Shown here: positions 1 through 64,000 of the stretch, piece by piece
Position numbering within the stretch: position 1 is the first letter of the stretch
How the letters are laid out: each line of letters opens with the position of its first letter
DNA from: a virus
Virus record (IMG/VR): IMGVR_UViG_3300036790_000286
Location: 3,319-67,318 of that record
Direction: 5' to 3' (one strand)
Length of the DNA stretch: 64,000 nucleotides
Notes under the pieces: generated by a model
Told to the model about the DNA's origin: nothing
What the model saw: the letters and a program-made list of their open reading frames with translations, nothing else
Database searches by the model: none
Position numbers and translations under genes: made by a program

Positions 1-728
1 TGGAACGCCTCGAGCGCCTCGGCGTTGAGCGGGATCACCCGCGGCCGGATGTCGTTCTTGGTCGCATCGGGCGGGATGTGAACCCGGGGCGGCCGCGCGT
101 TCAGTTCCAGATTCTTCAGCCGCAGCCCGCGGAGCTCGCAGCCGCTGGCGGTGGTGTTGCGCGTGATCCGGAAAACGATGTCGGCCAGTTCCACGTTCGG
201 GTCATTCGCGCTGGCTTCGAAGATCCGCGCCTCTTCTTTCACGGTGAAGGTCTTTGGCGGCTGCCACTGGGTTTCGTGCAGCGGCGCGTAATAGTCTTTG
301 ATCCCGTCCCAGAGCCCAGCCTTGCGCAGCATCTGCTGGAGCACGTTCAGTTCGTGGTTGATGGCGGAGGTGCCCACGGGGCTGGGTTCGCGGGTCTGTT
401 CGTCGGCAAAGACCCCCGTACCCTCGCCGCGCGCGATCTGGTACGCCTTCAGGGATCCGGCGTGGAAGTCCGCCAGCGGCATGTCTCCAAAGAACCGCTG
501 GAGGGCACGCACGTTGCCCTGGCAGCATTCGATTGTCTTTGGCAGCAGGCCCTTACTGATTTTCCCCGCGAGCCAGATGTTGCAGGCGCTGAACAAACTT
601 AGCGACGCCATGTTTCTTTCCGAGGCAGCCAATTGCAAGGCCCAGATGCACGGCGGGCAGTCTTTGTGCCCGACCGTATGGTGTTTTGGTATCTCAGAGG
701 AGGAGAGTGGCAGGTCGTTGCGTAACAA
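1..728 (-). CDS. Tyrosine recombinase/integrase-like protein (3' end outside window); box I Arg replaced by Ser
   Basis: Manual translation (absent from the ORF track because it runs off the edge): HHTVGHKDCPPC...INHELNVLQQML...ITRNTTASGCELRGLRLKNL...DATKNDIRPRVIPLNAEALEAF. The frame is open from TTG 728 (alternative ATG 611), with an upstream stop at 750-752. Confidence 0.75.
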   Translation of the reverse strand, partial: MLRNDLPLSSSEIPKHHTVGHKDCPPCIWALQLAASERNMASLSLFSACNIWLAGKISKGLLPKTIECCQGNVRALQRFFGDMPLADFHAGSLKAYQIARGEGTGVFADEQTREPSPVGTSAINHELNVLQQMLRKAGLWDGIKDYYAPLHETQWQPPKTFTVKEEARIFEASANDPNVELADIVFRITRNTTASGCELRGLRLKNLELNARPPRVHIPPDATKNDIRPRVIPLNAEALEAF

Positions 729-918
729 TGCTCTACAACTTTCGGTGGGCTACTTTCGCGTATAGCCCAGAGAATCGGCCCATGTCTCCACAGTTTATGG
801 GGTAATGTGCTCATTTCCGCCATGTTACCGCGCTGAAATTTGGTTTTTTCGGGGTGACTGTAGCCATACCACGGTAACCATTCCCTCCCCTGCCGGTAGC
901 TACTCCTTTGGTGCCGAC

Positions 919-935
919 TTTTGCAGTAATGCAAC
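919..935. promoter_or_regulatory. Palindromic operator-like site TTGCA-N4-TGCAA (copy 1)
   Basis: The 17-mer TTTTGCAGTAATGCAAC is repeated exactly at 3583-3599. This copy lies between the divergent recombinase-like gene and the replication genes. Confidence 0.55.
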
Positions 936-1564
936 AGCCCTGTTATTCACATCATCCTCACAGCCCCCTGCGGTCTACACTGTCGCTCCCGCCGCCCCTG
1001 AGTCAGAGTACGGAACGCGAAGGAGTCAGCCCAGAGCCACGCATGTGGAAACCAGCGTCAATAGCGCCTCCCGAGCCAGTTATCGTCACCTTCGATTCCA
1101 GTCTTGTGCCCCTCTGCGGCAGCCTCGGCGCCACCCTGCTTTTTTGCTGGTATGAGCAGGTTTTCGCCGCCGCCGGCTATCCCGAGGAGGGCATCACCCG
1201 GCCCCGGTTAAGCGACTGGCGCGTGCCGATCGGGTACGGTCTCGCCAAGAGCGCAACCTACTGGTATTCCGCCTTTTACCGGATCGGCGTCATCCACCAG
1301 GGACGTCACGTTTACGCGGCAAACGTCCGCGCCTTCCGCGAGTTCGTTTCAGATCGGCTGGAGGGATATGCTTTCTACTCGCTCGAAGTTCACGAGTTTC
1401 AGACCACCAGTATCCTCCACCGCAACCATGCCTATGTCGATCATCGCCTTGCCGAGCTGCGCAACACCCCCCCGCCTGCCATCCGAAAGCCAGCGGGGAA
1501 GCGGGACGGAATTGAGGCTGCAACGCGGGTTGCGCAGGTGGTGGAAAGAACCTGTTCGCCGTAA
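929..1564 (+). CDS. Hypothetical protein (start uncertain)
   Basis: Longest + ORF upstream of the initiator; no recognised motif. Confidence 0.4.
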   Translation: MQQPCYSHHPHSPLRSTLSLPPPLSQSTEREGVSPEPRMWKPASIAPPEPVIVTFDSSLVPLCGSLGATLLFCWYEQVFAAAGYPEEGITRPRLSDWRVPIGYGLAKSATYWYSAFYRIGVIHQGRHVYAANVRAFREFVSDRLEGYAFYSLEVHEFQTTSILHRNHAYVDHRLAELRNTPPPAIRKPAGKRDGIEAATRVAQVVERTCSP

Positions 1565-1640
1565 CGCTGTGAGTTGTTCGCGTAACGGTCCGTAACGCTG
1601 TGTAACAGGCGAAATCGATGTTGATGTGTTCGCCGTAACG
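1553..1640 (+). repeat. Iteron-like repeats TGTTCG(C)CGTAACG (putative origin/autoregulatory sites)
   Basis: TGTTCGCCGTAACG at 1553 and 1627, TGTTCGCGTAACG at 1575 and partial CGTAACG at 1591, all just upstream of the initiator ATG. Confidence 0.65.
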
Positions 1641-1653
1641 TTTTGGGGGTTGA

Positions 1654-2958
1654 ATGCCGTTCGTAAAGCTCGACTGCGGGATTTTGGACTCATCGTTGTG
1701 GGTTAACCGGGTGCAGAGGGACCTGTTCATTACTGCGCTGCTGATGGCGGAACCGTATGAGTTGAAAGAACCTACAGACCAGATTGCGGTGCGGTCGCTG
1801 GAGAAAAAGGGCTTTGTTGTGCCGCCCGGCTGGTACGGTTTTATCCCCGCCGCCGGCACAGGGATCGTTCGGCGCGCTGGATACCAGCCAAAGGAGGTTG
1901 ATGTTGCTCTTGATGCTCTTGAGGTTCTTGGCGAGCCGGATGAAGACAGCCGCTCGGAAGACTTCGGAGGGCGCCGTTTGGTGAGAATCAACGGCGGCTA
2001 TCTTGCCCTCAACTATATGAAGTGGCGGGACTTCGACTATGGAGCGAAGGACCGCATGAGGCGGCTTCGGGAGCGCAAGAAGGAGGGAGGTGTTACGCGA
2101 ACGTTCGGCAGTGTTCGCCGTAACGTGACGCATAGCAGAGAGCAGATAGCAGAAGCAGATCTAGTTGAGAGTAGTGTTGGTTCTAACAGCAGATCCAAAG
2201 TTAAGACCTGTGATAGTTCCAACATTGGCCAACTGCCGTTGGCCGAAGCGCTCGATAAACCAGCAACGCCACCTGAACCGGAACCTCAAGCGAAATCAGA
2301 ACCTGAAGCGAAACCTGCGGCTGAAGCGAAGCCAAAGCCGGCAAAGCCCGCAAAGGGTGGGACGCCGGATCCCACCGAGGCAATCTACCAGGCCTACCCG
2401 CGGCACATCGGCAAACGCGTGGCGCTGGCCGCGATCGACAAGGCCATCGTTCGGCTGCTGACTCAGGGCGAGGTCAAGGGCGGCGTCTTCCTCACCCGCG
2501 CCGACGCGGAGCGGTGGCTTTGGAAGACCTTGGCGACCTTTGCGCGCAGCCCGGCCGGCAACCGCGGCAGTCTCACCCCCCACCCGTCAACGTGGTTCAA
2601 CCAGTCGCGCTACCTCGACGATCCGGCCGAGTGGCAGCGCACCGAGGAGGCAAGTCGTGGAACAGGAGCAAAGCAGAGCGTTGCCGCCGGCAATTTTGCC
2701 GCGGCTCGTGAAAACATTCGCCAACTGCGCGAAGGACGAAGGGATCACGGCGGCGATCACGCTGCTCTCTTTGGGCTACGAACGCCCGATGACAGACACG
2801 AGGACCTTCACGCTCTACCAGGAAGCGCTGGCGGATCTGACTCCGGGGGAGCTGGGGATAGCGTTCTCGCGGGCGGAGCTGGAAGAGGCGAGATTCTTCC
2901 CCCCGCCGGCGAGATTGCGGCAGTTGGCGGGAGTCGAAACCGCGGACCAGTGTTCTGA
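1654..2958 (+). CDS. Phage replication initiator (lambda O-like architecture)
   Basis: N-term FVKLDCGILDSSLW; RMRRLRERKK followed by internal iterons; Pro/Lys linker; C-terminal YPRHIGK...PHPSTWFNQSRY motif typical of phage replisome organisers. Confidence 0.75.
   Translation: MPFVKLDCGILDSSLWVNRVQRDLFITALLMAEPYELKEPTDQIAVRSLEKKGFVVPPGWYGFIPAAGTGIVRRAGYQPKEVDVALDALEVLGEPDEDSRSEDFGGRRLVRINGGYLALNYMKWRDFDYGAKDRMRRLRERKKEGGVTRTFGSVRRNVTHSREQIAEADLVESSVGSNSRSKVKTCDSSNIGQLPLAEALDKPATPPEPEPQAKSEPEAKPAAEAKPKPAKPAKGGTPDPTEAIYQAYPRHIGKRVALAAIDKAIVRLLTQGEVKGGVFLTRADAERWLWKTLATFARSPAGNRGSLTPHPSTWFNQSRYLDDPAEWQRTEEASRGTGAKQSVAAGNFAAARENIRQLREGRRDHGGDHAALFGLRTPDDRHEDLHALPGSAGGSDSGGAGDSVLAGGAGRGEILPPAGEIAAVGGSRNRGPVF
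2091..2125. repeat. Intragenic iterons (one inverted, one direct)
   Basis: TGTTACGCGAAC at 2091-2102 (reverse complement of the iteron core) and TGTTCGCCGTAACG at 2112-2125. Confidence 0.6.
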
Positions 2959-3310
2959 GCGGGAAGCGCTGGAAGGACTGCGCTGGGTGCTGGCGAGGAT
3001 CCGCAACCATGGCATCGAGGGGCGACCGAAGCGGCTGGGTGAGAAGCGCGCCGCCGGCCGCGGCGAGGATGGCGAGTACCGCGAAGCGGAGTACGACTAC
3101 CTGCCTTGCCCGACGACTCCGGTGGCGATCGGCTTTGCGTTGAGCGAGCTCGGCGCCGGCAGCGTTGAAGCTGGGGTGAAGTTGGCGGCGTTGCATCCGA
3201 TGCTGGCTGAGGTGGCCGGGAACGAGGCTGGGTCGATGGGGTTGACGCTGGCGGCAATCGACAAGTTCGAAGCCCGGTGGGTGGCGGCATGGCGGAGGTC
3301 CAACCGGTGA
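2657..3310 (+). CDS. Putative helicase loader/loader-inhibitor-like protein following the initiator
   Basis: GAGGAGG SD then GTG 2657. The YQEALADL...FFPPPARLRQLA pattern resembles genes found downstream of phage initiators. Overlaps the initiator by 302 nt. Confidence 0.55.
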   Translation: MEQEQSRALPPAILPRLVKTFANCAKDEGITAAITLLSLGYERPMTDTRTFTLYQEALADLTPGELGIAFSRAELEEARFFPPPARLRQLAGVETADQCSEREALEGLRWVLARIRNHGIEGRPKRLGEKRAAGRGEDGEYREAEYDYLPCPTTPVAIGFALSELGAGSVEAGVKLAALHPMLAEVAGNEAGSMGLTLAAIDKFEARWVAAWRRSNR

Positions 3311-3543
3311 AGGTTGAGAACATCCGCGTGGAGGTGAGTGAGCCGCATCTGGACGATGAGCTTGCGAACTATGGCGCGCAGGGATTCACGCTGGTGCAGG
3401 TGGTGAGCCGAAAAAGTTTTCACCCGCCTGAAGTTTTCGTGCCCGATATCGTCACGCTGTTCTTCACGCGCGAACGCCCGCTGGTGCTGGACATCAAGGG
3501 CTTACCGGCAGCGCCGCCGGAGATTCGGGTTAACTCCCGATGA
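3307..3543 (+). CDS. Small hypothetical protein (DUF4177-like)
   Basis: GTGA coupling with the previous stop; LDDELANYGAQGFTLVQV motif. Confidence 0.5.
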   Translation: MKVENIRVEVSEPHLDDELANYGAQGFTLVQVVSRKSFHPPEVFVPDIVTLFFTRERPLVLDIKGLPAAPPEIRVNSR

Positions 3544-3582
3544 GCAATTCTGCGCCACGCGCCTCTTCAGGTAACAACTCCG

Positions 3583-3599
3583 TTTTGCAGTAATGCAAC
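3583..3599. promoter_or_regulatory. Palindromic operator-like site TTGCA-N4-TGCAA (copy 2)
   Basis: Exact 17-bp match to 919-935; intergenic. Confidence 0.55.
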
Positions 3600-3642
3600 G
3601 CCTTTGGCCTCGAGCGCGCCAGGCGATGCTACGCTTCAGCCC

Positions 3643-3843
3643 ATGAAGCTCATCGGCTATGCCATTGCCTACGACAGCGATCCCGGCCCTGATCTGGACG
3701 GCATCCAGCGGAAGTCTGCCACGTTCGTCAGTTCGCTGACATGGACGAAGCGGGAATATGCCGATGTGATGCTGGCTGCTCACAAGCTGGAATTTCCCGC
3801 TCTTGAGAACCAACGAGTGATTGCCGTCTTCGACGAGATTTAA
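3643..3843 (+). CDS. Hypothetical protein
   Basis: ATG 3643, 66 aa, downstream of operator copy 2. Confidence 0.5.
   Translation: MKLIGYAIAYDSDPGPDLDGIQRKSATFVSSLTWTKREYADVMLAAHKLEFPALENQRVIAVFDEI
3663..3753 (+). repeat. 91-bp exact direct repeat, copy 1
   Basis: Identical base for base to 4771-4861 (CATTGCCTACGAC...GGACGAAGCGG). Confidence 0.95.
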
Positions 3844-3902
3844 AGAAAGCTCTGCACGACTTGTCCCATTCCTGCCTGGCGATCGCCGTTGAAAGTGAGC
3901 GA

Positions 3903-4289
3903 ATGCTATTACCCCCGCCTCGGCTGGTCCTGTATGTCCTGACCCGGTGGAGTTGTCCGGTGGATGGATGGTTCGAAACCGGCACCTTGAAGTTTCAGGA
4001 GACTGCGCAATGCCCGGAATGCGGTGGCCGCGCCTTTTACGCCGAACACATCCAGGGCCAGACGACGCGCCACCTTCCTTTCGCAAGCCGGCCCCGGTTG
4101 ACCAGCGAGAGCAACGGGTCGGTGTGGCAGGTGACGACCGACACGGGAATCGTGACGCGACCGAAGGATGCGAAGCAGTCCCAGCGCAGAGGCGGATCCC
4201 GATCCACCGGCCGGCCGCGGCGAGCAACATCCCCGGACCAGATTCCCGGCGATCCCCGGGAGCAGGCGCCGCCGGAGTTCGAGGAGTGA
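3903..4289 (+). CDS. Zn-ribbon protein
   Basis: CPVDG...CPECGG motif. Confidence 0.5.
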   Translation: MLLPPPRLVLYVLTRWSCPVDGWFETGTLKFQETAQCPECGGRAFYAEHIQGQTTRHLPFASRPRLTSESNGSVWQVTTDTGIVTRPKDAKQSQRRGGSRSTGRPRRATSPDQIPGDPREQAPPEFEE

Positions 4290-4606
4290 TGATCCCTGAA
4301 GCCTTTCCATCGCGAATCACGATCGAGAGCGGGAGCTGCACCATTGAGCGCGATGTCCACGAAGTGGCGTATCTGGCTCCCGACCACGCCGACTATCGGC
4401 TTTTCCCGATGTATTGGGAGTGTGGGCCGCGCACGTTTGAGCGTCTCGTAGGGTTGGCGACCCTCGACGTTTCCGATCCAGGCCACCGGCTCCATGCGAT
4501 GAACATGGTGAACCGCGGGCGCTGGGCGATGAGGTTCCGCGATATCCCCATCCGGGCAGCGGAAGTGCCTGAAAATCGGCTGTGGCCACCTGTACGAGGA
4601 GCGTAA
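4289..4606 (+). CDS. Hypothetical protein
   Basis: GAGGAG SD; start overlaps the previous stop. Confidence 0.5.
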   Translation: MIPEAFPSRITIESGSCTIERDVHEVAYLAPDHADYRLFPMYWECGPRTFERLVGLATLDVSDPGHRLHAMNMVNRGRWAMRFRDIPIRAAEVPENRLWPPVRGA

Positions 4607-4770
4607 CGATGGAACGAACGGAGCAGCTTTGCGATATCCACCTGCGCGATGAGGAGAAGGATTCCGGCGCTGGGCACAGACGGCCAACAGAACCTTTGCA
4701 TATTTTGTTTCAAGGTAATCGGTGGGAAGCAGTTTCTCCCGATCCTCAGCCAGCGCGCGCGCGATTGGCT

Positions 4771-4861
4771 CATTGCCTACGACAGCGATCCCGGCCCTGA
4801 TCTGGACGGCATCCAGCGGAAGTCTGCCACGTTCGTCAGTTCGCTGACATGGACGAAGCGG
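4771..4861 (+). repeat. 91-bp exact direct repeat, copy 2
   Basis: Identical to 3663-3753; supplies the ATG of ORF 4849. Confidence 0.95.
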
Positions 4862-5430
4862 CGTCCTTCCAGTTCTACCCCATGCTCCCTGCCTGGCTCA
4901 AAGATGAAATTGCCCTGCAGCCTGCCTATTGGGGCGCGCGCGAAATCGCGCGCGCGTACCGTCCGCTGAGGTATTTGACAGTCTACGCAGTCCATCGCTA
5001 CCACAAACCCGCGAATTCCCAGGAATTACCGCAATCACCCGAGCCTACCGAGGACGAAACCGTGAAGAATGAGCACCCCAACATGGCATTACCCGGGATT
5101 TCCCAGATCGACAACAGCGTCCAGATCGACAACAGGATGGGTATTTGCCAAGACGGAGAACTTCGACCTATCAGCGAAGTTTACGGTGCCACGCCGCAAG
5201 CGAACCGCCGCGACACCGAGCAGGCGCGCATTGAAACTGTCGCGCAGTATCCCGCCGAGGCTAATCCCTCCGCGATCGACGGCGATGGCGAAGCCGTGGC
5301 TGAGGAGACGATGGTCCTTGAGGTGAAGATCCATCTCACCCACCGCAAGGCCAACCGAATGTTCGAGCGCTTGCCGCTGGACACCAAGGCGGCGCTGCTC
5401 TCGGACATGATCGAAGCGGCGGTGAGCTAA
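4849..5430 (+). CDS. Hypothetical protein
   Basis: 193-aa ORF; start lies inside the duplicated 91 bp. Confidence 0.4.
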   Translation: MDEAASFQFYPMLPAWLKDEIALQPAYWGAREIARAYRPLRYLTVYAVHRYHKPANSQELPQSPEPTEDETVKNEHPNMALPGISQIDNSVQIDNRMGICQDGELRPISEVYGATPQANRRDTEQARIETVAQYPAEANPSAIDGDGEAVAEETMVLEVKIHLTHRKANRMFERLPLDTKAALLSDMIEAAVS

Positions 5431-5522
5431 GGCTGAACCCCTGATGTCCGCGGAGGACGTGTCGCGCGAGCGGCTTGTTGGCAGCAATGCCTAGACCGGT
5501 ACGGGCAGCCTGAGCCGATGAA

Positions 5523-5726
5523 TCATCTCGCCGCTCCCATCTCCTCCACCAGTTTCCGCAAAGAACTACAGATCGGTTCGGCATATCGTTCAGGGAGCAG
5601 CATCAGCGCTTTCCTCAGCGTGAGAAGTTCACTAGCGGCACATTCAATTTCATAGGGCGTGCCAGTCCAGCCGCACGAATTGATGATTTCCCGAAGTCGC
5701 TCGTCACTGATTCTTTCTTCGCTCAT
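5523..5726 (-). CDS. Small hypothetical phage protein
   Basis: MSEERISDERLREI...; ATGA coupling with the AlpA remnant. Confidence 0.5.
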   Translation of the reverse strand: MSEERISDERLREIINSCGWTGTPYEIECAASELLTLRKALMLLPERYAEPICSSLRKLVEEMGAAR

Positions 5727-5845
5727 CCCTTCCCTCCCATTTCCTCCACCAGAGCCCGAATGCTCTCAGCGGACCATGCGCGTGTCCGGGGTCCGAGCAA
5801 CACGCCGGCGGGAAACCGGCCGCTCTTGACTCTATCAGCGCTGCA
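5723..5845 (-). pseudogene. AlpA/excisionase-like winged-helix remnant (5' truncated)
   Basis: RVKSGRFPAGVLLGPRTRAWSAESIRAL matches the C-terminal half of the AlpA family; no recognisable N-terminal half. Confidence 0.55.
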
Positions 5846-5922
5846 ATGTCCCCTAGATTCTCGACGTGCTCGGCCTTTCGCGGTTATATCCGAGGTCGAG
5901 GAAAAACTATGGACGAGGCTAA

Positions 5923-5935
5923 ATGGTAATCTCTG
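5923..5935 (+). promoter_or_regulatory. Late promoter-like motif ATGGTAATCTCTG (1/8)
   Basis: Exact 13-mer, intergenic, upstream of the first late gene; contains an extended -10-like TGnTAATCT. Confidence 0.8.
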
Positions 5936-5977
5936 CGCCGCGCCGGGGCCTCCATCCTCGGCGCGGAGTGGAGAACA

Positions 5978-8900
5978 ATGCTGCGATTCCCTCGCGTGCT
6001 GCTGCTGGCCGTCGCCCTGCTTGCCCTTTTTGCTGGTAGCGCACGGGCTCAGACCCCGAAGCCTATCCCGGTAACCGGCAACCTCGGCACCATCACCGGC
6101 GGACCTCAACCCGACTCCTACGTTCAGCTCACACTGATCAATTGCAGCAGCGGCAACCCCCAAATCACCGGGTATCAGGGCATCGTCAAGACCAGCTACC
6201 GGTTCGTGGCCGACGTCAATGGCAACGTGAATGGAACGGTCTGGCCCAATGACCTGATTGACTGCAACAGCACCACGGGCGCAACGCTCTATTCCCGGCA
6301 AATCGTCTCCGAGGACATCCCGGTCGGCACATCGCTCTGCTACCAGGTGACGTCGACGCAGGGCGTGTGGAACCTCCAGACACAACAGGCAGTTTCCTGC
6401 GGAGCCTCCCCGCCCAATCCCATGGACGGGACGTATAACAACCTGAACGTGAACGGGATTTTCAACGTCAAGGGCGGATTCACGTTCGGAGGCGCCAGCC
6501 AAACCTACCAGCAGGACGGCACTTACAACGCCTTCGCTCTCCAGAATCCATCATCGTCAAACAATGGCATCGCGATGTCGATGGCGCAGTGCTTGACGCT
6601 GCCCTATGCCTGCCGCGTCCTCGCGCCAACCGTATACGCGACAACCGAAATCCCAGCCTGGGAGTTCTACAACTGGACCAACGGCGGCTATCTTCAGTAC
6701 GGCTCGCTTGCCGCGGCGTCGCTGCAGGATCAGCGCTTCGGCGGCTCGTTTAGTTCCGCGCTCAACCCAATCCAGATGAACCCCTACGAGGGCGGCGCTG
6801 CCAATGTGGTTTGGGGCAGCAGCTACGGCAACGCGACTGCGTCACAGGCATCCGTGGGCTACGCCTTTTCAGCGACCCAGACCACCTCTCCCCTCAGCGG
6901 CGGCCCCTGTCTCTCGCAGCTCTACGACAACATTTCGCAGTGTTATCTGTATACCCTGGCTTCGAACGCTCATCGTTACACTTCGGAGGGCTCGTCTCCG
7001 TTTCTGGTGCGTTCCTATGCTTCATCTCCAGGCGATCAGGTTTGGCAGTTAGGGGGGCTGTTCGGACCTGCCGGATGGCAGCATCCCTTTGATGAAGGTC
7101 AGGAGATGTATTCCTTTGTCAACACCGAGACAATCAACGTTTACCGTGGCACAGTCAGTGCCGTAAGTGGGTCGACGGTTACGGTGACGCCAGCGACGCC
7201 GGGCGCAGGTTCTGGCGAAATCATCGCAGGGACGCAGGGAGACGGCAGATATCTCACGGATACCACTTCTGCCGATATTGTGACTGCCACGCCCACGGCT
7301 GTTGTGGCCAACGTTCCCGGGCAGCTGGCTTCCCCAGCCGCCGGATCGACCTATGGCTACTTCGGGTACATGACTTTTTCTTCGATTCCAACCTCGAGCG
7401 CGTGGGGCACGTTCTCTACGGCCGTGACCTATCCATACGGCTCAAAGACGGTTACGTTCTCGTCCTCGGGAGGAACGCTGGCAAGCGGCCTGATCTGCGT
7501 AGCCGACGAAAAAGTGTCTGGGCCGGCCGTGGGCAACTTTGAGATGGTGAACGGCACCGTGTCCGGCAGCTCCGTCACCGCGACCTTCCACAAATCGCAT
7601 CCGGTAGGCGCTGTCTATGCGCAGGGCGGTTATTGCGGCAAGCTGGTCGAGATAGTGGCCGACACCTTTCCCTCCGGGACATTCTGGAGTAACGGAGAGA
7701 ACAGCGGAACCACCACTTATCCGGTTCGCTATCTCTGGCCCATTGTTGGATCGCCGGATGGGGCGACCCTCTGGGTGTTCAACGCCGGCCCCTGGCAAGC
7801 GACCCCTTCCTACGCTGGTTTCGGTACGACGTGGCCCCTGGCGACGAACAAGGCGGTAAATTTCTACAACGGCGCGGAGGTCCTGAGTGTGGCCGGGGCG
7901 AATGGCGACGTGAGCGACAACAAATTTACCCTCGGTGCGAATGCCGCCAATTTCACCACATCCATGACGGTGCAGGAGACGCATCCGGCGCGCCAATCCG
8001 TCAACGGTGGGCAGATTACTTTCTCGCAGTTTTCCCCAGGCGGATTCGAGCATGGGCCGTTCTACAACTTCACCGGCCGGATGCAGACTGCCTACGGAGG
8101 GGTCAACGTCAACAACCAGGCCGCATGGGCGTCCTACGCGGACGGCGGGGGCACCTGGATCCTGCCTCGCGCCGGATTCTATGGGGAAGGCCCGTGGCAG
8201 TATGGCCTTTTCATGAACGACAACACGACGCTCGAGAGTTTGATCGGCGAAGCCGCCGCCACCGCTGTCAATAACACCGAACAGCATATTGTGCAGATGG
8301 ACCACTCCCAGGTCGCGACGGGCGACTACATCTCCTACGTCTACAACGACACCAGCATCGGTGGATCCGCGTGGGACTTCTTTCTGAGAGGCAATACCTC
8401 GCCCATCATGCGCGTCACGCCCGGCGGCATCCTCGGTACCTTTGCGGGGCAGGTGAATTCGAACTACGTCAACGTGTCGACCGGCGCCTTCAGCGGCTAC
8501 ATGCAGAACTGGGTAGCTGACTCGAATAACTTCTCTGGGACCGCCTGGCAATGCACATCCGGGTCGCCCACGGTCACCGCAGGGCAAACCGACCAGTGGG
8601 GCGGGACAACCGCGACCGAATTCCATTTCGCTTCAGCCGGCGCGTTCCAGTGCGAAAACAACTCCAGCCTTGTGAGTGGCGGCGGCACGCCGTTGACCGG
8701 CAGCACAACGTATTCCTCGAAGCTGTCCGCCGAAGGCGCAGTGGGCGATGAGGTCATCATCGTTGGGTTCGCCAATCACAGCAGCGTTGCCAATCTCAGT
8801 ACTTCATGGGCCGACTACACGAGCACGGGCAGCAGCGGCACGACCTTTCCCCAGTTCCTGTTCCTCATGGGGGGCACGGCCTATGCGGGTGAAACTTTCT

Positions 8901-9313
8901 ACGTCCGCAACGCTGTGACCGTTCAGGGCAGCTCGCCTACGTCCGTTCTGGTGACTGGCGATGCGCAGCAAATAACCTCGGTCCCAGCAACGAATCTTCC
9001 CGCAGGAACGACCTATAACTCGATCCCGCCGGGCCAACCCGGAGGATTCGCGGTTGCCCCGCTTGCGGGTACGACCGCAAGCATCGGCGGTTCAGCGATC
9101 ACGGCTGGAAACTGCTCGACAGGAACGGCGACGATCGCTGGCGCTGTCACCACCATGACAGCTCAAGCGACTCCCGCGACCTACCCGGGCGCTCCGTTCT
9201 TCTGGAATGCCTACGTCTCGGGCTCAAACACCGTCACGGTTTCCGTGTGCACGAACTTTGCGACCGGGGGCACCCCGACCGCCTCGACTTACAACGTCCG
9301 AGTTTTGCAATAG
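5978..9313 (+). CDS. Large beta-rich tail-fibre/spike-like protein with Sec signal peptide
   Basis: MLRFPRVLLLAVALLALFAGSARA/Q; S/T/G/N-rich; 14 Cys in apparent local pairs; C-terminal VTVSVCTN...TYNVRVLQ domain. Confidence 0.65.
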   Translation: MLRFPRVLLLAVALLALFAGSARAQTPKPIPVTGNLGTITGGPQPDSYVQLTLINCSSGNPQITGYQGIVKTSYRFVADVNGNVNGTVWPNDLIDCNSTTGATLYSRQIVSEDIPVGTSLCYQVTSTQGVWNLQTQQAVSCGASPPNPMDGTYNNLNVNGIFNVKGGFTFGGASQTYQQDGTYNAFALQNPSSSNNGIAMSMAQCLTLPYACRVLAPTVYATTEIPAWEFYNWTNGGYLQYGSLAAASLQDQRFGGSFSSALNPIQMNPYEGGAANVVWGSSYGNATASQASVGYAFSATQTTSPLSGGPCLSQLYDNISQCYLYTLASNAHRYTSEGSSPFLVRSYASSPGDQVWQLGGLFGPAGWQHPFDEGQEMYSFVNTETINVYRGTVSAVSGSTVTVTPATPGAGSGEIIAGTQGDGRYLTDTTSADIVTATPTAVVANVPGQLASPAAGSTYGYFGYMTFSSIPTSSAWGTFSTAVTYPYGSKTVTFSSSGGTLASGLICVADEKVSGPAVGNFEMVNGTVSGSSVTATFHKSHPVGAVYAQGGYCGKLVEIVADTFPSGTFWSNGENSGTTTYPVRYLWPIVGSPDGATLWVFNAGPWQATPSYAGFGTTWPLATNKAVNFYNGAEVLSVAGANGDVSDNKFTLGANAANFTTSMTVQETHPARQSVNGGQITFSQFSPGGFEHGPFYNFTGRMQTAYGGVNVNNQAAWASYADGGGTWILPRAGFYGEGPWQYGLFMNDNTTLESLIGEAAATAVNNTEQHIVQMDHSQVATGDYISYVYNDTSIGGSAWDFFLRGNTSPIMRVTPGGILGTFAGQVNSNYVNVSTGAFSGYMQNWVADSNNFSGTAWQCTSGSPTVTAGQTDQWGGTTATEFHFASAGAFQCENNSSLVSGGGTPLTGSTTYSSKLSAEGAVGDEVIIVGFANHSSVANLSTSWADYTSTGSSGTTFPQFLFLMGGTAYAGETFYVRNAVTVQGSSPTSVLVTGDAQQITSVPATNLPAGTTYNSIPPGQPGGFAVAPLAGTTASIGGSAITAGNCSTGTATIAGAVTTMTAQATPATYPGAPFFWNAYVSGSNTVTVSVCTNFATGGTPTASTYNVRVLQ

Positions 9314-9340
9314 GACGGATCAGGTAAGGAAAGGACCCTT

Positions 9341-10180
9341 ATGAAAAAGGTGTTGTTTACCGCTCTCGTTGCTCTCCTGCTGGCTGCTTCAGCCAACGCG
9401 CAGTCCCGACCGCTCGGCCAGCTCCGCCCTGAGCGGGCCTATTGCTTCAACTCTTCGCTCGGGTGGATTGCGATCAGTTCGGATGGGACGGGAGGAGACT
9501 CGGTCAATTACCCGCCGGATCCGGTCGCGCTTTTCGGAAGCTACTCAGCCGGGGCTTACTACGCGCTCCAATGCGATTCGAGCGGGAACCTGATTGTAGG
9601 CGGCAGCGGCGACAGCATCACCAGTCCGAACAGCACCCTCGCGGTGGGGGGAACCGCAGGCGCAACGACACTGGACTTCAATACTCTGGCGCAGTTTTGG
9701 TCCAACGGCCCAATCAGCGGCTCTGCCGGGCTGACCCTGGTTCAGAATAAGGTCAGTTACATCGACATCACTGTTCCCGTCGCGATCAGTGTGGGGCATA
9801 TTACTGTTCAGGTAGTTACAGCGGATAATTCGTCCAACCTTTACAACGTAGCGCTCTACCCAACGACAGGCGGATCTGCCCCTCTCGTTCAGTGGGGTCC
9901 TACGGCCGGAACGGCGCTGGGATCCTCCGCGAATACCCCAGCCACGATTGCAACGACCGCTACGGTGAAGGTTTATCCCGGCACCTATCTCCTCACGGTC
10001 ACGACAAATTGTGCCTCGGCGTGCGCCACCTTCTCAGGCACGTCCTCTGCGGCCTTCACCCGGTTCAATCAGAGCGGTACCGGAACGACGACTGGGGCGG
10101 CTTTCGGAACGCTGTCGTCTGTCCCTGTGGCCTTCCATCAGTGGGGAACGGGCGGCGTTGCCATCATCCTCAGCAACTGA
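9341..10180 (+). CDS. Secreted beta-rich structural-like protein
   Basis: AAGGA SD; MKKVLFTALVALLLAASANA/Q; 4 Cys. Confidence 0.65.
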   Translation: MKKVLFTALVALLLAASANAQSRPLGQLRPERAYCFNSSLGWIAISSDGTGGDSVNYPPDPVALFGSYSAGAYYALQCDSSGNLIVGGSGDSITSPNSTLAVGGTAGATTLDFNTLAQFWSNGPISGSAGLTLVQNKVSYIDITVPVAISVGHITVQVVTADNSSNLYNVALYPTTGGSAPLVQWGPTAGTALGSSANTPATIATTATVKVYPGTYLLTVTTNCASACATFSGTSSAAFTRFNQSGTGTTTGAAFGTLSSVPVAFHQWGTGGVAIILSN

Positions 10181-10199
10181 CGGGGTGCTCGAACTCCTT

Positions 10200-10212
10200 A
10201 TGGTAATCTCTG
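10200..10212 (+). promoter_or_regulatory. Late promoter-like motif (2/8)
   Basis: Exact ATGGTAATCTCTG upstream of the lysis cassette. Confidence 0.8.
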
Positions 10213-10246
10213 CCGCGCACGGGGCCAGATTCGGAGAGGAGCCTGG

Positions 10247-10576
10247 GTGTTCGATTGGGCAAACGCAGCTGCAACGGTGGGGGCGGTAGTTGTCGTTCAG
10301 GTGATTGCTCACGTCGCCGGATCCGCAGCGCAGCGGCAGGTTGTCAAGAACATGCAGGAGATTCAGCGGGATCACGACGCCAGGCTTAAGGCTCACGACG
10401 AAGAATTCAAAGCCCTGCCACGAGATTTCGTACCCCGCGTGGAACTTGTTGCCCAGATGCAGTCCATCCGGGAATCCCAGACGCGCAGCGAAATGATCCT
10501 GTTGCGGATGCTGCTCCACAGGGCCGGGATGGGCGATGACAAAGATCTGGCGCTCACAGCTTTAGGGGGAGGGTAA
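10247..10576 (+). CDS. Membrane-anchored coiled-coil protein (lysis cassette, holin/antiholin-like)
   Basis: GAGGAG SD, GTG start, N-terminal hydrophobic segment followed by a coiled coil. Confidence 0.55.
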   Translation: MFDWANAAATVGAVVVVQVIAHVAGSAAQRQVVKNMQEIQRDHDARLKAHDEEFKALPRDFVPRVELVAQMQSIRESQTRSEMILLRMLLHRAGMGDDKDLALTALGGG

Positions 10577-10581
10577 AGACC

Positions 10582-10872
10582 ATGCACTTCGCGCAATTCG
10601 CAATCATCGCCGCTGTGGTCGCAGGGATCGGCATTACCCCGCTGATGTGGAAAGGCATCATCGCGTTTGTGATCTACGTCGGCAAAGCCGAGTACAGCAA
10701 TTCTCCTGAGCCCGGCGTGAAGTGGAGCTGGGAAGTCTTCTACGCATGGCAGCGCGGCACGATCGGGACGATGCTCAACGAGCGCACGCACCAGGAGGCG
10801 AACCCGACGATGCTCTATCCGTCAACGCCCGCAGCCGTCCCGGCCGCGCCTGCGTCCACTACAACCCGATAA
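10582..10872 (+). CDS. Putative holin-like membrane protein
   Basis: Hydrophobic N-terminal half; GGAGG SD; lysis-region position. Confidence 0.5.
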   Translation: MHFAQFAIIAAVVAGIGITPLMWKGIIAFVIYVGKAEYSNSPEPGVKWSWEVFYAWQRGTIGTMLNERTHQEANPTMLYPSTPAAVPAAPASTTTR

Positions 10873-10906
10873 CCGCCGCCCACCCGCGGTCAGAAAGGAA
10901 ACACCA

Positions 10907-11416
10907 ATGAAAAGTTTTCTCAGTTGCGTGTTGCTCTCCCTCGGATCTCTCGTCGCTGCGGCCCAGACCGCTCCTGCGCCAGCTGCTCCCACTGCCGCGC
11001 AGAACATCTATGCCGGCGGACTTTCCTATGACGTCGGCGGAAGTCCGGCGATCGCGGGTACCGCTCTCTATGCGCGGAACCTCAACACCGGGGCAACCCT
11101 GCCGACTTACGCCTTCACCGTGATCGACGCGCTTCCAGAATCCGTGAAGCCGTTCACCGTCTCCACCAACGTGGGCGCCGGCATTGCGCAACAGGTGGCG
11201 AAGGTCGGAAACGTAACTGTCTGGATGCCCACAGCCGCGGGAATCTCCTGGACCGGCACGAATATGGGCTTTCAGTGGAACGGCGGCGCGGGTGCCACCA
11301 TTCCCATCAAGGGCAGTTACGGCCTGATGCCTTCGATTCGCTTCCTCAAATCGAGCGTGAACGGCGGCAGCGGGTACCAGCTGATCCCGGGTCTCCTGTT
11401 CTATTGGGGGAAGTAA
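10907..11416 (+). CDS. Secreted protein, possibly a small outer-membrane beta-barrel
   Basis: MKSFLSCVLLSLGSLVAAA/Q; alternating amphipathic strands; aromatic C-terminus GLLFYWGK. Confidence 0.55.
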   Translation: MKSFLSCVLLSLGSLVAAAQTAPAPAAPTAAQNIYAGGLSYDVGGSPAIAGTALYARNLNTGATLPTYAFTVIDALPESVKPFTVSTNVGAGIAQQVAKVGNVTVWMPTAAGISWTGTNMGFQWNGGAGATIPIKGSYGLMPSIRFLKSSVNGGSGYQLIPGLLFYWGK

Positions 11417-11420
11417 TCCC

Positions 11421-12230
11421 GTGTCTCGGAACAGCACGATAGCGACGGTTACGGGCTGCTGCTGCGCAGTAGCCCTTTCCTCGTTTCTGTGCTGGTTCCT
11501 GTATCAGGAGCGGCAGGACTCCCGCGCCGTAACCTCGAGCGCCACAGCCGCCGTTTCATTGATCGCCAAACAGCTCACGAAAAACGCCGATGGCTTCGAC
11601 CAGACCCGCGCGGTGCTGACTGCGGTGGTCACGGAATTCACCCGGCCCTGCCAGGGGCGCGGCGATGACCCGAATAAATGCGGACTGCTGGCGCAGGTGA
11701 AGGCGACGGCGATCCGCCTTGGGGACGCTGTAGTTACAACGCAATTACAGGTTAAGAACAGCCAGCGCATTATGAACGCGGCTGCCGACGCGCTTACCGG
11801 CGCCGCCGCGGACGTCCACAGCGCGACGATCCATGCCGATGGGGCCGTCGATGAGTTGCAGACTGACCTCGACACCGGCAACAGATACTCTCCGGTGTCC
11901 GGGCTCAACGTCGCCGTCGCGGGCTGGGGCGAAACGGGGACGGACTTCCACAAGCTGCTGACCGACCCGGACAGCAACGTGAATGTCATGTTCGCGAACG
12001 CGAATGGCGCACTGGGCCACTTCAACCACATGGCCGCCGACTCCGACCTGAAGTGGCACGCGCTCCTGTTCCCGCCGCCCTGCCACAGTCTCGGATGCCA
12101 TGCTCTCCAGATCGTAAACGGCGTGCGTGTTGCCGTCGGCGTTGTTGCCCCAGCTGCCGACCTGAACGAAATGTTCAGAGGGGAGCTGATTCGCGGGACT
12201 ATCACCGTCAAGCAGGAGCCGCAACCGTGA
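11421..12230 (+). CDS. Inner-membrane-anchored helical protein (spanin-like)
   Basis: N-terminal TM segment, long Ala-rich helical periplasmic region, Cys pairs. Confidence 0.45.
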   Translation: MSRNSTIATVTGCCCAVALSSFLCWFLYQERQDSRAVTSSATAAVSLIAKQLTKNADGFDQTRAVLTAVVTEFTRPCQGRGDDPNKCGLLAQVKATAIRLGDAVVTTQLQVKNSQRIMNAAADALTGAAADVHSATIHADGAVDELQTDLDTGNRYSPVSGLNVAVAGWGETGTDFHKLLTDPDSNVNVMFANANGALGHFNHMAADSDLKWHALLFPPPCHSLGCHALQIVNGVRVAVGVVAPAADLNEMFRGELIRGTITVKQEPQP

Positions 12231-12397
12231 TCAACCGCTACGACATCCTCGGCGCGCTAACCTTCCTCGCATTCGGAGTGCTGTTTATCATCGCCTGCCT
12301 TCTCGGGCGGAAGCGCGAATGTTCCCTTTGCGGCGGTGATGGGCGTAACCCGTGGGGTGGCAAATGCCAGGTTTGCGGAGGGAAGGGCAAGATATGA
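12227..12397 (+). CDS. TM peptide with DnaJ-type CxxCxGxG zinc finger
   Basis: GTG 12227 overlaps the previous stop; ILGALTFLAFGVLFIIACLL + CSLCGGDG...CQVCGGKG. Confidence 0.55.
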   Translation: MINRYDILGALTFLAFGVLFIIACLLGRKRECSLCGGDGRNPWGGKCQVCGGKGKI

Positions 12398-12882
12398 CCC
12401 CCGAGGGACAGCGTTTCATTGATCTACTGACACCGGACATGGTGCGCGCCTTCTTCCTGTTGTGCTGGAACGCCGATAGCTACGAGAAACTCGCGCCGAC
12501 GATTGGGGCGAATCCAGAAGCACTGGAAGTGATGGCAGAGAGAATGTTCGAGCGCGCGGGGGTGGACTCTCGCCTCGGGCTGTTGCTGTTCGCAGTGAGA
12601 AACGGCATCGGACCCACGACGCTTGAGTCCCCAACCGAATCCAGCCCATGGAAGAGCTTTCGCGCCTACTTCAACCGAAAGTCGGAGGCCCCGCAGGTCT
12701 GGTCGGTGGATGAAGGCACCCAGGAATCTGAGGTCAACGTGAAGGAATACCTCATCCCTCCAGGATGCGGCGCGCAATCGCACTGGAACGATACGCCGGC
12801 AAACAATGACACCCCCGCGGCCTGGATCACTGTCACAGCGCGCGGGTACAAGATAATCGGCGGGACACTCATCTTCTACTGA
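12394..12882 (+). CDS. LuxR-like HTH domain fused to an unknown C-terminal domain
   Basis: LTP...SYEKLAPTIG...MFERAGVDSRLGLLLFAVRNGI resembles LuxR_C; ATGA coupling. Confidence 0.55.
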   Translation: MTPEGQRFIDLLTPDMVRAFFLLCWNADSYEKLAPTIGANPEALEVMAERMFERAGVDSRLGLLLFAVRNGIGPTTLESPTESSPWKSFRAYFNRKSEAPQVWSVDEGTQESEVNVKEYLIPPGCGAQSHWNDTPANNDTPAAWITVTARGYKIIGGTLIFY

Positions 12883-12917
12883 CGCCGCGCGCAACCGGCT
12901 TCCCTTTTTGGTGGCTA

Positions 12918-12930
12918 ATGGTAATCTCTG
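12918..12930 (+). promoter_or_regulatory. Late promoter-like motif (3/8)
   Basis: Exact 13-mer, 6 nt before the endolysin ATG; no SD. Confidence 0.8.
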
Positions 12931-12936
12931 CCGCGC

Positions 12937-13455
12937 ATGGCCGAGCTTCAGCCCACAGACGCAGGTAGCAACATCTACCTCCCGCCATTTCTTGACCTCG
13001 TGGCGTGGTCCGAGGGCACATCGCGTAACCCTGCGACGAAGAACGACGGCTACGACGTGATCGTCACCAGCCACACCGGAATCCCGGAAATCTTCACCGA
13101 CTACACCGACCATCCGTTCGATCAGGGACGGGCGCCGGTTCTGGTTCGGGCTGGCAGTGCTGGGGGGAGGCCGCTCTACTCCGACGCCGCTGGCCGATAT
13201 CAGGAGATGCTGAAAATCTGGCGGGCCTACCGCAGCCAGCTGAACCTTCCCGACTTCTCCCCCCGCTCTCAGGACCTCATCGCGCGCCAGCTCATCAGCG
13301 ACTGCAACGCGCTCCATCTGATCGCAGGCGGAGAAATCGGCGCTGCCATCACAGCCTGCTCGAAGGAGTGGGCCAGCTTCCCGGGAAACAGCTACGGGCA
13401 GGGCAATAACTCGATGGACGCTCTGCTTGCCAAATATGCAGAACTGAAGGGGTAA
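12937..13455 (+). CDS. Endolysin, lambda R-type lytic transglycosylase (GH104)
   Basis: FLDLVAWSEGT, GYDVIV, FTDYTDHP, SDAAGRYQ, LPDFSPRSQD, EWASFPGNSYGQ all match lambda R motifs. Confidence 0.92.
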   Translation: MAELQPTDAGSNIYLPPFLDLVAWSEGTSRNPATKNDGYDVIVTSHTGIPEIFTDYTDHPFDQGRAPVLVRAGSAGGRPLYSDAAGRYQEMLKIWRAYRSQLNLPDFSPRSQDLIARQLISDCNALHLIAGGEIGAAITACSKEWASFPGNSYGQGNNSMDALLAKYAELKG

Positions 13456-13460
13456 CGACG

Positions 13461-13925
13461 ATGATTCCAGGCACTCAGGGAAAAATGCCGCCGCCTGCGC
13501 AACCGATGCAGAACACGGCGCGCCCAATGCCAGCCAAACCCGCCATGGCCAGCCCCGAAGACAGACTGCGCCAGGCGCTGGGCCTCAGAGCCGGCGAACC
13601 AATCCCTGAGCAGCTGATGCAGCAGGTTCTGGCCGGGGACCGCGGGCCGGAGATGCAGAAGATGGGGCAGGAAGCCAAGGCCGCGCCCGGGAATTCGATG
13701 CCCGGCCGCCCCGACAGCCAGCAACAGGTACCAGCCGCCAAGCCGCCGATGGATGACGCGAGACGCTTCTTCGGCGGCCGCCCTTCCGCAGCGCCCCCGC
13801 CCCCGATGGCGAACGGATCGGGTGGTCAGGACATGAGCCCTGCGCAACCCGGCATGGACGATGACGATGAGGACGACACGAACGGACCGCCGAACGCGCG
13901 GGCCATCTTCGGAGGGAGGAGATAG
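13461..13925 (+). CDS. Pro/Met-rich low-complexity protein
   Basis: Fills the operon between neighbours; repeated ARRFFGGR/ARAIFGGR. Confidence 0.55.
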   Translation: MIPGTQGKMPPPAQPMQNTARPMPAKPAMASPEDRLRQALGLRAGEPIPEQLMQQVLAGDRGPEMQKMGQEAKAAPGNSMPGRPDSQQQVPAAKPPMDDARRFFGGRPSAAPPPPMANGSGGQDMSPAQPGMDDDDEDDTNGPPNARAIFGGRR

Positions 13926-13927
13926 CG

Positions 13928-14299
13928 ATGCCGGCAAAACAACTCATCGCCGTAACCGCTGCCGCCTATGTCACCGTCTCTGCCACGATCTTCTCGCAGT
14001 ACGTCGAGATCCAGGAAGACGCCTCCGGCTCGGCCGCAGGCCTTGAGGTGACATTCCCGGACGACAACTTTACCCAGGCTTACGAATATCAGCCCTCCGC
14101 GCAGCCCATCAAGATTGGCACTCCCATCGTCACGGGAAAGTCCGGGAGCGCGCGACTGGTTGGGAAACCCGATCGCACCGTCTCTGTGCCCAGCAGCGTC
14201 ACGGGCAAGTACGTCAACGTCGATGAACCCGCCACGATCTATTGCAAGGTGAAATCGCTGGGGGCGAACACGAACATTCGCGTGGATGAGAGGCCCTAA
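13928..14299 (+). CDS. Hypothetical beta-rich protein
   Basis: GGAG SD; tight packing. Confidence 0.6.
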   Translation: MPAKQLIAVTAAAYVTVSATIFSQYVEIQEDASGSAAGLEVTFPDDNFTQAYEYQPSAQPIKIGTPIVTGKSGSARLVGKPDRTVSVPSSVTGKYVNVDEPATIYCKVKSLGANTNIRVDERP

Positions 14300-14302
14300 C
14301 GA

Positions 14303-14764
14303 ATGTGGGAGTTCCCCTTCCTTTCGCTGCGGTCACACCGTGAAACGCTTGCGGCAAAAGACGAGACGATTGCAATCCAACAGGAGACGATTGCCAACTT
14401 AACGGCTTCCCTTCATGCGTTTGATTCCCTCATCGAATCGCTGAAACCAAAGGCCCAGGTTCCTGTCCCCGCAAGGGAAAGAGAGCGGACACCCCGCGCG
14501 CCAGCCATCGACTACGCGGCCCTTGACCCCGATAACAACGAACAGCTGGTAAGCGCGGCATTGGCAGAGATGGGGCCTGGCAAACACAACGTGGTACGCC
14601 TCCAACAGAGGGTCCAGCACATTCGGCGCACCATCATCGCGGCACAGAAAGAGAGAGAGCGTCGCGCCCTTGAACCGGGGCCGCCGATTCCCGCGGCAAT
14701 CGAGCAGCTCATCGAGGAAACCTTGGCGCAGGGAGAATCGGCCGGCGCGGAAATGGTGGCCTAG
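14303..14764 (+). CDS. Hypothetical coiled-coil protein upstream of portal
   Basis: Tight packing; helical composition. Confidence 0.6.
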   Translation: MWEFPFLSLRSHRETLAAKDETIAIQQETIANLTASLHAFDSLIESLKPKAQVPVPARERERTPRAPAIDYAALDPDNNEQLVSAALAEMGPGKHNVVRLQQRVQHIRRTIIAAQKERERRALEPGPPIPAAIEQLIEETLAQGESAGAEMVA

Positions 14765-14767
14765 CCC

Positions 14768-17206
14768 GTGGCCTCAACCGCTGTCGTTCCCACCGCCAAA
14801 CTCGGAAGCAGTGCGCAGCTCGAGGACCAGCGCACGTCCTCCATCGAACCATCCCAGGACAATCCGCAGGAGGGGACCGGGGAAGAGGCTGCCGCCGCCG
14901 CCGAGCTTACTAAGGAGCAGGAACAGGCGCTGCTCGAAGTTCGGCGGATGTACAAGGATAATTGGGCACCGAAACGCAACGTCTTCCTGCGTCGCGCCCT
15001 GCGGGCCTTCGAAGTCCTGAAGAACAACCCTTACATCCTCTACAACGAAACCACCGTCGATTACGACTCTCTGGCCATGATCCTGCAGGGACAGGCGGGC
15101 AAAGAGGACATCGACTTATACCAATATCAGGACAACATTTACCAGATGCTGGCGCTGTCGTTCATCGCGGCCCTGAGCGTCGACAACGCGACAACTCGCT
15201 ACCAGCCTGTGGACGCGCAGAACGAAGAAGACATTGTGATCGCCAAGAAGGCGAGCACCATCCACGATCACAACGAGCGCAGAAATGGTAAAGAAGCGCT
15301 CCAGCAGCTGGAGCTTCTCTATATTTGGTGCGCGGGCAGTTACTTCACTTATGTCCGCCAGATCATTGATCGGAACCGCGCCGGGGTTTCTAAACAGCCG
15401 ATCATGGAGATGCAGGAGCAGATGGTCGCTCCTAACCGTTATATCTGCCCAAACTGCGGAGCGGTGATCCCTGAGACCCAGCTGAATCCGTTTGGAACGC
15501 CCACCTGTCCTAACTGCCGGGGACCGCTGGGCGACGCAGACTGGTTCGAATCGCAATCTATTCCGATGCCGACTAAGGTTGGGGAAGTCGAAACCCCCAA
15601 TGGAATGACCGCTTTCAACGTGTACAGCGGTTTGAATGTCGACGCGGATCCCGACGCGCAGGAGTTGTACGAGTCCCCGCTGATCGACCTCGAGGTGGAA
15701 GTTCCGCTCGCCTCGGTTCGTGCGCAGTTCCCGGCAATGTACAACGTGCTCCAGCCGAGCACCACCGGCGATGGGACGGCCGACGGCGATTATGGCAAGA
15801 AGGCGCGCAAGCAAATTACGTCTCCCGCCGGCATCGGGCCATCTCTGGTAGGCAAGGACAACGGCACCTACTCCCGGTGCTGGATGCAGCCCGACGCCTT
15901 CTACATCCTTGACGACAAGGTGATGGCCGACTCTCTGAAAGAGAAATTCCCCAACGGGGTACGGTTGGTCAGCTACGTCGGTGAAATCTTCCTGCAGGCC
16001 GTTCCCGAACGGATGATGGATCACTGGAGCTGGTGCCCAACGATCAAAGGCTTGGGGCTCTACCCGTTCGGCGCAGGGGACGCGGCCCTCGACATCCAGG
16101 CGCGCATCAACGATGCCGCAAACACCATCCACGCCTACCTTGATCGCCTGGCCTTCGGCACTATCCTGGCCGATCAGGACTATATCGACGTCGCCGCGCT
16201 GGACCAAAAAGCGCTCATCCCCGGTAACTTCACGGGGGTTAGCCGCACCGATGAGGACACGGGCGTAAGTAAGCCGCTGAGTGATTTGCTCTTCCAGCCG
16301 GAATTCCACATCGACAGCAAAATCTATGAGTATGAGCCAAACCTGATCCAGCTCGCCCAGGTTATCTCCGGGGTTCAGCCGCAGGTATTCGGGGGCAGTG
16401 ACCCGAACGTTCAGACCGCATCCGGACAGAAGCAGGCGCTCAATACTGCGACGGGTCGGCTGATGCTTTACCTGAAGCGCATTCGCGAGGAGCGCGCCGC
16501 CCGCGCCAAAAACTCCGTCCAGTGCACCGTCGACAACATGGACGACGAGATGAAGATGGTGATGGACGGGGAAACCGACGGGGACTACCGCACGGAAACC
16601 CTGCTCAAGAATGAGCTGACCGGCGATTTTCTGGCTTACCCGGAGGACGAAGAAGGATTCCCGTCCACCTATCAGGAGATACAGGCTCGAATTACGGAGC
16701 TGCTGACCCAGGGAGCGAAGAGCCCCTTCCTCGCCGCCATTCTTTCGGATCCCGATACGCAACGGGTGGTCGCCCGCTACATCCTCCCCGACGAAATCAA
16801 ATTGCCCGGGGATGCGGAGCGGGCGCGGGTCAAGATCATCCTGCACCAGTTGTCGCAGTCCAAGCCGCGGATGGTGCCGGGCCCGACCGGCCACCCCATG
16901 GTCCTGCCGTCCATTATGCCGAACCCGGACTTTGACGACATGCAGATGGCGGTGATGCTCACGAAGAACTGGTTGCAACAGAACTGGCAGATGCAGGAGA
17001 AGAAGCCGAAAGCCTTTGCCAACGTCCTGGCATTCCTGCGGATCTGCGCTCAGATGAACGCGCAGAACCAGATAAAGATGCAGCTGATGGCCCAGGCTGC
17101 TGCCGGCGGTGGCGCACCTGGACCAGGCGGTCCCGGTGCCGGCCCGCGTCCAATCCCGCGTCTCGGACCTGGTGGTCCGCCTCCGCCGGGAGGTCCGCCG
17201 CAGTGA
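14768..17206 (+). CDS. Portal protein (P22-like) with inserted Zn ribbon
   Basis: 812 aa upstream of scaffold and capsid; DIQARINDAAN, ISGVQPQVFGG...QTASGQKQ motifs; Q/P-rich tail; CPNC...CPNC insert. Confidence 0.8.
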   Translation: MASTAVVPTAKLGSSAQLEDQRTSSIEPSQDNPQEGTGEEAAAAAELTKEQEQALLEVRRMYKDNWAPKRNVFLRRALRAFEVLKNNPYILYNETTVDYDSLAMILQGQAGKEDIDLYQYQDNIYQMLALSFIAALSVDNATTRYQPVDAQNEEDIVIAKKASTIHDHNERRNGKEALQQLELLYIWCAGSYFTYVRQIIDRNRAGVSKQPIMEMQEQMVAPNRYICPNCGAVIPETQLNPFGTPTCPNCRGPLGDADWFESQSIPMPTKVGEVETPNGMTAFNVYSGLNVDADPDAQELYESPLIDLEVEVPLASVRAQFPAMYNVLQPSTTGDGTADGDYGKKARKQITSPAGIGPSLVGKDNGTYSRCWMQPDAFYILDDKVMADSLKEKFPNGVRLVSYVGEIFLQAVPERMMDHWSWCPTIKGLGLYPFGAGDAALDIQARINDAANTIHAYLDRLAFGTILADQDYIDVAALDQKALIPGNFTGVSRTDEDTGVSKPLSDLLFQPEFHIDSKIYEYEPNLIQLAQVISGVQPQVFGGSDPNVQTASGQKQALNTATGRLMLYLKRIREERAARAKNSVQCTVDNMDDEMKMVMDGETDGDYRTETLLKNELTGDFLAYPEDEEGFPSTYQEIQARITELLTQGAKSPFLAAILSDPDTQRVVARYILPDEIKLPGDAERARVKIILHQLSQSKPRMVPGPTGHPMVLPSIMPNPDFDDMQMAVMLTKNWLQQNWQMQEKKPKAFANVLAFLRICAQMNAQNQIKMQLMAQAAAGGGAPGPGGPGAGPRPIPRLGPGGPPPPGGPPQ

Positions 17207-17823
17207 GCCGGAAGATGATCGCCGTGATCTGCCGGCACGGCGAGACGGATCTGAATGCCGGCAACCGTTTTCGCGGTTGGCTGGACGTGCCGCTTGATTC
17301 GGCCGGAGAAGAGCAGGCAGAGGCGGCGGCATCGTTTCTGACGCTCCAGTACGACATAAAGCGCATCATTTCCAGCCCACTGCTCCGCGCGTTCACCACC
17401 GCGCAACTATTCTCGAAAATGGCAGAGCTGCCCGTTTCTCAGGACCGCGGCCTTTTGCCCTGGCACGTCGGGATACTGTCCGGGCTGCCAAAGAACGAAG
17501 CCATGCCGGCGCTGAAACTTTTCGTTCAAAACCCCCATGTGAGCATCCCGAACGGAGAGAGCCTTCAGGACTTCGAGACGCGCGCGTGTGAGTTCTACAC
17601 CCGCGAATTCAAAGAGGCGGAGAGTGAAGGGCTGACCGCGATGTTCGCGCACACCTCGAACGTCACCGTGCTTGAAAATCTGGTCTCTGGCTGCCGCGGC
17701 GGAGAACCGGAATCGGGAGAAACGGTCAAGCCGGGCGGGATCTGCGCGGTCTGGTTCGACGGTGAAAAGTACGAGGTGGAACCCGTCTTCGGCAAGCCCG
17801 AGGCTGCAAACTACGGCAGCTGA
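17203..17823 (+). CDS. Histidine phosphatase (PGAM family)
   Basis: RHGETDLN, GWLDVPL, SSPLLRAFTTA, PNGES and second His (FAHTS). Confidence 0.9.
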   Translation: MSRKMIAVICRHGETDLNAGNRFRGWLDVPLDSAGEEQAEAAASFLTLQYDIKRIISSPLLRAFTTAQLFSKMAELPVSQDRGLLPWHVGILSGLPKNEAMPALKLFVQNPHVSIPNGESLQDFETRACEFYTREFKEAESEGLTAMFAHTSNVTVLENLVSGCRGGEPESGETVKPGGICAVWFDGEKYEVEPVFGKPEAANYGS

Positions 17824-17834
17824 AAGCGCTGGTA

Positions 17835-17845
17835 ATGGTAATCTC
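17835..17845 (+). promoter_or_regulatory. Late promoter-like motif, variant (4/8)
   Basis: ATGGTAATCTC followed by CCCCGCGC; intergenic. Confidence 0.65.
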
Positions 17846-17881
17846 CCCCGCGCAGTAAACCTACTTACGCAGGAGAGAGCA

Positions 17882-18367
17882 ATGGCACCAATCACGTTCC
17901 GTAACTCGAAAATCGTCTATTACGGGCCGCACAGTTGTGAGAATTGCGGCGTCACCATCGCAAAAATGGGGAGAGAGTGGGGCGGTACCGCCTTCACTTA
18001 TCCCGAGGGGCCAATCTACCCAAACACCGAGTGGCACCCCCACGTTTGTGACCCCACAGCCAGCAAAGTTCTTGCCGCGAACCGCGCAGCAGAACGCATT
18101 ATCGTTGATTGGCCAAACGCGGTTGCCCACCAGGTTGGCAAGCTCGGCTACGTCGTCCTCGGACGGCCACTTGAACCAGGACACCAGCACGGCCTTGTCA
18201 TCAGCGGGTGTAGCACATTCTTTGATACGGACGATGCTGCCTGGGTGGGGGCGTTGCGAGTGCTCAACGAGCACATGCCTTACTGGGAAATGGACCTCCG
18301 AAAGTATCACGCGAATTCGGAGTTTTCCGATGATCTGGACCGACTGCCGGAGTGTCCTACCCCGTAG
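17882..18367 (+). CDS. Hypothetical protein with CxxC...HxC motif
   Basis: AGGAG SD, ATG 17882; SCENCG...WHPHVC. Confidence 0.6.
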   Translation: MAPITFRNSKIVYYGPHSCENCGVTIAKMGREWGGTAFTYPEGPIYPNTEWHPHVCDPTASKVLAANRAAERIIVDWPNAVAHQVGKLGYVVLGRPLEPGHQHGLVISGCSTFFDTDDAAWVGALRVLNEHMPYWEMDLRKYHANSEFSDDLDRLPECPTP

Positions 18368-18414
18368 GTAAGCGAGCTGGGAATTGTCGCCATCGTTTGC
18401 GTTTTTGACCGCTA

Positions 18415-18427
18415 ATGGTAATCTCTG
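18415..18427 (+). promoter_or_regulatory. Late promoter-like motif (5/8)
   Basis: Exact 13-mer, 8 nt before ATG 18436. Confidence 0.8.
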
Positions 18428-18435
18428 CGGCGCAA

Positions 18436-19926
18436 ATGGCAAACGCGACGACAGTTCCCAGCACCCCCGCAGCAGCAGCGCCTTCGGCCAGCGCCGCACC
18501 CGCCACGCCAGCGACTCCTTCCGCGACTCCCGCCACGCCCGCGACTCCCGCTGCTGCCCCTCCTTCCACCGAGGGTCAGTCGCTCGAACAGCGTCTCGCT
18601 GCCGCAATCGGTCCCGGAATGAAAGAGGCCGCACAAGCGCCTTCCGCCGCCGAAGTTCCGCCGCCGGCCGTGGAGGAGCCACCGCCCGGGGAGGCCGCGG
18701 TCCTGCCGCCAACCCCAGAAGAAGAGGCTGCCGCTGCTGCCGCCGCCGCTGCTGGTGAAGGTGCAGGCGAAGAAGAATTTGACGAGTTGCTTGGAGACGC
18801 GCAAACGCTGGCGCCCAGGGACCTCGCCGCAAAGATCGAAGCCAGCCCCGAGCTGAAAGCCGCTCTCGAGAAGAGTCCCGAGATCCGCGACCTTCTGTTC
18901 TCGAATGCCCGGAACGCTGCCAAGGCAAAACCGTATACCGATCGGTTCGGGTCTCCCGAGGAGGCGGACGCGGTGATCGCCGGGCACCAGGCGTATTCGA
19001 ACATCGCCGGATTGCTCGGCGGCGTAAAGCGCGAAGACATTGGCAGCACCCAGGCAGTCATCGACGCCATGCGGAATTTGACCGCGCTGCGCGACGATGA
19101 CGGCAATCCCCTCAAGGATGAGCAGGGGAATGTTCGCACCGACGGCACCGTCGGGCGGTTCATGCGGAATTTTGTCGTAATGACGTTCGGCAACTTAGAG
19201 CGTCAAGCCAAACAATCGGGCGATGATGAGACCCTTGCAGCCCTCGATCACACCATGGAGAGGTTAGGATTCCGCGCCCCCTCCAGCGCGGGACAAGGTG
19301 AGAGCGAGGAACTGAAGGCTCAACGCACCGCACTTACAGAACAGCAGCGCCAACTGGACGCCCAGCGGGATCAGGGCCGAAAGGAAGCGCTGGATCAGCA
19401 CGACCAGCAGGTCTTCAGCAAGATTCAGACGGGGATTGACGATGCGGTGAAATCCATTCTCGATCGCGCGACCGGGCTTACGCCCTTTGCGCGGGAGAGC
19501 GCCGACGAGAAAATCCGCGCTGCCCTTGGGAAGGCCATTATGAGCAGCCCGGCGTATCAAACCGAGCTGGATCAGATTGTCCGAATGCCGGTCGGCGCGA
19601 AGCGGGAAGCCGCACATGTAGCACTCGCAAATCGCTATATGCAGTCGCATCTGTCCCGCGTCGCCAAGCCCATTCTGTCAGCAGCGGGCATCACGATCGC
19701 CAAGAAGGCTGCGGCTAACGCCACAGCCACGGCCGCACGCACGGAAGCCGCGCGTAGCGAGGTAAGAGGCAGCGCAGCGCCAACAGCCGCTTCGAGGGCT
19801 CCGGCCACCGAAGCAAAATCCCACGCGGACCTCAAGGCCGAACTGACTCAGAAATTTGGCCGCGAGCCCTCGCTGGACGAAATGCTGAAGGCGAGAATCA
19901 GCCCTGCTTTTGCCCGCTCCGCTTAG
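18436..19926 (+). CDS. Capsid scaffolding protein
   Basis: A/P/E-rich N-terminus and coiled coil, immediately upstream of the major capsid gene. Confidence 0.65.
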   Translation: MANATTVPSTPAAAAPSASAAPATPATPSATPATPATPAAAPPSTEGQSLEQRLAAAIGPGMKEAAQAPSAAEVPPPAVEEPPPGEAAVLPPTPEEEAAAAAAAAAGEGAGEEEFDELLGDAQTLAPRDLAAKIEASPELKAALEKSPEIRDLLFSNARNAAKAKPYTDRFGSPEEADAVIAGHQAYSNIAGLLGGVKREDIGSTQAVIDAMRNLTALRDDDGNPLKDEQGNVRTDGTVGRFMRNFVVMTFGNLERQAKQSGDDETLAALDHTMERLGFRAPSSAGQGESEELKAQRTALTEQQRQLDAQRDQGRKEALDQHDQQVFSKIQTGIDDAVKSILDRATGLTPFARESADEKIRAALGKAIMSSPAYQTELDQIVRMPVGAKREAAHVALANRYMQSHLSRVAKPILSAAGITIAKKAAANATATAARTEAARSEVRGSAAPTAASRAPATEAKSHADLKAELTQKFGREPSLDEMLKARISPAFARSA

Positions 19927-19985
19927 TTTCCAGTGCGTCGCGAAGATGAGGACGCTTCACCAGCCATAGGACAGGAGCCTTTCTC

Positions 19986-21284
19986 ATGGCAGATCTTCAG
20001 GCAGGAGTAGGAGCGATCGCCGTAGCGATCGAGCAGGTTTACAAGGATCCGCAGCTGATCGCGGAGCAGGATTCGGAACTGGTTGGGATGATCGCCGACA
20101 ATGGGCGCGCCGAACCTGTTTCAGCGCACACCTTCCGCATCACCTTCCAGGACCAAGTACCCGCGGAAGAGTCGGCCATCAATCTCGACAACGCCGCCGT
20201 TAACTTCCCTGCCCCCGGGTCCTCGGACTGGCAGGCCGGTACCATCACCCCGGTATCGCGCGCGCTGCCGATCGGATGGACCAAGCTGGCCGAGCTCGCC
20301 GGGAAACCGGAGCTGACCGTCGTCAACATCGTGGCCAAGCAGATGGCGGACATCATCCGCGAAGCTGCGAAGCGCTGCGACATTCACCTCTGCGCCGGCG
20401 ACGGCACCGGGTTCATCGGCAACATCACCGCCGTTGACGCCGGGAACTGGATCCTCACGATGAACGACGCCGACTTTGGCGCGCGTCTCATCACCAAGGG
20501 CCAACACTTCGACGTCTACAACGGTTTGAACTTTGTTACCACGGTGAAGGCCGCCGCGGTGACGAAGAACGGCCCGACCCAGACCGTCTCCCTCGATAAC
20601 CAGGTGGGCAACATCAACGCGATTGCGGCCGGGTATATCGCCCGCGTCTCTGGTCTCACCTCCGGCTCTCCGGTTTACGTCTACGGCATCCCCTATTGGG
20701 TTTCGAACACCCCGTTGGGTCTGACCGCCGGCATCGACCGCAGCGTCCCGGCAAACAACTTCATCCTCGCCAGCGGCACCAACGCGAACAACAGCGAAAT
20801 GACTCCGCCGCTGCTCCGGCTGCCCTTCGACTCGATCAAGGCCATTCTCGGCCTGAAAGCGGTCAAGAGCGGTAAGTTCCGGTTGCAGTGGGGCCCCGCG
20901 CAGGCTGCGATGTATGAGCAGCTGGCCGGGCAGTTCTTCCAGATCACCAAGCAGGATGGCAAGCTGGGGACCTGGGATCTGCTCGGAGAAGAGGGTGGTT
21001 CCGGCTCGACCGTGGGTGGCAACAAGCCACTGGAGAACATCCACGCCCACAATGAGCAGGTGACCTACCTGATGATGGACCGCTGGAACAAAATCCAGTA
21101 CGGCAACCTGCCCAGCCCGTGGTGGTTTACATGGGACGGCCGCCGCGTATTCCCGCAGATCGGCACCAACGGAATGCCGACCGCCGGAGCGGTGTCGTAC
21201 CTGGTTGACACCCGCCAGTTCTTCGTCGACAACCCGCCCTCGCAGGCGTCGCTCTATTCGCTGGCTCTGCCCCCAGGCTACTAA
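19986..21284 (+). CDS. Major capsid protein
   Basis: 432 aa, strong AGGAG SD, strongly biased codon use, GDGTG and YGIPYW motifs, position after the scaffold. Confidence 0.75.
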   Translation: MADLQAGVGAIAVAIEQVYKDPQLIAEQDSELVGMIADNGRAEPVSAHTFRITFQDQVPAEESAINLDNAAVNFPAPGSSDWQAGTITPVSRALPIGWTKLAELAGKPELTVVNIVAKQMADIIREAAKRCDIHLCAGDGTGFIGNITAVDAGNWILTMNDADFGARLITKGQHFDVYNGLNFVTTVKAAAVTKNGPTQTVSLDNQVGNINAIAAGYIARVSGLTSGSPVYVYGIPYWVSNTPLGLTAGIDRSVPANNFILASGTNANNSEMTPPLLRLPFDSIKAILGLKAVKSGKFRLQWGPAQAAMYEQLAGQFFQITKQDGKLGTWDLLGEEGGSGSTVGGNKPLENIHAHNEQVTYLMMDRWNKIQYGNLPSPWWFTWDGRRVFPQIGTNGMPTAGAVSYLVDTRQFFVDNPPSQASLYSLALPPGY

Positions 21285-21303
21285 GTCGGGAGCTGCCGAT
21301 TGC

Positions 21304-21328
21304 GGCGGCAGGCTTAAGTCCTGCCGCC
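21304..21328 (+). terminator. Stem-loop after capsid gene (weak terminator or mRNA-stabilising hairpin)
   Basis: GGCGGCAGG-CTTAAGT-CCTGCCGCC, 9-bp stem with a poor U tract. Confidence 0.45.
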
Positions 21329-21364
21329 CTTCATCACGGAGAAGTCAACGGAGAGGATGGCAAA

Positions 21365-22366
21365 ATGAAACGGATTCTGAATTTGGTAGTTTCGGTGCTG
21401 GCGCTCGGGGTTCTGGTCCCGGCGCTTTCCGCTCAGATCCCGCAGAGCGGCGTAATCAATCAGCCGCTTCCTCAGCAGGTCGGTGGCATCGGTCCCGATG
21501 GACAGGTGTACTACGCCGCGCTGGTACATGCGGAACAGGGACTTTTCTCGACCAGCCTCACGGTTGGTCTTGTTAACCCCGCAACCGCGCCGACCGGCGT
21601 GCCCTCCTATAACGGCGGGACAGTCGCCGCAGGCTCGAACTACTTTGAATGCGTCGCCGTCGACTGGGCCGGGAACTACACGTTGCCCAGCCCCGAGTCC
21701 AGCGTCGTTACTACCGCCTTCACCGGCAGCGTTCAGGTGACGTGTCCGGTTGTCGCCCACGCGGCCTATTACCAGGTCTGGGTAGCCGCGAGCAGCGGCG
21801 CGGAGGCGAATTACTTCACCACGCCCGCCGGTGCCAATATCGGAACGATGTCGCTGCCGATCGCTTCCAATACCGCCGGGACTATCAACACAACCGCGTC
21901 GGCCGGGATGGTACTGATTTACGGCGTGCAGGCGCCGCGAAAGTTCGTCCTCTCCGCCGCGTACACCAACGCGACTGCGACCGGCACCACGATCTTCACG
22001 ATTCCGGTGCTGGCGTCGACGTCCTACACGATCCACTGCGCAGGCCTCTACAAGGCGGCCTCCGGTGGAGCGTTCACCCTCGGTACCGCCGGGCCGGCTT
22101 CGCCCACTCTGGTCACTTACAACTATGTGAACCAGACGGCGTTGTCCACCGCTGCACCCACCTATCTCAACTACAACGGCACCGGGACCAGCTATCCGAC
22201 AGGGCTTGATACCACCGCCGTCACCACCGCCGCGACCTATATGCCGTTCGATTTCACTCTGATGCTTACGAATGGCACGACCGCGGGGAACGTGACGGTC
22301 ACGGGAGCAACGATCAGCACCAACACCCTGACTGTTGCCCCGGGTAGCTACTGCCAGGCCTACTAA
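21365..22366 (+). CDS. Signal-peptide-bearing beta-rich protein at the capsid-decoration position
   Basis: MKRILNLVVSVLALGVLVPALSA/Q; T/A/G-rich; FN3-like segment; 4 Cys. Confidence 0.65.
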   Translation: MKRILNLVVSVLALGVLVPALSAQIPQSGVINQPLPQQVGGIGPDGQVYYAALVHAEQGLFSTSLTVGLVNPATAPTGVPSYNGGTVAAGSNYFECVAVDWAGNYTLPSPESSVVTTAFTGSVQVTCPVVAHAAYYQVWVAASSGAEANYFTTPAGANIGTMSLPIASNTAGTINTTASAGMVLIYGVQAPRKFVLSAAYTNATATGTTIFTIPVLASTSYTIHCAGLYKAASGGAFTLGTAGPASPTLVTYNYVNQTALSTAAPTYLNYNGTGTSYPTGLDTTAVTTAATYMPFDFTLMLTNGTTAGNVTVTGATISTNTLTVAPGSYCQAY

Positions 22367-22430
22367 GGCTCCGGCAGCCAATGTTCTCCTGGGCGGTGAT
22401 GAGCCGCCCGGGGGCTTTCGAGGCTAGCGA

Positions 22431-23186
22431 TTGAAATATCCAGACGGATACGCGGGCGACGAGAACCGCACCATCAGCGAGTTTCTCGTCAAGATCGGCG
22501 GCAAGAGCTATAACGGCTATCCCAACTACCGCCTTGTCATCTCCGAACAGGTCTTCGAACGCAAAGGCGCCGCCTGGCATGATTGGGACGACAACATCGC
22601 CGTGGGGGAACGCTCCGAAGTTGTGCGCAAGGTTGTCCAGGTCGTTGAAACGTACACGCGCGGTGGCCAGACGTTCGAACTTGTGGTGCCGCACAGCGTG
22701 ATGTTGCCAGGCAACAAACCTACCCGCGTGGTAACCGAGGTTCGCAGAGTGCCGAAGTACTCTCACCTCGACCTCCAGGGGTGGATTCTCGAGCGCTGGT
22801 TCCCACCGTCGATGTTCGGCAGCCCCGAATCCTGGTATGCGCGGAAGGTGAGCGGATCAAGCGTCCCGATGCTCGGACCTTACCCGAGCGAGGGACTTTA
22901 CGAGATGATCGCCGGAGTCTTCCCCGAGGTGCCGAGCCAGAGCTTTCTCCAGGAATTCATCCGGTTTCAGCGGCAACGTGCGCAGGAAGCCGAGGAGCGC
23001 GACGCCCGCGCGGTGATTGCCGAGAAGATGGCCCGCCATGAAAAGGCCGAGGCAAACAAAGCTGAGAATCTGCGGATGCGAATCCGCGAAATGATTTCCC
23101 CGCTGGTGGGGACCTCGCTGGCGGCTGGACGCTGGCGCAACACAATGGCCGAAAAGGCCGGAATCCGTTCCCACATGGGGAACTGA
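22431..23186 (+). CDS. Hypothetical protein
   Basis: 251-aa ORF in the late operon; WILERWFPP...LGPYPSEGLYE. Confidence 0.6.
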   Translation: MKYPDGYAGDENRTISEFLVKIGGKSYNGYPNYRLVISEQVFERKGAAWHDWDDNIAVGERSEVVRKVVQVVETYTRGGQTFELVVPHSVMLPGNKPTRVVTEVRRVPKYSHLDLQGWILERWFPPSMFGSPESWYARKVSGSSVPMLGPYPSEGLYEMIAGVFPEVPSQSFLQEFIRFQRQRAQEAEERDARAVIAEKMARHEKAEANKAENLRMRIREMISPLVGTSLAAGRWRNTMAEKAGIRSHMGN

Positions 23187-23202
23187 GGAGAGAAGAAAGC
23201 AC

Positions 23203-24228
23203 ATGGCAGAAAAGCAGGTGGATTACGGATCAGGCCGCTCGGTTCTCGTCGATGTCCCCCCGGAGATGGAAACGGGCAGCCGCGAGATTGCCCAACAGAT
23301 GGGTGTCCAGGTGGACCAGCAGGGAAGAATTCGCTCGGCAGATCCAGGCCACGCGCCCGGCCGTTCGCGGGATCCTCAATATGAGTCGCGAATGCTTTCT
23401 CTCAAGACCCGCCTGAAGGCCACCGGCGTTGTGCCCGCAACCGTGTTCAACTTTCTGCCCTTCATCCTGAAGGTGAATTCTCCCGTCTCAAGCGTGCAGG
23501 GCGGAGTGCCGGCGGTAAAAGGCAACAAGGAATTCGCGACCCGGACCTGGGATACCTGCGATATCCAGATTGTGGAGCTGGGGGAACAGGGCCGTTCACC
23601 GCAGGAGTTTCACCCCATCCAGATTGCCCAGGTCTTCGAATATGAATATCCGGCCGGTGGGGTGGTCGCCATTCAGTGTCGCCCCAAGGATGCCGGACGC
23701 GCCGACGTCGCGAAGCTCCTGAAAGAGCACGCGGCGCAGGCGGTGATATACATGCGCGGCCAGATGGAAATGGGCGAGAAGCTGTGGAATGCCCCGGACC
23801 GGATCCAGCGCCAGAACGTTCGCTCGGTGCACCGGGCCTGCGCACAACGGCTGTACGATTTGCACATCATCAAGGCACTCCCGGACTTCTGCTCGGCCAA
23901 GGTGGACCTCGAGGATGCGCCCCACCCCTGCATCAACTGCGGGAAAGTCCCCGACAGCAAGTTGATCGCGCAGTGCCAGTGCGGATGGGTGATCAACCCT
24001 GGGACCGCCTTCCAGAACAACATCATCCAGGAAGACGACCCGGCGCTGGAACGGCTCACGCGTGCGGAAGTGAAACTGCTCGGGATCTCGGATTACGTTG
24101 CGGAGACGAGCGACGAGAAGCCGAAGCGCCTGAAATCGGGGGCGCCGAAACCCTTCTCTGCGGCAGCTACCCGGGCGCTCGATGCGGTTACGCGAGCCGA
24201 CAAGGCGAACGCCGCACCAGCGAAGTAA
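23203..24228 (+). CDS. Hypothetical protein with C-terminal Zn ribbon
   Basis: GAGGAG SD; CINCG...CQCG. Confidence 0.65.
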   Translation: MAEKQVDYGSGRSVLVDVPPEMETGSREIAQQMGVQVDQQGRIRSADPGHAPGRSRDPQYESRMLSLKTRLKATGVVPATVFNFLPFILKVNSPVSSVQGGVPAVKGNKEFATRTWDTCDIQIVELGEQGRSPQEFHPIQIAQVFEYEYPAGGVVAIQCRPKDAGRADVAKLLKEHAAQAVIYMRGQMEMGEKLWNAPDRIQRQNVRSVHRACAQRLYDLHIIKALPDFCSAKVDLEDAPHPCINCGKVPDSKLIAQCQCGWVINPGTAFQNNIIQEDDPALERLTRAEVKLLGISDYVAETSDEKPKRLKSGAPKPFSAAATRALDAVTRADKANAAPAK

Positions 24229-24238
24229 GGGGGGAGCT

Positions 24239-24937
24239 TTGCTTCAGAACGTTGCAGATATCGTGAAGAGGACGGGAGCTTTGCTGGATGATCCGGCAAA
24301 CTCCCGTTTTTCTTCCGACTACCTGATCCCCCACATCGACCAGCAGTACGACGAGATGGACGTCGACCTCGAGCGCCTGGGGATGCAGTACATCGAACAC
24401 ATCGCCATCGTTAACATCGCCGCCAACGTCAACGACCTCACCTATCTGCTGGCAGACGGCCAGGCACTCTCAACGATGAAGTTGCCGAAGCAGATTCGCT
24501 GGAAGCAGCAGGGGCAGCCCGACAATTCATACATCAAGAGCGCCATGGTCGACGAGGTGGACGAAGTGGACCCCACCGCCATCGGCATCACCGAGTGGAC
24601 CTTTCAGCAGGGCTCCATCCAGGTCACGCCCAGCGCGATTCCCCTCACGGCGAAAATCTACTTCGATGCGGTCTCTACCGATATCTATGACCCGGCACAG
24701 AATGTGATCCGCGGCACCGCGCACATTCTGGCGTACCGCGTCGCCGCCTACGTTGCCAGCCTGAACAACGGCATGGGGACCTTGCAGAAGAAGCTGGACG
24801 CCAAATCCGCACGCTCCTGGACCGCCTTCTGTTCGTTGGTGGTGATGAACGGCCAATCCAAGCAGCGAAGTCCGCGTCCGATCCACCGGCGGACCTACCC
24901 CTACGGCCAGCCGACGCCCCTGGCTCCGAACTCCTGA
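24239..24937 (+). CDS. Head-to-tail adaptor-like protein
   Basis: GGGGAG SD, TTG start; IVKRTGALLDDP...FSSDYL N-terminus typical of adaptors; gene position. Confidence 0.55.
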   Translation: MLQNVADIVKRTGALLDDPANSRFSSDYLIPHIDQQYDEMDVDLERLGMQYIEHIAIVNIAANVNDLTYLLADGQALSTMKLPKQIRWKQQGQPDNSYIKSAMVDEVDEVDPTAIGITEWTFQQGSIQVTPSAIPLTAKIYFDAVSTDIYDPAQNVIRGTAHILAYRVAAYVASLNNGMGTLQKKLDAKSARSWTAFCSLVVMNGQSKQRSPRPIHRRTYPYGQPTPLAPNS

Positions 24938-24968
24938 AAAAGCAGCTTTGTGGCGCGAGCCGTAGAAA

Positions 24969-25133
24969 TCACCACTGCCGAGCCGCGAAATCCTCATCGC
25001 ACTCGTCCTCAGTGCAGTAGTAGCCCAGCGGCGCGCGGTACATCTGGACTTTCTCGCCCACGGTCCCGCACGCCGCACACTTGGCATAGGGACCAAAGTG
25101 CCACGAAAAGAGCCTCTCCAGGAAGCGCCTCAT
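24969..25133 (-). CDS. 54-aa zinc-finger microprotein (counter-oriented moron)
   Basis: MRRFLERLFSWHFGPYAKCAACG...YYCTEDECDEDFAARQW; ATGA overlap with the upstream ORF. Confidence 0.55.
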   Translation of the reverse strand: MRRFLERLFSWHFGPYAKCAACGTVGEKVQMYRAPLGYYCTEDECDEDFAARQW

Positions 25134-25231
25134 CTTCGCCTCCGGTGCCGACTCTTCGTGAAGAACGGCGCGATCAGGAGTGCCAGCACAGGGATGGATA
25201 TGAGGAGCAGGACCTCTTGGATGTAGTCCAT
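25130..25231 (-). CDS. 33-aa single-TM peptide with polybasic tail (counter-oriented moron)
   Basis: MDYIQEVLLLISIPVLALLIAPFFTKSRHRRRR. Confidence 0.55.
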   Translation of the reverse strand: MDYIQEVLLLISIPVLALLIAPFFTKSRHRRRR

Positions 25232-25237
25232 TTCCAC

Positions 25238-25266
25238 ATTGTAAGCCCCGACCTAAAAGATGGCAG
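25238..25266 (-). promoter_or_regulatory. Sigma70-like promoter for the moron (leaderless)
   Basis: CTGCCA-N17-TACAAT-N6-ATG on the - strand. Confidence 0.5.
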
Positions 25267-25290
25267 GTTCAAGGCAGTTCGCGGCGGCTA

Positions 25291-25303
25291 ATGGTAATCT
25301 CTG
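25291..25303 (+). promoter_or_regulatory. Late promoter-like motif (6/8)
   Basis: Exact 13-mer upstream of the tail genes. Confidence 0.8.
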
Positions 25304-25384
25304 TCGCGCTTGGACGGCTGATGCCGCTCACCAACCGCAGCTAACTGAACCCGCGGCTCGCGCGCCGCGCCGGAGGAATAGCAA

Positions 25385-26134
25385 ATGACCCTCGCAGCTC
25401 AGGTAACAGCCGTCGACCTCACCCGCCGTCGTAAGCGTCAGACCGTCTCTGTTCCCACGACCGGGAATTACGTCCAGGGCGGCGACCCGCTTGATCTTTC
25501 CGCCGCAACCAACCCCAGGTTCCTGCAGGGCGGAGGCTTCGGCCGCGTTCCGGGAGAATGGGCCGCACTCAACGCCCCGGGCGGCTATACCGCCGAATTC
25601 ATTCCCTCCCAGGGGGGAGCGCGCACCACGTTTCTGACGACCGCCTTCACCCAGCCCGGTGGCGCCGGCACGGCACTCAAAGTCACCTTCACCCCCGGCA
25701 GCACGGTCACAGGTCAGTTCCGCATCAACTCTGCGGGCGGAACCGCCAACGGCAAGACGACTGTGAACCTCGCGAACTTTGCCGGCCTCGCCAGCAACCT
25801 TCCGAACGTCATCACGGCCGCCGCCGCTGCGCTGACCGCCTTCCTGAATGCCGGCCTTGGGGTAGTCACCGGGTCCACCTACACCGTCACCGTTGCTGCG
25901 GGCGTGATCAGCATCACTCCCAGCGCCGGTGGCAGCGCCGGAGAAACCCTCTCCGTCACCGCCAGCACCGTCCAGGAATATGCGGCCAGCACCAGTGGCG
26001 CGCTCCTGTCCAGCTGCGCGGTGAAGTTCTTCAGCGCGGATGGTACCGAACTGGCTGCGGGCGCATACCCCGATGCCATGCAGGTCGATCCGTTGCTGCT
26101 CGAGCTGTCGGTGAAGATGTACAAGGGCATGTAA
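25385..26134 (+). CDS. Virion structural protein
   Basis: GGAGG SD; A/T/G-rich; TGNYVQGGDPLDLS N-terminus. Confidence 0.6.
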   Translation: MTLAAQVTAVDLTRRRKRQTVSVPTTGNYVQGGDPLDLSAATNPRFLQGGGFGRVPGEWAALNAPGGYTAEFIPSQGGARTTFLTTAFTQPGGAGTALKVTFTPGSTVTGQFRINSAGGTANGKTTVNLANFAGLASNLPNVITAAAAALTAFLNAGLGVVTGSTYTVTVAAGVISITPSAGGSAGETLSVTASTVQEYAASTSGALLSSCAVKFFSADGTELAAGAYPDAMQVDPLLLELSVKMYKGM

Positions 26135-26138
26135 CGCG

Positions 26139-28889
26139 GTGATCTTTGAGGGGAGCACACCACAGGTAACTCCGCGCTTCGGCAGCCTATGCCAGTGGGA
26201 TGCTCCTGTACTGCTCCCCCTCGGTCTCGCCCAGATCGTTCGGAACGGACGCTACACCGCGCAAGCGACAGCCTGCCGGTTCGGTCTTTCGACTCGGCTT
26301 GGATTCCAGCAAAACAACCCCATCTCCGGGCTGGGCTCCGTCCGCTATCTCTCCCCAGCCATCACCAATCAGGAAATCATCGAGCTTCTCGCGTATACGC
26401 AGACCGACGGCAATCTGTGGTCAGCGGTACCGTTTCAGCAAAACACCATCACTCAGCTCACGACGCCGGCATTCCTCGCAGAAGCCAATCTCGCCGCCAC
26501 CACAGGGCTGAACCCCACCATCACCCAGGCAGCCAACATGGGAGTCGTCGGCATGACGGATCTCGTTGTCGGTGTCGCTCCGGGGCTCATCTACGACCCG
26601 GAACAGGGAACGATCGACCAGATTTCCGATCAGCCTTTCGGCGCGGCATGGACGCCGAATACCCGCTACCGCGTAGGGCAGGTCGTGACCCCCAGCCAGC
26701 TTCAGACCTTCGGAATCATCGACAATCCCGGGACGTGGATCCCGCTCCAAACCGGCTATCTCTATCAGTGCATTCAATCCGGGATCAGCAGCGCGGCCAA
26801 TGCGCAACCGGCATGGCCAACCTCGATCGACGGCCAGGTGAACGACAATACCGCCAAATGGCAGGAATGTACGCCGATCGCGCTGGCCGGTCTGCCGGAT
26901 CCCGCCGCGCCCTCCAACCCCACCACCGCCAACGATGCAGGGTCGCCGATCGCCCCAGGAGCGACGGTGTATCTCGCATGCACGATGGTGAACGCGCAGG
27001 GGGAAGGGATCAACGAGCTGGTTGCACCGCTGGGTCCGAATGCCGGGCAACTGGATCCGACGCGGATGCTGGTCTGGAAGAACAACACCGCTAACGCTGT
27101 CGACCTCACCGTTGTTTTGCCTGCCATCCCAGCGATATTCGGCACGGCCGGGCCGCTCGGTGCAAACTTTGGCGCCAGCAAACTGAACCTGTACATGCTC
27201 ATCGTGCCCGGCACGCCGAACCAGGAACAGTACACCGATCCGAGTTTCTATGCGCAGGTCGCAGGAGGCCCCTTCGATCCGGGGGCCAGCGTAACGCTCT
27301 CGAACTACGCCACGGGGCAAGAGCTCCCGACGGTGAATACCGCTGTGCTCTCGCTCTCGCTCGGAAACGTTCCCACGGGCGTGCGCTACATGATCCAGCT
27401 CTTCGAGACGCGGACGGATTACCAAACCGGTTGGACGAACTCCACCCCCATCCGCATCAATGTGACGCAATCGGGCCAGCAGATCACCCTGCTCCGCGGT
27501 GTCGTTGGACCTTATAACTGCGAGGCGCGCGTCTTCGCGTTCACCGTCGCCGGCGCTTCTGCCGCAGGCCCGTACACCTACGTCGATCAGGCGGACATCG
27601 AAAGCCCGGGATTCAACCAACCGAATGTCAATATCACTGCCACCCGCATCCCGGACAACGTAACGACGACAGGCCTCTTCAACATCACCGATACCTATCT
27701 CCCCGGCGCGTCCGATGTTACTAACTACGCCAACCGCATCCTGATCCCGCCGTTTGTCGACGCCTACTACTCGAAGACTTTGCAATCTGTCGTCTATTCC
27801 GGCGCGCAGGGTTATCCGAGCACCCTCCTGATTTCGGACGTGGAGGACCCGCAGGCGGTCCGAATCCCCGGCTCGAACCTCGACGTTGCCATCAACGACG
27901 GTGACAGGGCGGTCTGCTACCGGGAGGTGCGCAACATCGGCATCTGCTTCAAGGAAAACTCCGGCCACGTCATCAATTCGAACGACGGAGACCCGTCGAC
28001 GTGGGCGGCAGACGAGCTCTGGCAGGGCATGGGGCTGGTCGGGCCGAAGGCGATTGCAGTTTCAGCCGAGGACAACAGCCAGTTCGCCGTGTTCGCGCAC
28101 CGCTCGGGGCTCTACCTCTATGAGGGCGGAGCGCCGAAACTCATCTCTCGCGAGATGTACACGTTCTGGAACCAGATCAATTGGGCCTACGGTCACCTGA
28201 TCGTGGTGAAGATTGACGAGACCCGCCGCCAGCTCCGCATCAGCGTTCCGCTCAATGGCGCGACCGCCTGCAATGCGGTCTTCACGATGTACTACTTTTT
28301 CGGCGTGGGAGATCCGGTGGTTTTCATCACGCGGACCGGGCATCTGGTGCCGAACCCGGATGGGCGCAAGTGGTCGGTGGATGACATCATCGCCCCCGAA
28401 ATCCTGTACGTCCCGCAGCGGTCGAAAGCTGAAGCGCAGCAGGCGGGGGTGGATATCTCTAACGAGATGATCTTCGCGTGCGCGGACGGAAGCCTGAAGA
28501 CCGTCACCGACAATCAGTACTATGACGAAGATTTCACGGGCGGACAGGTCGGATTCTTTGGGCAATGGATCGGCGTGCCGGGCGCGAATCCGAACCTCGC
28601 CGTGTTCGGGCTGGTGGGAGCGAGCTGCTCGGCGGTTGGCAGTGGGCTCATCAACGTTTACGCCGTCGACGACAAGTATGCGGTGACGGGAAAACTCTAC
28701 CCTCTCAGCAAACCCAACCGCCTCTGGCGTCTCACCGCGGCGGAGACGCAGCGAGACTTTGGCTCGATCGGGCATGAGGCGACGCGATGGGGCATCGGCT
28801 TTGACAACGGCGGAGTGGCCGGCGCGTGGTGGGAGATGCACACGGCTACTCTGTGGATCATCAAGAAGTGGTCGCAGAGGGCGGGGTAA
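26139..28889 (+). CDS. Tail nozzle/stabilisation protein (P22 gp10 / T7 gp12-like) with inserted CBM-like module
   Basis: 916 aa, beta-propeller-like C-terminal half; WTPNTRYRVGQVV...YLYQCIQSGIS...PAWPT...DNTAKW insert. Confidence 0.6.
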   Translation: MIFEGSTPQVTPRFGSLCQWDAPVLLPLGLAQIVRNGRYTAQATACRFGLSTRLGFQQNNPISGLGSVRYLSPAITNQEIIELLAYTQTDGNLWSAVPFQQNTITQLTTPAFLAEANLAATTGLNPTITQAANMGVVGMTDLVVGVAPGLIYDPEQGTIDQISDQPFGAAWTPNTRYRVGQVVTPSQLQTFGIIDNPGTWIPLQTGYLYQCIQSGISSAANAQPAWPTSIDGQVNDNTAKWQECTPIALAGLPDPAAPSNPTTANDAGSPIAPGATVYLACTMVNAQGEGINELVAPLGPNAGQLDPTRMLVWKNNTANAVDLTVVLPAIPAIFGTAGPLGANFGASKLNLYMLIVPGTPNQEQYTDPSFYAQVAGGPFDPGASVTLSNYATGQELPTVNTAVLSLSLGNVPTGVRYMIQLFETRTDYQTGWTNSTPIRINVTQSGQQITLLRGVVGPYNCEARVFAFTVAGASAAGPYTYVDQADIESPGFNQPNVNITATRIPDNVTTTGLFNITDTYLPGASDVTNYANRILIPPFVDAYYSKTLQSVVYSGAQGYPSTLLISDVEDPQAVRIPGSNLDVAINDGDRAVCYREVRNIGICFKENSGHVINSNDGDPSTWAADELWQGMGLVGPKAIAVSAEDNSQFAVFAHRSGLYLYEGGAPKLISREMYTFWNQINWAYGHLIVVKIDETRRQLRISVPLNGATACNAVFTMYYFFGVGDPVVFITRTGHLVPNPDGRKWSVDDIIAPEILYVPQRSKAEAQQAGVDISNEMIFACADGSLKTVTDNQYYDEDFTGGQVGFFGQWIGVPGANPNLAVFGLVGASCSAVGSGLINVYAVDDKYAVTGKLYPLSKPNRLWRLTAAETQRDFGSIGHEATRWGIGFDNGGVAGAWWEMHTATLWIIKKWSQRAG

Positions 28890-28892
28890 AGA

Positions 28893-30692
28893 ATGGCAAA
28901 CGTCCTCACTCTCGCGCAGCAGAACGCACTGGCCGCCGCCGCCGGCAACCCGCAACTGCTCGAACTGCTGGAATCTCTCGTCAACACGGTGGGCGCCACG
29001 CAACAGGCGACCAACACCACCGGCAAGAACGTCCCGCCGCAGGCCCAGGCCGTGGTCAGCTACCTGAAGGGCAACTATATTGTCCAGATCACCAACCCCG
29101 GAGCCAGTTCCCCTCTCAGCGCGATCCAGTCTGCGCAGGCAACCCAGAACGCCAACCAGGCCACGACCCTCCAGCCAGTCACGGCGATCCTTCACCAGAT
29201 CCGCTACGCCACCTCTCCCTCCTTCGGGGTGAATGACAACGTGCAGGTGCTGGGCGGCACAACCGGTTCGACCCAGACCTACTGGACCCTGACCAACCTA
29301 GGGAGCGGCAACTTCTATTTCCAGATTCGGTCCAGCTACGACGGGATCAACTTCAACCAATGGAGCAACGCCAACGGCGGTCAGTCGATCACGAGTTTCC
29401 CGGAGCAGGTCACAACCGAGCAGCAGACCAACTCCGATTGGGCGGTCTTCACGCTGCCGGGGGACCAGCTGGTTGCGGTCGGTGAGGGATATGTCCCGGA
29501 CCAGGGGACCTTCACGCTGCCAGAAAATCTCTACAGCTCGGCCATGATCGCAATCGCAGGCCCCAACGGATACCAGGACGTGGGACGCCACGTTGCCGAT
29601 ATCGCGAATTCTGACGTAACTATTCAGGTTCCACCGGATACCTCGGGGACGCTTGGCATTCCCGACTACCCCATCCTCGTGGCGCTGAAGTACGGAGATC
29701 AGAGTTTCCCGCAGATCACCTGGCCGGGGAACGCCAACATCTTCGCCATGGCCTACGATCCGGCGGGCAGCAACGTCACGCAATACCCGAGCGCGGATGG
29801 ACTCTCGTTTTGGGCAGTGTTTACGCTTCCCGGCGGCGCGCAACTGGCTTTCGGCCAGGGAATCACCCCCAACGCCGGCACCATAGAAATCCCGGCGGCA
29901 CTGAACTGGATCACGTTCGCAAAGATGCTGTCGGTGTGCTCCCCCCGAGGGAATGAGTCGAACAACAGCGCGCACGGGGTTTACGAATGCCAGCTCGCCG
30001 CGTCGGGCAGCGACATCATTGCGCAATGTCAATATAGCGACGGGACGAATATGTGGCCCGGGCACGCGAACTGGTTTGCGATCGCCACGAACCTGCCTCT
30101 CCAAACGCTGACAGACGGCAGCAAATGGCTGGTGGTGAACCTTATCGGCGGGAACCAGATCGCCTTCGGCGCCGGCCAGACTCCCAACGCAGGACAGTTC
30201 GAGTTGCCGAGTGGATTCAACAGCTCCCAATCCGTCGGCATCGCCTGTCCTGGAGGGTTCACCGACACCGGGAACGACATGCACGGCGTCGCGCAGTGTT
30301 TTATTGATGAGGGCGCGGTGGTCGGGCTCACCTACTCAGATGGGAGCGGAAACGTCTGGAGTGGGCCAGCAAACTGGATGGTCTTTGCCTGGACCCTCGC
30401 GGGTCAGACGCTTACACCCCCAACGCCCCCCGGGGTCATTGTCTATCTGGTGCCGAGCGGTGTTGCTCTGCCGACGGGCGGGGAGCAGCAGTTCACCGCC
30501 GTGGTCCAGAACACCTCAAACCATGCGGTGACGTGGGCAATTGACGGAATCGCGGGAGGCAATTCGAGCGTGGGGGTCATTGATGGGACAGGACTCTACA
30601 CCGCTCCGACGTCTCCGGGGAACCACACGATCACCGCTACCAGCGTGGCAGATCCAACCGCGATTGGAAGCGGCGGGATCCACGTCAGTTAG
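28893..30692 (+). CDS. Tail fibre-like protein with three tandem repeats and C-terminal Ig-like domain
   Basis: Three W-x-V-x-x-L-x-G...G-x-G-x-x-P repeats; QQFTAVV...VTWAIDG...GLYTAP...TITATS Big-like domain. Confidence 0.65.
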   Translation: MANVLTLAQQNALAAAAGNPQLLELLESLVNTVGATQQATNTTGKNVPPQAQAVVSYLKGNYIVQITNPGASSPLSAIQSAQATQNANQATTLQPVTAILHQIRYATSPSFGVNDNVQVLGGTTGSTQTYWTLTNLGSGNFYFQIRSSYDGINFNQWSNANGGQSITSFPEQVTTEQQTNSDWAVFTLPGDQLVAVGEGYVPDQGTFTLPENLYSSAMIAIAGPNGYQDVGRHVADIANSDVTIQVPPDTSGTLGIPDYPILVALKYGDQSFPQITWPGNANIFAMAYDPAGSNVTQYPSADGLSFWAVFTLPGGAQLAFGQGITPNAGTIEIPAALNWITFAKMLSVCSPRGNESNNSAHGVYECQLAASGSDIIAQCQYSDGTNMWPGHANWFAIATNLPLQTLTDGSKWLVVNLIGGNQIAFGAGQTPNAGQFELPSGFNSSQSVGIACPGGFTDTGNDMHGVAQCFIDEGAVVGLTYSDGSGNVWSGPANWMVFAWTLAGQTLTPPTPPGVIVYLVPSGVALPTGGEQQFTAVVQNTSNHAVTWAIDGIAGGNSSVGVIDGTGLYTAPTSPGNHTITATSVADPTAIGSGGIHVS

Positions 30693-30707
30693 GGCGGAAT
30701 AAAGATT

Positions 30708-31163
30708 ATGCCCGAGGAGCCTAAAAGCGATTCCGAGTCGTGGCGCACCTGGCGGCGAACCTCCCATGGTCTGACGTGGCGGGTAGCGCTGCCAGAGGAC
30801 ATGCCGGCAATCTGCCGGGTGTGGAAGGCGAAGGCGCGAATCATCGGAACCAAGGGACGGATGCCGGATCCATTCTCCTTTCCGGTTGTCATCACCCTGG
30901 TGGCGGAAGACCGCCGCGGCCGCGTGGTTGACGGCGTGTTTCTCGAGGCGGTAATCGACGTCACGAAGATGGGGGCTAACCCAGAGGGGTTTGCCTCGCT
31001 GGTGACGGTGGAGCGGGAACTTGCCGGATTCCTGAAATCACGGAAGTTTCGCCGGATAACGGCACAGATGCCGGAGCGGCTCGCGGTTCGGATGCAGGCG
31101 GGGCTGGTGCGCTCGGGTTTCCAGCAGCAGCAGCAACTGACCCTTTGGGACCGGTGGCTCTGA
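30708..31163 (+). CDS. GNAT-like protein between tail and ejection genes
   Basis: WRVALPEDMPAI...LVRSGFQ pattern; same position as small acetyltransferase-like genes in podoviruses. Confidence 0.5.
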   Translation: MPEEPKSDSESWRTWRRTSHGLTWRVALPEDMPAICRVWKAKARIIGTKGRMPDPFSFPVVITLVAEDRRGRVVDGVFLEAVIDVTKMGANPEGFASLVTVERELAGFLKSRKFRRITAQMPERLAVRMQAGLVRSGFQQQQQLTLWDRWL

Positions 31164-31170
31164 CCGCCTT

Positions 31171-31183
31171 ATGGTAATCTCTG
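31171..31183 (+). promoter_or_regulatory. Late promoter-like motif (7/8)
   Basis: Exact 13-mer, 6 nt before ATG 31190; no SD. Confidence 0.8.
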
Positions 31184-31189
31184 CGCGCC

Positions 31190-31756
31190 ATGGCGACAGG
31201 TGCATCGGATACCGATAAAGACCAGCTGAATATGTACAACGGCGTCGAATCCGGCGCCCTCGGGAATTACAACTCCGATATCGGTAGCTATAACTCGAAC
31301 ATCAATTCCACCCTCGCCGCAGGGAATCCCTACGCTTCCCAGCCGTACCTCGAAAACCAAAATATTGCCACCTCCGGGGCGATGAACGCCGCGAACACCC
31401 GGGAGGGGCAGCAGTTGCGTGACACCACCCGCCGGGCCGGCACGAATACCGCTGCCATCGCTGGCACGATTGCCGATTCGGCACGCACCGGCCAGCGCGA
31501 CCTCACCCAGTACAACGCGACCCAGGCGAACGAAAACGAAGACAAGTGGCTCAACGAGCAGCAGGGCCTGTTCCGCGATCAGCTGGCTGGGGCAAATAGC
31601 GAGGCGGGGGTTTACGGCACTGCAGTCGGCGGAGCAAACAACGCGACCTCCAACTACACGAGCGCCGAGAACGCACAGGACGAGATGTGGGGGCAGATCA
31701 TCTCCGCCGGTGAAGCAGGGGCTGGCGCCGGAGCTGGGGCTGCGTTCCATGGGTAG
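31190..31756 (+). CDS. Internal virion/ejection protein 1
   Basis: A/N/Q/G-rich with a GA-rich C-terminus; first of three genes of increasing size. Confidence 0.6.
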   Translation: MATGASDTDKDQLNMYNGVESGALGNYNSDIGSYNSNINSTLAAGNPYASQPYLENQNIATSGAMNAANTREGQQLRDTTRRAGTNTAAIAGTIADSARTGQRDLTQYNATQANENEDKWLNEQQGLFRDQLAGANSEAGVYGTAVGGANNATSNYTSAENAQDEMWGQIISAGEAGAGAGAGAAFHG

Positions 31757-31763
31757 AGGGTAG

Positions 31764-33344
31764 ATGCCATACGATCCCGAGGATGATGACGAGCAACCGG
31801 ACGGCGCAACCAGCGCATTCGTCTATGGCGGTGGGGGCCAGGACGGACAGCAGCAGGGCCGCGGCATGTCGGGTTACGACCCCAGCAATCCCAATAAGGG
31901 GCTGTCCCCTTCTGACCCGCTCTACATCCCGGCAGTAGCAAATCCGAATGGCGCGCGTCCGGCTCCGAGTGCGGCGCCGAATACAACGCCGCCGCTTCCA
32001 GTGGTGACCAGCGCGCCATTGTCATCCTCGAACGGCAACGACGACGACGCGCTCCATGCCCGGACCTACAATCCAACCCCGTTGCCTCCAATGCCGGCAT
32101 CCCGATACGCCGACGAGCAGCGGCTGGAGACGCAACTGGCGACACCGCCCCCGAACCGCGCCGACTACAAGCCGAGCATCGGCCGGCGAATCGGCGGGTC
32201 CATTGCGGCCGCGCTGGTGGGCATGGGGACCCACAATGCGGAGCAGGGCCTTCAGGTTGGAGAAAGCGCGATCGACGCGCCGTGGGATCGGGCCCAGGAG
32301 GCGTACCGGCAGAAACAGGCCCAGACTCAGCAGCAGCTCAACGCAGTGCGCGAGGGCGAAGACCTCGAGGGTCGTGAATGGGAGCGCGGACTTCAGCAGC
32401 ACAACGCCGGAGAATCCGACTACAACACCTCAGAGCGCGCATACCAGGGGCAGGTGATGGCCCGCGACCGCGCCGCGCAGGAGAAGCAGCGGCTACAGGG
32501 CGTCGCTCCCGGAACCGAGCAGCCTGATGATCCTCAGAACAAAATGGGCGGTTGGCACGCTACGACCGTGGGAGGGCAGGCGATCAAATTGAACGGACCG
32601 CCGGATTCCTGGCTGAAGACTCCTGAGGGGAAAGCTGCCAGCCAGGCCGCATCCGGCGACGCGCTGATTCGGAACCTGAAGGCGAACGGCACTCAGCTCA
32701 CGCCCGAGGATGAGAAATACATCCGGGTGAACGGAAAGCTCCGCGAACCGAGCCCGACCACGACGATTCACAATGAGCCGGCGGGAAAGGCGGAGTGGGA
32801 TGCCTATGTGAAATCCCTCGGCCATGACCCGACGACGCAGGAAGTCATCAACTTCAAGCGCAACGCCCCCGGAGGCGGAAGCACCGCGAACAAGAACCTG
32901 CTCGATCGCATCGAGAGCCAGAAGAACACTGCGATCAGCAAGGCGCGCCAGCAATACGGCCAGGGCAAGGACCCCAGCTACACGCTGGACGATTACCTCG
33001 ATGACTGGCAGGCCGCGCAGGACAACTATGAAGATCGACTCGGTACGACGACGGGGCAGAATATCCCCCATACCGAAGTCCGGGATCACGTCGACAGCAA
33101 AGGCGTTTGGAAGACGGACGGCAAGGGTGGAGCAGCCCCAGCGCCGCAACCCTCGGCTGCAGCGCCCGCGCCCCGCGCCTCCGGGCCTCCCGCTGGATCA
33201 GTCGTCAGTACCCCATCCGGCAAGCAGGTAAAGATCGGAGACCCTGTCATTGTCGGCGGCCAGCGGTACACCGTGACGGGCTACAACCCGCGCAGTGGAA
33301 AGCCGATCATCCAGCCAGCGCAGCAGCCTTCCGGAGCACAGTAA
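31764..33344 (+). CDS. Internal virion/ejection protein 2
   Basis: P/Q-rich, KPSIGRRIGGSIAAALVG segment, coiled coil. Confidence 0.6.
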   Translation: MPYDPEDDDEQPDGATSAFVYGGGGQDGQQQGRGMSGYDPSNPNKGLSPSDPLYIPAVANPNGARPAPSAAPNTTPPLPVVTSAPLSSSNGNDDDALHARTYNPTPLPPMPASRYADEQRLETQLATPPPNRADYKPSIGRRIGGSIAAALVGMGTHNAEQGLQVGESAIDAPWDRAQEAYRQKQAQTQQQLNAVREGEDLEGREWERGLQQHNAGESDYNTSERAYQGQVMARDRAAQEKQRLQGVAPGTEQPDDPQNKMGGWHATTVGGQAIKLNGPPDSWLKTPEGKAASQAASGDALIRNLKANGTQLTPEDEKYIRVNGKLREPSPTTTIHNEPAGKAEWDAYVKSLGHDPTTQEVINFKRNAPGGGSTANKNLLDRIESQKNTAISKARQQYGQGKDPSYTLDDYLDDWQAAQDNYEDRLGTTTGQNIPHTEVRDHVDSKGVWKTDGKGGAAPAPQPSAAAPAPRASGPPAGSVVSTPSGKQVKIGDPVIVGGQRYTVTGYNPRSGKPIIQPAQQPSGAQ

Positions 33345-33346
33345 AA

Positions 33347-36300
33347 ATGTCCACGCAAGCCGTCACCCTCGACCCGGGGGACGTTGAGGTACAGGGTGCG
33401 CAGAGCTCGGGCCAGCAACCAGTTTCCCTCGGCGCCGACGACGTAGAAATCGACAATTCAGCAGCCGAAGCCCACACCGCTGCGCAAACGCGCTCGGATC
33501 AGGCCATGCGAACTCTTGGTCAGGGAATGCTGGCCAATGAGACGGCCGCTTACCAGCCGCCGACGCTTCCGGCCGCCCCGAACCTGGGACGGCCGCCAGC
33601 GCGCCAGCCTTCTGTCGCGCAAACCGCGCTGAATGACACCACGCCGCCGAGCAGCCGATTCGTTACCCCGCAGCAGCCAGCCCCAACCACCTACCAGGAG
33701 GCGACTACCCAGGCCTCGACGCACAACGCCCCGGTTCTCTCTCCCGGGGAGGTTGAGATTATCGGAGGCCCGCGGAGCGCGGCCCAGATCGCCGGACAGA
33801 CCGACGTCCAGGAAGAACCCCTCGGCGCGGCCATCGCCGGGCCCGCACCCGGAACCCGCCCGATGAATCCTCAGGAGTCCGCGACCTACGAGAATAGTCC
33901 GCCTACGGGATTTGGAGCTGGACCGCAGCAGGCGGCACACGAGATATGGGAGGGTACCGGAGATATCGCGCGCGGCGCGGGATACGGCGATGACCTCCAA
34001 ATCGGTCCGCGTGATCCCTCAATGATGGCCCGAGGCGCAACCGAGACGATGCGTGGTGCCATGTACATGGGCACCCCGATGTTCGCTGAAGCTGCCGCCT
34101 CGGCTCCGGTCAAAGCCGGCCTGTCTTACCTGGCTGGCGTGGTGGGCGGAAAGGCAGCAGGGGCAGCGGCGAAGGCGGCCGGTCTCACTCCCGACGAGCA
34201 GGAATTCTGGAACACGGCTGGATTCTTCATCCCCAACGCGCTGACCGCACTGGCCGGCGTTCGGGGAGTGAGCGTTCAGGGACCAGACGGAACCGCAGGC
34301 AAAGGCTTTACGGCGTTCGGTGGCCGAGTGGGCGGAGGCGTCGCGACCTCTCCCGAAGCCGTCGGTGCCGGCGTGCGGGTCGGGCCATTCTCCGCTTCGG
34401 TGGTCAAGCCCCGCGACGCTGGCGTGCAGTTCTCCACGCAAACCCCGACCGCGTTGCCGGATCCCGCCGAGGTATTGCGCCAGCAGCAGAACGACGCATC
34501 GATGAGAGCCGCCCTCGCCGCGGACGCTCTGGACCAGGCGTCTTCGAACGTGATCAACGGGAAGCCTCCAGTCCCGCCCCAACCGAAACCGCCGATGCCG
34601 GCTGGGATGGATCAGGCCGTTCTCCACGCTGATACCGTGCAGCGAGTGGCTGGCGCCATCTCCATGGCCCCGCCGCAGATGCGTCCGCAGCTGACCATGG
34701 AGGCACACCAGAATCTCGCAAAGTGGATTGCCGAGAAGGGCACGGTCATGGGACCGGACGGCAGGATCGCCACGGCGAAAACCCCGGAGCAGGCCAGCGC
34801 TATCGCGGCGAAATGGATCAATGACGAGGTCGCGCGGCAGGACACGGCGCGAAATGAGGCGGCGAAAGCGCAGAAGGAAGCTTCCGCAAAAGCCGCCTCA
34901 AATCAGGAAGGAAAAAATGAAGTGACCCCGCCGCCGACGCTCCAGCAGCGGGCACAGACGGTGATCGACGCGAACGAAGCTCAAACCCCCGTGCAGGTCG
35001 CGAAGACGCTTTTGCGGCAGGTTGGGATTCCGTATTCCCAGGGGCTTGAGATGGTGAAGCAGGCCCGGGCCGGAAAAGCCCCCTCGATCGAGACGGCCGG
35101 AGAACCGGTGGCGCCGGAAGCCAAGGCGGAGATTGACGGCAAGGTTGACGACCTGAAGGCGGGCAACGTGAAAGCGGTCCTGCTACCGGAGGGATCTTCT
35201 TACATCCCGACGCTACCGGAGGGAATCAAGCGGGTCGACGTGCGGCAGGGGCCGGGCGCTGGAACGTATCTATATGATCCGCAGGCGATCAGGGCGGCCA
35301 CGATCAAAGCCGCCGCGAAGGCTGGTACCCACGAGGACCTGCTCGCGCCGAATGAGAATCCGGTTAAACAAAACGAGCCAGAATCTTTAACAGAGCCGCC
35401 CGCTGTTAAACAAGAAGTTGCGTCTTCTTTGGCGCACGACGGCGATCCCCTTACTAGAGAAATAGAGGACAAGAATAACCTCCTTGCTTTTCAGCCGATA
35501 CACCCCGACGATGTCCCTCCCGGGGCTAAACCAAACGAAGACGGAGAATTCGTTCTCGAAGTCATGGAGGAACCGACCGCCGGCAAGCTAGGAAAGATCA
35601 TCGTTGGTCAAGTCAAGGAAGGCGCGCAACGGGGCAAATTCGTTCTCGGGAACCCCGTAAGGAAAGCGAAAACTACGGTTGGCGCTTCTGTTAAGCCACC
35701 TGCTCCGGAGCGCCGCCAGGACACCGGCCAGCGCCAGCGCGTGGCGGAGATGTCGCCCGAGGACATGCGCCGCACCCTGCTCACCAGCGACAAGACCGGC
35801 CTGCCCAACCGTCGTGCCTTCGATGAAGCGGAGCACGGGCGGTCCGCCCCGGCGGTCGCCATGAGTGACGCCGACGGGCTGAAGGCCCTCAACGACAAAT
35901 TCGGATATGCCGCCGGCGACGCCCTGCTCAAAGCCAAAGCTGAAGCCCTCCAGGCCGCAGGGCTCGAGGCTTACCACGACAAAGGCGACGAATTTCTCTA
36001 CCGCGGCGCGTCTGCCAATGAGATAAAGGGAAAGCTGGAACGGGCGCGTGAGATCCTGCGCAACCGGACCATTGAGGTAGAAACCACCGACGGAGAGACC
36101 CTTCGGTTCAAAGGAGCAGATTTCAGCTATGGCACAGGCGCAAACCTCGGAGAATCCGAAACCGCCCTCAAGTCCCACAAGTCCCAGCGCGAAGCCAGCG
36201 GAGAGCGGGCCCGTGGGGAGCTTCGAGGAATTACTGAAGTTGGACCCGAAAAAGGTGAAGTCGGTGAAGGTGCTGCCGCCGGGAGCCTAGCCGCCCGAGG

Positions 36301-39300
36301 CCCGGCGGCCACCATGGAAGCCGGCGCGGAGGCTCACCCGGCGCTTGCCCAGCTTCCCCGGGAACAGCAGCGCGCCGCCGCCGAACGGGACGTGGAGGCG
36401 CAGAAGGATCAGATGGCCGCGCAGCTCCGCCACCTCGGGCAGGCGGGCGCAGCTGAGTACGCAAGGGCAAACCCTGATCTGAAGTCGCTGGTCGACGACA
36501 TCCTTTCCAGGCCGGAAGCATCCAAGGAGGTCAGCCATGTTGGATCAGCAGACAATCGCGGAGTTTCAGGAGCGGGCACGGAAGCTGGATCCCGCATCGC
36601 AGAAGCAGTTGGAGCGCATCCTGAAGGAGGGGGAGACAAACGGGAACCTGCACCCGGTGAGTCACCACTTCAGCCCCGAAGCGCTGAACCGGCAAAATAC
36701 AAATACGGCAACACCCAGGCCGCCATCCCAAAGGGCAGCGACGCCGACCGCGCCCTCGCAGTAGCCCGCGCGCGCATCGACCCCAAAGACCTCATTTCCA
36801 CCGAGTACGGCGGCAATAGCGAAGGCCTCGAGACCGAACCCCACATCACCCTCCGCTACGGCCTGAAGGACGAGGAGACCGCTGGCATCCGCGCGTTCCT
36901 CGAAAAGCAGGCCCCTTTCGAAGCCACCCTCGGAAAGACGACATCCTTCCCGCCCAGCAAGTCCAGCGACGGCGGAGCACCGATCATCGCTCCCGTCGAA
37001 GCCGCCGACCTCCGCCGAATCGAAGCGGAACTGGATAAGCACGGCAATTTCATCGATCGCACATTCCCCGAATACAAGCCCCACGCGACCCTCGGCTATG
37101 TGAAGCCGGAGACGGCCAGCAAGTATGTCGGGATGACCGAGACAGAAGGTAAGACCTTTCCGGTTAAGGCGATCGAGATATCAATGCGCGATGGAAGTAA
37201 AGAGGTGGTGCCGCTTAAAGGCGGATCATCCGCGCTCAATAAGACATACGAGGCTGAGGTCGCCAAGTTCGCCGGCGATCCAAAGGCGCGCATGGAGCGC
37301 GTCGAAGCCGAGAATCGCCGACACGCGGAACAGCTGCTTGCCGAGAAGTTCCCAGGTCAGCGCATCGGAAGCGCCGGCCGTGTCGAGCCCACAAGCTCCG
37401 GTGCCACCGCACCAGAGAAAACGATGGATAGGAAAGGAGGTCGCGGAGAATCTCCAGAGCAGACACCGGGCGCTGCCATTGCCAAGGGCGCCCGGGTGTC
37501 CTTCACCGATAGGACGGGGAAAGAGCGAACCGGGGTTGTCGCCCACACCGACGGCCGCATCGCACGGATCAAGGATGACACCGACCGAAAGAGCTATTCG
37601 GTGGCCGCCGCGAAAGTGAAATCCCTTGCTGCTGCCGGCGAACAGGCGCAGAATGAAGAAACCAATGCCAGCGGAATCGGAAAACCCGCAGGTCTCGCTG
37701 AAGCCGGAGGAGGACGCCCGGCTCCCGTCGCTGAAAGCTCGGATCGAGAGCGACTGGGAGAAGCATCGACCGGCGTACTTCCGGGAGTTGAAGGCGAAGG
37801 AAACGCTCCAGACGGAAATCAACCGGACCGCTCTGATGTGCGTGGAGACCTTGCACCAGTTTCAGAACAAGGGGCTGAACCCGGACCAGGCGCGGGAAGC
37901 GATACAGGAATTGATCGTGCCCCAGCCGGGCCGGTAATCAGGAAGGCCACTGCCGCCCTCGCAAAACCCAAAGCTCTCAACCGGGAATGGTTTTCCCATG
38001 CCGATGCGTGGAAGCCTCCCACGGGCACGGTCGGGCGCCTCGAAGCGAACCTCAACGCCATCCGCATCCTGCGCGACGTGGAGAAGTCCCCGCGCAAGCT
38101 CACCGACGCAGAGAAGGAAGCGCTCTCCAACTATGTCGGATGGGGCGCGCTCCAGCACGCCTTTATGCCCTACGGCGCGCCCCATGATGAGATTGGCCGC
38201 TGGCGCGCAGCGAACGCAGAGCTTCAGAAGTTGCTTACCCCCGATGAGCTAGCCCGCGCGCAGGAGTCGACGAAGAACGCCCACTACACCTCTCCTGAGC
38301 TGGTTCGGTTCATGTGGGACACGATGGCGCGGTTCGGATTCAAAGCCGGCAACGTCCTCGAGCCCGCCGCCGGTACCGGGAACTTTCTGGGGATGATGCC
38401 GAAGGGGCTGCGCGCGAAGGTCAACGCGATCGCGAACGAAATGGATGCGGTGAGCTTCGGTATCACCAAGCTCCTGTACCCTGGCGCCACCCTCTTTAAT
38501 AAAGACTTTGCCGACCTTATCCTCCCGGACAACGACGTCGACGTAGCGATCGGCAACCCTCCGTTCGGCGGGTATAAGTTGTATGACCCCACTTACAAAA
38601 AGCTGAATGCGCTGGTCCACGACTTCTTCTTTGTGAAGTCCCTCGACAAAGTGCGGCCGGGGGGCGTGCTCGCGTTCATCACGTCGACGGGAACTCTGGA
38701 CAAGATGGATCCCGATATCCGCAACATCCTCGCATCGAAAGCGGATTTCCTCGGAGCCATCCGGCTACCCTCCGGCGCCTTCAAGGCGAATGCCGGCACG
38801 GATGTCACGACCGACCTAATTTTTCTCCAGAAGCGGGCACCGGGCCAGACCGCGAAGCACGCCGCTGAGTGGACCAACTCTGTACCGCAGAGCCTTCCGA
38901 CGAAGGAGGGCAACGCCGAGAACCTCAACGTCAACGAGTATTTCCAGAAGCACCCGGAGATGATGCTGGGCAAGCCCACAGCCTCGACCAAGATGTACGG
39001 CGGCATGGGATTCCTGCTCGAACCCCACGAAGGAAGGAGCATCCCCGATCTACTGAAGGAGGCACAGGGGAAGCTCCCGCGCGGGATCATCGCAGAGGCG
39101 GGCCAGCAGGCCACCGGTAACAACCTCGCATCGACTGCGGCGGAGTTTGCGCCCGATGCGCTCCACGAAGGACAGTACACCGTCGACGCCAAGGGCACAC
39201 TGAAGCAGCGGGTCAACGGCAAACTCGTCAACCCCGAAGCGGTGCTCGACAAAGCTGGCAAACCGGTCTTCAGCAAGATCCAGCGGTTCAAGGCGCTGGT

Positions 39301-42300
39301 CGACGTGCGGGATTCCATGAACCGGCTTTTGTCGACCATGGTGACGGCGCCCGACGATGAGATTGGCAATTCGCTGGTGGCAGGCCTGAGGGAAAGCCTT
39401 CAGAAGGACTACGACGCCTTTGTTCGAAAGTACGGCTACCTCAACAGCTCCGCCAACGGGGCATTCCGGGACGATCCGCATTATCCGCGGCTTCTGGCGC
39501 TGGAGACGTGGGACAAGGCCGCCCGCCAGGGAACGCCGGCCGATATCTTCCGCCGCCGCACCATCTTCCCCCGTGAAGAGCTTAGAGCGCTTCCCGAAGA
39601 TCCCGCAGCGGCCCTTCAGCTGGTGCTTGCCGAGCGAGGTTTCCCCGACGTCCAGATGATGGGCCGGCTCCGCAATGAACCGGTTGCCAACGTGGTCAAG
39701 AAGCTGGCCGATCGCGGGCTAATCTATCGGAACCCGGCGAGCGGCAATTACGAGACGCGCGAAACCTACCTCTCGGGGTACGTGCGCGACAAACTGAAAG
39801 ATGCGAAGCGCGCGGTCACGCAGGGGATGAAGGATTACGCGCCCAACGTTGAAGCGCTCGAAAAAGTTATCCCGGCCGATATCGAGATTGGAGAAGACCC
39901 AAAGACCTCCATAGCCGTCCGCCTTGGATCGACGTGGATCCCGACCGATGCGATCGAGGAGTTTATCCGCGACACATTCAAGTCGCCCGGCACGGTCAAA
40001 TACAACATCGGCAACTGGCAGGTCAGGAACATCCGGGACACCGCCGAGGCGCGAGGCCTTTACAGCACGCCCCGGGCCGGATCCAGCGATCTTCTCGAAG
40101 ACACGCTGAACCTGCGCCAGACCACCATCTACGACTACCATTCCGATGGTTCGCGGACCCTCAACAGCGACGCCACCACCGCCGCGCAGGCCGCTCAACA
40201 GAAGATTCGCGAGGCGTTCCAGCGGTGGGCTGTCGCTTCCCCGTGGAAGCCGGAGCTTCAGCGCCTCTATAACGATGCCTACAACAATCTGGCGCAGGTG
40301 GAATACGACGGTTCGCACCTCACCTTCCCGGGGATGAACTCCTCCATCCGCCTCACTGCGCACCAGGTGAATGCCGTTTGGCGGATCCTCCAGGACGGGC
40401 GGGCGCTCCTGGCGCACGTCGTTGGCGCCGGTAAGACCTTCGAGATGGTGGCCGCCGCAATGGAGGGGCGGCGCGTCGGCACGTTCAAAAAGCCGATGAT
40501 CACCGTACCCAACCACATCGTGGAGCAGTTCCGCCAGGAATTCCTGCACCTCTACCCCGGGGCGAATCTGCTGGTGCCGTCCGAGACCGACTTCGATGCA
40601 AAGAACCGCCAGCGGATCATGTCACGCATCGCGACCGGAAACTTCGATGCGGTGATCCTTCCTCACTCACAGTTCAACCTGATGGATATCTCTCCCGAGC
40701 GCCAGCGGGTCACCATCCAGAAGCAGAAGGCGGAGCTGCGCGAGACAATCCAGGCGGTTGCGGAGCAGGAGGGAAAAAAGAGCCGCACGGTTAAGCAGCT
40801 GGAAAAGGCGATGGCCGCGCTGGACGCGACGCTCAAGAAACTCGCTGACCTAAAAGCCGACAAGGCCATCAACTTCGACGACACGGGCATCGACCAGCTA
40901 TTCGTGGACGAAGCCCACATGTACAAGAACCTGAGTTTCTACACGAAGATGACGCGCATTGCCGGGCTGCAACAGGCGAAGGCGAAGAGTGCGCTCCGCC
41001 TGAAGATGAAGACGGAATACCTGCAGGACCGCAATGGCGGCCGCGGGGTGGTCTTCGCTACCGGCACCCCGGTCCAGAACACCATGGCAGAGCTCTACAC
41101 CATGTTTAAGTACGTCGCGCCCGATGTCCTTGAAAAGGCCGGTATCCGCTTCTTCGACGATTGGGCCGCTAACTTCGGCAGCGTAATTACGGCGATGGAG
41201 TTAGCCGCCGACGGTCGCAGTTACAAGGCGCGTTCGAAGTTCGCACAGTTCCAGAACGTGCCGGAGCTGATGAATATGTTCCGCTCCTTCGCGGACATCA
41301 AGACCGCCGAGGACCTGAACCTTCCCACGCCGGAGCTTGAGACCGGCAAACCGATCGTGGTTCCGGTGCCGGCGTCGCCGCGTCTCGAGGCTTTCGTCTC
41401 CCACCTGATGGAGCGGGCCGAGAGGGTAAAGAGTGGGAGCGTGGACCCGCGCGTTGACAACATGTTGAAGATCACGACGGACGGGCGCAAAGCCGCAACC
41501 GACATGCGGCTGATCGACCCCACCCTCCCCGACGATACGGACTCGAAGATCAATAAAGCCGTCGATACGATGTTCGAGGTATGGAAGGACGGCAAGGAGG
41601 AACTCTCCGCCGGCCCCACTACGCAGATGGGGTTTCTGGATCTCTACCGCTCGATCGAGGGCGGGAAAACCGAGGACGGGACGAAGATCCCGGAGAAGGA
41701 GCTGATCAACCTCTACCGCGACATCAAGAAAAAGCTGATGGAGCGTGGCGTCCCGGCAGAGCAGATTGCCATCATCGGGGAGCACGATACCAGGGTGAAG
41801 CGGCAGGCGCTTTTCTCCGCCATGAATGCGGGCAAAGTCCGCATCCTTCTGGGATCCACCTTCAAGATGGGCGCCGGCACGAATGCCCAGCGGTTGCTGA
41901 AAGCTCTCCACCACATCGACCTGACGTGGCGACCCGGTGACCTCGAGCAGCGGAACGGCCGGGCGGTGCGCCAGGGGAATCTGAACCCCTCTGTGCGGCT
42001 TTACAACTACCTGACCGAGCGCAGCTTCGACGCTTACATGGCGCAGACCCTTCAGGGCAAAGCCGAATTTATCTCTCAGGTGATGAGCGGCCGGAACAAG
42101 CAGCGGGTGATGGCCGATGCGGCGAGCGAAATGGTGTTGTCGCTGGAGGAGATGAAGATTGCGGCCTCGGGCAATCCCGACGTGAAGATCCAGTACGACC
42201 TCCAGATGCAGGCGGCACAGTTGCGGGCGCTGGAGCGCAACTTCTTCAGCCAGCGCCGGATGAACCAGCAGGAGGCGAGTATGGCCTCCATGCGCGCCGA

Positions 42301-45300
42301 CAGGTTCGAGGCAGATGTAACCGCGCTGTCAACTGCAACTGAGAAGATCAAAGCCGCCGAGGCGACAGGCGCCGAAGACGGAAAGGGTATCAAGGTTGAG
42401 GTCGACGGGAAGACCTTCACCGATCGCAAGGCGCTTTTCGATCACCTCGAAGCCATGGACATTCCGCCGGTCAACTTCCACATGACGTGGAACGGCATCG
42501 GAGTCGCCGTCGAAGTGAAACCGGCAAACAAGGAATCGCAGGCCCAGGGAATCTCCGGGCTCAACTACCAGCCGGATTACATTACAGGGCGAAATTTTGC
42601 CGCCCCGAGCCGGGACATGACATCGCTGGCCCGATCGCTCGAATCCCGTCTCCGGCAAATCCCCACCGACCTTGAAGAGGCGAAGGTGGAGTTGCCCCGG
42701 CTCCGCGCGAAGGCCCAGCGGCTGGACGAAATTGCACAGTCGAAGGACTTCCCGGAGAAAGCGCAGATGGAGAAGGTAGAGAAGGAGTTGGCCGAGGTGG
42801 AACGCCGGCTCGGGATTCGCTCCGACGTTGAGAACGCGATGGCGCAGGCGGTCACCGCCGAGGTTAGCGACGACCCCGAGGAAGACCTGCTCTCAGACAA
42901 TGATGGCGAGGAGGACCCGGAGGCGGAGGAGCAGCAGGAGGATGCGGACAAAGCCGACGAAGGAATCGCGGAACGGGACGAGACCCCACGGCCCGGCGTG
43001 GTGTTGCGTTCTTCCCTGCTCGGTCTGGACGTGCTGGCGGAGTTTGCGGCGAAGCAGGGGAAAGTTCTGTGGGACGCAGATATCGCCCCCAACCTCTCCA
43101 CCTTCGGCGAGGGGGCCAGGAGCGCCGGCAAAGCAATCGTCAACGTGCTCTATCCGCGGCTGGGAGCCAACGATGACGCGCAGGACATTCTGGCGCGGGC
43201 GCGAGGCAAACTCGAATCGCACCTGTTCCACCTCGAGACGCTGGATGGCGGCCTTGAGAAATTCTTCGAAGCCATGCCGCGCGATGGGCAACTGGCGTTT
43301 ATCGACCGCTACAAGCTCGGAGTGGGGCAACCCGACGCGCGCCTCCAGCAGATCGAGGACATCATGCGCCGCATCGACGATGCCTCCCTGCGGGAAGCCC
43401 AGCGCTATAAGCCCACGCTCCAGGCGAAGGAAGACCACTTCCGGGTCATCTGGAAGGTGGTCCCGTTCGGGGGTGGCGCTCAGGGCGGGAAGACGGCGCA
43501 GTTCGCTAAGACGAAACGCCCGTGGCAGGGAGACAAAGGATTCATGCGGCGTGCGACCCTCGATACGATCAGCGAGGGCATCAACGCTGGCGGGGTTCCT
43601 GTCACCACCAATCCATGGAAGCTCTTTACGCTGGCGCAATCCAGCATGATGAAGTTCATCTCGGCACAGCAGGCCTGGGCGGCAGCCAAGACAGTCGGGC
43701 TGCGGAAATATGTCGAGCGTGGACAGCAGGTGCCGGAGGGATGGGTCAAGATCAACGACCGCATCGCGGACGTGTATTTCCCGGAAAAGGCACTCTCCGT
43801 CGACGTCGACCAGCTGCCCACGCGAACGCTCGGACCGCAAAAGAAAGAGTGGGTAGCCAAGGAAGACCTTGAAACCCATCGCGTTATGGCGAACCCGGGA
43901 AGCTGGTACGGCGAGCCCGGCTTCGGACGGCTGCTCAACAATTACCTGAGCCCCGACCTTCTGCGGCAGTCTGCGCTCGGGAAAGGGTTGCTGTTCGCCA
44001 AGAACCTCAGCACCGCGATCGAGCTGGGAATGTCGCCGTTCCACCTTATCTTTGAAACGCTGGAGGCGATGGGTTCGCAGTTCGGCCTCGGAGTGCAGCG
44101 CGTGTGGAACAACGGCGTGCGCCTTGGAGACGGCCGGGAACTCACACGGGGTATGACGGAGATTGGCTCCGCCGTGGCAGCCCCCTTCCTGATTTCCCAC
44201 GCTGGCGGTAGCCTCAAACGCTTCGCGACAGATCCCGCGCAGTTCTTCTCTACCACGCGCGGCCAGCGCTTCCTGCGGCAATATCCGAACGCCGCGGGCG
44301 CGATGCAGGAGTTGTTCAATGGCGGGCTCACCTGGGGCATCCAGAGGGATTACCGGTTCGATCCGCAGAAGAGCATGATCGAAGCGGCGAAGGAGGGGAA
44401 TTACATCGGGGCAGTTCTCCGCGTGGCGCCGTGGATCAATACCGTCCTGATGAAGCCGCTGTTTGAGGCGTACATCCCGCGGCTGAAGTGGGGCCTGGCG
44501 CTACAGCAGTATTCTCAGCAGCTCGTCGAAAATCAGGAGGCGCTCGGCAACGGTGACATGACCCGCACCGAGATTGCGCGCAAGGTAGCGGACACGGTAG
44601 AGAACCGGTTCGGCGAGATGAACTTCAACAATATCTACTGGAACAACACATTCAAGAGCGTGCTCCAGTTGCTGTTCCGTTCGGTGACGTGGAAGCTCGG
44701 AAACTGGCGTGGCCTTGGCTCGGCAGCGGGTCCTGAGGCGTTCAGCGCCTTCCGGGATCCACTCGAAGCCATGCGCAAGAATGCGCGGTCGAGCAAGGGC
44801 ACCGGGCCGGGAGCGCGCGCCGGCGAATACATTCCCAGGATCGGCATGAACCAGGCGTGGATACTCGGGATGGTGGCCACCACGGCCGTCATCGGAAGCA
44901 TCCTCACCCGCTACTGGACCCGTAAATGGCCGTGGGAAATCGCGAGCGAAGATCGGGAGGAGGGTTATTCCCTGCCGGGCGCGCTGGCACTGGAGGTGGT
45001 ACACCCGCGCACCGGGCGCATCAACCAATTCACCGGGAAACCGGAACGGCTGTCGTTGCCCACCGGGCTCCGGGACTTTGAGCACGCCTTCCGTGACCCC
45101 GGCGGTTACATCAAAGGTTCGCTCTCCGGGACGGTGAGCCACCTATACGACACGCTGGAGAATCAGGACGCTTTCAAAAACTACGTCTACGATCCGAACG
45201 GGAGTCTCTACCGGAAGACCGCCGATATCTTCGCCTACAACATGCCGGAGCCCATCTCGTTTCAGAACTGGCATAACCAGAACGGCGCCGTCGACACCGA

Positions 45301-45640
45301 AAGTCGGGTTCTCCGCGCTGCCGGCGTCGGCAATGCCTCTTCCTCGCTGGACTATTCCCCCGCCGAGACGCGGATGCGGGCGGTGCGCTTCCACCAGCCG
45401 CAGACCCCGGAGCAGATGAAGGCCAGGGAGCAGGAGCACATGCAGCCAACTCGCACACAGATCCGCCGTGCGATCAGGGACGGCAAGCTCGATTACGCGC
45501 AGAAGCTGTTCCGCGGTTTGAGTTACGCCGAGGCTCGGGACATCTACGACAATTACGCCACGCCGGCCGAGCGGGCCGAGCTCGCAGGGATGCTCCGCGA
45601 GAAGCGCAATCGCACCCTCCAGCGCGAAGGGCGGCAATAA
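33347..45640 (+). CDS. Giant polyvalent ejection protein (4,097 aa): GGDEF-like + 2H phosphoesterase + N6-MTase + SF2 helicase (DarB-like)
   Basis: TGLPNRRAF/DADGLKALND/GDALL/KGDEF (about 35770-36180); PHITLRYG and YKPHATLGY (36842, 37082); LEPAAGTGNF and NPPF (38555); AHVVGAGKT, DEAH, TGTP, EQRNGRAVRQGN. ATG 33347 follows the previous stop. Confidence 0.9.
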   Translation: MSTQAVTLDPGDVEVQGAQSSGQQPVSLGADDVEIDNSAAEAHTAAQTRSDQAMRTLGQGMLANETAAYQPPTLPAAPNLGRPPARQPSVAQTALNDTTPPSSRFVTPQQPAPTTYQEATTQASTHNAPVLSPGEVEIIGGPRSAAQIAGQTDVQEEPLGAAIAGPAPGTRPMNPQESATYENSPPTGFGAGPQQAAHEIWEGTGDIARGAGYGDDLQIGPRDPSMMARGATETMRGAMYMGTPMFAEAAASAPVKAGLSYLAGVVGGKAAGAAAKAAGLTPDEQEFWNTAGFFIPNALTALAGVRGVSVQGPDGTAGKGFTAFGGRVGGGVATSPEAVGAGVRVGPFSASVVKPRDAGVQFSTQTPTALPDPAEVLRQQQNDASMRAALAADALDQASSNVINGKPPVPPQPKPPMPAGMDQAVLHADTVQRVAGAISMAPPQMRPQLTMEAHQNLAKWIAEKGTVMGPDGRIATAKTPEQASAIAAKWINDEVARQDTARNEAAKAQKEASAKAASNQEGKNEVTPPPTLQQRAQTVIDANEAQTPVQVAKTLLRQVGIPYSQGLEMVKQARAGKAPSIETAGEPVAPEAKAEIDGKVDDLKAGNVKAVLLPEGSSYIPTLPEGIKRVDVRQGPGAGTYLYDPQAIRAATIKAAAKAGTHEDLLAPNENPVKQNEPESLTEPPAVKQEVASSLAHDGDPLTREIEDKNNLLAFQPIHPDDVPPGAKPNEDGEFVLEVMEEPTAGKLGKIIVGQVKEGAQRGKFVLGNPVRKAKTTVGASVKPPAPERRQDTGQRQRVAEMSPEDMRRTLLTSDKTGLPNRRAFDEAEHGRSAPAVAMSDADGLKALNDKFGYAAGDALLKAKAEALQAAGLEAYHDKGDEFLYRGASANEIKGKLERAREILRNRTIEVETTDGETLRFKGADFSYGTGANLGESETALKSHKSQREASGERARGELRGITEVGPEKGEVGEGAAAGSLAARGPAATMEAGAEAHPALAQLPREQQRAAAERDVEAQKDQMAAQLRHLGQAGAAEYARANPDLKSLVDDILSRPEASKEVSHVGSADNRGVSGAGTEAGSRIAEAVGAHPEGGGDKREPAPGESPLQPRSAEPAKYKYGNTQAAIPKGSDADRALAVARARIDPKDLISTEYGGNSEGLETEPHITLRYGLKDEETAGIRAFLEKQAPFEATLGKTTSFPPSKSSDGGAPIIAPVEAADLRRIEAELDKHGNFIDRTFPEYKPHATLGYVKPETASKYVGMTETEGKTFPVKAIEISMRDGSKEVVPLKGGSSALNKTYEAEVAKFAGDPKARMERVEAENRRHAEQLLAEKFPGQRIGSAGRVEPTSSGATAPEKTMDRKGGRGESPEQTPGAAIAKGARVSFTDRTGKERTGVVAHTDGRIARIKDDTDRKSYSVAAAKVKSLAAAGEQAQNEETNASGIGKPAGLAEAGGGRPAPVAESSDRERLGEASTGVLPGVEGEGNAPDGNQPDRSDVRGDLAPVSEQGAEPGPGAGSDTGIDRAPAGPVIRKATAALAKPKALNREWFSHADAWKPPTGTVGRLEANLNAIRILRDVEKSPRKLTDAEKEALSNYVGWGALQHAFMPYGAPHDEIGRWRAANAELQKLLTPDELARAQESTKNAHYTSPELVRFMWDTMARFGFKAGNVLEPAAGTGNFLGMMPKGLRAKVNAIANEMDAVSFGITKLLYPGATLFNKDFADLILPDNDVDVAIGNPPFGGYKLYDPTYKKLNALVHDFFFVKSLDKVRPGGVLAFITSTGTLDKMDPDIRNILASKADFLGAIRLPSGAFKANAGTDVTTDLIFLQKRAPGQTAKHAAEWTNSVPQSLPTKEGNAENLNVNEYFQKHPEMMLGKPTASTKMYGGMGFLLEPHEGRSIPDLLKEAQGKLPRGIIAEAGQQATGNNLASTAAEFAPDALHEGQYTVDAKGTLKQRVNGKLVNPEAVLDKAGKPVFSKIQRFKALVDVRDSMNRLLSTMVTAPDDEIGNSLVAGLRESLQKDYDAFVRKYGYLNSSANGAFRDDPHYPRLLALETWDKAARQGTPADIFRRRTIFPREELRALPEDPAAALQLVLAERGFPDVQMMGRLRNEPVANVVKKLADRGLIYRNPASGNYETRETYLSGYVRDKLKDAKRAVTQGMKDYAPNVEALEKVIPADIEIGEDPKTSIAVRLGSTWIPTDAIEEFIRDTFKSPGTVKYNIGNWQVRNIRDTAEARGLYSTPRAGSSDLLEDTLNLRQTTIYDYHSDGSRTLNSDATTAAQAAQQKIREAFQRWAVASPWKPELQRLYNDAYNNLAQVEYDGSHLTFPGMNSSIRLTAHQVNAVWRILQDGRALLAHVVGAGKTFEMVAAAMEGRRVGTFKKPMITVPNHIVEQFRQEFLHLYPGANLLVPSETDFDAKNRQRIMSRIATGNFDAVILPHSQFNLMDISPERQRVTIQKQKAELRETIQAVAEQEGKKSRTVKQLEKAMAALDATLKKLADLKADKAINFDDTGIDQLFVDEAHMYKNLSFYTKMTRIAGLQQAKAKSALRLKMKTEYLQDRNGGRGVVFATGTPVQNTMAELYTMFKYVAPDVLEKAGIRFFDDWAANFGSVITAMELAADGRSYKARSKFAQFQNVPELMNMFRSFADIKTAEDLNLPTPELETGKPIVVPVPASPRLEAFVSHLMERAERVKSGSVDPRVDNMLKITTDGRKAATDMRLIDPTLPDDTDSKINKAVDTMFEVWKDGKEELSAGPTTQMGFLDLYRSIEGGKTEDGTKIPEKELINLYRDIKKKLMERGVPAEQIAIIGEHDTRVKRQALFSAMNAGKVRILLGSTFKMGAGTNAQRLLKALHHIDLTWRPGDLEQRNGRAVRQGNLNPSVRLYNYLTERSFDAYMAQTLQGKAEFISQVMSGRNKQRVMADAASEMVLSLEEMKIAASGNPDVKIQYDLQMQAAQLRALERNFFSQRRMNQQEASMASMRADRFEADVTALSTATEKIKAAEATGAEDGKGIKVEVDGKTFTDRKALFDHLEAMDIPPVNFHMTWNGIGVAVEVKPANKESQAQGISGLNYQPDYITGRNFAAPSRDMTSLARSLESRLRQIPTDLEEAKVELPRLRAKAQRLDEIAQSKDFPEKAQMEKVEKELAEVERRLGIRSDVENAMAQAVTAEVSDDPEEDLLSDNDGEEDPEAEEQQEDADKADEGIAERDETPRPGVVLRSSLLGLDVLAEFAAKQGKVLWDADIAPNLSTFGEGARSAGKAIVNVLYPRLGANDDAQDILARARGKLESHLFHLETLDGGLEKFFEAMPRDGQLAFIDRYKLGVGQPDARLQQIEDIMRRIDDASLREAQRYKPTLQAKEDHFRVIWKVVPFGGGAQGGKTAQFAKTKRPWQGDKGFMRRATLDTISEGINAGGVPVTTNPWKLFTLAQSSMMKFISAQQAWAAAKTVGLRKYVERGQQVPEGWVKINDRIADVYFPEKALSVDVDQLPTRTLGPQKKEWVAKEDLETHRVMANPGSWYGEPGFGRLLNNYLSPDLLRQSALGKGLLFAKNLSTAIELGMSPFHLIFETLEAMGSQFGLGVQRVWNNGVRLGDGRELTRGMTEIGSAVAAPFLISHAGGSLKRFATDPAQFFSTTRGQRFLRQYPNAAGAMQELFNGGLTWGIQRDYRFDPQKSMIEAAKEGNYIGAVLRVAPWINTVLMKPLFEAYIPRLKWGLALQQYSQQLVENQEALGNGDMTRTEIARKVADTVENRFGEMNFNNIYWNNTFKSVLQLLFRSVTWKLGNWRGLGSAAGPEAFSAFRDPLEAMRKNARSSKGTGPGARAGEYIPRIGMNQAWILGMVATTAVIGSILTRYWTRKWPWEIASEDREEGYSLPGALALEVVHPRTGRINQFTGKPERLSLPTGLRDFEHAFRDPGGYIKGSLSGTVSHLYDTLENQDAFKNYVYDPNGSLYRKTADIFAYNMPEPISFQNWHNQNGAVDTESRVLRAAGVGNASSSLDYSPAETRMRAVRFHQPQTPEQMKAREQEHMQPTRTQIRRAIRDGKLDYAQKLFRGLSYAEARDIYDNYATPAERAELAGMLREKRNRTLQREGRQ
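36129..36290 (+). CDS. Nested +1-frame microprotein (53 aa) at the end of the GGDEF-like domain
   Basis: AAGGAG 12 nt upstream; ...GSFEELLKLDPKKVKSVKVLPPGA; G/C-ending codons shift to this frame in its 3' half. Confidence 0.4.
   Translation: MAQAQTSENPKPPSSPTSPSAKPAESGPVGSFEELLKLDPKKVKSVKVLPPGA
36537..36764 (+). CDS. Nested +1-frame protein (75 aa) before the 2H domain
   Basis: Perfect AAGGAGGT SD 5 nt before ATG; amphipathic MLDQQTIAEFQERARKLDPASQKQLERILKE; codon bias favours this frame. Confidence 0.6.
   Translation: MLDQQTIAEFQERARKLDPASQKQLERILKEGETNGNLHPVSHHFSPEALNRQNTNTATPRPPSQRAATPTAPSQ
37653..37937 (+). CDS. Nested +1-frame TnpV/DUF1896-like helical protein before the MTase domain
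   Basis: WEKHRPAYFRELK...L...GLNPDQAREAIQE pattern; GC3-rich codons; ATG 37653 or 37665. Confidence 0.65.
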   Translation: MKKPMPAESENPQVSLKPEEDARLPSLKARIESDWEKHRPAYFRELKAKETLQTEINRTALMCVETLHQFQNKGLNPDQAREAIQELIVPQPGR

Positions 45641-45660
45641 AGGTAATCTGTTTCGCGCAG
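45641..45660 (+). promoter_or_regulatory. Late promoter-like motif, variant (8/8)
   Basis: AGGTAATCTGTTTCGCGCAG fills the whole 20-nt gap before ATG 45661. Confidence 0.6.
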
Positions 45661-46194
45661 ATGCCAGCGAAAACGACGAAACGTAAGTCCCCCCGCAAAC
45701 AACCCCTCGCCATCCTCAGCGAAGAGGACCGCACCTTTGTCCACCTTTCCATAAAGTTGGGACCAGAGAAGGCCGCCGCGCACCTCGGCTGGAAGCCGGA
45801 GCAGGTGGAAGGACTGATGCGGATCAAGGCCTTCCGCGATTACCTCAAGCGCTATGAGGCACAGTTCCTGAAGACCATGGCATCGTGGGAAGTAACCCAG
45901 GTCACGAAGTTTCCCGTTGGGCGCGGCGACGTCCTCGGCCGTCTGATCGCGCTGGCCCTGCTGCCGCCGGAAGACACGAAGGGCACCATCGACGGACAGG
46001 TAGAAGCGCTCAACGCCATCAGCGAAATCCTCGGGCTGAAGTTTTCCCCGCGCGATGCCGATGCCTATTTCAAAGACAAGACCCCCGATCAGATCAAAAA
46101 CTATGCGCTTCACGGCAAGTGGGATTTGACCGAGGAGGAGAAGAAGGCCGCCGATGCCGAGCCAGCCAAGTCCGATGGCGCTGATTCCAATTGA
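45661..46194 (+). CDS. Terminase small subunit-like protein
   Basis: HTH-like N-terminus, VLGRLIALA...ALNAISEILGL oligomerisation pattern, directly upstream of TerL. Confidence 0.6.
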   Translation: MPAKTTKRKSPRKQPLAILSEEDRTFVHLSIKLGPEKAAAHLGWKPEQVEGLMRIKAFRDYLKRYEAQFLKTMASWEVTQVTKFPVGRGDVLGRLIALALLPPEDTKGTIDGQVEALNAISEILGLKFSPRDADAYFKDKTPDQIKNYALHGKWDLTEEEKKAADAEPAKSDGADSN

Positions 46195-46933
46195 CGTTGA
46201 GTGGATACTGCGCGCAAAGGCGCGGCGCATCACCGAGCAGAACGAAGAAACTCTCGCGCGCGCCCGGGACGTGGAACATAACGTTTCGGATACAGAGATG
46301 GCGGAGCAAAACCGCCGGGTGCGCGAGGCGACGGCCGATGAGCTGACCTGGCTGCAGAACTACACCGCCACGCACAACCCTCACTGGAAGGAAGAGGACC
46401 GGCCCAACCCCTACGAGCCGTTCCCGGACAAACCCTACTTCCGATGCCTCTTTGACTTCCTGAATGCTCCGGGGAAGGTCAAGCCGATCGAGAAGTCCCG
46501 CGACATGATGATCACCTGGGGCATCATGGGGTACTTCACGCTGGAGGCGATGAAGGTTCCAGAGCGGGAAATCGTGTGCCAGACGATGGAGGAGACCAAG
46601 GCGAAGGAGAACGTCTTCTACGCCCGCACGCTTTACACCCGTCAACCGGAGTGGCTGAAGCAGGCTTTCCCACTGTCGAAGCCGCTGGACAGGATGGCGG
46701 AGAACGAGTTGTCTTTCGCCAATGGGAGCATCATCTGGGGTATTGCGGGCGGCGCCGGCAAGCTGCGCACCTATCACCCGTGGGGCTACTTCAATGATGA
46801 GACGGCGTTCCAGCCCGAAGCCGGATTCTCATATGATGAGTCGCTTTCCGCCGTTCAGAAGATCGTCCTGAACTCAACCGCATGGCCGGGATGGTACTTC
46901 GATTGGTTGAACGACGTGGAGGTTACGAGTTGA
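46175..46933 (+). CDS. Terminase large subunit, ATPase half
   Basis: IEKSRDMMITW (Walker A variant), YFNDETAFQ (Walker B), NST coupling motif. Confidence 0.8.
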   Translation: MALIPIDVEWILRAKARRITEQNEETLARARDVEHNVSDTEMAEQNRRVREATADELTWLQNYTATHNPHWKEEDRPNPYEPFPDKPYFRCLFDFLNAPGKVKPIEKSRDMMITWGIMGYFTLEAMKVPEREIVCQTMEETKAKENVFYARTLYTRQPEWLKQAFPLSKPLDRMAENELSFANGSIIWGIAGGAGKLRTYHPWGYFNDETAFQPEAGFSYDESLSAVQKIVLNSTAWPGWYFDWLNDVEVTS

Positions 46934-46934
46934 A

Positions 46935-48020
46935 ATGAACGCGATGGAAGCGGCACTCCGAAGGCTGAACTCCATGGATGCGCAGGCGCGCATTGAAGTC
47001 ATCCCCGGGGTGCAGCTCCGGCGCAAGGAAAACGGCATCCCCGTTCTCACCATTCACTATTCGGCGGATCCCGACCGCAATCCGGCAACGCCAACCGGGG
47101 CAGCATGGTTTGAGACCGCGCGCGCAGAGCAGTCCAGCCAATCCGCATGGGACAGGGAGCAGGAGATTCAACCGCTGGCCGGCGGCGGCGAACGGGTATT
47201 CGGAAGGGTGCTGGGCCAGTTCCACGATGCAGTGGTGATAACGAGGGAGGATTGGTTCCCCGATCCTCGGTGGGACGTGGTGGCCGGCTTCGACCACGGC
47301 AAGACCAACGCCACCGCGCTGCTCAAGTGCTATGTGGACTTCACCGGGAATCTTTATTTTGCGGGCGAGTATTACTCGATGGCACGGAAGAATTGGGCCA
47401 ACGACGTGGCGATGAATGCTCCCGAGATGCTGAAGATGCCCGACCTGAATAAGATGCGCTGGTGCGTGGCCGACCCGTCTATCTTCCCGGACTCTGAGTT
47501 ACAGAAGGATGGAACCTACGCCTCAGTGAATACGACGTATCGCCGGCACGGGGTGAATTTCCTGAAGCAGTTTGAAGGGGAGCGCAGTGATCTTACCTTT
47601 GTGGAGCGGGTGCTGTCGGATTACTGGCGGGATCTGGAACATCTCCAGCCCAAGCTCTTTATCGTCTGCCGGAACGAGAGCGACCGTATCCAGCCTGGCC
47701 TCCATCCCTACGACTGCCCCAACCTGCTGTGGGAGTTGAACCGGGCCAAGCGTGCGCAGCTCACGGCGCGGCAACTGCTCTCGCGCAACCCCACCGAGAA
47801 CATCGTCGACAAGTGGAACCACGCGCGCGACGCCATGAAATACATCATCTTCACGGTGCGGAAGCCGGCCGAAGTCCCGTTGGGAGACCAGCTCCAACAG
47901 GTGATTGCCGAACTGAACCCCACCAGCGCGGCGATCGCGGCACAGCGGTTCTACGCGGAGAAGGTAAAGACGCGGCAGGTAACCAGTGTCAGCATGAGGC
48001 GGAAGGCTCGGATGCGGTAG
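46935..48020 (+). CDS. Terminase large subunit, RNase H nuclease half
   Basis: HYSADP, WDREQEI, GFDHGKTNAT, ADPSIF, DKWNHARDAMKY. Confidence 0.8.
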   Translation: MNAMEAALRRLNSMDAQARIEVIPGVQLRRKENGIPVLTIHYSADPDRNPATPTGAAWFETARAEQSSQSAWDREQEIQPLAGGGERVFGRVLGQFHDAVVITREDWFPDPRWDVVAGFDHGKTNATALLKCYVDFTGNLYFAGEYYSMARKNWANDVAMNAPEMLKMPDLNKMRWCVADPSIFPDSELQKDGTYASVNTTYRRHGVNFLKQFEGERSDLTFVERVLSDYWRDLEHLQPKLFIVCRNESDRIQPGLHPYDCPNLLWELNRAKRAQLTARQLLSRNPTENIVDKWNHARDAMKYIIFTVRKPAEVPLGDQLQQVIAELNPTSAAIAAQRFYAEKVKTRQVTSVSMRRKARMR

Positions 48021-48098
48021 GCCGGCTCCGCCTTCCTTCGTGTCGATCCACCCGTGGACGTGCATCGTCTGCCCGCAATCGAGACACTTGAAAAAAAG

Positions 48099-48470
48099 GG
48101 GATCTATCCCTTTAACTCCATTCACCCTCAACGCTGTGCGACACATGGCCACGTTGCAGCGCGATGAAATCCAGTGGAGAACGGATCGGCACGCCGTGTT
48201 GCTCCATACACGCGAAGCCCACCGCCACAACCTTGCGAATTTCATCTAGAGCGCCTTCGTCTCCTCGATTGGAAGACCATGCTGCCTCGGCATCGGCGAG
48301 CAACTTGCGCATAATCGTTAGGTATCCGCCGACCTCGTGAGGATGGTCACTCACGGTTCCCCATTTGCGGTTCTGAAACACGCGCTCATCGTGGATGGCG
48401 CTCAAAACTTCTCGATTCATTTCATACTTCATTTGGTCTCCCCTCCACGGGAGTTAAAGGGATAAATCCC
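48099..48470. mobile_element. 372-bp non-autonomous insertion cassette (IS1595-family-like MIC)
   Basis: TIRs GGGATCTATCCCTTTAACTCC (48099-48119) and GGAGTTAAAGGGATAAATCCC (48450-48470) match 20/21; flanked by direct repeats AAAAAAAG (48091-48098, 48471-48478); no transposase. Confidence 0.8.
48112..48432 (-). CDS. Passenger gene, degenerate MazG-like all-alpha protein
   Basis: ERVFQNRKWG...H...YLTIM...DEIRKVVAV pattern; GGAGG SD; stop codon lies in the left TIR. Confidence 0.65.
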   Translation of the reverse strand: MKYEMNREVLSAIHDERVFQNRKWGTVSDHPHEVGGYLTIMRKLLADAEAAWSSNRGDEGALDEIRKVVAVGFACMEQHGVPIRSPLDFIALQRGHVSHSVEGEWS

Positions 48471-48508
48471 AAAAAAAGTGGGGCTTCTCCTTCTCCCATG
48501 AAGCCCCA
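48471..48508 (-). terminator. Rho-independent terminator-like hairpin at the end of the early arm
   Basis: TGGGGCTTC-N12-GAAGCCCCA followed by CTTTTTTT on the - strand. Confidence 0.5.
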
Positions 48509-48573
48509 GAAGTTGCCATTTGGATGGGCCGAACCCTCCGCCGTGGAATAGCCTGGGGTTTTCAGCCCATAGC

Positions 48574-49494
48574 TTAGACCCCCGTGGTAGCTGGAGCCTG
48601 CACTTCCTGCGGGTCTGCTGATGCCGTTGTGGGTTCCCCAGCCCCTGATGGCTGGCTCTCCATATCGGCCAGCGTTGGGGCTGCCGCTGCGCTCATATCT
48701 GGCTGCGATGGGATGTCCGTGCGCTGCTGAGGTTCCGTATCCGGGACCAACTGCGGACCGCCTCCAAGGTGATTCCCGGGGGGATTCACAGCCGTTCTCT
48801 CCTTCTCCCACGCCTGCCGAGCCTGCATGACGGACTCCGCGTTCTCCCTGTCGGCTGGCACATGGAGAGGATCGTGGCCTTTTCCAGCCTCAGCGGCCAG
48901 TAGCGCATCCTGCTTCTGCTTCAGCTCGTCCTGCGACGGCAGCTGCGTGTCGTCGCTGTCTCCCGCCTCACCCTGCATCCGTGGGTCGGTCCCAGCGGTA
49001 AAGTCGTGGACCCGCCGCTCGGACTTCTTATTGTCCTCGCGTACCGGTTCGACCATCGAGGGCACCGTTCTTGATGGCTGCTCAAAGAATCTGTCGGCCG
49101 TCTCCCGGCTGAAGACCGCCGAGGTCCCGCTGGGAATCTCAGGCAACTCATCAATTTCGAGATCCGCAGCTGAAACCTCTGCTGGCAGGTTGTCGACCCA
49201 ATAGATCCCGCGTTTGCCGGCAATGGCTTCAGCGTGGGTATAGTGGGCGACGCCGGCAACACGCTCAAAGGCGCTGGTCCAGTTTGCCCCCGTCAGGGTG
49301 GATGGGTCCGCCTGGGGATTGAGGAACGCCACGGTTAGGGTGGGCTCACCGTCCCCGCCGAGGAGCTCGGGCAGGTGAGAGCTCACGGTGAGGACAAAGG
49401 CGACACAGGCGAAGGTCTTGCCGCCGCCTGCGGACTTGACGATCCGGACCAAGTCGCCGGATTTTACGCTGCGGTTGTAATGGACGCTGATCAA
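48574..49494 (-). CDS. Hypothetical protein with acidic disordered tail
   Basis: 306-aa ORF coupled to the MTase stop. Confidence 0.6.
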   Translation of the reverse strand: MISVHYNRSVKSGDLVRIVKSAGGGKTFACVAFVLTVSSHLPELLGGDGEPTLTVAFLNPQADPSTLTGANWTSAFERVAGVAHYTHAEAIAGKRGIYWVDNLPAEVSAADLEIDELPEIPSGTSAVFSRETADRFFEQPSRTVPSMVEPVREDNKKSERRVHDFTAGTDPRMQGEAGDSDDTQLPSQDELKQKQDALLAAEAGKGHDPLHVPADRENAESVMQARQAWEKERTAVNPPGNHLGGGPQLVPDTEPQQRTDIPSQPDMSAAAAPTLADMESQPSGAGEPTTASADPQEVQAPATTGV

Positions 49495-50855
49495 AGGAGT
49501 TCTCCTTGAATGCTGCTGGTGGTGGTAGTGGTGGTGTCCGGGGCCTCGCGTGGCTCGGAGCGGTTGAATAGCGGCCGGTCTTCTTCGATCCGCCGCCGGG
49601 CCATGGCAGCGTACTCGGGGTTGAGCTCGATGCCGATGTAGCTGCGGCCCAAGCGAAGAGCAGCCACGCCAGTCGTCGCCGAGCCGGAAAATGGATCAAG
49701 CACAACCGAAGGAATGGCGCCGGCGCCAAACAACGTACAGCAGTCGCGCCAGCCAATAGTGCGGTACGCGATGACCGGCTGATCTCCCTCTCCATCCGTT
49801 CGCCCCTGGCGGCGGTGGATAGTTCCATGAGAACCGGGCTCGGTGTCCCACCCATCAGCCAACTTTTGACGGGCACCAGTGTCGTAGGCCTCGACGATCC
49901 GTGACAGAGGTGCGCCGCACACTGCACAGGCCCCCTTCGCGCTCGTTCCGGCCTTAATGCAATGGCTGGGAAGCGCGATGGGAAATGTGGCAAAGTGAGC
50001 CTCTCGGAAAGGCTGGGTGGCCATAGTCCAGACGCTGCGCTTGTTTCGGTGCGTAACGATGTTAGTCACCGCGGCGGCGAAGCTTTCATTTTGCTTGGCT
50101 CTCGGAGGGTGGTGATTCTTTACTCGGGCCAAGCCTGATTGGATCGACATCCCAGCATGTGCGGTACGATCCTTTCGCGGAGTTGTGTGCCGCGGATCTC
50201 GGTCGACACGCATCCGAGAGTGCTGGCCCTCTTTCTTTGCTTTTGGATTGACTCCGCCGCCCCGGGCGTGAGTGTTGGTGCTGCATTTCTCTTTGATAGC
50301 TTCGGCGTCGAAGAAGTAATCTTCGGACTTGGAGAGCAGGAAGATATACTCATGTGCCTTCGTGCAGCGGTCGCTCACCGACTCAGGCATCGGATTCGGC
50401 TTTGCCCAAATGATATCCTGGCGGAGATACCAGCCATCCTCCTGCAGCGCGAAGGCCAGGCGCCATGGCATGCCGAGCAGGTCTTTCGGCTTGATACCGG
50501 GGATGGGATCCTTCTTTGATCTAACTGTCCATGAAGGCACAGAGCCATCCTCTGCGATGCTATGTTTTCCGGTATTTCCGCTCTTGCCGCCACCCCACTT
50601 ATCCGTGTTGCAGTAGCTATCTCCCATGTTTACCCAACAAGTGCCGTCTGCGCGCAGCACGCGACGAACCTCGCCGAAGATCCGTACCATCTTTGCGATG
50701 TACTCCTGAGGATTGGCCTCAAGCCCTATCTGTCCGGCGACTCCGTAGTCGCGCAGTCCCCAGTAGGGCGGCGATGTGACGACGCACTGGACGCTTTCAT
50801 CGGCGAGGACGGCGAGCTCTTCGAGGACGTGGCCGCAACGGATCAGATAGCTCAC
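49491..50855 (-). CDS. DNA N4-cytosine/N6-adenine methyltransferase (beta class)
   Basis: VTSPPYW motif IV, IIWAKPNPMPESV, HFATFP, VLDPFSGSATTG motif I, GIELNPEY. Confidence 0.92.
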   Translation of the reverse strand: MSYLIRCGHVLEELAVLADESVQCVVTSPPYWGLRDYGVAGQIGLEANPQEYIAKMVRIFGEVRRVLRADGTCWVNMGDSYCNTDKWGGGKSGNTGKHSIAEDGSVPSWTVRSKKDPIPGIKPKDLLGMPWRLAFALQEDGWYLRQDIIWAKPNPMPESVSDRCTKAHEYIFLLSKSEDYFFDAEAIKEKCSTNTHARGGGVNPKAKKEGQHSRMRVDRDPRHTTPRKDRTAHAGMSIQSGLARVKNHHPPRAKQNESFAAAVTNIVTHRNKRSVWTMATQPFREAHFATFPIALPSHCIKAGTSAKGACAVCGAPLSRIVEAYDTGARQKLADGWDTEPGSHGTIHRRQGRTDGEGDQPVIAYRTIGWRDCCTLFGAGAIPSVVLDPFSGSATTGVAALRLGRSYIGIELNPEYAAMARRRIEEDRPLFNRSEPREAPDTTTTTTSSIQGELL

Positions 50856-51112
50856 GCGATCACCTCCGTCACCCGTTCAAAGATCAGCAGCTTCCGCCAT
50901 AACTTCCTCCAAACAAAAAGTGCTTTGGCGGAAGCTGTGAGCAGGACCAGTTTTTCCTCGGGTCCAACAAATAGGGCTGGGTCGCGGCCGTCTCTATATG
51001 GCCTATAGGTGTAATGTCGGCGGAAGATCGTGCGGCATGTGTGATTGCCATCCCGCACTTCGATCCACCACCTATCGAGTTCGATCAGAAAGGGCTGCAC
51101 ACCGTTCACCAT
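50852..51112 (-). pseudogene. Mom/GNAT-like phage protein with central deletion
   Basis: RRHY...FVGPEEKLVLLT...ALFVWRK is joined directly to the C-terminal LLIFE. The expected middle is absent (family recalled, not searched). Confidence 0.45.
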
Positions 51113-53559
51113 TTGTTGAATCCCATCTGGAACTCGGTCGCCTCATCCGGCTGGGTATCGCTCCACCGCCCGATCACCGCGTTGTACGCCGCGTGTACCG
51201 TCCCCACCGCCCCGTTCCTCTGCTTCGCGATGATGATTTCCCCCTTGCCCTTGTGGTCTTTGTTCTCGCGTTCGTAGTACTCCTCCCGGTGCAGGAATGC
51301 CACCACGTCCGCATCCTGCTCGATCGCACCCGACTCCCGAAGGTCGGACAGGACCGGCCGCTTGTCGGTCCGCTTCGTGTTCTCGCGGGATATCTGCGCC
51401 AGCAGCACCACGGGGACACCGAGGTCTTTGGCCAGCCGCTTCATGCCGCCGCTCATCTTCGCCACCTCCTGCTCCCGGTTAAAGACTTTGCCGAAGTCCG
51501 CGGCGGACATCAGCTGCAGGTAGTCGACGATCAGCAGGTCCAGCCCCGCGCGCGCCTTCAGGTGCATCGACTCGCTGCGTATCCGGGAGACGGTGGGGGA
51601 AGAGCAATCGTTGATGTAGAGTGGGGCGGTCTTCAGCTCCTCCAGCGCATCCGCAAAGTACCGGCGGTCTTCGGAGGTGAGTTTTCCCGACTTCCAGTGG
51701 CCGCGATCGACACGGCCGCGCGCACACACAATCCGCGCCAGCACCGAGTATTTATCCATTTCCGGGGAGAAGAGCGCCACGGTCTTGCCGTAGTTGAGCG
51801 CCACGTTGCCGGCGAGGTTATCGGCAAAGTCGCTGTTGTGCGTGACGATGAAGTCGTCGGTGATATACAGGCCGCCAGGCGCATCGACCTTGATGCACTG
51901 GCAAACTTCGCGTCCGACGTGACTTATGGCTACGACCGCCTTGTGAGTCCGGCGGACTTTGGTTTTCCTTCTCACCCTCTGGAGGTGTTTCTCCGAGGAA
52001 ACCAGCAGCTCAAGGTCATCAGCCCAAATACGAAGGCGGTAGTTTCTCGCCCCGCATTTCTTCCCGTCGGGGGCGCTATAGGTGGGAATCCTGTCTGCTT
52101 CCGAGACTCTTAATCCCAGTGACCGCGCGAGGTTAAGGATGTCGGTAGCCAGCACGCGAGAACTTGAACTCAATTCGATCGTATTACCGCACCCGTTGAC
52201 GTGACCGTCTGTGTCAATTAGCCCGCGTAGCAATGCGAACCGCTCACTCACCGAAGCCCGGAGGTAATCCAGGGGGATAAACTTTCCAGTGGATTTGTGC
52301 CCCAAAAGGTCGTACTCCGCCAGGGCTCTGAACGCCACACTCCTTCGCTGTCCCTTTTTTCTGCTGCTGATAATGCACGTCTCACCGTCAGAGCAAACGG
52401 AGAGTTCGTCGTCCGGATGAAGGCGCGACCGTACCAGGTCGTGAACGCTAACATCCGGCTTGCTGAACCTCGCGCCTTGCCCCATCGAAAATGAACCATC
52501 TCCCAGAAGCACGCCCATAACGTAGGGGTCGAGGAGCAGTCTCTGAACATGTGGAATAAACTCGATTGGAGCAGGCAGCGGTACGGCGTGATTGGGAGAT
52601 GTCGCCGAATCGGGGCGGACGAGCGTACGCCGGATATCCCTCAGCGTCTTTACCGATCCCCCCATACCGCGTCTGCGCTCGTTCCTCGTTTGAGTCCACC
52701 AAAGGTGATCCTCGGTGCACCGCGTTTTGGTGCCATCCGAAAACAGCACTTCAAAGACAGCTTGATCGCCTTGCGGAAACACCGCAGTGACGTGATAGGG
52801 CCGGCCGTCTCTTCCAACAATTTCAAATCCCGGCTCAACGCATCCCATTGGCACAAATCCTCGAGGAGTAAGGACTTTCGCAGTGACCGGTTGGGCTTTT
52901 CCCATGCTGGGCCTGGCGGCAACGATGACTAACTCCCCGCGCTGGAGCCCGCAGGTCATCGTGTCCAGATCGGTAATCCCACTCTGGATCCCGCGATCTT
53001 TCGCGGTTCGGTCCATCATGGCCGCTGCCGTGAGCGATTCCGAGGCCAGGTATTCGGCGGCCAGCTGGAGTCCGGTTTCCACGCGCTGTGAACTCAGCGC
53101 CTCGATCGCACTGCGGGCGGAACTGAGGATGGATTCGGCTTCTTCTGATTGATCTGCGGCGCGCGTGATGGCGTCGGAGTGGATCCCGATCAGCTGCCGG
53201 AGCATTGCCTTGTCGAGAACGATGGCAACGTAGTCGATGATCGACAGCCGCCGCGGCAGGCCTTCGGTGAGCGAAGCCAGCCAGGCTACCCCGCCGACGG
53301 ACTCTATCTCCTTGTGCTTCCCGAGGGTCTCCGAGAGCGTGACGATATCGCACTGCTGCCGCCTGGTGATGATGTCTCCCATCCGGCGGAAGACCCGCTG
53401 GTGGGCGGTGAGCGCGAAGTCTTCCGGGGCGAGTTTGGCGGAGGCCTCGGCGTAGGCGGCGTTGTCGAGCAGCACCGCGCCGAGGATGGTGCGCTCCGCA
53501 TCGAGGGAGGCGGGGAGACCGCGCTCGAACCTGAGGTCTGGCGCAGCCTTCGCCGTCAT
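51106..53559 (-). CDS. dnaB: Replicative DNA helicase DnaB with intein
   Basis: AERTILGAVLL, AARPSMGK/S P-loop, IVDYLQLM, LAQISR, RPVLSDLRESGAIEQDAD, IIAKQRNG; ATG 53559 overlaps the upstream stop. Confidence 0.95.
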   Translation of the reverse strand: MTAKAAPDLRFERGLPASLDAERTILGAVLLDNAAYAEASAKLAPEDFALTAHQRVFRRMGDIITRRQQCDIVTLSETLGKHKEIESVGGVAWLASLTEGLPRRLSIIDYVAIVLDKAMLRQLIGIHSDAITRAADQSEEAESILSSARSAIEALSSQRVETGLQLAAEYLASESLTAAAMMDRTAKDRGIQSGITDLDTMTCGLQRGELVIVAARPSMGKAQPVTAKVLTPRGFVPMGCVEPGFEIVGRDGRPYHVTAVFPQGDQAVFEVLFSDGTKTRCTEDHLWWTQTRNERRRGMGGSVKTLRDIRRTLVRPDSATSPNHAVPLPAPIEFIPHVQRLLLDPYVMGVLLGDGSFSMGQGARFSKPDVSVHDLVRSRLHPDDELSVCSDGETCIISSRKKGQRRSVAFRALAEYDLLGHKSTGKFIPLDYLRASVSERFALLRGLIDTDGHVNGCGNTIELSSSSRVLATDILNLARSLGLRVSEADRIPTYSAPDGKKCGARNYRLRIWADDLELLVSSEKHLQRVRRKTKVRRTHKAVVAISHVGREVCQCIKVDAPGGLYITDDFIVTHNSDFADNLAGNVALNYGKTVALFSPEMDKYSVLARIVCARGRVDRGHWKSGKLTSEDRRYFADALEELKTAPLYINDCSSPTVSRIRSESMHLKARAGLDLLIVDYLQLMSAADFGKVFNREQEVAKMSGGMKRLAKDLGVPVVLLAQISRENTKRTDKRPVLSDLRESGAIEQDADVVAFLHREEYYERENKDHKGKGEIIIAKQRNGAVGTVHAAYNAVIGRWSDTQPDEATEFQMGFNKW
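51835..52896 (-). mobile_element. Class 3 (Ala1) intein with LAGLIDADG homing endonuclease, 354 aa
   Basis: GK/AQPVTAKVLTP...TEDHLWW...MGVLLGDGS...LLRGLIDTDGH...VCQCIKV...VTHN/S. Confidence 0.9.
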
Positions 53560-54428
53560 GCGATCACCTCCATCACGCTTTCGATGAACGCTTGCGCGAG
53601 CGGGACAACAATCGCATCGCCTGCGAGGCGAAGCAGGCCCACTCTTCCGGAATACCCATGAGCCAGAGGCTGTACCTTGGGTCCAGCTGGCCGGTACTTT
53701 TCGTCCCGGCCCCACCACCAGTCGCAGTCGGCCCAGAAGCCGCGAGTTGCGCCTGCCTCGGCAACTGATCGAGCCGTGAGCGGATCGAGCCATCCGGGTC
53801 CACGCCACTCTCGGACATCCCCGAAGTGTCCTTCCAGTCCCGGGCCGAGGGGGTTGTCACCGCGCACAACGCCGCCACCTGATTGCGTAGACGCTGGGCC
53901 GATTCCTTCGGCATTTTCCCCGCAGCTATAGCGTCCTCCCAGGCCCGCATCGCCTTCGGCCCGTCGGATTTGTGATCCTCGCTCGTTGGAGTCTGCACAC
54001 TCGCCAGCCTTCGTCTGCGAGTGCAGCGTGTCCGGCGTCCCCCGGTGCGCTCCCGTGCATTCCGAGTCCTCGCTGCGGGGAGTCGCAACGGACGCAATGG
54101 TCGCCTTCCCGCTTTCGGCATCGCCAGCATTCGCAGTGGCAAGCTGGGATGAAAGCGCCGCAGCAGTCGCCAAACTGATGCCCCCGCTGTCCTCCCTCCC
54201 GGCAATCGCATAGTCGGGACCCGCAACGCTCGCCTTCGGAGATGGCACAGAAGTACAGTCGTTGGCGGATGTGCGGCGCACCGACGCTGTGTGCTCCCAT
54301 ACCACTCGACCGGATGGGTTGAGGCACGGACCGCGCCGTCCATCGTCGACGCGGTGCTCGGTGTCCCGGTAGCAGACATCGCACCAGAACACCGCGCTCA
54401 CCGTACCCTTTGTGAAATGGTGCGGCAC
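53556..54428 (-). pseudogene. 5'-deleted, frameshifted dual-frame C5 cytosine methyltransferase fused to a small Zn-finger start
   Basis: GAPHIRQRLYF (motif VIII) and LRLAGDAIVVPLA (motif X) lie in different frames; overlapping frame carries TPSARDWKD...LDPRYSLWLMGIPEEW; motifs I, IV and VI are absent. Confidence 0.7.
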
Positions 54429-54430
54429 GG

Positions 54431-54991
54431 CTACCTGCGCCGCCCGCTGGTCCGTGGTGCAGCTACTTCCTCCACCACCGTCTCCTCTTCTTCCTCTTCC
54501 TTTTCGGGCTCCTCCTCGGATTCAGCCCCGGCCGCCTCAGCCTCCTCCGGTGCGGCAGCCTCCTTTTCGAAGAACTCCGTCACGTTCCCGGCCGATTCTT
54601 CGACAGGAAGGGTTTCGCCCACCGCCGGATTTTGGGACGTAGCGAAGTCCAGCTCGGCCTGGCGCTCGGCTTCCGTCATCGGGCGCACCCGCACAAGCTC
54701 GCCGTTGTCCTGGCGGATGTAGCTGACTTCGGCCACATTAGGGACGTCGTAGAAGATGTCGCAGATCGTGTGCCGCATTTCGAAGCCGGCCTGCAGGTTG
54801 GCAAACAACTGGCCCGTGCGCGCTGCGATCGTGGCACGCCTGGTATCAAACTGCGTCTTGACAACCTTCCAGTCGGTCTCGATCGTCTCCTCCTCCCCGT
54901 GGGCCTGGCAGAGTTCCTCTGTCATACGGAGGCGATCTTCGGTGGTGAACGTGTGGCGCACAACTTCAGTGCATTTCGTCAGTCTTGCCAT
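54431..54991 (-). CDS. Hypothetical protein with acidic tail
   Basis: GAGGAGG SD; VRVRPMTEAERQAEL motif. Confidence 0.65.
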   Translation of the reverse strand: MARLTKCTEVVRHTFTTEDRLRMTEELCQAHGEEETIETDWKVVKTQFDTRRATIAARTGQLFANLQAGFEMRHTICDIFYDVPNVAEVSYIRQDNGELVRVRPMTEAERQAELDFATSQNPAVGETLPVEESAGNVTEFFEKEAAAPEEAEAAGAESEEEPEKEEEEEETVVEEVAAPRTSGRRR

Positions 54992-55005
54992 TGGTGTGGT
55001 CCTCC

Positions 55006-55557
55006 TCAGAACCAGTCCAGGTCCTTTTGTTTGGCCGGCGGGGGCGGCTTGGTGGGGAGTTGTGCGCTTTGTACGTTTTGCGTCTCGGCGCGCTGCTTAT
55101 CACGGAAGAATCGGGAAGGCGATCCCTGGTGGGCCGCCTTCAGGTTTTTGAGCAGGACACTGGCGTCGTGGGGAGAGAGAACGCGGCGGGCGAAGTCCAG
55201 CAGATTCACGAAGCCAACCTGGGTCATGTTGTTCTTGCGCTGGTTACAGTCGTGGCAGCAGAGCGGGTCCATATTCTCGAGCGTGAATTCCCCGCCCAGC
55301 GATCGAGGAATGATGTGGTCAGGCGTGAGCGAAACGATGTCGATGGGCGCGCGACAGTAGCGGCACTGCACGGCGTTCAGCCCCACGCGAGTCCAGAGCC
55401 ATGCGCGCAGGTCCGCCTTGGTGAAATGGATTGGGGATGCGCCCCGGCGGATGGATCCTGCGCGCGGACCGCTCTTCCATTTCTTCGGCGCGGCCATCCG
55501 CCTCTGGCTGTCCCAGAGGGCGGTCACGCGCTCATCGAATATCTTCTCGGTCAGCAT
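55006..55557 (-). CDS. HNH endonuclease
   Basis: CRYC...TPDHIIPRSLGG...N...CHDCNQRK. Confidence 0.85.
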   Translation of the reverse strand: MLTEKIFDERVTALWDSQRRMAAPKKWKSGPRAGSIRRGASPIHFTKADLRAWLWTRVGLNAVQCRYCRAPIDIVSLTPDHIIPRSLGGEFTLENMDPLCCHDCNQRKNNMTQVGFVNLLDFARRVLSPHDASVLLKNLKAAHQGSPSRFFRDKQRAETQNVQSAQLPTKPPPPAKQKDLDWF

Positions 55558-55558
55558 C

Positions 55559-55879
55559 TCAGTTGATGAACGGATTCCCTTTCCGCGGCGGAGTGCCCCT
55601 TGGGGCCTCAGGCGCTGGAATCTCCAGAGCCAGCATGGTGAAGAACTCTCGCACCTCGGCGGGAGTGAACTGCTGTTTCAGGACTTGAATCAAGGTTGGG
55701 AGCAGGCGTTCTTTCGGCCCGATGCGCAACGCCGCCGCGTCTCCGTGGTTGGTGGAGTCGGGAGGGCTCGTGAGGATAAAGAGCATGTCGTGGGCACCGT
55801 TGGCCCCGGCTACCTTGGACATTGCAACCAGCAGCGCCTGAAGGCCGTCCGCCACTTTGCTGATGGGGCTGTCGCTCAT
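55559..55879 (-). CDS. Hypothetical protein
   Basis: Coupled ORF in the early arm. Confidence 0.55.
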   Translation of the reverse strand: MSDSPISKVADGLQALLVAMSKVAGANGAHDMLFILTSPPDSTNHGDAAALRIGPKERLLPTLIQVLKQQFTPAEVREFFTMLALEIPAPEAPRGTPPRKGNPFIN

Positions 55880-56088
55880 AAGCCTTCCTCTGTGCGTGCG
55901 GGCTTTCTTGATGCATTGATTGCCGCAATCAGGACCTCCGAAGCCTCGTTGCTGATCACCATGTAGCAGCCGGGGTCCTTCGGGTGGGTCATGATGAAGG
56001 TGAGATTTACGTCCGCAGTGAATAAAGGCGTGAGGCGGCGGAGTGCGTCCGCGACGGTGGCACCTGCATCAGAAACTCTGTCGCTCAT
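55876..56088 (-). CDS. Small hypothetical protein
   Basis: ATGA coupling on both sides. Confidence 0.5.
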   Translation of the reverse strand: MSDRVSDAGATVADALRRLTPLFTADVNLTFIMTHPKDPGCYMVISNEASEVLIAAINASRKPARTEEGL

Positions 56089-56534
56089 AGCCACCTCAGC
56101 GCGAGATAGTTACAAGTTAGGTGGAGGCTGTTGTCGACAATGACCAACAGCCAGAAAGCTAACCATGGGGGGGCGTACTTCTCGAAGCCAGTCTCCTTGC
56201 ACCACTCCCACGGCGCGTTTCGGTGCTCGCCTACAAACTCCCGGCCGAATCCCAGAAAGATCAGCCGCGAACGTTTCGGCGCGAGGAAGTTCTTGACCCA
56301 AATGACATAGCGCGCCAGTCCATAGCGGTCGATCAGATAGTGAGTGCCGAAGATGACGAGACCTATATAGCCGGGATGGGGATGCCACTCCGTCATCACC
56401 AGCGGGATAAAGCACAGCGAATAAAGGAGGGCGTGAAGCGTGGCGGCGACGGTGCTTTCCCTCTTGTTCTCCGCCATCCAGTGCGACTGGAGAATGTAAT
56501 CGCCCCAAAGGTGGGCGAGTAACTGAGCCATCAT
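56085..56534 (-). CDS. DUF3307-like membrane protein
   Basis: LLAHLWGDYILQ...HALLY...THYLIDR...DNSLH. Confidence 0.8.
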   Translation of the reverse strand: MMAQLLAHLWGDYILQSHWMAENKRESTVAATLHALLYSLCFIPLVMTEWHPHPGYIGLVIFGTHYLIDRYGLARYVIWVKNFLAPKRSRLIFLGFGREFVGEHRNAPWEWCKETGFEKYAPPWLAFWLLVIVDNSLHLTCNYLALRWL

Positions 56535-56836
56535 GCGAATACCCTTTGCGGCCGGCAGCGTCCCGCCAGGCTGAGGAGGTTGTGAGAGGTTGGCATCCGC
56601 GGCGCTTCAGGGAAAACGTCGCTGACTGAAACCTCGAGGACCGCGCAGATCATCGCGAGGTCGAAGGCGCCGCCGGTGAGGTCGCCGTTCTCGATGCGGT
56701 AGACCGAGGAATAGGTAAGGTGGGCGTCATCGGCAAGCTGCTTACGGCTGATTCCCTGGCCGCTGCGCAAGGCAAAGATCATGCGCCCCTGTAAACGGGC
56801 GAAGGCAATCTCGGCGTCCGTGCGCGGGATCTTCAC
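56531..56836 (-). CDS. XRE-family HTH regulator
   Basis: LRSGQGISRKQLADDAHLTYSSVYRIENG...ICAVLEVS. Confidence 0.8.
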   Translation of the reverse strand: MKIPRTDAEIAFARLQGRMIFALRSGQGISRKQLADDAHLTYSSVYRIENGDLTGGAFDLAMICAVLEVSVSDVFPEAPRMPTSHNLLSLAGRCRPQRVFA

Positions 56837-57267
56837 GCTGCCACTCTCGGACGCCAGTAAATAATCTGGCCGCTGAAGTCGACAATTACCCGACGGCGAC
56901 CCATCGCTCGGCTTATCTTTCCGTGCCGCTTGATCCAGAACCAGCGCATCTGGTTCCAGTCCGGGAAGCCATCAGCGCGCGCCAGCGACTCCATTTCGTC
57001 CCGCGCCAGCGCCGCGCCGTCGATGTGGACCGTGCTGCTGAGAACTTCCATCTCCACCATTACGACGTGAATGCGGATCGGGCGTACGCAGGTACATGGC
57101 TCCGCTTCCGGCAGGATGCGAAATGCTCCAGGGTGCCGCGCGCCACAGTAGAGGTAGAGTTTGTCCCCCTTCTTTATGGGCACCTTGCGATCAGCGCGGA
57201 TGGTGTGAGCCTTCGTCCCCAGACGGATAGGCTCAACGAACTGCCGCATGAAATTGAGCATCGGCAT
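56833..57267 (-). CDS. ASCH/PUA-like domain protein
   Basis: MLNFMRQFVEPIRLGTKAHTIR...GDKLYLY...LARADGF. Confidence 0.7.
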   Translation of the reverse strand: MPMLNFMRQFVEPIRLGTKAHTIRADRKVPIKKGDKLYLYCGARHPGAFRILPEAEPCTCVRPIRIHVVMVEMEVLSSTVHIDGAALARDEMESLARADGFPDWNQMRWFWIKRHGKISRAMGRRRVIVDFSGQIIYWRPRVAA

Positions 57268-57482
57268 TACGCGCGTCTCTCTTTCCGGATCCCGTAGAAC
57301 GACCGCCGCCGGTCCATGTCTCTGGCGTACATCGCCATCACGTCGATCAGCTGGCGGGTATCGAGTTCGCTGAAGAAGCAACCCGATCCCCCTTCACTCG
57401 CCAGCCCCAGCAGCGCCCGACGCTGCCCCGGGATAAAGGCATTCCACCAGCGGCGTACCTGGTCCTGAGTCATCGGCATCAT
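57267..57482 (-). CDS. Small hypothetical protein
   Basis: Coupled ORF; WWNAFIPGQRRALL. Confidence 0.5.
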   Translation of the reverse strand: MMPMTQDQVRRWWNAFIPGQRRALLGLASEGGSGCFFSELDTRQLIDVMAMYARDMDRRRSFYGIRKERRA

Positions 57483-57694
57483 CGGGCAACCTTCGACGGA
57501 AGGGCTGGGCCACAGTTCATGTAACAGGGGCCTTCGCCACAGTCGATGCATGGAGGCCCCTTCTTCTTCGGCCTCGGTGAAAGCACGCTGCAAACGTGGC
57601 TCTGTCCAGACTTAACGACCGTCCGACACAGGGGGCAGGTCATCTCGCAGCCCTGAACGAAGATTTCGCAGTGGCCAGTCATGCGGGCGGTCAC
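57479..57694 (-). CDS. Small Cys-rich protein
   Basis: CPLC, CIDCG, CYMNCGP; coupled ends. Confidence 0.45.
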   Translation of the reverse strand: MTARMTGHCEIFVQGCEMTCPLCRTVVKSGQSHVCSVLSPRPKKKGPPCIDCGEGPCYMNCGPALPSKVAR

Positions 57695-58893
57695 AGGAAC
57701 AAAACCTCCCGGTTCGCGGCGACGTGGCCCTTCTCGGTGATGATCAGATCTGCAGTTCTGAGGGCGGAAAGGTAGGAGTCAAATGTGCCGCTCTCAGCCA
57801 TCCCCACGCTTTTGGCGAGTTCCGCCCGTGGAATCAAGACATGCGGTGACCGGATCAGTACCTCGAGCATGCGCCTGGCCCCGAGCTTCAGCTTCGGAGC
57901 CCACACAGCGAATACCTCTGCGGTGGTTCGCGGTGGGGGTCCGAATCGCGCACCGAGGAAGTCGAGCCCGGCGCGCGTGGCCTTCCACTTCCCATCCTGA
58001 ATCTCAATCAGCCCCGCTGTGCGCAGGGCGGACTTATACGAGTCGAAGGTCCCGCTCCGCTTCATTTCGGATTGCACGGCGACCTGCGCTTCACTCAGGG
58101 CCTTGGGATGCCACTGACAGAGCACGCCAAGCATGCGCCGCGCGCCAGCTTTGATCGGCTGGGCCGACGTTCCATCTGTACCGTTGGGTACATTTTGCAC
58201 ATACTGTACGGCCGCGTGGGCGAGCGCGCGGACTTCCGGGATCCGTGCGGCGGCAGGAGGATGCACCGCTACGCGAGGCAGCGGCGGCGGTGCAGAATCT
58301 TCATCCTCGTAAGCGAGGACGATCGCGGCGATGACGCGGATGTGCCCTGCTACCTCGTTCATCACGCCGATGCCCTTGATGCCGCCCTGCTTCACCAGCC
58401 GGCTTACAGCGCCGAGGCACTTCTTTTGATCTTTCCCCTCGAGTAGCTGGGGCGCGAAGGTATCAGCCTCGTCGATGAACAGGTGGAGGGCATCGCGGTT
58501 GATGCGCAGGAGTTCGCTGGAGAAGTCGAGGACAAACTGAATCTGATCCTCGGTGATCCAGTTCCCCACGTCGAAGATGGCGGAGAAGCCATGCTCCACC
58601 AGCGCCCGGGCCATGGCTTTGCCGCCGCGGGGTTCCAGTGGCGCGTCCGCATGCTCTCCGCCGAAGACCACCACGGCATAGCCTGGACCCTTGCCGTCGG
58701 CCGAGGAGCGCAGACCGTACCATGCGGACGTTGGGTCGATGACGGCGATTTGCTGGCCGTGCTCCAGCATCTCCTCCGCTTCGACGCTGGCGGTATAACT
58801 CTTGCCGCTGCGCTTACGCGCGAGAATCGCCTGGGTGGAAGTTACAAGATCAATCGGCAGCGCAAAGCCCTCGGCTATCTTGAGGTCTTTCAT
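57691..58893 (-). CDS. HerA/FtsK-like ATPase with apparent internal deletion, plus tandem winged-helix C-terminus
   Basis: ARKRSGKS Walker A and LFIDEAD Walker B; sequence breaks after GIKGIGV with no TQR motif; two ARRML...GTFDSY-x-SALRTA repeats. Confidence 0.65.
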   Translation of the reverse strand: MKDLKIAEGFALPIDLVTSTQAILARKRSGKSYTASVEAEEMLEHGQQIAVIDPTSAWYGLRSSADGKGPGYAVVVFGGEHADAPLEPRGGKAMARALVEHGFSAIFDVGNWITEDQIQFVLDFSSELLRINRDALHLFIDEADTFAPQLLEGKDQKKCLGAVSRLVKQGGIKGIGVMNEVAGHIRVIAAIVLAYEDEDSAPPPLPRVAVHPPAAARIPEVRALAHAAVQYVQNVPNGTDGTSAQPIKAGARRMLGVLCQWHPKALSEAQVAVQSEMKRSGTFDSYKSALRTAGLIEIQDGKWKATRAGLDFLGARFGPPPRTTAEVFAVWAPKLKLGARRMLEVLIRSPHVLIPRAELAKSVGMAESGTFDSYLSALRTADLIITEKGHVAANREVLFL

Positions 58894-59231
58894 CCCCAAG
58901 GCTCCGCTTTAGCAATCGCGGCGTCCATCTTTGGGATCAATGCGCAGATGGAATCACATTGCACGGTCGGGTTATTGTGGTGAACCTCATGCCACGAAGC
59001 GGCTTCAGCTCGAATAGCCTTGAGCGCGCTCAGCAGCGCCGGCGCAGCGAAGAAGAGGGACGCATTGGCGGCCTCTTCCACCTCACCAAGACCGCCCATG
59101 ATGACGGCGATCCCCCCGGGGGCATGTTCCCGAGAGCGCACGACAAAGCGCCCCCCGGTAACATCATCGAACGGCAGGCCCAACTTATGAAGCTGCCACG
59201 GCTCTGCTGTGTGTTTTGCGTTCGCCATCAC
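58890..59231 (-). CDS. Hypothetical phage protein (HT-x-x-PW...ANA-x-L-x-x-AAP family)
   Basis: KHTAEPW...ANASLFFAAPALLSALK...AAIAKAE. Confidence 0.65.
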   Translation of the reverse strand: MMANAKHTAEPWQLHKLGLPFDDVTGGRFVVRSREHAPGGIAVIMGGLGEVEEAANASLFFAAPALLSALKAIRAEAASWHEVHHNNPTVQCDSICALIPKMDAAIAKAEPWG

Positions 59232-59452
59232 GCCCCCACCGGATTACAGCCACATCCGTCCTCGTCGACCTTGCATCCGCAAGCCCCGCAAGTTCGCGCG
59301 ACGGACTCCTCAGCATGTTTGGCATGGTCTTCAATCGCGTTGCCCTGCGTAACATGCTTGCCGGATTTCCAACCGCATTCACAGACGGCAATTACGCCAT
59401 CTTCGAGAAACGATTCCTCAAAAGCAGTTAGGGCGTGCCCCGGCGCGCTCAC
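59228..59452 (-). CDS. Small Cys-rich protein
   Basis: CECGW...H, CGACG. Confidence 0.5.
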   Translation of the reverse strand: MSAPGHALTAFEESFLEDGVIAVCECGWKSGKHVTQGNAIEDHAKHAEESVARTCGACGCKVDEDGCGCNPVGA

Positions 59453-61347
59453 CCGGCCGCCGCCAGCGCTTCCTGCTCGAGGCGCACCACCTTACCGTCC
59501 TCGACCATGTAGAACACGGCACCCTCAACCTCCGGGATTTCGCGCATTTCGCTGGTGCCGATGGCAATGGCCTGGTCAAGGTTCGCTTCGAGCAGCAGCG
59601 GATAGAAGGCGTTGCGCCCCTCGGTGTCCAGCAGGTCCACCTCATCCACCACTACCATGCGAATCTCGCTCACCTGCGCCAGCGCCACCTGAAACGCCAC
59701 GCAGAAGCGCAGGCGTTCGGAGCCCGACAGAGCGCGCAGCGGCAGCGTGGCCTTGGTGGCGGTATTGGTGACGACAAAGCCGTAAGGCTCAATCTGGAAG
59801 CTGCAAACGTAGCCCCACCGCTGCAGCGCCGCGTTCATGGCGCTGCTGAATGTCCCAATGTGCGAGGCCAGCAGTTCCGCCTTCACGCCGTTGGGGCCGA
59901 AGTACTGCACCAGCCATTCGAGGACCTCGGAGGCTTTGCGCAGCGCCGCCACCTTGTTTTCCGCGCGGGCGATTTCATCCCGGCGGGCGGTGGCCAGCGC
60001 GATCTTCTCCAGTTGCGATTCGAGCTTGCTCAGTTCCTCCCGCATTGCAGGGATCGCGGGATCCTCTGCTGGCTCCGGGGGCATCGTGGCCCTCAGCTCA
60101 TCCAGTTCGGCGGAGGTCGCCTTCAGCAGTGTTGAGTTCTCGCTGATCAGATCGCGGCAGCGGGTCTTGCTGGCGGTGCTGCGCTCATGGTCTTCGAGCT
60201 TCCGCTTTGCGCCCTGGACGTCGCCCAGTTCCTTCATCGCATTCTGGACGCCCTTCAGATCCTGCTTGGCCTTCTCCATGGCGTTCTTGTGGGGCGTCAG
60301 GGCATTGGCGAGGAATTCGGCGCTTACATCCCGCCGGCATACCGGGCACTCGTCTTTCTCTCCGAGACCTTCAAACAGGGTGATCGTTCCCCGGATCGTT
60401 GCCAGTAGCTCATTGAGGTGGGTCTGCTCCCGGAGCAGGTCCGCCAGGTGCTTGTCGCCGGCAGCAATGTTCGTCTGCTCTGTCAGTTGCTTCTTGCTGA
60501 GGATCATGGCCTCGACATTCGCCAGCGTCTCCTCCTCAAGCCGAATCTTCGACTCAAGGTTGCGGACGCGCTCCTCGAGTACGGCGGCCTGCGAACGCGC
60601 CTTGCTTGCCAGCATCACCTGATCCAACCGGGCTGCGTCGGTCTCGCGCAGCTGGCGCCGTACTTCTTCGATCCGCTCGTGAGCGTTCTCCGGGGCTCCT
60701 TCGGGCATGGCGATCGGCTCGGGGATGCGCAGGTTCTTCAGGTCGCGGTTGATATCGCGGCGGAAGTCAAAAGAGAGTTTGTAGAATCGCTCAATCGTTT
60801 CGAATGGCGAGTCGTTCATCCAGCGCGTGTCGCTCGGTCCGACGATTCCCGCGTCGTCCAGCTTCTGTGCCAGCCCCACTGGCCAGTCATAACTGTCGGG
60901 CACGATGACGGAGGAGAGCAGCGCCTTCTGAGCGTTAGCATCCAGCCCGATGAAGTAATGCGAGTTGAGGACGCAGGAGAGCACGTCGCGCTGGGCGTCC
61001 AGATATTGCTTCAGGCTGTCCCCGGTCCAGTCCGCGTCTTTGGGATCCGCAAAGGTCAGGGTGCGCCCGCTGGCCTCGGTGAGAGAGCAGCGCAGCTGAA
61101 CCTCGCGGTTGGCCTGGAGCTTCATCTGGATGATGGCTTTATCGCAGCCCTGGCGGATCAGCTCGGCAGCGCCCGCCCCGCGCGCGTCGGTGGAATCGCA
61201 GCGCCCGGTTATTGAGAATTCGATGGCCTGGCCGATGGAGCTTTTCCCGCGACGGTTTGCGCCCCGGATGCAGGTAAGACGATCGAGCGTGATATCGCTC
61301 TCGGTGTGGTTACGCCAGTTGATGAGTCTCACTCGGTTGATTTTCAT
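59449..61347 (-). CDS. Rad50/SbcC-like SMC ATPase
   Basis: GANRRGKSS Walker A, coiled coils with CPVC zinc hook, LSGSE signature, VVVDE Walker B; ATG 61347. Confidence 0.9.
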   Translation of the reverse strand: MKINRVRLINWRNHTESDITLDRLTCIRGANRRGKSSIGQAIEFSITGRCDSTDARGAGAAELIRQGCDKAIIQMKLQANREVQLRCSLTEASGRTLTFADPKDADWTGDSLKQYLDAQRDVLSCVLNSHYFIGLDANAQKALLSSVIVPDSYDWPVGLAQKLDDAGIVGPSDTRWMNDSPFETIERFYKLSFDFRRDINRDLKNLRIPEPIAMPEGAPENAHERIEEVRRQLRETDAARLDQVMLASKARSQAAVLEERVRNLESKIRLEEETLANVEAMILSKKQLTEQTNIAAGDKHLADLLREQTHLNELLATIRGTITLFEGLGEKDECPVCRRDVSAEFLANALTPHKNAMEKAKQDLKGVQNAMKELGDVQGAKRKLEDHERSTASKTRCRDLISENSTLLKATSAELDELRATMPPEPAEDPAIPAMREELSKLESQLEKIALATARRDEIARAENKVAALRKASEVLEWLVQYFGPNGVKAELLASHIGTFSSAMNAALQRWGYVCSFQIEPYGFVVTNTATKATLPLRALSGSERLRFCVAFQVALAQVSEIRMVVVDEVDLLDTEGRNAFYPLLLEANLDQAIAIGTSEMREIPEVEGAVFYMVEDGKVVRLEQEALAAAG

Positions 61348-61381
61348 TGGTCGGCTCCTTGGGTCAGGGTGGGAGTTGTTT

Positions 61382-61828
61382 CTAGGCTGTTTCTTCGTCT
61401 TCGTCGTCTTGGTCGGGCTCACCGGGAAGCGCAGCAGCCAGCTGTTTCCTCTCGGGAAGTGACACGAGAGCAATAGAGCGGGGCCTGCTCGTCTCGATCA
61501 CCTTGCGAGCCGCTTCTTCGGTGCAGGGGTTCAGGGCGTAGATAGCGGCGGGGCTAACGAAGCGCGTGCGCGCGGCGACGGCTCCGCGGATGACCTTCGA
61601 CCCAGCTGGCAAGAGGCTGTATTCCTCTTCGCCTGCCAGATTGGTAAAAGTGGCATACTCGGGGCGCTTCATTTCGACTTCTCGCTCAGGCAGCTCGGGA
61701 ACGTCAACCTGAAAGAGCGCAGGACCGCCGAAGTAGCGGGTGGTTACGAATCCCACCTCCTTTTGGTGGCCCATCAGTTCCACCACTGCCCAACCCTCGA
61801 AGTTCGTGTTAGTCGTTTGCGTGTCCAT
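61382..61828 (-). CDS. Conserved hypothetical phage protein
   Basis: WAVVELMGH...FQVDVP...AIYALNPCTEE. Confidence 0.7.
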   Translation of the reverse strand: MDTQTTNTNFEGWAVVELMGHQKEVGFVTTRYFGGPALFQVDVPELPEREVEMKRPEYATFTNLAGEEEYSLLPAGSKVIRGAVAARTRFVSPAAIYALNPCTEEAARKVIETSRPRSIALVSLPERKQLAAALPGEPDQDDEDEETA

Positions 61829-61989
61829 TAGATTGAGTCCTCGTCTTCGTATTCGTCTTCGTGCTGCGCATCGCAGTCATCGCTCAGGTGGTGAGTGCAG
61901 TCATCGGCAAACTCCTCGCCGGTATCGTGGTCTTCGATATCGCCAGAACAGTTACAGGCCTGGCCGCACTGTGGACAATCGTGGCTCAT
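61828..61989 (-). CDS. 53-aa highly acidic Cys/His-rich microprotein
   Basis: MSHDCPQCGQACNCSGDIEDHDTGEEFADDCTHHLSDDCDAQHEDEYEDEDSI; overlaps both neighbours (ATGA, TAATG). Confidence 0.6.
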   Translation of the reverse strand: MSHDCPQCGQACNCSGDIEDHDTGEEFADDCTHHLSDDCDAQHEDEYEDEDSI

Positions 61990-62282
61990 GCCCCGTCCCC
62001 GTCCCCGTACCCGGACCCGTCCCCGGACCCGTCCCCTTTCGGTTCAGACTCTCGTATCTGCTTCAGCACGGCGCTCAACCGCGGTACAGGGCAATCGCGG
62101 CGGTGGGTCACAGGCGCGGGGGTTACGTTGTACGACTTGCAGAGCTCGCACTTATGAATCTCCTGCCCTGTTCGCTTCCCGCCGTCGCCCAGCAATGCGA
62201 TATGGCGATAGGCAGTCCGCTTGACTGCGATGGCGGCCAGCACCAGTTCCTGAGTTAGTGCGTTCTCGCTGGCGAATTTCAT
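61986..62282 (-). CDS. Hypothetical protein ending in a GDGSG/GYG repeat
   Basis: CELC...HRRDCP; GDGSGDGSGYGDGDG tail. Confidence 0.55.
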   Translation of the reverse strand: MKFASENALTQELVLAAIAVKRTAYRHIALLGDGGKRTGQEIHKCELCKSYNVTPAPVTHRRDCPVPRLSAVLKQIRESEPKGDGSGDGSGYGDGDGA

Positions 62283-63457
62283 GCCAACTCCTCCCATTCC
62301 TCAACCTCTTCTTCGTCGTCCTGCTCCTTCGGCGCCGAGATACCGAACTTTGGCTTGCTCACGGTGACCGCGACGTTCTCCTTGATATCGAGGTCGGTGA
62401 TGGCGCGCTTCTTCGCCTTCAGGTAGCTCTTGAGCTTGGTTGAGCTGACGAATAACTTCTCGATCCATTCCACGTCTTCCGGGAAGGCGTCCCGGTGGCG
62501 GAACAAGGCCTGAACGGTGGGCAGCAGGGGAAACTGTGTCGAATCATGATCCTTGAACCCGATCCGCGTGACGCGGCCATTGCCGTCCTGGAGTTCTACC
62601 GGCAGCCCGCTGGCGTCGATGGCATCCTTCAGAACGCGCTTGGCAACCGCCTCCTGTTGCTTGAGCAGAACCAGCCGGCGGCCCCACTGCTCGGGCGTGG
62701 CCGAGGTGTTGGGATTGAAGTTCCCGATTGGGCAGCCGTTCGGGCGCTGGAGCAGCGGGCAATACTGGCAGTGATTGCCTGGCAGCGCCGGCAGCGGCTT
62801 TCCAGCGTCGTAAGCCGCGTGGATTTCTTCCTGCCGCTTCCGCGAGTTCAGCATCTGCTGGCGGAGTTTCAGATAGTCCTCAGTGCGCGTGAAGGTGACG
62901 CTCCGCCGGCACCTGGAATAGCGCACAAACACCAGCTCGAATTCCACTTCCTCAACCGAGGGGAAGTTTTCGAACACGAGGAACGAATAGCGCATGGCTT
63001 GGTCGGTATTGGGTTCGAACGGCCGCGGATGGCTCTTGAAGTCCTCGATCTTCGCTTTAGTCCGGGACAATTTCAGCAGCACGTCGAGCGTGCCCGCCGC
63101 GTTACCCTCATCGCTGGAAAGCGAAAACTCTGTGTCGTAGACGTGCTCGTAATCGACGAGGTAGTTATCGCGCAGCCCGTCAAGGATCGTGGCGGCTTCC
63201 TGCCCCGCACCGAGGGCCAGCCGATCGAACTCTCCCCAATCGGCAGGAACCTTTCGCGCAACACAATGCGCAATGTAGCGGCTCATGACTCGGTGGATCT
63301 CGAGGCCGCGAACCGATTGCAACCCGCCGGGCATCTGATGACCTTCGATCACCTGAACGCCGTAGCTGTGGGGGCAGGCGGCAACCTCCACGAGAGATTG
63401 CCGGTTGCTGGGCACGGTTCCCGCCTGCACAGTAGTTACCAAGGCGGCTGCGCTCAT
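62279..63457 (-). CDS. PD-(D/E)XK (RecB/Cas4-like) exonuclease
   Basis: CP...RGLEIH...GTLDVL...IEDFKS...QAMRY...CQYCP...C. Confidence 0.85.
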   Translation of the reverse strand: MSAAALVTTVQAGTVPSNRQSLVEVAACPHSYGVQVIEGHQMPGGLQSVRGLEIHRVMSRYIAHCVARKVPADWGEFDRLALGAGQEAATILDGLRDNYLVDYEHVYDTEFSLSSDEGNAAGTLDVLLKLSRTKAKIEDFKSHPRPFEPNTDQAMRYSFLVFENFPSVEEVEFELVFVRYSRCRRSVTFTRTEDYLKLRQQMLNSRKRQEEIHAAYDAGKPLPALPGNHCQYCPLLQRPNGCPIGNFNPNTSATPEQWGRRLVLLKQQEAVAKRVLKDAIDASGLPVELQDGNGRVTRIGFKDHDSTQFPLLPTVQALFRHRDAFPEDVEWIEKLFVSSTKLKSYLKAKKRAITDLDIKENVAVTVSKPKFGISAPKEQDDEEEVEEWEELA

Positions 63458-64000
63458 TTCCGCAACCTTTCTTCCGATGAACTCCGGATGGCCGCCAAAA
63501 TGTCAGTATTGACAGCGGGGCGCATCAGCCGGAAACGCCAGGCCAGTTCATCCTTCGGCTTGTTATCGCAAACGTAATTGAAGCGGTTGCGCCATGGCTC
63601 CTTCAGCCGCTCGAAGGAGATTTCATGGTGCAACCAAGCGCACATATCTCCGACCTGAGGATTTGCTTTCTCGAACGCAGCTTCGCACTCCGCCATTTCC
63701 TCCTGCCATGACCTAATATCTGCGATGAGTTCGTGTCCGCACCCGTTGGCGCAGATGGTCTGCGCCGCGTCGGCCTTGAGCTCGGTGAGGGCCGTGCACC
63801 CGTTGGCGTAGATGTACTGCGCCGCGTCGGCCTTGAGCTCGGTGAGGGCCGTGCACCCGTTGGCGTAGATGTACTGCGCCGCGTCGGCCTTGAGCTCGGT
63901 GAGGGCCGTGCACCCGTTGGCGTAGATGTACTGCGCCGCGTCGGCCTTGAGCTCGGTGAGGGCCGTGCACCCGTTGGCGTAGATGTACTGCGCCGCGTCG
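63454..64000 (-). CDS. LRR-like repeat protein (5' end outside window)
   Basis: The frame of ORF 63454-63696 stays open upstream through repeats of YANGCTALTELKADAAQYI. Confidence 0.7.
   Translation of the reverse strand, partial: DAAQYIYANGCTALTELKADAAQYIYANGCTALTELKADAAQYIYANGCTALTELKADAAQYIYANGCTALTELKADAAQTICANGCGHELIADIRSWQEEMAECEAAFEKANPQVGDMCAWLHHEISFERLKEPWRNRFNYVCDNKPKDELAWRFRLMRPAVNTDILAAIRSSSEERLRK
63739..64000. repeat. 57-bp tandem repeat, at least 4.6 copies
   Basis: Unit starts CGTTGG at 63744 (divergent), 63801, 63858, 63915 and 63972; no spacers. Confidence 0.95.

What the first reader, a model, noticed from the sequence alone, without database searches (positions are those of the whole stretch)
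5923..45660. Phage-specific late promoter ATGGTAATCTCTG-N-CGCGC with no -35, often nearly leaderless
Seen: six exact ATGGTAATCTCTG copies (5923, 10200, 12918, 18415, 25291, 31171) plus variants at 17835 and 45641. All are on the + strand, at gene boundaries in the late region, followed by a CGCGC-like tract, with nothing conserved upstream. In four cases an ATG follows TAATCT by 9-11 nt with no SD. Known: TGnTAnnnT is an extended -10, and T4 late promoters also lack -35. Inference: a dedicated late transcription system whose factor is not obvious; no sigma or RNA polymerase gene was recognised in the window.
Basis: partly seen in the sequence, partly recalled or inferred. Interest (0 to 1): 0.7.

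Follow-up and report, generated by a model that had tools for sequence, protein, structure and literature searches.

The report
Extended -10 late promoters, Acidobacteria phage
Eight near-identical short sequences in front of the structural and lysis genes of an uncultivated soil (Acidobacteria) phage look like -35-independent "extended -10" promoters, most likely read by the host's own RNA polymerase, and each related phage carries its own private spelling of the same signal.

Summary
Six exact ATGGTAATCTCTG copies and two variants lie on the + strand (0 expected by chance). All eight fall in the 3% of the late region that is non-coding.

The window is most of a 67.3-kb virus record. Its relatives are labelled Acidobacteriaceae.

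Six relatives carry a repeated motif of their own, at orthologous gene junctions. Across 38 sites in 7 genomes:
- T-15 (37/38), G-14, T-12, A-11 and T-7 (each 38/38) are fixed.
- Positions -13 and -10 differ between genomes.

The fixed positions are those I recall as the base-specific contacts of a primary sigma factor on an extended -10 promoter (TGnTAnnnT).

The host MAGs show a TAnnnT peak 12-13 nt before start codons, so leaderless genes exist there. Phage genes that start 8-15 nt after the hexamer lack a Shine-Dalgarno sequence. Those with longer leaders in this phage have one.

No sigma or RNA polymerase gene was found in six genomes.

Best reading: promoters for host sigma-A holoenzyme, as with Thermus phage P23-45 middle/late promoters. 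One thing stays unexplained: the 20-22-nt cassette is uniform within each genome. No RNA data were available, so start sites and timing are inferred.

The parts
5920..5941 (+). Promoter cassette 1 (TAAATGGTAATCTCTGCGCCGC). Hexamer TAATCT at 5927-5932. It precedes the 1,111-aa secreted protein gene 5978-9313 by a 45-nt leader that carries GGAG.
   Evidence: Homologues of the downstream gene also follow a site in G005, G006 and G007.
10197..10218 (+). Promoter cassette 2. Hexamer at 10204-10209. It precedes small membrane-protein genes 10247-12882 by a 37-nt leader with GGAG.
12915..12936 (+). Promoter cassette 3. Hexamer at 12922-12927. The ATG of the endolysin gene 12937-13455 lies 9 nt after the hexamer, with no SD.
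   Evidence: (endolysin, phrog_90). Syntenic with L008 site 1215.
17832..17853 (+). Promoter cassette 4, a variant (…TAATCTCCC…). Hexamer at 17839-17844. It precedes ORF 17882-18367 by a 37-nt leader with AGGAG.
18412..18433 (+). Promoter cassette 5. Hexamer at 18419-18424. The ATG at 18436 of the Ala/Pro-rich 496-aa protein, just upstream of the capsid gene, lies 11 nt after the hexamer, with no SD.
   Evidence: A site precedes the homologue of this gene in 6 of 6 other genomes examined.
25288..25309 (+). Promoter cassette 6. Hexamer at 25295-25300. It precedes gene 25385-26134 by an 84-nt leader with GGAGG.
   Evidence: Syntenic with L008 15231 and G007 61685.
31168..31189 (+). Promoter cassette 7. 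Hexamer at 31175-31180. The ATG at 31190 of a 188-aa protein lies 9 nt after the hexamer, with no SD. This transcription unit contains the giant DarB-like ORF.
   Evidence: A site precedes the homologue in 5 of 5 complete relatives.
45637..45658 (+). Promoter cassette 8, a variant (AGGTAATCTGTTTCGCGC, with A in place of T at -15). Hexamer at 45644-45649. The ATG at 45661 of a 177-aa protein lies 11 nt after the hexamer, with no SD. It heads the unit 45661-48020, which I take to be the packaging genes; no family hit supports that.

Best explanation
The eight sites are transcription promoters of the sigma-70 'extended -10' class: TG at -15/-14, a TAnnnT hexamer (here TAATCT) and a G+C-rich discriminator. 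They need no -35 element. They divide the + strand structural, lysis and packaging region of this Acidobacteriaceae-associated phage into about eight transcription units.

The most likely reader is the host RNA polymerase with its primary sigma factor. Sigma region 3.0 would read TG and region 2 would read T-12, A-11 and T-7.

Initiation is predicted about 7-8 nt after the hexamer, at a conserved C-G step. Four genes (12937, 18436, 31190, 45661) would then have 2-4-nt leaders and be translated without an SD. The other four units have 37-84-nt leaders with an SD.

Shown here: the sequence pattern, its position, its conservation, and the host's use of TAnnnT with leaderless genes.
For: 1. The motif is real, strand-specific and intergenic.

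2. Comparative anatomy, from 38 sites in 7 genomes aligned on the hexamer:
- Fixed: T-15 37/38, G-14 38/38, T-12 38/38, A-11 38/38, T-7 38/38.
- Variable: -13 is G in 20 and C in 18 sites; -10 is A 13, C 10, G 10, T 5.
- Further relatives add A and T at -13 and the hexamers TAGAGT and TATGTT.
- By recall, the fixed positions are the base-specific contacts of sigma-70-family region 2 and 3.0.

3. Position is conserved while sequence is not. A site precedes the homologue of the 18436 gene in 6/6 other genomes and the homologue of the 31190 gene in 5/5 complete relatives.

4. A C then G at the 7th and 8th nt after the hexamer (27/38 and 29/38; consensus in 6 of 7 genomes) sits where a start site is expected.

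5. Host context, from a 772-kb sample of two Acidobacteriaceae MAGs with 551 crude genes:
- TANNNT peaks with its first T 12 nt (24 cases) and 13 nt (10 cases) before start codons, against about 2-3 per position elsewhere.
- In these 34 hexamers C is the commonest base at -8 (19/34), as in the phage motif (33/38).
- Zheng et al. 2011 read such signals as promoters of leaderless genes (PMC3160421, passages read).

6. SD logic. 21 of 26 other late-strand genes have an SD-like 4-mer. One of the 5 misses came from my wrong start coordinate. 0 of 4 short-leader genes have one. 18 of 38 sites have a start codon 15 nt or less after the hexamer (for 37 sites; the G004 site added is read; the G006 site is counted by hand at the conserved ATG 8 nt after the hexamer, where the script picked a GTG at 2 nt).

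7. No phage sigma or RNA polymerase:
- Pfam and PHROG scans of the ORFs gave only an XRE-type HTH.
- Sigma70_r2 searched in six frames gave 0 of 6 genomes at E<=1.
- No orthologous DxDGD motif was found.

8. A clear intrinsic-terminator-like hairpin with a T-run lies just upstream of the site in 4 cases: G003 63292, G004 44230, G005 47680 and G006 43515.

9. Precedent. P23-45 middle/late promoters are of the extended -10 class and are read by host sigma-A holoenzyme (PMC3950348 and PMC7403470, passages read).
Against: - There are no transcript data, so no start site, strength or timing is shown.
- Sigma-A alone does not explain why all 5-8 copies in a genome agree at positions it barely reads. 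Agreement at -13 and -10 is 0.974, against a mean of 0.577 and a maximum of 0.737 in 10,000 label shuffles. Nor does it explain why a 20-22-nt cassette is kept.
- The phage hexamer has T at -9 (32/38). That is the rarest base there in the host's leaderless hexamers (4/34).
- Start codons lie 8-15 nt after the hexamer, not the host's 6-7 nt. The mRNAs would be short-leadered, not canonically leaderless.
- Strong factor-independent promoters before lysis genes would be a problem in lysogens, and at least one relative encodes an integrase. Some control layer is therefore missing from this account.
- The host assignment rests on MAG labels and binning.
Confidence: 0.68

Rival explanations
1. Same promoters, plus a fast-evolving phage-encoded reader. 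A small phage protein would recognise the genome-specific positions of the cassette (-21..-16, -13, -10, -6..-1) that are interleaved with the sigma-A contacts. It could be a repressor whose operator overlaps every late promoter, or an RNAP-bound factor that stabilises the open complex. It would set late timing or lysogenic silencing. This adds to the best explanation; it does not exclude it.
For: - Within-genome agreement at -13 and -10 is 0.974; 0 of 10,000 label shuffles reach it.
- Copies of the 21-22-nt cassette differ by 0-6 mismatches within a genome, while orthologous sites in relatives are spelt differently.
- Even close relatives differ in concert: G000 cTAATGG…, L008 GGAAATGC… (85% capsid identity), L089 gAAATGG… (88%).
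- Conversion between tracts of about 20 nt with no flanking homology is mechanistically unlikely (my inference).
- One relative has an integrase, so late promoters must be silenced somehow.
- Small RNAP-binding switch proteins can diverge beyond detection, as reported for phiFa gp15 against P23-45 gp39 (PMC4124052, passages read).
Against: - No candidate protein was found. None of the 22 small ORFs of this phage that I tested has homologues in all five complete relatives.
- The only recognised regulator is one XRE-type HTH (56531-56836), not found in the relatives.
- No extra copy of the cassette lies in the early region or on the other strand, as one would expect for an autoregulated repressor.
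- G004 and L026 tolerate variation at -13 within one genome.
Confidence: 0.28
2. A phage-encoded, highly diverged sigma-like factor (in the way of T4 gp55 or SPO1 gp28/gp34) replaces host sigma-A and reads the motif. This is the 'dedicated late system' of the first reader.
For: - Near-identical promoters repeated within a genome are, by recall, typical of phage-specific sigma or RNAP systems.
- No -35 element in this phage.
- Most ORFs have no family assignment, so a diverged factor could hide among them.
Against: - The positions conserved across the lineage are those of a primary-sigma extended -10, and relatives show a weak -35-like TWG at a 16-nt spacer.
- C at -8 matches the host's own hexamers.
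- Sigma70_r2: 0 of 6 genomes. No sigma hit in Pfam or PHROGs.
- The non-structural proteins shared by all six genomes are RecT-like (by eye), a PD-(D/E)XK nuclease, an SbcC-like ATPase and DnaB. An HNH nuclease and one unknown 306-aa protein recur in most of them.
Confidence: 0.1
3. The sites are not promoters but another cis element at gene starts. Options are asymmetric 'stoperator'-like repressor sites that block elongation, 'start-associated sequences' that act on translation, or an RNA processing site in read-through transcripts.
For: - The sites are strand-oriented, intergenic, 13-22 nt long and sit close to start codons. By recall, this resembles mycobacteriophage Cluster A stoperators and Cluster K start-associated sequences.
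Against: - This does not explain why exactly TG, T-12, A-11 and T-7 are invariant over 38 sites while the other positions drift.
- It does not explain why SD presence depends on the distance to the start codon.
- Only 5-8 copies per genome, none in the early region.
- No shared RNA fold: 7 of 8 site regions have z-scores between -1.1 and +1.5. No Rfam family matches.
Confidence: 0.07

Closest known systems
[quoted passage not shown]
   Same: Phage middle and late genes are driven by -35-independent TGn extended -10 promoters that the host sigma-A holoenzyme reads. The phage carries no sigma of its own. (PMC3950348, PMC7403470 and PMC4124052, passages read.)
   Different: - No gp39- or gp76-like protein was identified here, and sequence alone could not find one.
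- The hexamer is TAnTCT-like.
- Each genome keeps a private, near-identical 20-22-nt cassette.
- The host phylum is Acidobacteriota.
- Berdygulova et al. 2011, the primary promoter paper, could not be read, so I did not compare logos.
Promoters of leaderless genes in high-G+C bacteria (TANNNT about 12 nt before the start codon; Zheng et al. 2011, PMC3160421)
   Same: A TAnnnT hexamer with uninformative middle positions, no SD, and a start codon close downstream. The host MAG sample shows this signal at 12-13 nt.
   Different: In the phages the first T lies 14-21 nt before the start codon (a gap of 8-15 nt), so 2-8-nt leaders are predicted, not none. The phage sites add TG and an A-rich -18..-16, which are only mildly enriched or absent in the host set.
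T4 late promoters (TATAAATA, read by gp55/gp33 with the sliding clamp); recalled, not looked up
   Same: Late genes, no -35 element, one short conserved -10-region motif repeated through the late region.
   Different: The motif is not TATAAATA. TG at -15/-14 is invariant. No gp55- or gp33-like protein was detected.
Mycobacteriophage Cluster A stoperators (asymmetric 13-bp repressor sites); recalled, not looked up
   Same: Asymmetric, oriented with transcription, intergenic, and spelt differently in related phages.
   Different: Only 5-8 copies, none in the early or immunity region. The conserved positions follow sigma logic. No repressor was identified.

Membership tests
Extended -10 (TGn) sigma-70-family promoter | TG dinucleotide at -15/-14, one base upstream of the -10 hexamer | tested here: met
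   T-15 37/38 and G-14 38/38 over 7 genomes. The one exception is the window site at 45641 (AG).
Extended -10 (TGn) sigma-70-family promoter | -10 hexamer with T-12, A-11 and T-7 | tested here: met
   38/38 at each of the three positions. The middle positions vary between genomes.
Extended -10 (TGn) sigma-70-family promoter | -35 element dispensable or absent | tested here: met
   This phage has no -35-like consensus. Relatives have only a weak T(T/A)G at a 16-nt spacer (T-34 23/38, G-32 25/38). The E. coli-type -35/-10 scan found no more than chance.
Extended -10 (TGn) sigma-70-family promoter | Primary transcripts start about 6-9 nt downstream of the hexamer, made by sigma-A holoenzyme | not testable with these tools
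   No RNA run was listed for this sequence. There is only an indirect hint: a conserved C-G step at the 7th and 8th nt.
Leaderless-gene promoter (TANNNT about 12 nt before the start codon) | First T of the hexamer 12-13 nt before the start codon, so the mRNA begins at the start codon | tested here: not met
   The host peak is at 12-13 nt. The phage short class is at 14-21 nt, and 15 or 17 nt in this window. These are short-leadered, not canonically leaderless.
Leaderless-gene promoter (TANNNT about 12 nt before the start codon) | No Shine-Dalgarno sequence before the start codon | tested here: met
   0 of 4 short-leader genes against 21 of 26 other late-strand genes.
T4-type late transcription (gp55/gp33) | TATAAATA -10 element and a gp55-like sigma | tested here: not met
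   The motif is TGnTAATCT. No transcription-related PHROG or Pfam hit apart from an XRE-type HTH.
Phage-encoded RNA polymerase promoters (T7- or N4-like) | A phage RNA polymerase gene | tested here: not met
   The 4,099-aa ORF is DarB-like (methyltransferase and helicase), not an N4-type virion RNAP. No RNAP family appeared among the ORFs. No orthologous DxDGD motif was found (a weak test).
P23-45-type promoter-class switch | A phage protein that disables -35 recognition so that extended -10 promoters win | not testable with these tools
   No candidate was found. Such proteins are reported to diverge beyond sequence detection (PMC4124052).
Stoperator-type repressor sites | Many copies over the genome, including the early or immunity region, with a cognate repressor | tested here: not met
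   5-8 copies, all on the late strand. No further convincing copy at up to 6 mismatches of the 21-22-mer.

The most novel reading that the evidence does not exclude
Each phage of this lineage speaks a private 'promoter dialect'. A rapidly evolving, still unidentified phage protein would read the genome-specific bases that are interleaved with the universal sigma-A contacts in every late promoter. It could be a repressor overlapping the -10 region, or an RNAP-bound factor that reads the opened non-template strand. Late-gene expression would then be insulated from related co-infecting phages or prophages and switched as one block. That would be immunity-like specificity built into the -10 region itself.
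Probability: 0.25. Interest if true: 0.75.

Novelty: new member of a known kind. Interest (0 to 1): 0.45.

Why it matters
Transcription signals of Acidobacteriota and their phages appear almost undescribed in the library I could search:
- My search for Acidobacteria, 'leaderless' and 'transcription start' returned two general surveys.
- The paper on the first cultured Acidobacteriota phages contains none of the words promoter, transcription or sigma.
- The capsid of this phage has no match among 50,697 deposited phage records.

The sites give a ready-made set of compact, -35-independent promoters for a phylum that lacks genetic tools, with natural variants in the relatives. They also give a testable operon map for a roughly 67-70-kb phage lineage found in soil metagenomes.

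The concerted, genome-specific spelling of the cassette is a clean comparative puzzle. Its solution could uncover a new kind of small phage transcription regulator.

Tried and rejected
- RNA evidence: no RNA holder was listed for window 17500-26500.
- N4-like virion RNAP idea for the giant ORF: rejected. It is DarB-like, with methyltransferase and helicase parts.
- Motif scan of viral contigs with ATGGTAATCTCTGNNGCGC: one hit (L007), a low-G+C unrelated sequence, taken as chance.
- E. coli-type -35/-10 and terminator consensus scans: no more than the shuffles gave.
- Sigma-54 reading of TGG…TGC: rejected by eye. The GG-to-GC spacing is 8 nt where I recall 10, and relatives lack the GG.
- Shadow ORF 47523-48245 looked conserved but overlaps, on the opposite strand, the conserved gene 46935-48020. 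I take that gene to be a terminase; no family search supports the name.
- Candidate factors:
  - 12352/12394-12882 gives only a weak LuxR/GerE-type HTH lead. It is absent from 4 of 5 complete relatives and lies downstream of one of the promoters itself.
  - 4849-5430 gave nothing.
  - The 306-aa early protein, with matches in all five relatives by tblastn and in 3 of 5 by blastp clustering, had no sequence match in the PDB. Its AlphaFold model had mean pLDDT 43.5, so no fold search was made.
- phmmer of 22 small ORFs against six-frame ORFs of five relatives: none is shared by all.
- DxDGD motif scan for a hidden two-barrel RNAP: only 4 sporadic, non-orthologous hits.
- Berdygulova et al. 2011 (PMC3018760) is not held.
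- Supplements of the papers cited were not consulted.

Full report
**What the window is.** The window is bases 3319-67318 of a 67,318-bp IMG/VR virus record, estimated 98% complete. G+C is about 61%.

The + strand from about 5.9 to 48 kb carries these genes:
- an endolysin (12937-13455, phrog_90);
- a conserved 812-aa protein;
- a 432-aa protein I take to be the major capsid protein by its position and conservation; it has no family hit, and it was my query for relatives;
- a giant 4,099-aa DarB-like methyltransferase-helicase ORF;
- genes I take to be for packaging; no family hit supports that.

The - strand from 48 to 64 kb is a tightly packed replication and recombination operon:
- DnaB with a LAGLIDADG intein;
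- an N6/N4 methyltransferase;
- an SbcC-like ATPase;
- a PD-(D/E)XK nuclease;
- an HNH nuclease;
- one XRE-type HTH.

The capsid has no match in 50,697 deposited phage records. It has 44 homologue clusters in metagenomes. The named ones come from MAGs labelled Terracidiphilus sp. and Edaphobacter sp., and one from a 'Patescibacteria group' MAG. The same phage, at 100% capsid identity, sits on a 57-kb contig binned into an Acidobacteriaceae MAG. The host is therefore probably an Acidobacteriaceae bacterium. This rests on labels and binning only.

**The observation.**
- ATGGTAATCTCTG occurs six times, all on the + strand, at the stated coordinates. No shuffle gave a single match.
- Allowing 2 mismatches adds only 17835. 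The variant at 45641 is real.
- All eight GGTAATCT in the whole record are these sites.
- The repeated unit is longer than 13 nt. A 22-mer, CTAATGGTAATCTCTGCCGCGC, matches the eight sites with 0-5 mismatches. The one other hit at up to 6 mismatches lies inside the giant ORF at 40679 and lacks the TA of the hexamer.
- All eight sites fall in non-coding gaps, which are 3.0% of the late region. 8 of the 14 gaps of 20 nt or more hold a site.

**Relatives.** A search with the capsid protein brought in:
- a close relative, L008 (85% identity);
- 18 further viral contigs;
- 16 metagenome contigs.

I fetched five complete relatives of 68-70 kb, G003 to G007. Two have direct terminal repeats.

None carries the window's 13-mer. 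Each has its own strand-specific repeated motif:

| Genome | Motif | Copies |
|---|---|---|
| L008 | GGAAATGCTAATCTCT | 5 |
| G003 | ctAAAAATGGTAGGGTACGC | 5 |
| G004 | aAAATG[C/G]TAT[T/C]CT | 5 |
| G005 | aAAATGGTAGTCTCT | 5 |
| G006 | cGATCTGCTACTCTGCGT | 5 |
| G007 | TGCTACTCTTT | 5 |

Partial loci add more:
- TGGTACTCT;
- TGATACTCT;
- TG[T/C]TACTCT;
- TAATGGTATGTT;
- GAAAATGGTAGAGT (4 copies);
- gAAATGGTAATCT in an 88%-identity relative.

**Alignment of the sites.** I aligned 38 sites from 7 genomes on the hexamer.
- Fixed positions: T-15 37/38, G-14 38/38, T-12 38/38, A-11 38/38, T-7 38/38.
- Mostly kept: T-9 (32/38), C-8 (33/38) and an A-rich -18..-16.
- Variable: -13 is G or C (A and T in further loci), and -10 takes all four bases.

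The lineage-wide consensus is therefore TGnTAnnnT. From established knowledge of sigma-70 holoenzymes (recalled, not looked up), TG is read by sigma region 3.0, and T-12, A-11 and T-7 by region 2. The middle of the hexamer is read weakly. The pattern of conservation and variation is what an extended -10 promoter predicts.

**Position is conserved.** The sites sit at orthologous junctions:
- before the Ala/Pro-rich protein upstream of the capsid gene in 6 of 6 other genomes;
- before the 31190 homologue in 5 of 5 complete relatives;
- before the homologue of the large secreted protein in G005, G006 and G007;
- before the 25385 homologue in L008 and G007.

The flanking DNA is unalignable.

**Start site and translation.**
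- The 7th and 8th nt after the hexamer are C (27/38) and G (29/38). This is the consensus in 6 of 7 genomes and holds at 7 of 8 window sites, by eye.
- By recall, initiation about 7-8 nt after the hexamer at a pyrimidine-purine step is the usual rule. This predicts starts near 5940, 10217, 12935, 17852, 18432, 25308, 31187 and 45657.
- Four window genes begin 9 or 11 nt after the hexamer and have no SD. The other four units have 37-84-nt leaders with GGAG or AGGA.
- 21 of 26 other late-strand genes have an SD-like 4-mer. One of the five misses was my wrong start: 17870 instead of 17882, which has AGGAG. 0 of 4 short-leader genes have one.
- Over all genomes, 18 of 38 sites have a start codon 15 nt or less after the hexamer. 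This uses one search's automatic starts for 37 sites, takes the G004 site added, and corrects the G006 site by hand to the conserved ATG at 8 nt.

**Host context.** I took 772 kb from the two Acidobacteriaceae MAGs and made 551 crude gene calls.
- TANNNT peaks sharply with its first T 12 nt (24 cases) and 13 nt (10 cases) before start codons, against about 2-3 per position elsewhere.
- About 6% of genes therefore look leaderless. The host uses a TAnnnT -10 element with C favoured at -8 (19/34).
- Zheng et al. 2011 describe this signal in high-G+C bacteria (PMC3160421, passages read).
- The phage short-leader genes sit 2-9 nt further from the hexamer than the host's leaderless genes. They are short-leadered, not canonically leaderless.
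- T-9, which is typical of the phage sites, is the rarest base at that position in the host set (4/34).

**Is the motif phage-specific?**
- In the 4.4-Mb MAG that holds the phage contig, the exact 13-mer occurs six times, all in that contig.
- One further place matches at 1 mismatch. At 2 mismatches there are 30 places outside that contig, plus the variant site inside it. The backwards control pattern gave 13.
- The degenerate TGnTAnTCT occurs 5 times in 372 kb over both strands, or 0.67 per 100 kb of strand. On the phages' late strand it occurs 7.3-23.6 times per 100 kb, and on their other strand 0-1.5. G003, whose hexamer is TAGGGT, does not fit this pattern.

**Who reads it?**
- Pfam and PHROG scans of all plausible ORFs found no sigma, anti-sigma or RNA polymerase.
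- Sigma70_r2 searched in six frames found nothing in any of six genomes at E<=1, while it registered in 11 of 14 control genomes.
- There is no orthologous DxDGD motif.
- The non-structural proteins shared by all six genomes are a RecT-like protein (named by eye only), a PD-(D/E)XK nuclease, an SbcC-like ATPase and DnaB. An HNH nuclease matched in 4 of 5 relatives. A 306-aa protein of unknown fold matched in all five by tblastn and in 3 of 5 by blastp clustering.
- With the sigma-type conservation logic and the weak -35-like T(T/A)G at a 16-nt spacer in relatives, host sigma-A holoenzyme is the most economical reader.
- The closest documented case is Thermus phage P23-45. Its middle and late promoters are extended -10 promoters read by host holoenzyme. 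Phage gp39 displaces sigma region 4 and shuts off -10/-35 promoters (PMC3950348, PMC7403470 and PMC4124052, passages read).

**What this does not explain.** Within each genome the copies agree even at positions sigma barely reads.
- Agreement at -13 and -10 is 0.974, against a mean of 0.577 and a maximum of 0.737 in 10,000 label shuffles.
- A 20-22-nt cassette is kept.
- Orthologous sites in a relative with 85% capsid identity have all changed together (cTAATGG… against GGAAATGC…).
- Independent drift under sigma-A selection alone would give mixed spellings. Only G004 and L026 show a little of that.
- Conversion between 20-nt tracts without flanking homology seems unlikely (my inference).
- A genome-specific reader is therefore a serious addition to the model. 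It could be a repressor overlapping the -10 region or an RNAP-bound factor.
- At least one relative encodes a tyrosine integrase, so late promoters must be silenced somehow.
- I found no candidate protein. There is no extra copy of the cassette in the early region.

**Other readings.**
- An RNA element is unlikely. There is no Rfam match and no shared fold: 7 of 8 z-scores lie between -1.1 and +1.5.
- A stoperator-like or start-associated cis element does not account for the sigma-type invariants.
- Sigma-54 spacing does not fit, by eye.

**Verdict.** It over-reaches in inferring a dedicated T4-like system.

This is a new member of a known promoter class in an undescribed Acidobacteria phage lineage, with an unexplained genome-specific cassette. 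Every functional statement (start site, timing, reader) is inference. No transcript data could be obtained.

Noticed in passing
window 63739-64000: A 57-bp tandem repeat, 4.6 copies at 98% match, runs into the end of the record. Its 11-mers occur 7 times in the whole record. It lies in the - strand ORF 63713-63970. It may be a true terminal or coding repeat, or an assembly effect.
   Followed up: partly
window 1540-1650: Several copies of CGTAACG-containing repeats (gttcgccgtaacg…) lie just upstream of ORF 1654-2958, which matches replication-initiation PHROGs (phrog_270). They look like iterons of an origin.
   Followed up: no
window 51106-53808 (-): The DnaB helicase is interrupted by a LAGLIDADG / Hom_end homing-endonuclease domain, intein-like: 900 aa against 447-476 aa in the five relatives.
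   Followed up: no
window 33107/33341-45640 (+): A giant ORF of 4,099-4,177 aa. It is DarB-like (phrog_10089), with methyltransferase and SNF2/ResIII helicase hits, plus weaker GGDEF-like and 2'-5' RNA-ligase-like hits. Its size varies widely in relatives, from 903 to 3,771 aa.
   Followed up: partly
window 5930-5974: The leader downstream of promoter 1 folds into a strong hairpin (-35.3 kcal/mol, z -3.65) that pairs the GGAG of the SD of gene 5978. It may stabilise the 5' UTR or control translation.
   Followed up: no
window 12394-12882 (+): The N-terminal 75 aa or so give a weak LuxR/GerE-type HTH lead (feature score 0.75; TM 0.40/0.65). There is no Pfam hit. The ORF is absent from 4 of 5 complete relatives.
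   Followed up: partly
G004-G007 (e.g. G004 7589-9283 and 9267-9638, oriented coordinates): Four relatives carry a pair of adjacent genes whose products read by eye as GroEL-like (539-592 aa) and GroES-like (109-123 aa). No family search was run on them. This phage has neither.
   Followed up: no
L030:16385-17626 (-) in G003: A tyrosine integrase (PF00589, E 3.6e-12) in a relative whose record is classed as having direct terminal repeats. At least part of the lineage is temperate.
   Followed up: partly
G006, L022, L025, L026; G007: Other repeat families occur in relatives. GCAGGACTC / GAGTCCTGC copies lie on both strands, hairpin-like, in G006, L022, L025 and L026. G007 has a unit repeated 14 times (GCTTGGGCATCGAGGCTGGCTTG-like).
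   Followed up: no
Host MAG sample (G001, G002; L049-L088): About 6% of crude gene calls (34 of 551) in two Acidobacteriaceae MAGs have TANNNT exactly 12-13 nt before the start codon. This suggests a sizeable leaderless transcriptome in this family.
   Followed up: partly
window 46154-46933 and 46935-48020 (+): Two adjacent genes are conserved in all five complete relatives by tblastn. By position at the end of the late strand they may be a split large terminase, but they have no Pfam or PHROG hit.
   Followed up: no

Follow-up and report, generated by a model that had tools for sequence, protein, structure and literature searches.

Leader-bearing late proteins with paired cysteines in a probable Acidobacteria phage, and their possible maturation in the periplasm

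Four late-region genes in the window, by which we mean the whole 64,000-nucleotide stretch of viral DNA analysed here, encode proteins (P0001 to P0004) that begin with predicted export leaders, and three of these proteins carry cysteines in even numbers. The leaders, the cysteine pairing statistics, the modularity and the synteny are evident in the predicted sequences themselves. The conservation of the leaders despite sequence drift, the recurrent glutamine at position +1, the even cysteine parity and the invariant cysteines strongly support the reading that such proteins would be exported and disulfide-bonded, and proteins of the P0001, P0002 and P0004 type very probably fold outside the cytoplasm. 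The explanation that we favour, and put forward tentatively, is that they mature in the periplasm and attach to the phage particle at lysis.

The original prediction described a basic, hydrophobic start ending in AxA and followed by glutamine, and the translations of all four ORFs, which lie on the plus strand, agree with it: P0001 (5978-9313, 1111 aa) reads MLRFPRVLLLAVALLALFAGSARA before QTP, while the leaders of P0002 (9341-10180, 279 aa), P0003 (10907-11416, 169 aa) and P0004 (21365-22366, 333 aa) end in LLLAASANA before QSR, SLVAAA before QTA and VPALSA before QIP, respectively. A Shine-Dalgarno-like GGAG/AGGA lies 6-10 nt upstream of each start codon. Our own rule-based scan of ORFs of at least 50 aa in six frames over the whole genome called 12 of 451 ORFs leader-like, and among the long ORFs only P0001-P0004 showed a clean n/h/c pattern. 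Hundreds of relatives combine this pattern with small residues at -3/-1 and Gln at +1, the leader being kept while its hydrophobic core varies in sequence and length. Among the 150 best listed matches of P0001, 74 of the 76 relatives that share its N-terminal module, N1, carry a leader, and the earliest invariant residues of the N1 family begin at the predicted mature end. The P0004 relatives P0005-P0007 also retain the leader.

The cysteines are distributed as had been proposed, with 14, 4 and 4 in the mature parts of P0001, P0002 and P0004, in local pairs, and none in that of P0003. The 14 of P0001 form 7 local pairs (56, 96, 121, 141, 205/212, 311/322, 507/553, 859/892 and 1046/1091); those of P0002 are 35/78 and 224/228, and those of P0004 are 96/127 and 225/330. 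In 10 related genomes, the count was even in 35 of 40 cysteine-containing leader-like ORFs of at least 100 aa, compared with 197 of 390 other called ORFs; among P0001 matches it was even in 100 of 113. Cys56, Cys96 and Cys121 of N1 were invariant in 73/73 sequences, and Cys141 was present in 63/73. In the P0004 family, both cysteines of the sandwich domain occurred in the 4 leader-bearing members and were missing from the 2 members without a typical leader. The comparison with relatives in leaders, cysteine parity and invariant cysteines thus strengthened the reading of export and disulfide formation.

P0001 consists of a leader (residues 1-24; 5978-6049), the N1 beta-sandwich module (residues ~25-172; 6050-6493), a variable centre (residues ~172-1020) and a conserved C-module (residues ~1025-1111; 9050-9310), all on the plus strand. 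It had 1096 matches (E <= 1e-3). Matches to the N-terminal module were themselves N-terminal, in proteins of 216-1694 aa, those to the C-module lay at the extreme C-terminus, and the central part was rarely matched. The N1 structure model (pLDDT 87.6) had 12 viral-structure matches at E <= 1e-3, headed by an entry named 'Tail fiber protein' (E 1.2e-6); lower in the list, the names of tail fibres, minor tail proteins and tailspikes recurred, many of them weaker than E 1e-3; no PDB structure matched at E <= 1e-3. A second conserved N-terminal module is common to three large leader-bearing proteins of the relatives G156, G157 and G161. In its modular build, P0001 resembles a receptor-binding protein: both ends are conserved, the N-terminal one as a predicted beta-sandwich, and the stretch between them varies. 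Outside phage contexts, the C-module was found in a host protein, TadE-like and encoded in a tad pilus locus, and also in G134; its presence in host proteins counts against the particle-part reading.

An 11-nt motif, ATGGTAATCTC, occurs in 7 exact copies, all on the plus strand of the late region (at 5923, 10200, 12918, 17835, 18415, 25291 and 31171), compared with a chance expectation of 0.48, and none of 100 shuffles gave 7; within it, TGGTAATCT is similar to an extended -10 element. The copy at 5923-5933, a putative promoter, lies 55 nt upstream of the P0001 start, which bears out the proposal that this gene is directly under a late motif. The leader-bearing genes of the window are co-oriented within late units, and from this and the shared motif we infer that they are expressed late.

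P0002 is an orphan with a Gly/Ala/Ser/Thr-rich mature part, for which we found a single weak relative (E 8.8e-4) and none in 9 related genomes. After it, a second motif copy (10200-10210) stands ahead of a lysis-like block on the plus strand that begins with two small membrane proteins (10247-10872), judged from hydropathy and holin-like by topology only. In the first (10247-10576), a single predicted TM window precedes a charged stretch; the second (10582-10872), without a family match, has one TM window and, by eye, a second hydrophobic stretch. Next come P0003, a 269-aa protein (11421-12230) that is conserved in the relative L001 and whose topology, a membrane anchor at the N-terminus and then a long periplasmic part, is i-spanin-like, and an endolysin (12937-13455; phrog_90, E 5e-45), whose start codon lies 19 nt after the motif copy at 12918. 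P0003 is better read apart from the virion-type proteins: its location between the holin-like gene and the type-II anchored protein makes an envelope or lysis-cassette protein more likely. P0003 has no lipobox and no relatives in 9 related genomes. Its mature sequence appears strand-rich by eye.

P0004 follows a capsid-like region on the plus strand. A conserved protein of 812 aa (14768-17206), into which a four-Cys zinc ribbon is inserted, is portal-like by position only and had no family match. Within 18415-19926, a motif copy (18415-18425) leads into a 503-aa Ala/Pro/Glu-rich protein, scaffold-like by position and composition, and then comes a conserved 432-aa protein (19986-21284), 43-86% identical in 14 relatives. 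For the latter, no match was found in Pfam, PHROGs or PDB sequences with the single sequence or a 15-sequence profile, nor among 50,697 phage records; its capsid label follows from the order of these three proteins and its high conservation. The claim that P0004 directly follows the major capsid gene therefore stands for the adjacency, while the capsid identity is given by gene order and conservation only. A GC-rich hairpin lies downstream of the capsid-like gene (~21304-21328) and another hairpin downstream of P0004 (~22391-22409). P0004 comprises a leader, an N-terminal segment and two domains, a beta-sandwich (residues ~85-168) containing Cys96/Cys127 and a C-terminal domain containing Cys225/Cys330; its structure model is poor (pLDDT 42).

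The original prediction also suggested a survey of related phages for the same leaders at the same loci. In 6 of 14 genomes, the gene that comes next after the capsid-like one is leader-bearing, and these genes belong to two unrelated families. G003 has two leader-bearing genes flanked by conserved late genes of 921 and 506 aa, which follow the capsid-like gene and look like tail genes by position. In G099, an unrelated siphovirus-type prophage, the gene for a leader-like 1218-aa C-module protein has that of the tape measure on one side and that of the distal tail protein on the other. Across 10 related viral genomes, leader-bearing genes number from 1 to ~9, with proteins of up to 1918 aa, and they occupy up to about one fifth of a genome. 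The clade has 8 near-complete genomes, the window counted, and 6 of them encode N1. L001 has an 85% identical capsid-like protein, yet lacks P0004, and none of the conserved core late genes carries a leader; this patchiness and the leaderless core indicate that the particle does not need the leader-bearing proteins. A MAG labelled Acidobacteriaceae (G004) contains this virus and is one of only two among 151 sampled genomes of its family with N1. The source is an uncultured soil phage, probably with an acidobacterial host.

The closest cultured analogues are Cellulophaga phages phi18:3 (gp085-gp087; KC821620, Pachyviridae) and phi46:3 (gp079-gp083; KC821622), whose leader-bearing proteins are likewise large (312-843 aa) and start with an n/h/c leader followed by Gln at +1. 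As in the window, their genes head the late region before small membrane proteins and an endolysin, and genes for an 812-aa, an acidic scaffold-like, a ~440-aa capsid-size and a ~310-aa protein follow in the same order. The record labels phi18:3 gp085-gp087 'structural protein, annotation based on experimental MS/MS proteomics analysis'; this label is also compatible with an uncleaved leader or with co-purifying contaminants. Unlike those of the window, these proteins have 0-3 cysteines, some odd in number, and no disulfide signature, gp105 after the capsid-size gene lacks a leader, and the hosts are Bacteroidota rather than Acidobacteriota. Sequence and profile comparisons of phi18:3 with members of this clade found no similarity. 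Fibres and tailspikes of short-tailed phages (P22 gp9, T7 gp17 and the branched sets of G7C and CBA120) have a conserved N-terminal particle-binding domain. Like the proteins studied here, they have a variable receptor-directed remainder, several genes in a row and rapid module exchange, but they lack signal peptides and join the particle while still in the cytoplasm, in contrast to the leaders and paired cysteines found here.

The main rival, somewhat less probable but a serious possibility, is that these late proteins derive from receptor-binding proteins and are exported without ever joining a particle, binding or cutting glycans or masking receptors in the periplasm and, after lysis, outside, in the envelope, slime layer and debris of the infected cell. 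They would free progeny, or prevent its trapping and superinfection, and disulfides, possibly with a pyroglutamate end, would give them a long life outside the cell. The evidence for export and disulfides serves this explanation equally, as do the accessory nature and variable number of the genes and the C-module in host extracytoplasmic proteins. Glycan-related signals in relatives, weak or partial, point the same way: a pectate-lyase-like motif (E 1.1e-6) in the C-module protein of G086, CHB_HEX_C_1 and Fn3_assoc in a 1043-aa G156 protein, and a sub-threshold Beta_helix match in a G157 protein. We also found no published precedent for periplasmic virion parts, nor any description in the literature of periplasmic maturation of tailed-phage parts. 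WceF of Pantoea stewartii, which is exported, has the fold of a phage tailspike and acts on exopolysaccharide, provides a model for a free exported enzyme, although its gene lies on a bacterial chromosome outside any phage context and its signal is of the Tat, not the Sec, type (PMC7949094). However, a free enzyme or mask needs no conserved N-terminal module on a variable rest, the hallmark of particle-anchored fibres, and the N1 fold matches phage tail fibres. Cytoplasmic enzymes would be freed by lysis anyway, pre-lysis access to surface polysaccharide needs a further secretion step for which no signal was seen, and the analogous phi18:3 proteins are annotated as particle-found.

That the genes are instead lysogenic-conversion cargo (morons), expressed by the prophage to alter the host envelope, for example in adhesion or phage exclusion, is unlikely. 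An integrase homologue spanning the window start (30-40% identical over ~345 aa to two Pfam Phage_integrase-matching proteins) and a phage-encoded RecT make such cargo possible, and two relatives are proviruses by IMG/VR classification. Patchy insertion at several sites, the hairpins on both sides of P0004 and the GC3 of 0.53-0.63 in some relatives' leader genes, against 0.68-0.77 in the window's, would also fit. Exported phage proteins such as lambda Lom and Bor and the receptor-blocking lipoprotein Llp of T5 are similarly encoded among or beside late genes; they differ in being small, early or with their own expression signals, not fibre-built and without a common late motif. Porphyromonas gingivalis prophages carry five Q-rule leader genes of unknown function, regarded by the authors who described them as host-surface modifiers, in which predicted signal-peptidase-I cleavage exposes Gln, as here, copying a host habit (PMC10367356); the window proteins, unlike these, are large, modular and fibre-like. 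The Q-rule was described as Bacteroidetes-specific (PMC5837995), and here the host label is Acidobacteriaceae; when we roughly scanned 400 kb from one genome of the G004 family, Gln was the commonest +1 residue but in only 9 of 44 leader-like ORFs. Against lysogenic cargo, P0001 is directly under a motif common to the lysis and structural units, a sigma-70 scan (3 sites, 4.4 expected) placed no separate promoter-like site before any of P0001-P0004, the leader-bearing gene of L001 lacks its own motif and ends a late unit, the GC3 of the four window genes resembles that of their neighbours, and the sizes reached in relatives are far above those of usual morons. Least probable are uncleaved membrane tethers or structural helices on ordinary fibres assembled in the cytoplasm, which the unusually long hydrophobic stretch in the G099 protein and the leaderless C-module proteins would suit, but which the n/h/c pattern with Gln at +1 on a drifting core, the even cysteine counts and the invariant cysteines oppose.

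Tailed-phage particles are assembled in the cytoplasm. Under the favoured explanation, periplasmic maturation with later attachment, P0001, P0002 and P0004 would be made late by a temperate phage of the short-tailed type that infects Acidobacteriaceae, exported by the Sec pathway, cleaved by signal peptidase I ahead of Gln and folded in the periplasm with every cysteine paired. Rapid dilution of periplasmic proteins and particles after lysis would, by our own reasoning, disfavour efficient joining. The virion-type nature of the three proteins is supported only indirectly, by the build resembling receptor-binding proteins, the tail-fibre fold matches, the late or tail-operon placement in relatives and the cultured analogue. 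The N-terminal beta-sandwich of P0001 would be a docking-type module and P0004 an occupant of the recurrent slot behind the capsid-like gene; most likely, the three would end up on the outside of the particle as dispensable fibres, spikes or decorations, which may meet the cytoplasm-built core only when the inner membrane is opened by the holin, or once the cell has lysed.

The four late genes considered here lie on the plus strand and encode P0001 (5978-9313, 1111 aa), P0002 (9341-10180), P0003 (10907-11416) and P0004 (21365-22366). The original prediction that each product begins with a signal peptide agrees with the translations, which start with Lys/Arg, continue with an uncharged hydrophobic stretch and present small residues at -3/-1 before a Gln at +1. 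In a rule-based scan, these leaders showed the Sec/signal peptidase I pattern (a charged n-region, an h-region of approximately 10-15 residues and small residues at -3/-1), which is kept in relatives, and a Shine-Dalgarno-like site was found upstream of each of the four ORFs. The even, locally paired cysteines claimed for three of the proteins were also recovered, with counts of 14, 4 and 4 for P0001, P0002 and P0004. In mature P0001, 4 of the 14 Cys fall within the N-terminal module and 10 occur as neighbours 7-46 residues apart; the pairs are 35/78 and 224/228 in P0002 and 96/127 and 225/330 in P0004, and the mature part of P0003 contains no Cys. Gln occupies the +1 position in all four proteins of the window, in 25 of 43 leader-like ORFs of ten genomes (in a scan that favours Gln in site choice) and in 35 of 74 relatives of N1, the N-terminal beta-sandwich module of P0001, found among the best 150 of 1096 P0001 matches (in a scan without Gln preference). 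A crude scan of a bacterial sample, 400 kb taken from one member of the family of G004 (an Acidobacteriaceae-labelled MAG in which this virus is present), revealed that Gln was the commonest +1 residue there too, yet it was present in 9 of 44 cases. The Gln at +1 of the phage leaders agrees with the pattern described for Bacteroidetes (PMC5837995).

Alignment of the capsid-like protein (19986-21284, 432 aa) led to 14 IMG/VR loci with 43-86% identity, and ten genomes were compared, comprising that of the window, seven near-complete ones (G002 and G156-G161) and two partial ones (G001 and G003). Every fetched genome has its core late genes in collinear order, and a leader is missing from all of these genes. 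The leader-bearing genes are accessory, yet some are present in every fetched genome; 43 leader-like ORFs of at least 100 aa were identified in the ten genomes, a few membrane anchors and false calls included. Their products reach 1918 aa, and a run of such genes extends over approximately 25.8-43.7 kb in G157. Leader-bearing genes head the late region, before the lysis genes, in the window, G002 and G156-G161, while one is placed between the genes for the 812-aa and scaffold-like proteins in L001 (the locus of the closest relative, G001) and others between the 921-aa and 506-aa late genes in G003. An even Cys count was observed in 35 of the 40 leader-like ORFs with at least one Cys, compared with 197 of the 390 other called ORFs of these ten genomes; two of the five odd-count ORFs do not carry cleaved leaders, and in one the cleavage site is probably misplaced. 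A rough scan of 400 kb of one genome of the G004 family gave 15 even counts among 32, in a set mixed with inner-membrane proteins.

An exhaustive search with P0001 returned 1096 cluster representatives at E <= 1e-3, and 144 of the best 150 could be sorted into three groups. The group sharing the N-terminal module has 76 members, 74 with a leader, and 66 of these 74 have an even number of mature Cys. The group sharing the C-terminal module has 57 members, many of which resemble fragments (11 are without a Met start); 31 bear a leader and 28 of the 31 have even counts. For the 11 proteins matching the central part, the corresponding values are 8 and 6 of 8, so that 100 of the 113 leader-bearing P0001 relatives among the best 150 have even Cys. 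In an alignment of 73 N-terminal-module sequences, Cys56, Cys96 and Cys121 are invariant and Cys141 is present in 63, while the leader of this family drifts in sequence and length. A drifting leader joined to conserved cysteines is what would be expected of a signal peptide cleaved from a protein that folds under oxidising conditions, and we predict with high confidence from these sequences that the late, fibre-like proteins are exported and disulfide bonded. The pattern of leaders and cysteines is shared by a clade and by hundreds of metagenomic relatives; this genome is no isolated case.

The position of P0001 (5978) directly under a late motif was confirmed. The 11-nt motif ATGGTAATCTC occurs seven times, against a chance expectation of 0.48, always on the plus strand and always in the lysis/structural region, where its copies precede P0001, the membrane-protein block containing P0003, the endolysin, a small ORF, the scaffold-like gene, 25385 and 31190. 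The core of this motif, TGGTAATCT, looks like an extended -10 element. At the endolysin gene (12918-12939) and at 31190 (31171-31192), the start codon is 19 nt from the motif, whose end lies 8 nt before it; this gap leaves no room for a ribosome-binding site, and the late transcripts of these two genes may therefore be leaderless or near-leaderless. The motif ATGGTAATCTC is not common to the relatives: L001 has its own variant, GGAAATGCTAATCTCT, with five copies all on the gene strand, and the other genomes have none. Because GGAAATGCTAATCTCT shares only the TAATCTC core with the motif of the window, the late motif evolves quickly. Separately, a 9-mer, GAGTCCTGC, is strongly over-represented in G002 (26 copies), and related 10-mers occur 7-17 times in G003, G158, G159 and G160; it is found on both strands and mostly inside genes, contains GANTC and is absent as a repeat from the genome of the window.

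P0001 is a mosaic. Its residues 6-172 are shared with the N-termini of proteins of 216-1694 aa, residues 172-889 recur in about ten proteins, and residues 1025-1111 (the C-module) are found at the extreme C-terminus of proteins of all sizes with 60-69% identity, some of which begin with a pectate-lyase-like motif and have no leader. The C-terminal domains are swapped among leader-bearing proteins of different genomes, and a second conserved N-terminal module, approximately 250 residues long, is found at the head of the large leader-bearing proteins in G156, G157 and G161. Classic tail fibres and spikes have conserved ends and a variable body, and P0001 combines a conserved N-terminal module of anchor type with a variable distal part, as a receptor-binding protein does. 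A polymorphic-toxin architecture was dropped because the C-terminus is conserved rather than variable. The N1 model (pLDDT 87.6) consists of a leader helix followed by a beta-sandwich. The sandwich is a generic one, and against the PDB it had no match at E <= 1e-3; closest to it there came transthyretin-like sandwiches, pilins and two chains of phage tail tips. Against predicted viral structures, there were 12 matches at E <= 1e-3; the best was an entry named tail fibre protein from an uncultured podovirus (E 1.2e-6), and the names tail fibre, minor tail protein, tailspike and SGNH esterase come up repeatedly lower in the list, many of these entries above E 1e-3. A search of PDB sequences with P0001, alone and as a profile, found nothing meaningful, and its ESM Atlas feature scores of 0.78-0.82 lie within the range reached by shuffled proteins.

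N1 is present in 6 of 8 near-complete clade genomes, the window counted, and in 2 of the 151 genomes sampled from the G004 family, one of which is G004 itself; on the basis of this rarity, N1 was rejected as a host gene family. A distant N1-like leader-bearing protein was found upstream of a lysozyme-like gene in a prophage-like region of another genome (G061), a region read from N-termini only. The C-module occurs in 10 of the 151 genomes, with one copy each, and six contexts were examined. In G099, a 1218-aa C-module protein (L097:17021-19999 into L098; G099:C4) lies between the tape measure and distal tail protein of a siphovirus-type prophage; it has 26 Cys and a long hydrophobic N-terminus ending in AYA|Q. 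In G086, the module belongs to a leader-bearing protein that has a pectate-lyase-like motif and adjoins an integrase and a polyvalent-protein gene; in G043, it stands beside phage head-like genes; in G151, it is part of a TadE-like protein of a tad pilus locus; and in G134 and G066 it is without obvious phage genes. These contexts suggest that the C-module is an extracytoplasmic domain of both phages and hosts. The same rarity, with a single copy per genome, argues against a host sorting signal and against a type IX secretion C-terminal domain, for which there was also no Pfam match (Por_Secre_tail) at E <= 0.1.

P0004 had been described as directly following the major capsid gene. The gene order is as claimed, while the capsid label of 19986-21284 comes from gene order only: its product is the best conserved late protein and is encoded downstream of the 812-aa protein (14768-17206) and an Ala/Pro/Glu-rich protein, and sequence methods provided no tie to any capsid family. 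Comparison of the capsid-like and 812-aa proteins with PDB sequences, alone and as profiles, also gave nothing meaningful. Among 14 genomes with both flanks visible, the post-capsid slot holds a leader-bearing gene in six (the window, G002, G003, L019/G158, L020 and L024), is empty in seven and contains a 727-bp insert in L013. The six genes belong to two unrelated families, one in the window and G002 and the other in G003, G158, L020 and L024. Among the five relatives in the P0004 family, three have a leader with Gln at +1 and, like P0004, keep both Cys of the sandwich domain, and the two without a typical leader are also without both of these Cys. P0004 was also considered as a capsid decoration protein of the Hoc, Dec or gpD type, with which its position would agree if 19986 is the capsid gene. 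The sandwich domain was predicted with pLDDT 55-73 inside a poor model (overall pLDDT 42, from a 6-sequence AlphaFold run), and a search of Pfam for a decoration-type Ig/FN3-like domain in P0004 found no match. Co-folding of the capsid-like protein with mature P0004, run without controls, scored 0.00, a value that weighs neither towards binding nor away from it, and for P0004 the ESM Atlas yielded weak leads (TM 0.30-0.46 by query), mostly viral hypothetical proteins. P0004 is without its own late motif, lies within the unit starting at 18415 and has a GC-rich hairpin on either side.

None of the four proteins matched Pfam or PHROGs above threshold, and their sole family match is a sub-threshold one of P0002 to DUF4469, an Ig-like family (20.9 bits against a cut-off of 22.6); P0002 is otherwise an orphan. 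Twenty leader-bearing proteins of the relatives gave sub-threshold matches or accessory domains only in Pfam. P0003 has no relatives in the clade. It had been counted among the virion-type proteins, from which its place among the lysis genes removes it: it is encoded upstream of the endolysin, with a holin-like two-helix protein on one side and a type-II anchored protein on the other, a position that suits a function in the envelope or in lysis better than one in the virion. P0003 was also considered as an outer spanin; its neighbour at 11421 has a type-II topology, and P0003 has neither a lipobox nor a mature Cys. As the lipobox is missing, P0003 is not a classical outer spanin. Lipobox proteins are present in the corresponding region of relatives.

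The virus record is a single contig of 67,318 bases, of which the window covers 64,000; the window has a GC content of 61% and no tRNA genes. A replication initiator (1654-2958) and an endolysin (12937-13455; phrog_90, E 5e-45) were recognized, together with a plus-strand histidine phosphatase (17203-17823; His_Phos_1, E 5e-30) between the 812-aa and scaffold-like genes; the phosphatase is kept in the relatives L020 and L025, and its slot in L001 (5921-8347) encodes an 808-aa leader-bearing protein. The 812-aa protein is portal-like and has an insert with four invariant Cys (C227, C230, C247 and C250) that resembles a zinc ribbon. A giant plus-strand ORF (33107-45640, up to 4177 aa, its true start probably near 33350) contains 2'-5' RNA ligase-like, GGDEF, Eco57I-type methylase, SNF2/ResIII helicase and Helicase_C domains; its versions in relatives range from 1148 to approximately 4300 aa, and its product looks like a 'polyvalent' protein, which is possibly packaged and injected. 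The minus strand encodes a DnaB-type helicase with an intein (51106-53808; LAGLIDADG/Hom_end homing-endonuclease segment), an SbcC-like ATPase and a PD-(D/E)XK nuclease. A 372-aa minus-strand ORF spans the window start (window 1-728, continuing upstream; 376-1701 in the coordinates of G000) and shows 30-40% identity over approximately 345 residues to two bacterial proteins matching Pfam Phage_integrase; its product is a probable tyrosine integrase. Further upstream, just outside the window, is RecT. Given this integrase homolog, RecT and two relatives classed as proviruses by IMG/VR, the clade is probably temperate. This virus (100% identity) and a relative (50%) were each found on a MAG contig labelled Acidobacteriaceae, and a Terracidiphilus MAG is the source of one P0001/N1 relative; because the host assignment rests on binning labels, it is provisional. 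Most of the late proteins had no match in Pfam, PHROGs, PDB sequences or 50,697 deposited phage genomes, and megablast/tblastn searches of these phage records returned no match for the 20-kb region, the capsid-like, 916-aa and 361-aa proteins or N1.

A cultured counterpart is found in the Cellulophaga phages phi18:3 (KC821620) and phi46:3. The phi18:3 proteins gp085, gp086 and gp087 (547, 785 and 559 aa) begin with MKNKITIIMILMSISFGYS|Q, MKKTIYILSILLLTISGVSA|Q and MKHTFSIVLFFILSIGLNA|Q, and their GenBank product line reads 'structural protein, annotation based on experimental MS/MS proteomics analysis', an annotation that reportedly goes back to Holmfeldt et al. in 2013; phi46:3 has five such leader-bearing genes. 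The gene order of phi18:3 is that of the window: leader-bearing proteins, small membrane proteins, the endolysin, an 812-aa structural protein, an acidic scaffold-like protein, a 443-aa structural protein and then a 310-aa protein. However, blastp revealed no match between phi46:3 proteins and the clade, and hhalign, with profiles of the capsid-like and 812-aa proteins set against gp104 and gp099, reported a probability of 0.1%. The likeness is thus one of analogy rather than kinship, and membership of the Pachyviridae, the group of phi18:3, was rejected for the window phage, as these comparisons recovered no homology of the core proteins and the gene order alone is alike. By analogy, phi18:3 makes it more likely that fibre-like proteins with a leader can be recovered in preparations of particles; its annotation is silent on cleavage, periplasmic folding and specific binding, and this counterpart sits unremarked in GenBank.

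Assembly of tailed phages is regarded in textbooks as wholly cytoplasmic. The single most likely reading of our data, which is that of the original prediction and which we put forward tentatively and as a proposal, is that these leader-bearing, fibre-like proteins are outer parts of the particle that mature in the periplasm and dock at or after lysis. Under this proposal, outer host-recognition and decoration parts would be exported by Sec to the periplasm, where they would be trimmed before the Gln and locked by disulfides, and they would dock via their conserved N-terminal modules onto particles built in the cytoplasm only once the holin breaches the inner membrane. That such two-compartment assembly of recognition and decoration parts is used both by this clade and by unrelated phages of the same Acidobacteriaceae hosts is likewise a proposal, and a rather speculative one. 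A full-text literature search, within the terms used, uncovered no paper in which parts of tailed phages were proposed to mature in the periplasm and no description of two-compartment assembly in print, and within that scope the mechanism would be new to the literature.

A competing explanation, somewhat doubtful and still to be taken seriously, is that the exported late proteins act without joining the particle, their targets being host glycans or receptors. In the relevant literature, leader proteins of P. gingivalis prophages that follow the Q rule were taken by the authors as host modifiers (PMC10367356), the bacterial enzyme WceF is described as being exported and having a tailspike fold (PMC7949094), and signal peptides were counted in two rumen Bacteroides phages with no role assigned in the section concerned (PMC5723332). 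The analogy with the MS/MS-based annotation of phi18:3 points to the particle. That the genes are morons, surface cargo expressed in the lysogen, seems improbable. Hairpins do flank P0004; however, P0001 is under the shared late motif, no promoter-like site precedes P0004, and the GC3 of the window genes is like that of their neighbours and not deviant. Least credible, and very unlikely in view of the drifting leader and conserved cysteines, is that the leader is not a cleaved export signal.

If the recognition parts do mature in the periplasm before docking, this would explain disulfide-stabilised, long-lived fibres of soil phages, and docking at lysis would be a new late step in phage assembly. 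Annotation pipelines that count a signal peptide against a virion role would then have to change, and an oxidising compartment would be needed for expressing receptor-binding proteins or depolymerases of this kind. Should the proteins stay free, they would form a large and so far unrecognised class of late phage effectors that are exported and act on the host envelope. The family is large under either reading, since P0001 alone is matched by 1096 cluster representatives.

Follow-up and report, generated by a model that had tools for sequence, protein, structure and literature searches.

A probable polyvalent effector protein joining GGDEF-fold, 2H and DarB-like modules in an uncultured phage of Acidobacteriota

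We analyzed a stretch of 64,000 nucleotides (the window) from a virus genome represented by one 67,318-bp record, and found that a single uninterrupted reading frame on the + strand (33107..45640) joins a GGDEF-fold nucleotide-cyclase-like domain, a 2H phosphoesterase domain and a DarB-like methylase-helicase core in one giant protein. We propose, with a probability of roughly 60%, that the protein is a polyvalent early effector encoded by an uncultured tailed phage that infects Acidobacteriota (Terriglobia), with modules that would act on incoming DNA and on nucleotides of the infected cell. The frame opens with a TTG at 33107, from which residues are numbered here (protein P0001), and the ATG at 33347, located 3 bases past the stop codon that ends the preceding ORF (31764..33344), is likely to be the start of the complete gene (33347..45640, +, 4,097 aa). 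The N-terminal region of about 790 aa (33347..35707) is Ala/Pro-rich, of low complexity and without a family match, and its residues 499-788 are 36-41% identical to giant proteins in L001 and L022. It is followed by the GGDEF-fold domain (aa 868-1059, 35708..36283), a linker of about 128-129 aa (36284..36667) that is missing or far shorter in most relatives, the 2H domain (aa 1188-1375, 36668..37231), the DarB-like core (aa 1384-3279, 37256..42943) and a conserved C-terminal module (aa ~3416-4132, 43352..45502). The first-pass annotation had recognized the same three enzymatic parts in one protein, and the frame bears this out; its spacing of about 200 aa between the GGDEF-like and 2H domains is roughly right, given that the domains lie 129 aa and their motifs 283 aa apart.

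A polypeptide that combines GGDEF, 2H, N6-methylase and SNF2 helicase, which are unrelated enzymatic domains, has the composition of the polyvalent proteins of phages and conjugative elements, described as a class by Iyer, Burroughs, Anand, de Souza and Aravind in 2017 (PMC5512222). That paper lists GGDEF and 2H domains among the components of the class, and in its sections 20 and 22 predicts interference with host nucleotide signaling and degradation of immune nucleotides. The class, both domains and the idea of disturbing host nucleotide signals are thus already known. Our protein resembles the class in its giant multi-domain form, its probable late-gene context in a phage and its methylase-SF2 helicase dyad, whereas the GGDEF example named there, from Acetonema longum, belongs to a firmicute prophage. 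A term search of the main text found neither an adjacent GGDEF-2H pair nor Acidobacteria, and the supplementary files of that paper may list such cases.

The profile phrog_10089 ('DarB-like antirestriction') matched aa 1384-3279 with E=0, the match covering profile positions 1343-3251 of 4647 only. An N6-adenine methylase of the EcoKI/TaqI type lies N-terminal to an SF2/SNF2 helicase, as in the DarB-like dyad, and the motifs of both are intact: methylase motif I EPAAGTGNF at aa 1752 (38360-38386) and GNPPFG, containing NPPF, at aa 1816 (38552-38569), and then the helicase Walker A motif GAGKTF at aa 2440 (40424-40441), DEAH at aa 2601-2604 (40904-40930) and motif VI at aa 2948 (41948-41980). 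The SNF2-rel and ResIII models scored above their Pfam cut-offs, and the Eco57I methylase model, at 19.5 bits, was below its cut-off of 25.3. A search with the core retrieved 144 phage records, among which were P1 darB and giant DarB-like proteins from Burkholderia, Ralstonia and Klebsiella phages. The identity with the methylase-SNF2 helicase core of P1 darB was 32.5% in three pieces, and that with Burkholderia phage DC1 was 33.6% across 85% of the core. These results support the earlier reading of a polyvalent, DarB-like protein and confirm its order of N6-methyltransferase and SF2 helicase. The protein differs from P1 DarB and the Bcep22-like giants in the N-terminal 1,300 aa, which here carry the GGDEF and 2H domains, and in the C-terminal module. 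The latter is common to the relatives of the protein, shares 24-26% identity with giant proteins of nine related viral contigs without a DarB core, and is similar to LPD38 clusters only in language-model features.

Next, we examined the GGDEF-fold domain. The Pfam model PF00990 scored 27.6 bits when run on the whole protein and 34.0 bits on the domain alone, against a cut-off of 23.8, and the NCBIfam model TIGR00254 scored 23.4 bits, below its cut-off of 37.4. In an AlphaFold2 model (pLDDT 86.4), the domain matched solved diguanylate cyclases well beyond chance (best E 5.3e-9, about 25% identity), and all of the top 50 matches listed by Foldseek were GGDEF structures. With the family profile, 33 PDB sequences matched at E<=0.01; their names were GGDEF or response-regulator only, apart from three called 'uncharacterized'. 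The fold alone is no proof of activity, since the inactive GGDEF domain of FimX was also among the matches. Profile alignment with WspR matched D921/D923, K926, N929 and G937-D938 to its D-x-D, K, N and G-D, and the metal Asp, the base-contacting Asn and Asp and the transition-state Lys of GGDEF cyclases are all present, partly within SDADGLKALND (aa 920-930, 35864-35896). In the family alignment, N901, D923, K926, N929 and G960-D961-E962-F963 were each found in 121/121 sequences, and D921, K1025 and R1028 in 120/121. The signature motif, HDKGDEF (aa 957-963, 35975-35995), departs from the two-glycine GG(D/E)EF hairpin: the motif proper is KGDEF here, and at its first position 104 of the 121 sequences have K, 11 have Q and 3 have S, whereas none has G. 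The residues presumably have counterparts in PleD, in which an arginine precedes the motif where this protein has a histidine. No RxxD I-site was found upstream of HDKGDEF in this protein or in 121 relatives. These results confirm what the first-pass annotation had noticed, namely HDKGDEF, the retained D, N and D residues and the missing RxxD.

Given that the active-site residues are invariant, the cyclase-like domain probably binds or turns over nucleotides. The earlier word 'cyclase' can be kept in this sense, as a prediction that catalysis is likely, or NTP binding at the least, and the decoy or sponge role put forward along with it is a hypothesis. The base-contacting position 938 is D in 70, N in 49 and S in 1 of 121 sequences (D in this protein), so that the enzyme product may vary within the family. 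Compared with canonical GGDEF cyclases (PleD, WspR and the T. maritima diguanylate cyclase), the domain shares the fold and the D-x-D, K, N, G-D and GDEF elements, but it has K/Q-GDEF, no RxxD I-site, no sensor or dimerization domain, and a clade-specific C-terminal signature, K..R...GER.RGE. Diguanylate cyclases require a dimer, and no dimerization domain for this module was recognized in the protein. A close counterpart is the 152-aa GGDEF protein of Bordetella phage CN1 (hhalign probability 99.4%, 42% identity), with which both the N-terminal helix and the C-terminal signature match. The CN1 gene adjoins a gene annotated as 'antirestriction protein'. The GGDEF proteins of Vojvodinavirus and Yuavirus siphophages differ in being separate small early gene products with an AGDEF motif, in phages of Proteobacteria, and in a beta-hairpin region 17 residues shorter than that found here; they are known from annotation alone (PMC8471281).

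In proteins such as GdpP/YybT and Caulobacter PdeA, a degenerate GGDEF domain binds GTP or ATP and regulates the phosphodiesterase to which it is fused. It is therefore conceivable that the GGDEF-fold domain makes no signal itself and serves the adjacent 2H phosphodiesterase as an NTP-binding sensor or regulator. [quoted passage not shown] The distribution of the two modules bears on this in both directions. Wherever the modules occur together they are direct neighbors, in 13 of 13 proteins (seven with 2H then GGDEF and six in reverse) and in all 14 of a second set, drawn from the best 150 2H relatives, and adjacency in either order would suit a regulator. However, 107 of 120 GGDEF-bearing relatives have no 2H module, and a regulator without a target is unlikely in the stand-alone 152-aa relatives of Bordetella and Pseudomonas phages. 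In addition, the invariant metal and catalytic D, D, E and K exceed what binding alone usually preserves. We thus consider a purely regulatory domain quite improbable, and prefer the reading as a cyclase. The same counts qualify the 'pairing' that had been noted in the first pass: it is real, but it is a minority arrangement, found in 13/120 relatives and in 2/45 host-genome loci, which have a 2H within 3 kb. Conversely, the GGDEF module was absent in 136 of the best 150 2H relatives. The two modules travel mostly apart, and the order GGDEF, 2H and DarB seen here recurs in P0146 and P0217.

The 2H domain was assigned with the generic model PF13563 (39.7 and 44.7 bits, cut-off 27), and the LigT_PEase model also exceeded its cut-off. 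It has the two HxT/S motifs of the superfamily on a 2H fold: HITL from aa 1246, within HITLRYG (36842-36862), and TFPEYKPHATLGY (aa 1319-1331, 37061-37099), which contains H1326-x-T. The first was kept in 14/14 and the second in 13/14 family members, and the domain is likely to be catalytically active, as judged from these residues. The AlphaFold2 model (pLDDT 89.1) matched solved 2H enzymes well beyond chance (best E 5.8e-7). At E<=0.001, the PDB yielded 57 matches, and those listed were nearly all 2H enzymes or 2H-fold proteins, among them Usb1, LigT-type enzymes, plant CPDase, penguinpox cGAMP phosphodiesterase and Acb1. For both domains, then, the structure check suggested in the first pass gave the expected folds.

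Which substrate the 2H domain would act on is harder to judge. By sequence, Acb1 is the closest specific family: its model was matched by 13/14 family members at E<=0.01 (best 2.4e-7), and hhalign of the family gave E 0.0014 with T4 Acb1 vs 0.27 with E. coli ThpR. Similarity to T4 Acb1 is local, near the second motif (FPEYKPHATLGYV vs FDDYTPHITLSYN), on a shared 2H fold with two HxT motifs, and the FBB1 Acb1 structure aligned to the model with a TM of 0.69 by target. On the other hand, the hhalign probability was only 17.6%, and T4 Acb1 has 152 aa, compared with a domain of about 185 aa built into a giant protein here. The Acb1 Pfam model (PF23474) reached 23.1 bits, short of its cut-off of 27 and covering profile positions 72-114 of 144 only; none of 10 short relatives reached that cut-off. 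Acb1 ranked 35th among the fold matches, the best of which was the RNA exonuclease Usb1, and no solved 2H protein was found by sequence profile at E<=10. The label 'Acb1-like' from the first pass thus holds at the level of the 2H superfamily but not at that of the Acb1 family. An action on RNA, in which the domain heals the 2',3'-cyclic phosphate ends that host ribonucleases, anticodon-specific or other, leave behind, or trims in the manner of Usb1, is tentatively possible, and RNA healing is one of two options given by Iyer et al. (section 20 of PMC5512222). It would agree with the top fold matches (Usb1, archaeal and bacterial 2'-5' RNA-ligase-like proteins and LigT), with PF13563 and LigT_PEase being above their cut-offs and Acb1 below, and with the label 'RNA ligase' carried by phrog_755. 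Yet a domain search of the protein showed no RNA ligase or kinase partner, the sequence profile is closer to T4 Acb1 than to ThpR, and the 2H module adjoins enzymes of nucleotide signaling, namely GGDEF in this protein and, in L011, a RelA/SpoT-like stretch that scored below threshold. Acb1 cleaves the cyclic di- and tri-nucleotides of CBASS on the 3' side of adenosine and has a C-terminal lid, and T4 Acb1 leaves c-di-GMP uncleaved (Hobbs et al. 2022, PMC9117128), which we take to be compatible with a cyclase beside the 2H domain.

We also considered whether the protein enters the cell with the DNA, as the first-pass term 'injected' implied. The gene closes a + strand block, downstream of a capsid-protein candidate whose structure matched 'phage major capsid protein' clusters with a TM of 0.77-0.85. 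Of the 10 neighboring ORFs, none matched PHROG at E<=0.001 or reached the curated cut-off of a Pfam model, and no terminase or portal was recognized among them, so that the term 'structural block' relies on this one language-model and structure lead. The closest studied relative is gp69 of the Bcep22-like podovirus JC1, a DarB-like protein of 4,515 aa whose gene also ends a morphogenesis block and of which mass spectrometry of purified virions detected 51 unique peptides (PMC9144972, Table 6). P1 DarB is likewise described as a virion protein (PMC5512222). Since the gene ends the putative structural block and gp69 is found in virions, delivery with the virion DNA is plausible.

Alternatively, the protein may act only after its synthesis in the infected cell or lysogen, for example by raising c-di-GMP for a surface or biofilm change. 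Such a role has been proposed, though without enzymology, for small GGDEF genes that temperate Bordetella phages carry, and more biofilm was reported from LK3 lysogens (PMC8471281). Many of the relatives are located on MAG contigs 0.1-1.8 Mb in length and are thus suggestive of prophages. We regard this possibility as unlikely, in view of the apparently late, structural strand block that the gene terminates, the virion location of the homologous giants JC1 gp69 and P1 DarB, and the length of the gene, 12.3 kb, which seems too heavy a load for mere lysogenic conversion.

All 45 genome loci at >=49% identity were in Acidobacteriota MAGs. Of 61 genomes sampled in the host order, 43 had PilZ receptors, G001 giving 40 matches, and a CD-NTase (SMODS) was above the cut-off in 14/201 genomes; the former tally includes the unpublished genomes G024 and G032, and the latter G093.

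We propose that the protein would be made late with the structural proteins, would probably be packed in the virion and would enter the cell with the DNA, where its modules would act separately. The DarB-like methylase-helicase would move along the incoming DNA and methylate adenines, shielding it from type I restriction, as suggested by P1 DarB. The 2H domain would split a nucleotide phosphodiester, either, like Acb1, in cyclic oligonucleotides that serve as immune signals, or at 2',3'-cyclic or 2'-5' RNA ends. The GGDEF-fold domain would be an unregulated cyclase without an I-site, probably active in converting NTPs to a cyclic dinucleotide. The product would most likely be of the c-di-GMP type, since the N and D that contact guanine are retained, and it may disturb the extensive c-di-GMP network of the host or compete with immune signals. 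The C-terminal module, the constant part of the family, may anchor the protein in the virion. If this proposal is right, then the phage carries a multi-tool protein that probably blunts the defenses of soil Acidobacteria.

The window covers almost all of a single virus record of 67,318 bp, and an open frame at 33107..45640 on the plus strand contains the whole feature. The ATG at 33347, three bases past the stop of the upstream ORF, is the likely start of a protein of 4,097 residues; amino acid numbers are counted here from the TTG at 33107. When the whole protein was compared with Pfam, four models exceeded their cut-offs: the generic 2H model 2_5_RNA_ligase2 (aa 1242-1356; 39.7 bits, cut-off 27), SNF2-rel (28.6 bits, cut-off 24.9), GGDEF (aa 896-990; 27.6 bits, cut-off 23.8) and ResIII (23.0 bits, cut-off 22.5). 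Eco57I methylase (19.5 bits, cut-off 25.3), Helicase_C (16.8 bits, cut-off 23.5) and Acb1 (13.5 bits, cut-off 27) remained under theirs. In PHROGs, aa 1384-3279 matched phrog_10089, 'DarB-like antirestriction', with E=0, and both the methylase and the helicase motifs are preserved. The first-pass annotation had described an injected polyvalent protein with a GGDEF-like cyclase, an Acb1-like phosphodiesterase and DarB; the motif positions that it gave were confirmed, and the Pfam and PHROGs domain matches agree with them. NCBIfam gave 13 matches to the whole protein, every one far under its cut-off, and megablast of 33000-46000 against phage records gave no match. For the N-terminal, linker and C-terminal pieces Pfam returned no more than weak coiled-coil noise, so that the likeness of the C-terminus to LPD38 is a language-model lead only. 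The idea of membrane anchors was abandoned because hydropathy showed no strong transmembrane segment along the protein.

The isolated GGDEF-like domain (aa 866-1060) scored 34.0 bits on PF00990 and did not reach the stricter model TIGR00254 (23.4 vs 37.4 bits). A profile of 12 family members matched 33 PDB sequences at E<=0.01; three are named 'uncharacterized', and the rest all carry the names of GGDEF diguanylate cyclases or of GGDEF response regulators. Structure was also checked domain by domain. The AlphaFold2 model of this domain (pLDDT 86.4) matched solved diguanylate cyclases (best E 5.3e-9, about 25% identity), and the best 50 fold matches listed were all GGDEF structures, the inactive FimX domain among them. 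Given that every profile and fold match is a diguanylate cyclase, a palm domain of the Cas10/mCpol or Thg1 type was ruled out. Two further GGDEF-matching stretches on related viral contigs (L005:1348-2031 and L014:9944-10528) each contain one in-frame stop, which may mark a gene boundary, a damaged copy or an error in sequencing; the family alignment excludes them both.

We then tallied residues over the window's copy and 120 relatives. N901, D923, K926, N929, G933, G937, K944 and G960-D961-E962-F963 are each present in all 121 sequences, and D921, R966, K1025 and R1028 in 120 of 121 each. No sequence keeps the canonical motif's first glycine (K in 104, Q in 11, S in three, others in three), and the residue two places ahead of it is H in 114 of the 121. 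An upstream RxxD was sought in the 121 members and found in none. This residue pattern fits an enzyme that is under selection to catalyse and is not inhibited by its product. Given the altered hairpin, the lack of a dimerisation domain and the score under the TIGR00254 cut-off, we place the predicted cyclase activity no higher than probable. Position 938 (window 35918-35920), opposite the guanine-contacting Asp in the WspR alignment, is D in 70, N in 49 and S in one of the 121 sequences, so product specificity may differ between sub-clades.

The isolated 2H domain scored 44.7 bits on PF13563 (cut-off 27), 23.3 bits on LigT_PEase (cut-off 23.3) and 23.1 bits on Acb1 (cut-off 27), the last match being limited to profile positions 72-114 of 144. 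Among the 14 members of its family alignment, PF13563 was matched by all 14, Acb1 at E<=0.01 by 13 (best 2.4e-7) and LigT_PEase by nine. Nine of ten short relatives (182-308 aa) passed PF13563; none of the ten reached the Acb1 cut-off, and seven matched it below threshold (16.9-25.5 bits). Profile alignment of the family by hhalign gave a probability of 17.6% (E 0.0014) for T4 Acb1, across the 43 columns that surround the second HxT, and 0.2% (E 0.27) for E. coli ThpR/LigT. The family profile retrieved no 2H protein from the PDB, with six chance-level matches at E<=10. The predicted structure (pLDDT 89.1) matched 2H enzymes, namely Usb1 (E 5.8e-7), 2'-5' RNA-ligase-like proteins, plant CPDase, the penguinpox cGAMP PDE (rank 8), LigT and Acb1 (rank 35, E 1.2e-4, TM by target 0.69). 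Therefore, on the Pfam, family and fold matches, the domain is a bona fide 2H enzyme and is probably active. The earlier label 'Acb1-like' holds in that Acb1 is the nearest specific family by sequence, but by the curated Pfam test the domain is not an Acb1 member, and Acb1 stands only 35th in the fold search. The sole phage record with a cultured host that matches the 2H module is that of the Tunturiibacter jumbo phage Tunturi_5, which infects an Acidobacteria host (record 262935-263465, 38.9% identity). Its gene is annotated 'MutT/NUDIX hydrolase', perhaps because it encodes a NUDIX-2H fusion, perhaps through mislabelling.

How the two modules are distributed was examined in several collections. 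Scanning viral contigs turned up 27 related loci; among them, local tblastn detected the GGDEF module in 14, the 2H module in 18 and both in five. Four of these five (L001, L009, L011 and L023) have the reversed order, with 2H leading directly into GGDEF. Only one of the 27 (L015) shares the DarB core, at 43.6% identity, and the C-terminal module occurs at 24-26% identity in nine viral loci without a shared DarB core. A search for longer proteins with the GGDEF alignment, limited to 444-2000 aa, gave 140 at E<=1e-5; among the 120 listed, a local profile scan found both modules in 13 and the GGDEF module alone in 107. In all 13 the modules are adjacent (gap 0-93 aa), as 2H-GGDEF in seven and GGDEF-2H in six. 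The full-library search with the 2H profile gave 4,841 representative clusters at E<=0.001 (2,549 at <=1e-10 and 279 at <=1e-30). Within the best 150 of these, 14 also carry the GGDEF module, all adjacent with a largest gap of 217 aa, and five of the 14 were already in the GGDEF-derived set. Eight of the same 150 carry the DarB core, and in two proteins (P0146 and P0217) the modules run GGDEF, 2H, DarB as in the window. Bacterial genomes, taken as one per species, contained 64 matching loci. The 45 with at least 49% identity are all in Acidobacteriota metagenome-assembled genomes (MAGs), many of them on contigs of 0.1-1.8 Mb, and only two of the 45 have a 2H module within 3 kb, one of these being identical to the window.

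The two modules mostly occur separately; thus, by these comparisons, they are independent, freely shuffled parts that stand side by side when they co-occur. That they are neighbours whenever both are present is a modestly new regularity, and their adjacency hints at cooperation. A complex prediction for the pair, run without controls, scored 0.00, which speaks neither for nor against contact. In a 3,682-aa relative (L011:7676-18721), a sub-threshold RelA/SpoT-like stretch (aa 651-751; 24.8 vs 27 bits) immediately precedes the 2H-GGDEF pair, so that three nucleotide-centred modules follow one another. Small stand-alone relatives of the GGDEF module occur in Pseudomonas and Bordetella siphophages. 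The CN1 protein (152 aa) aligns to the module with 99.4% probability and 42% identity, and its gene adjoins an annotated antirestriction gene. The paper on these phages deals with the GGDEF gene at the level of annotation and describes lysogens as forming more biofilm (PMC8471281).

The DarB core matched 144 phage records; P1 darB, aligned in three pieces at 32.5% identity, and the giant DarB-like proteins of phages of Burkholderia, Ralstonia and Klebsiella are among them. In JC1, a Bcep22-like podovirus, the DarB-like gp69 (4,515 aa) is described at the end of the morphogenesis module, and 51 unique peptides of it are reported from CsCl-purified virions (PMC9144972). The window's giant gene likewise ends a plus-strand block. 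By analogy, it is plausible that the giant protein is injected with the phage DNA. Upstream of the gene, within the block, 19986-21284 resembles phage major capsid protein clusters in language-model features and predicted structure (TM 0.77-0.85), which we treat as a lead; tblastn of this candidate against phage records gave no match. As a point against injection, the presumed structural block (14768-33344 and 46154-48020, plus strand) has ten large ORFs that gave no PHROG match at E<=0.001 and, in Pfam at E<=0.1, only weak matches far under cut-off. No terminase or portal was recognised across the window. The group to which this phage belongs seems to have been described very little.

Genes for replication occupy the strand opposite to that of the giant gene. 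A DnaB-type replicative helicase (51106-53808, minus strand) has DnaB N and C domains and an interrupting insert whose LAGLIDADG/homing-endonuclease matches (aa 522-612) point to an intein; that insert is probably also the source of the PHROG 'terminase' labels on aa 288-680. Genes for a replication-initiation-like protein (1654-2958, plus strand), an SbcC-like protein (59449-61473, minus strand) and an exonuclease (62279-63457, minus strand), all identified in PHROGs, complete a replication/recombination module. A separate 454-aa DNA methyltransferase (49491-50855, minus strand; phrog_67, E 2e-68) gives the phage a second methylase beside the DarB-like one.

We also surveyed nucleotide signalling in a sample of genomes from the order to which one host MAG belongs. 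PilZ receptors for c-di-GMP were found in 43 of 61 genomes (including the unpublished G024 and G032), with 40 matches in one genome, G001, and so c-di-GMP is widely used by the hosts. CD-NTases (SMODS) were above cut-off in 14 of 201 genomes (including the unpublished G093) and in none of five host MAGs with a related module; CBASS-type cyclases, whose products are possible targets of the phosphodiesterase, are therefore confined to a minority of hosts. The Panoptes cyclase mCpol was above cut-off in none of the 201. T4 Acb1 is reported not to cleave c-di-GMP (PMC9117128); therefore, no futile cycle would be expected from an Acb1-type enzyme working alongside a diguanylate cyclase.

The boldest reading of the pair is a 'signal swap' cassette that counters guard systems sensing the loss of cyclic-nucleotide signals. 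The 2H phosphodiesterase would remove host immune cyclic oligonucleotides, and the cyclase, which would escape product inhibition because it has no I-site, would maintain a high cyclic dinucleotide pool. The full pool would silence guards triggered by depletion; alternatively, a non-cognate dinucleotide would jam receptors. Panoptes is such a guard in that it fires when Acb2 sequesters its decoy (PMC12657218). Since mCpol was absent from the 201 host-order genomes, we set the anti-Panoptes reading low, and give the cassette as a whole a chance of only about 7%.

Much of the broader idea has precedent. Iyer et al. defined polyvalent proteins in 2017, with DarB typifying the methylase-helicase dyad; their main text lists GGDEF ('not very widespread') and 2H among the components, names a prophage protein that combines GGDEF and SNF2 with methylase and other domains, and proposes that 2H degrades defence nucleotides and that GGDEF disturbs host nucleotide responses (PMC5512222). 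The signal interference suggested at first pass therefore repeats a printed prediction; the first-pass observation was confirmed and the interpretation put on it is partly supported. Neither the adjacent GGDEF-2H pair in either order nor the K/Q-GDEF clade without an I-site was found in that main text, whose supplement may list such architectures, or in the literature searched; nor, in the main text or that literature, was their abundance in Acidobacteria phages.

Enzymes delivered with phage DNA work ahead of all phage gene expression, and so they decide the first minutes of infection. Acidobacteria are a dominant, little-studied soil phylum, and the giant protein and its many relatives reveal a large shuffled enzyme set in their phages. 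Both clades are well defined and abundant: the GGDEF clade without an I-site comprises at least 140 proteins plus the stand-alone Pseudomonas and Bordetella phage forms, and the 2H clade comprises the 4,841 representative clusters at E<=0.001. Both modules are small and soluble-looking, with invariant active sites, which makes them inexpensive to assay. Cleavage of immune signals by the 2H domain, if confirmed, would widen the Acb1-type strategy to a far larger family, and a cyclase that proved active would be, within the GGDEF-related literature searched, the first demonstrated phage-delivered nucleotide cyclase.
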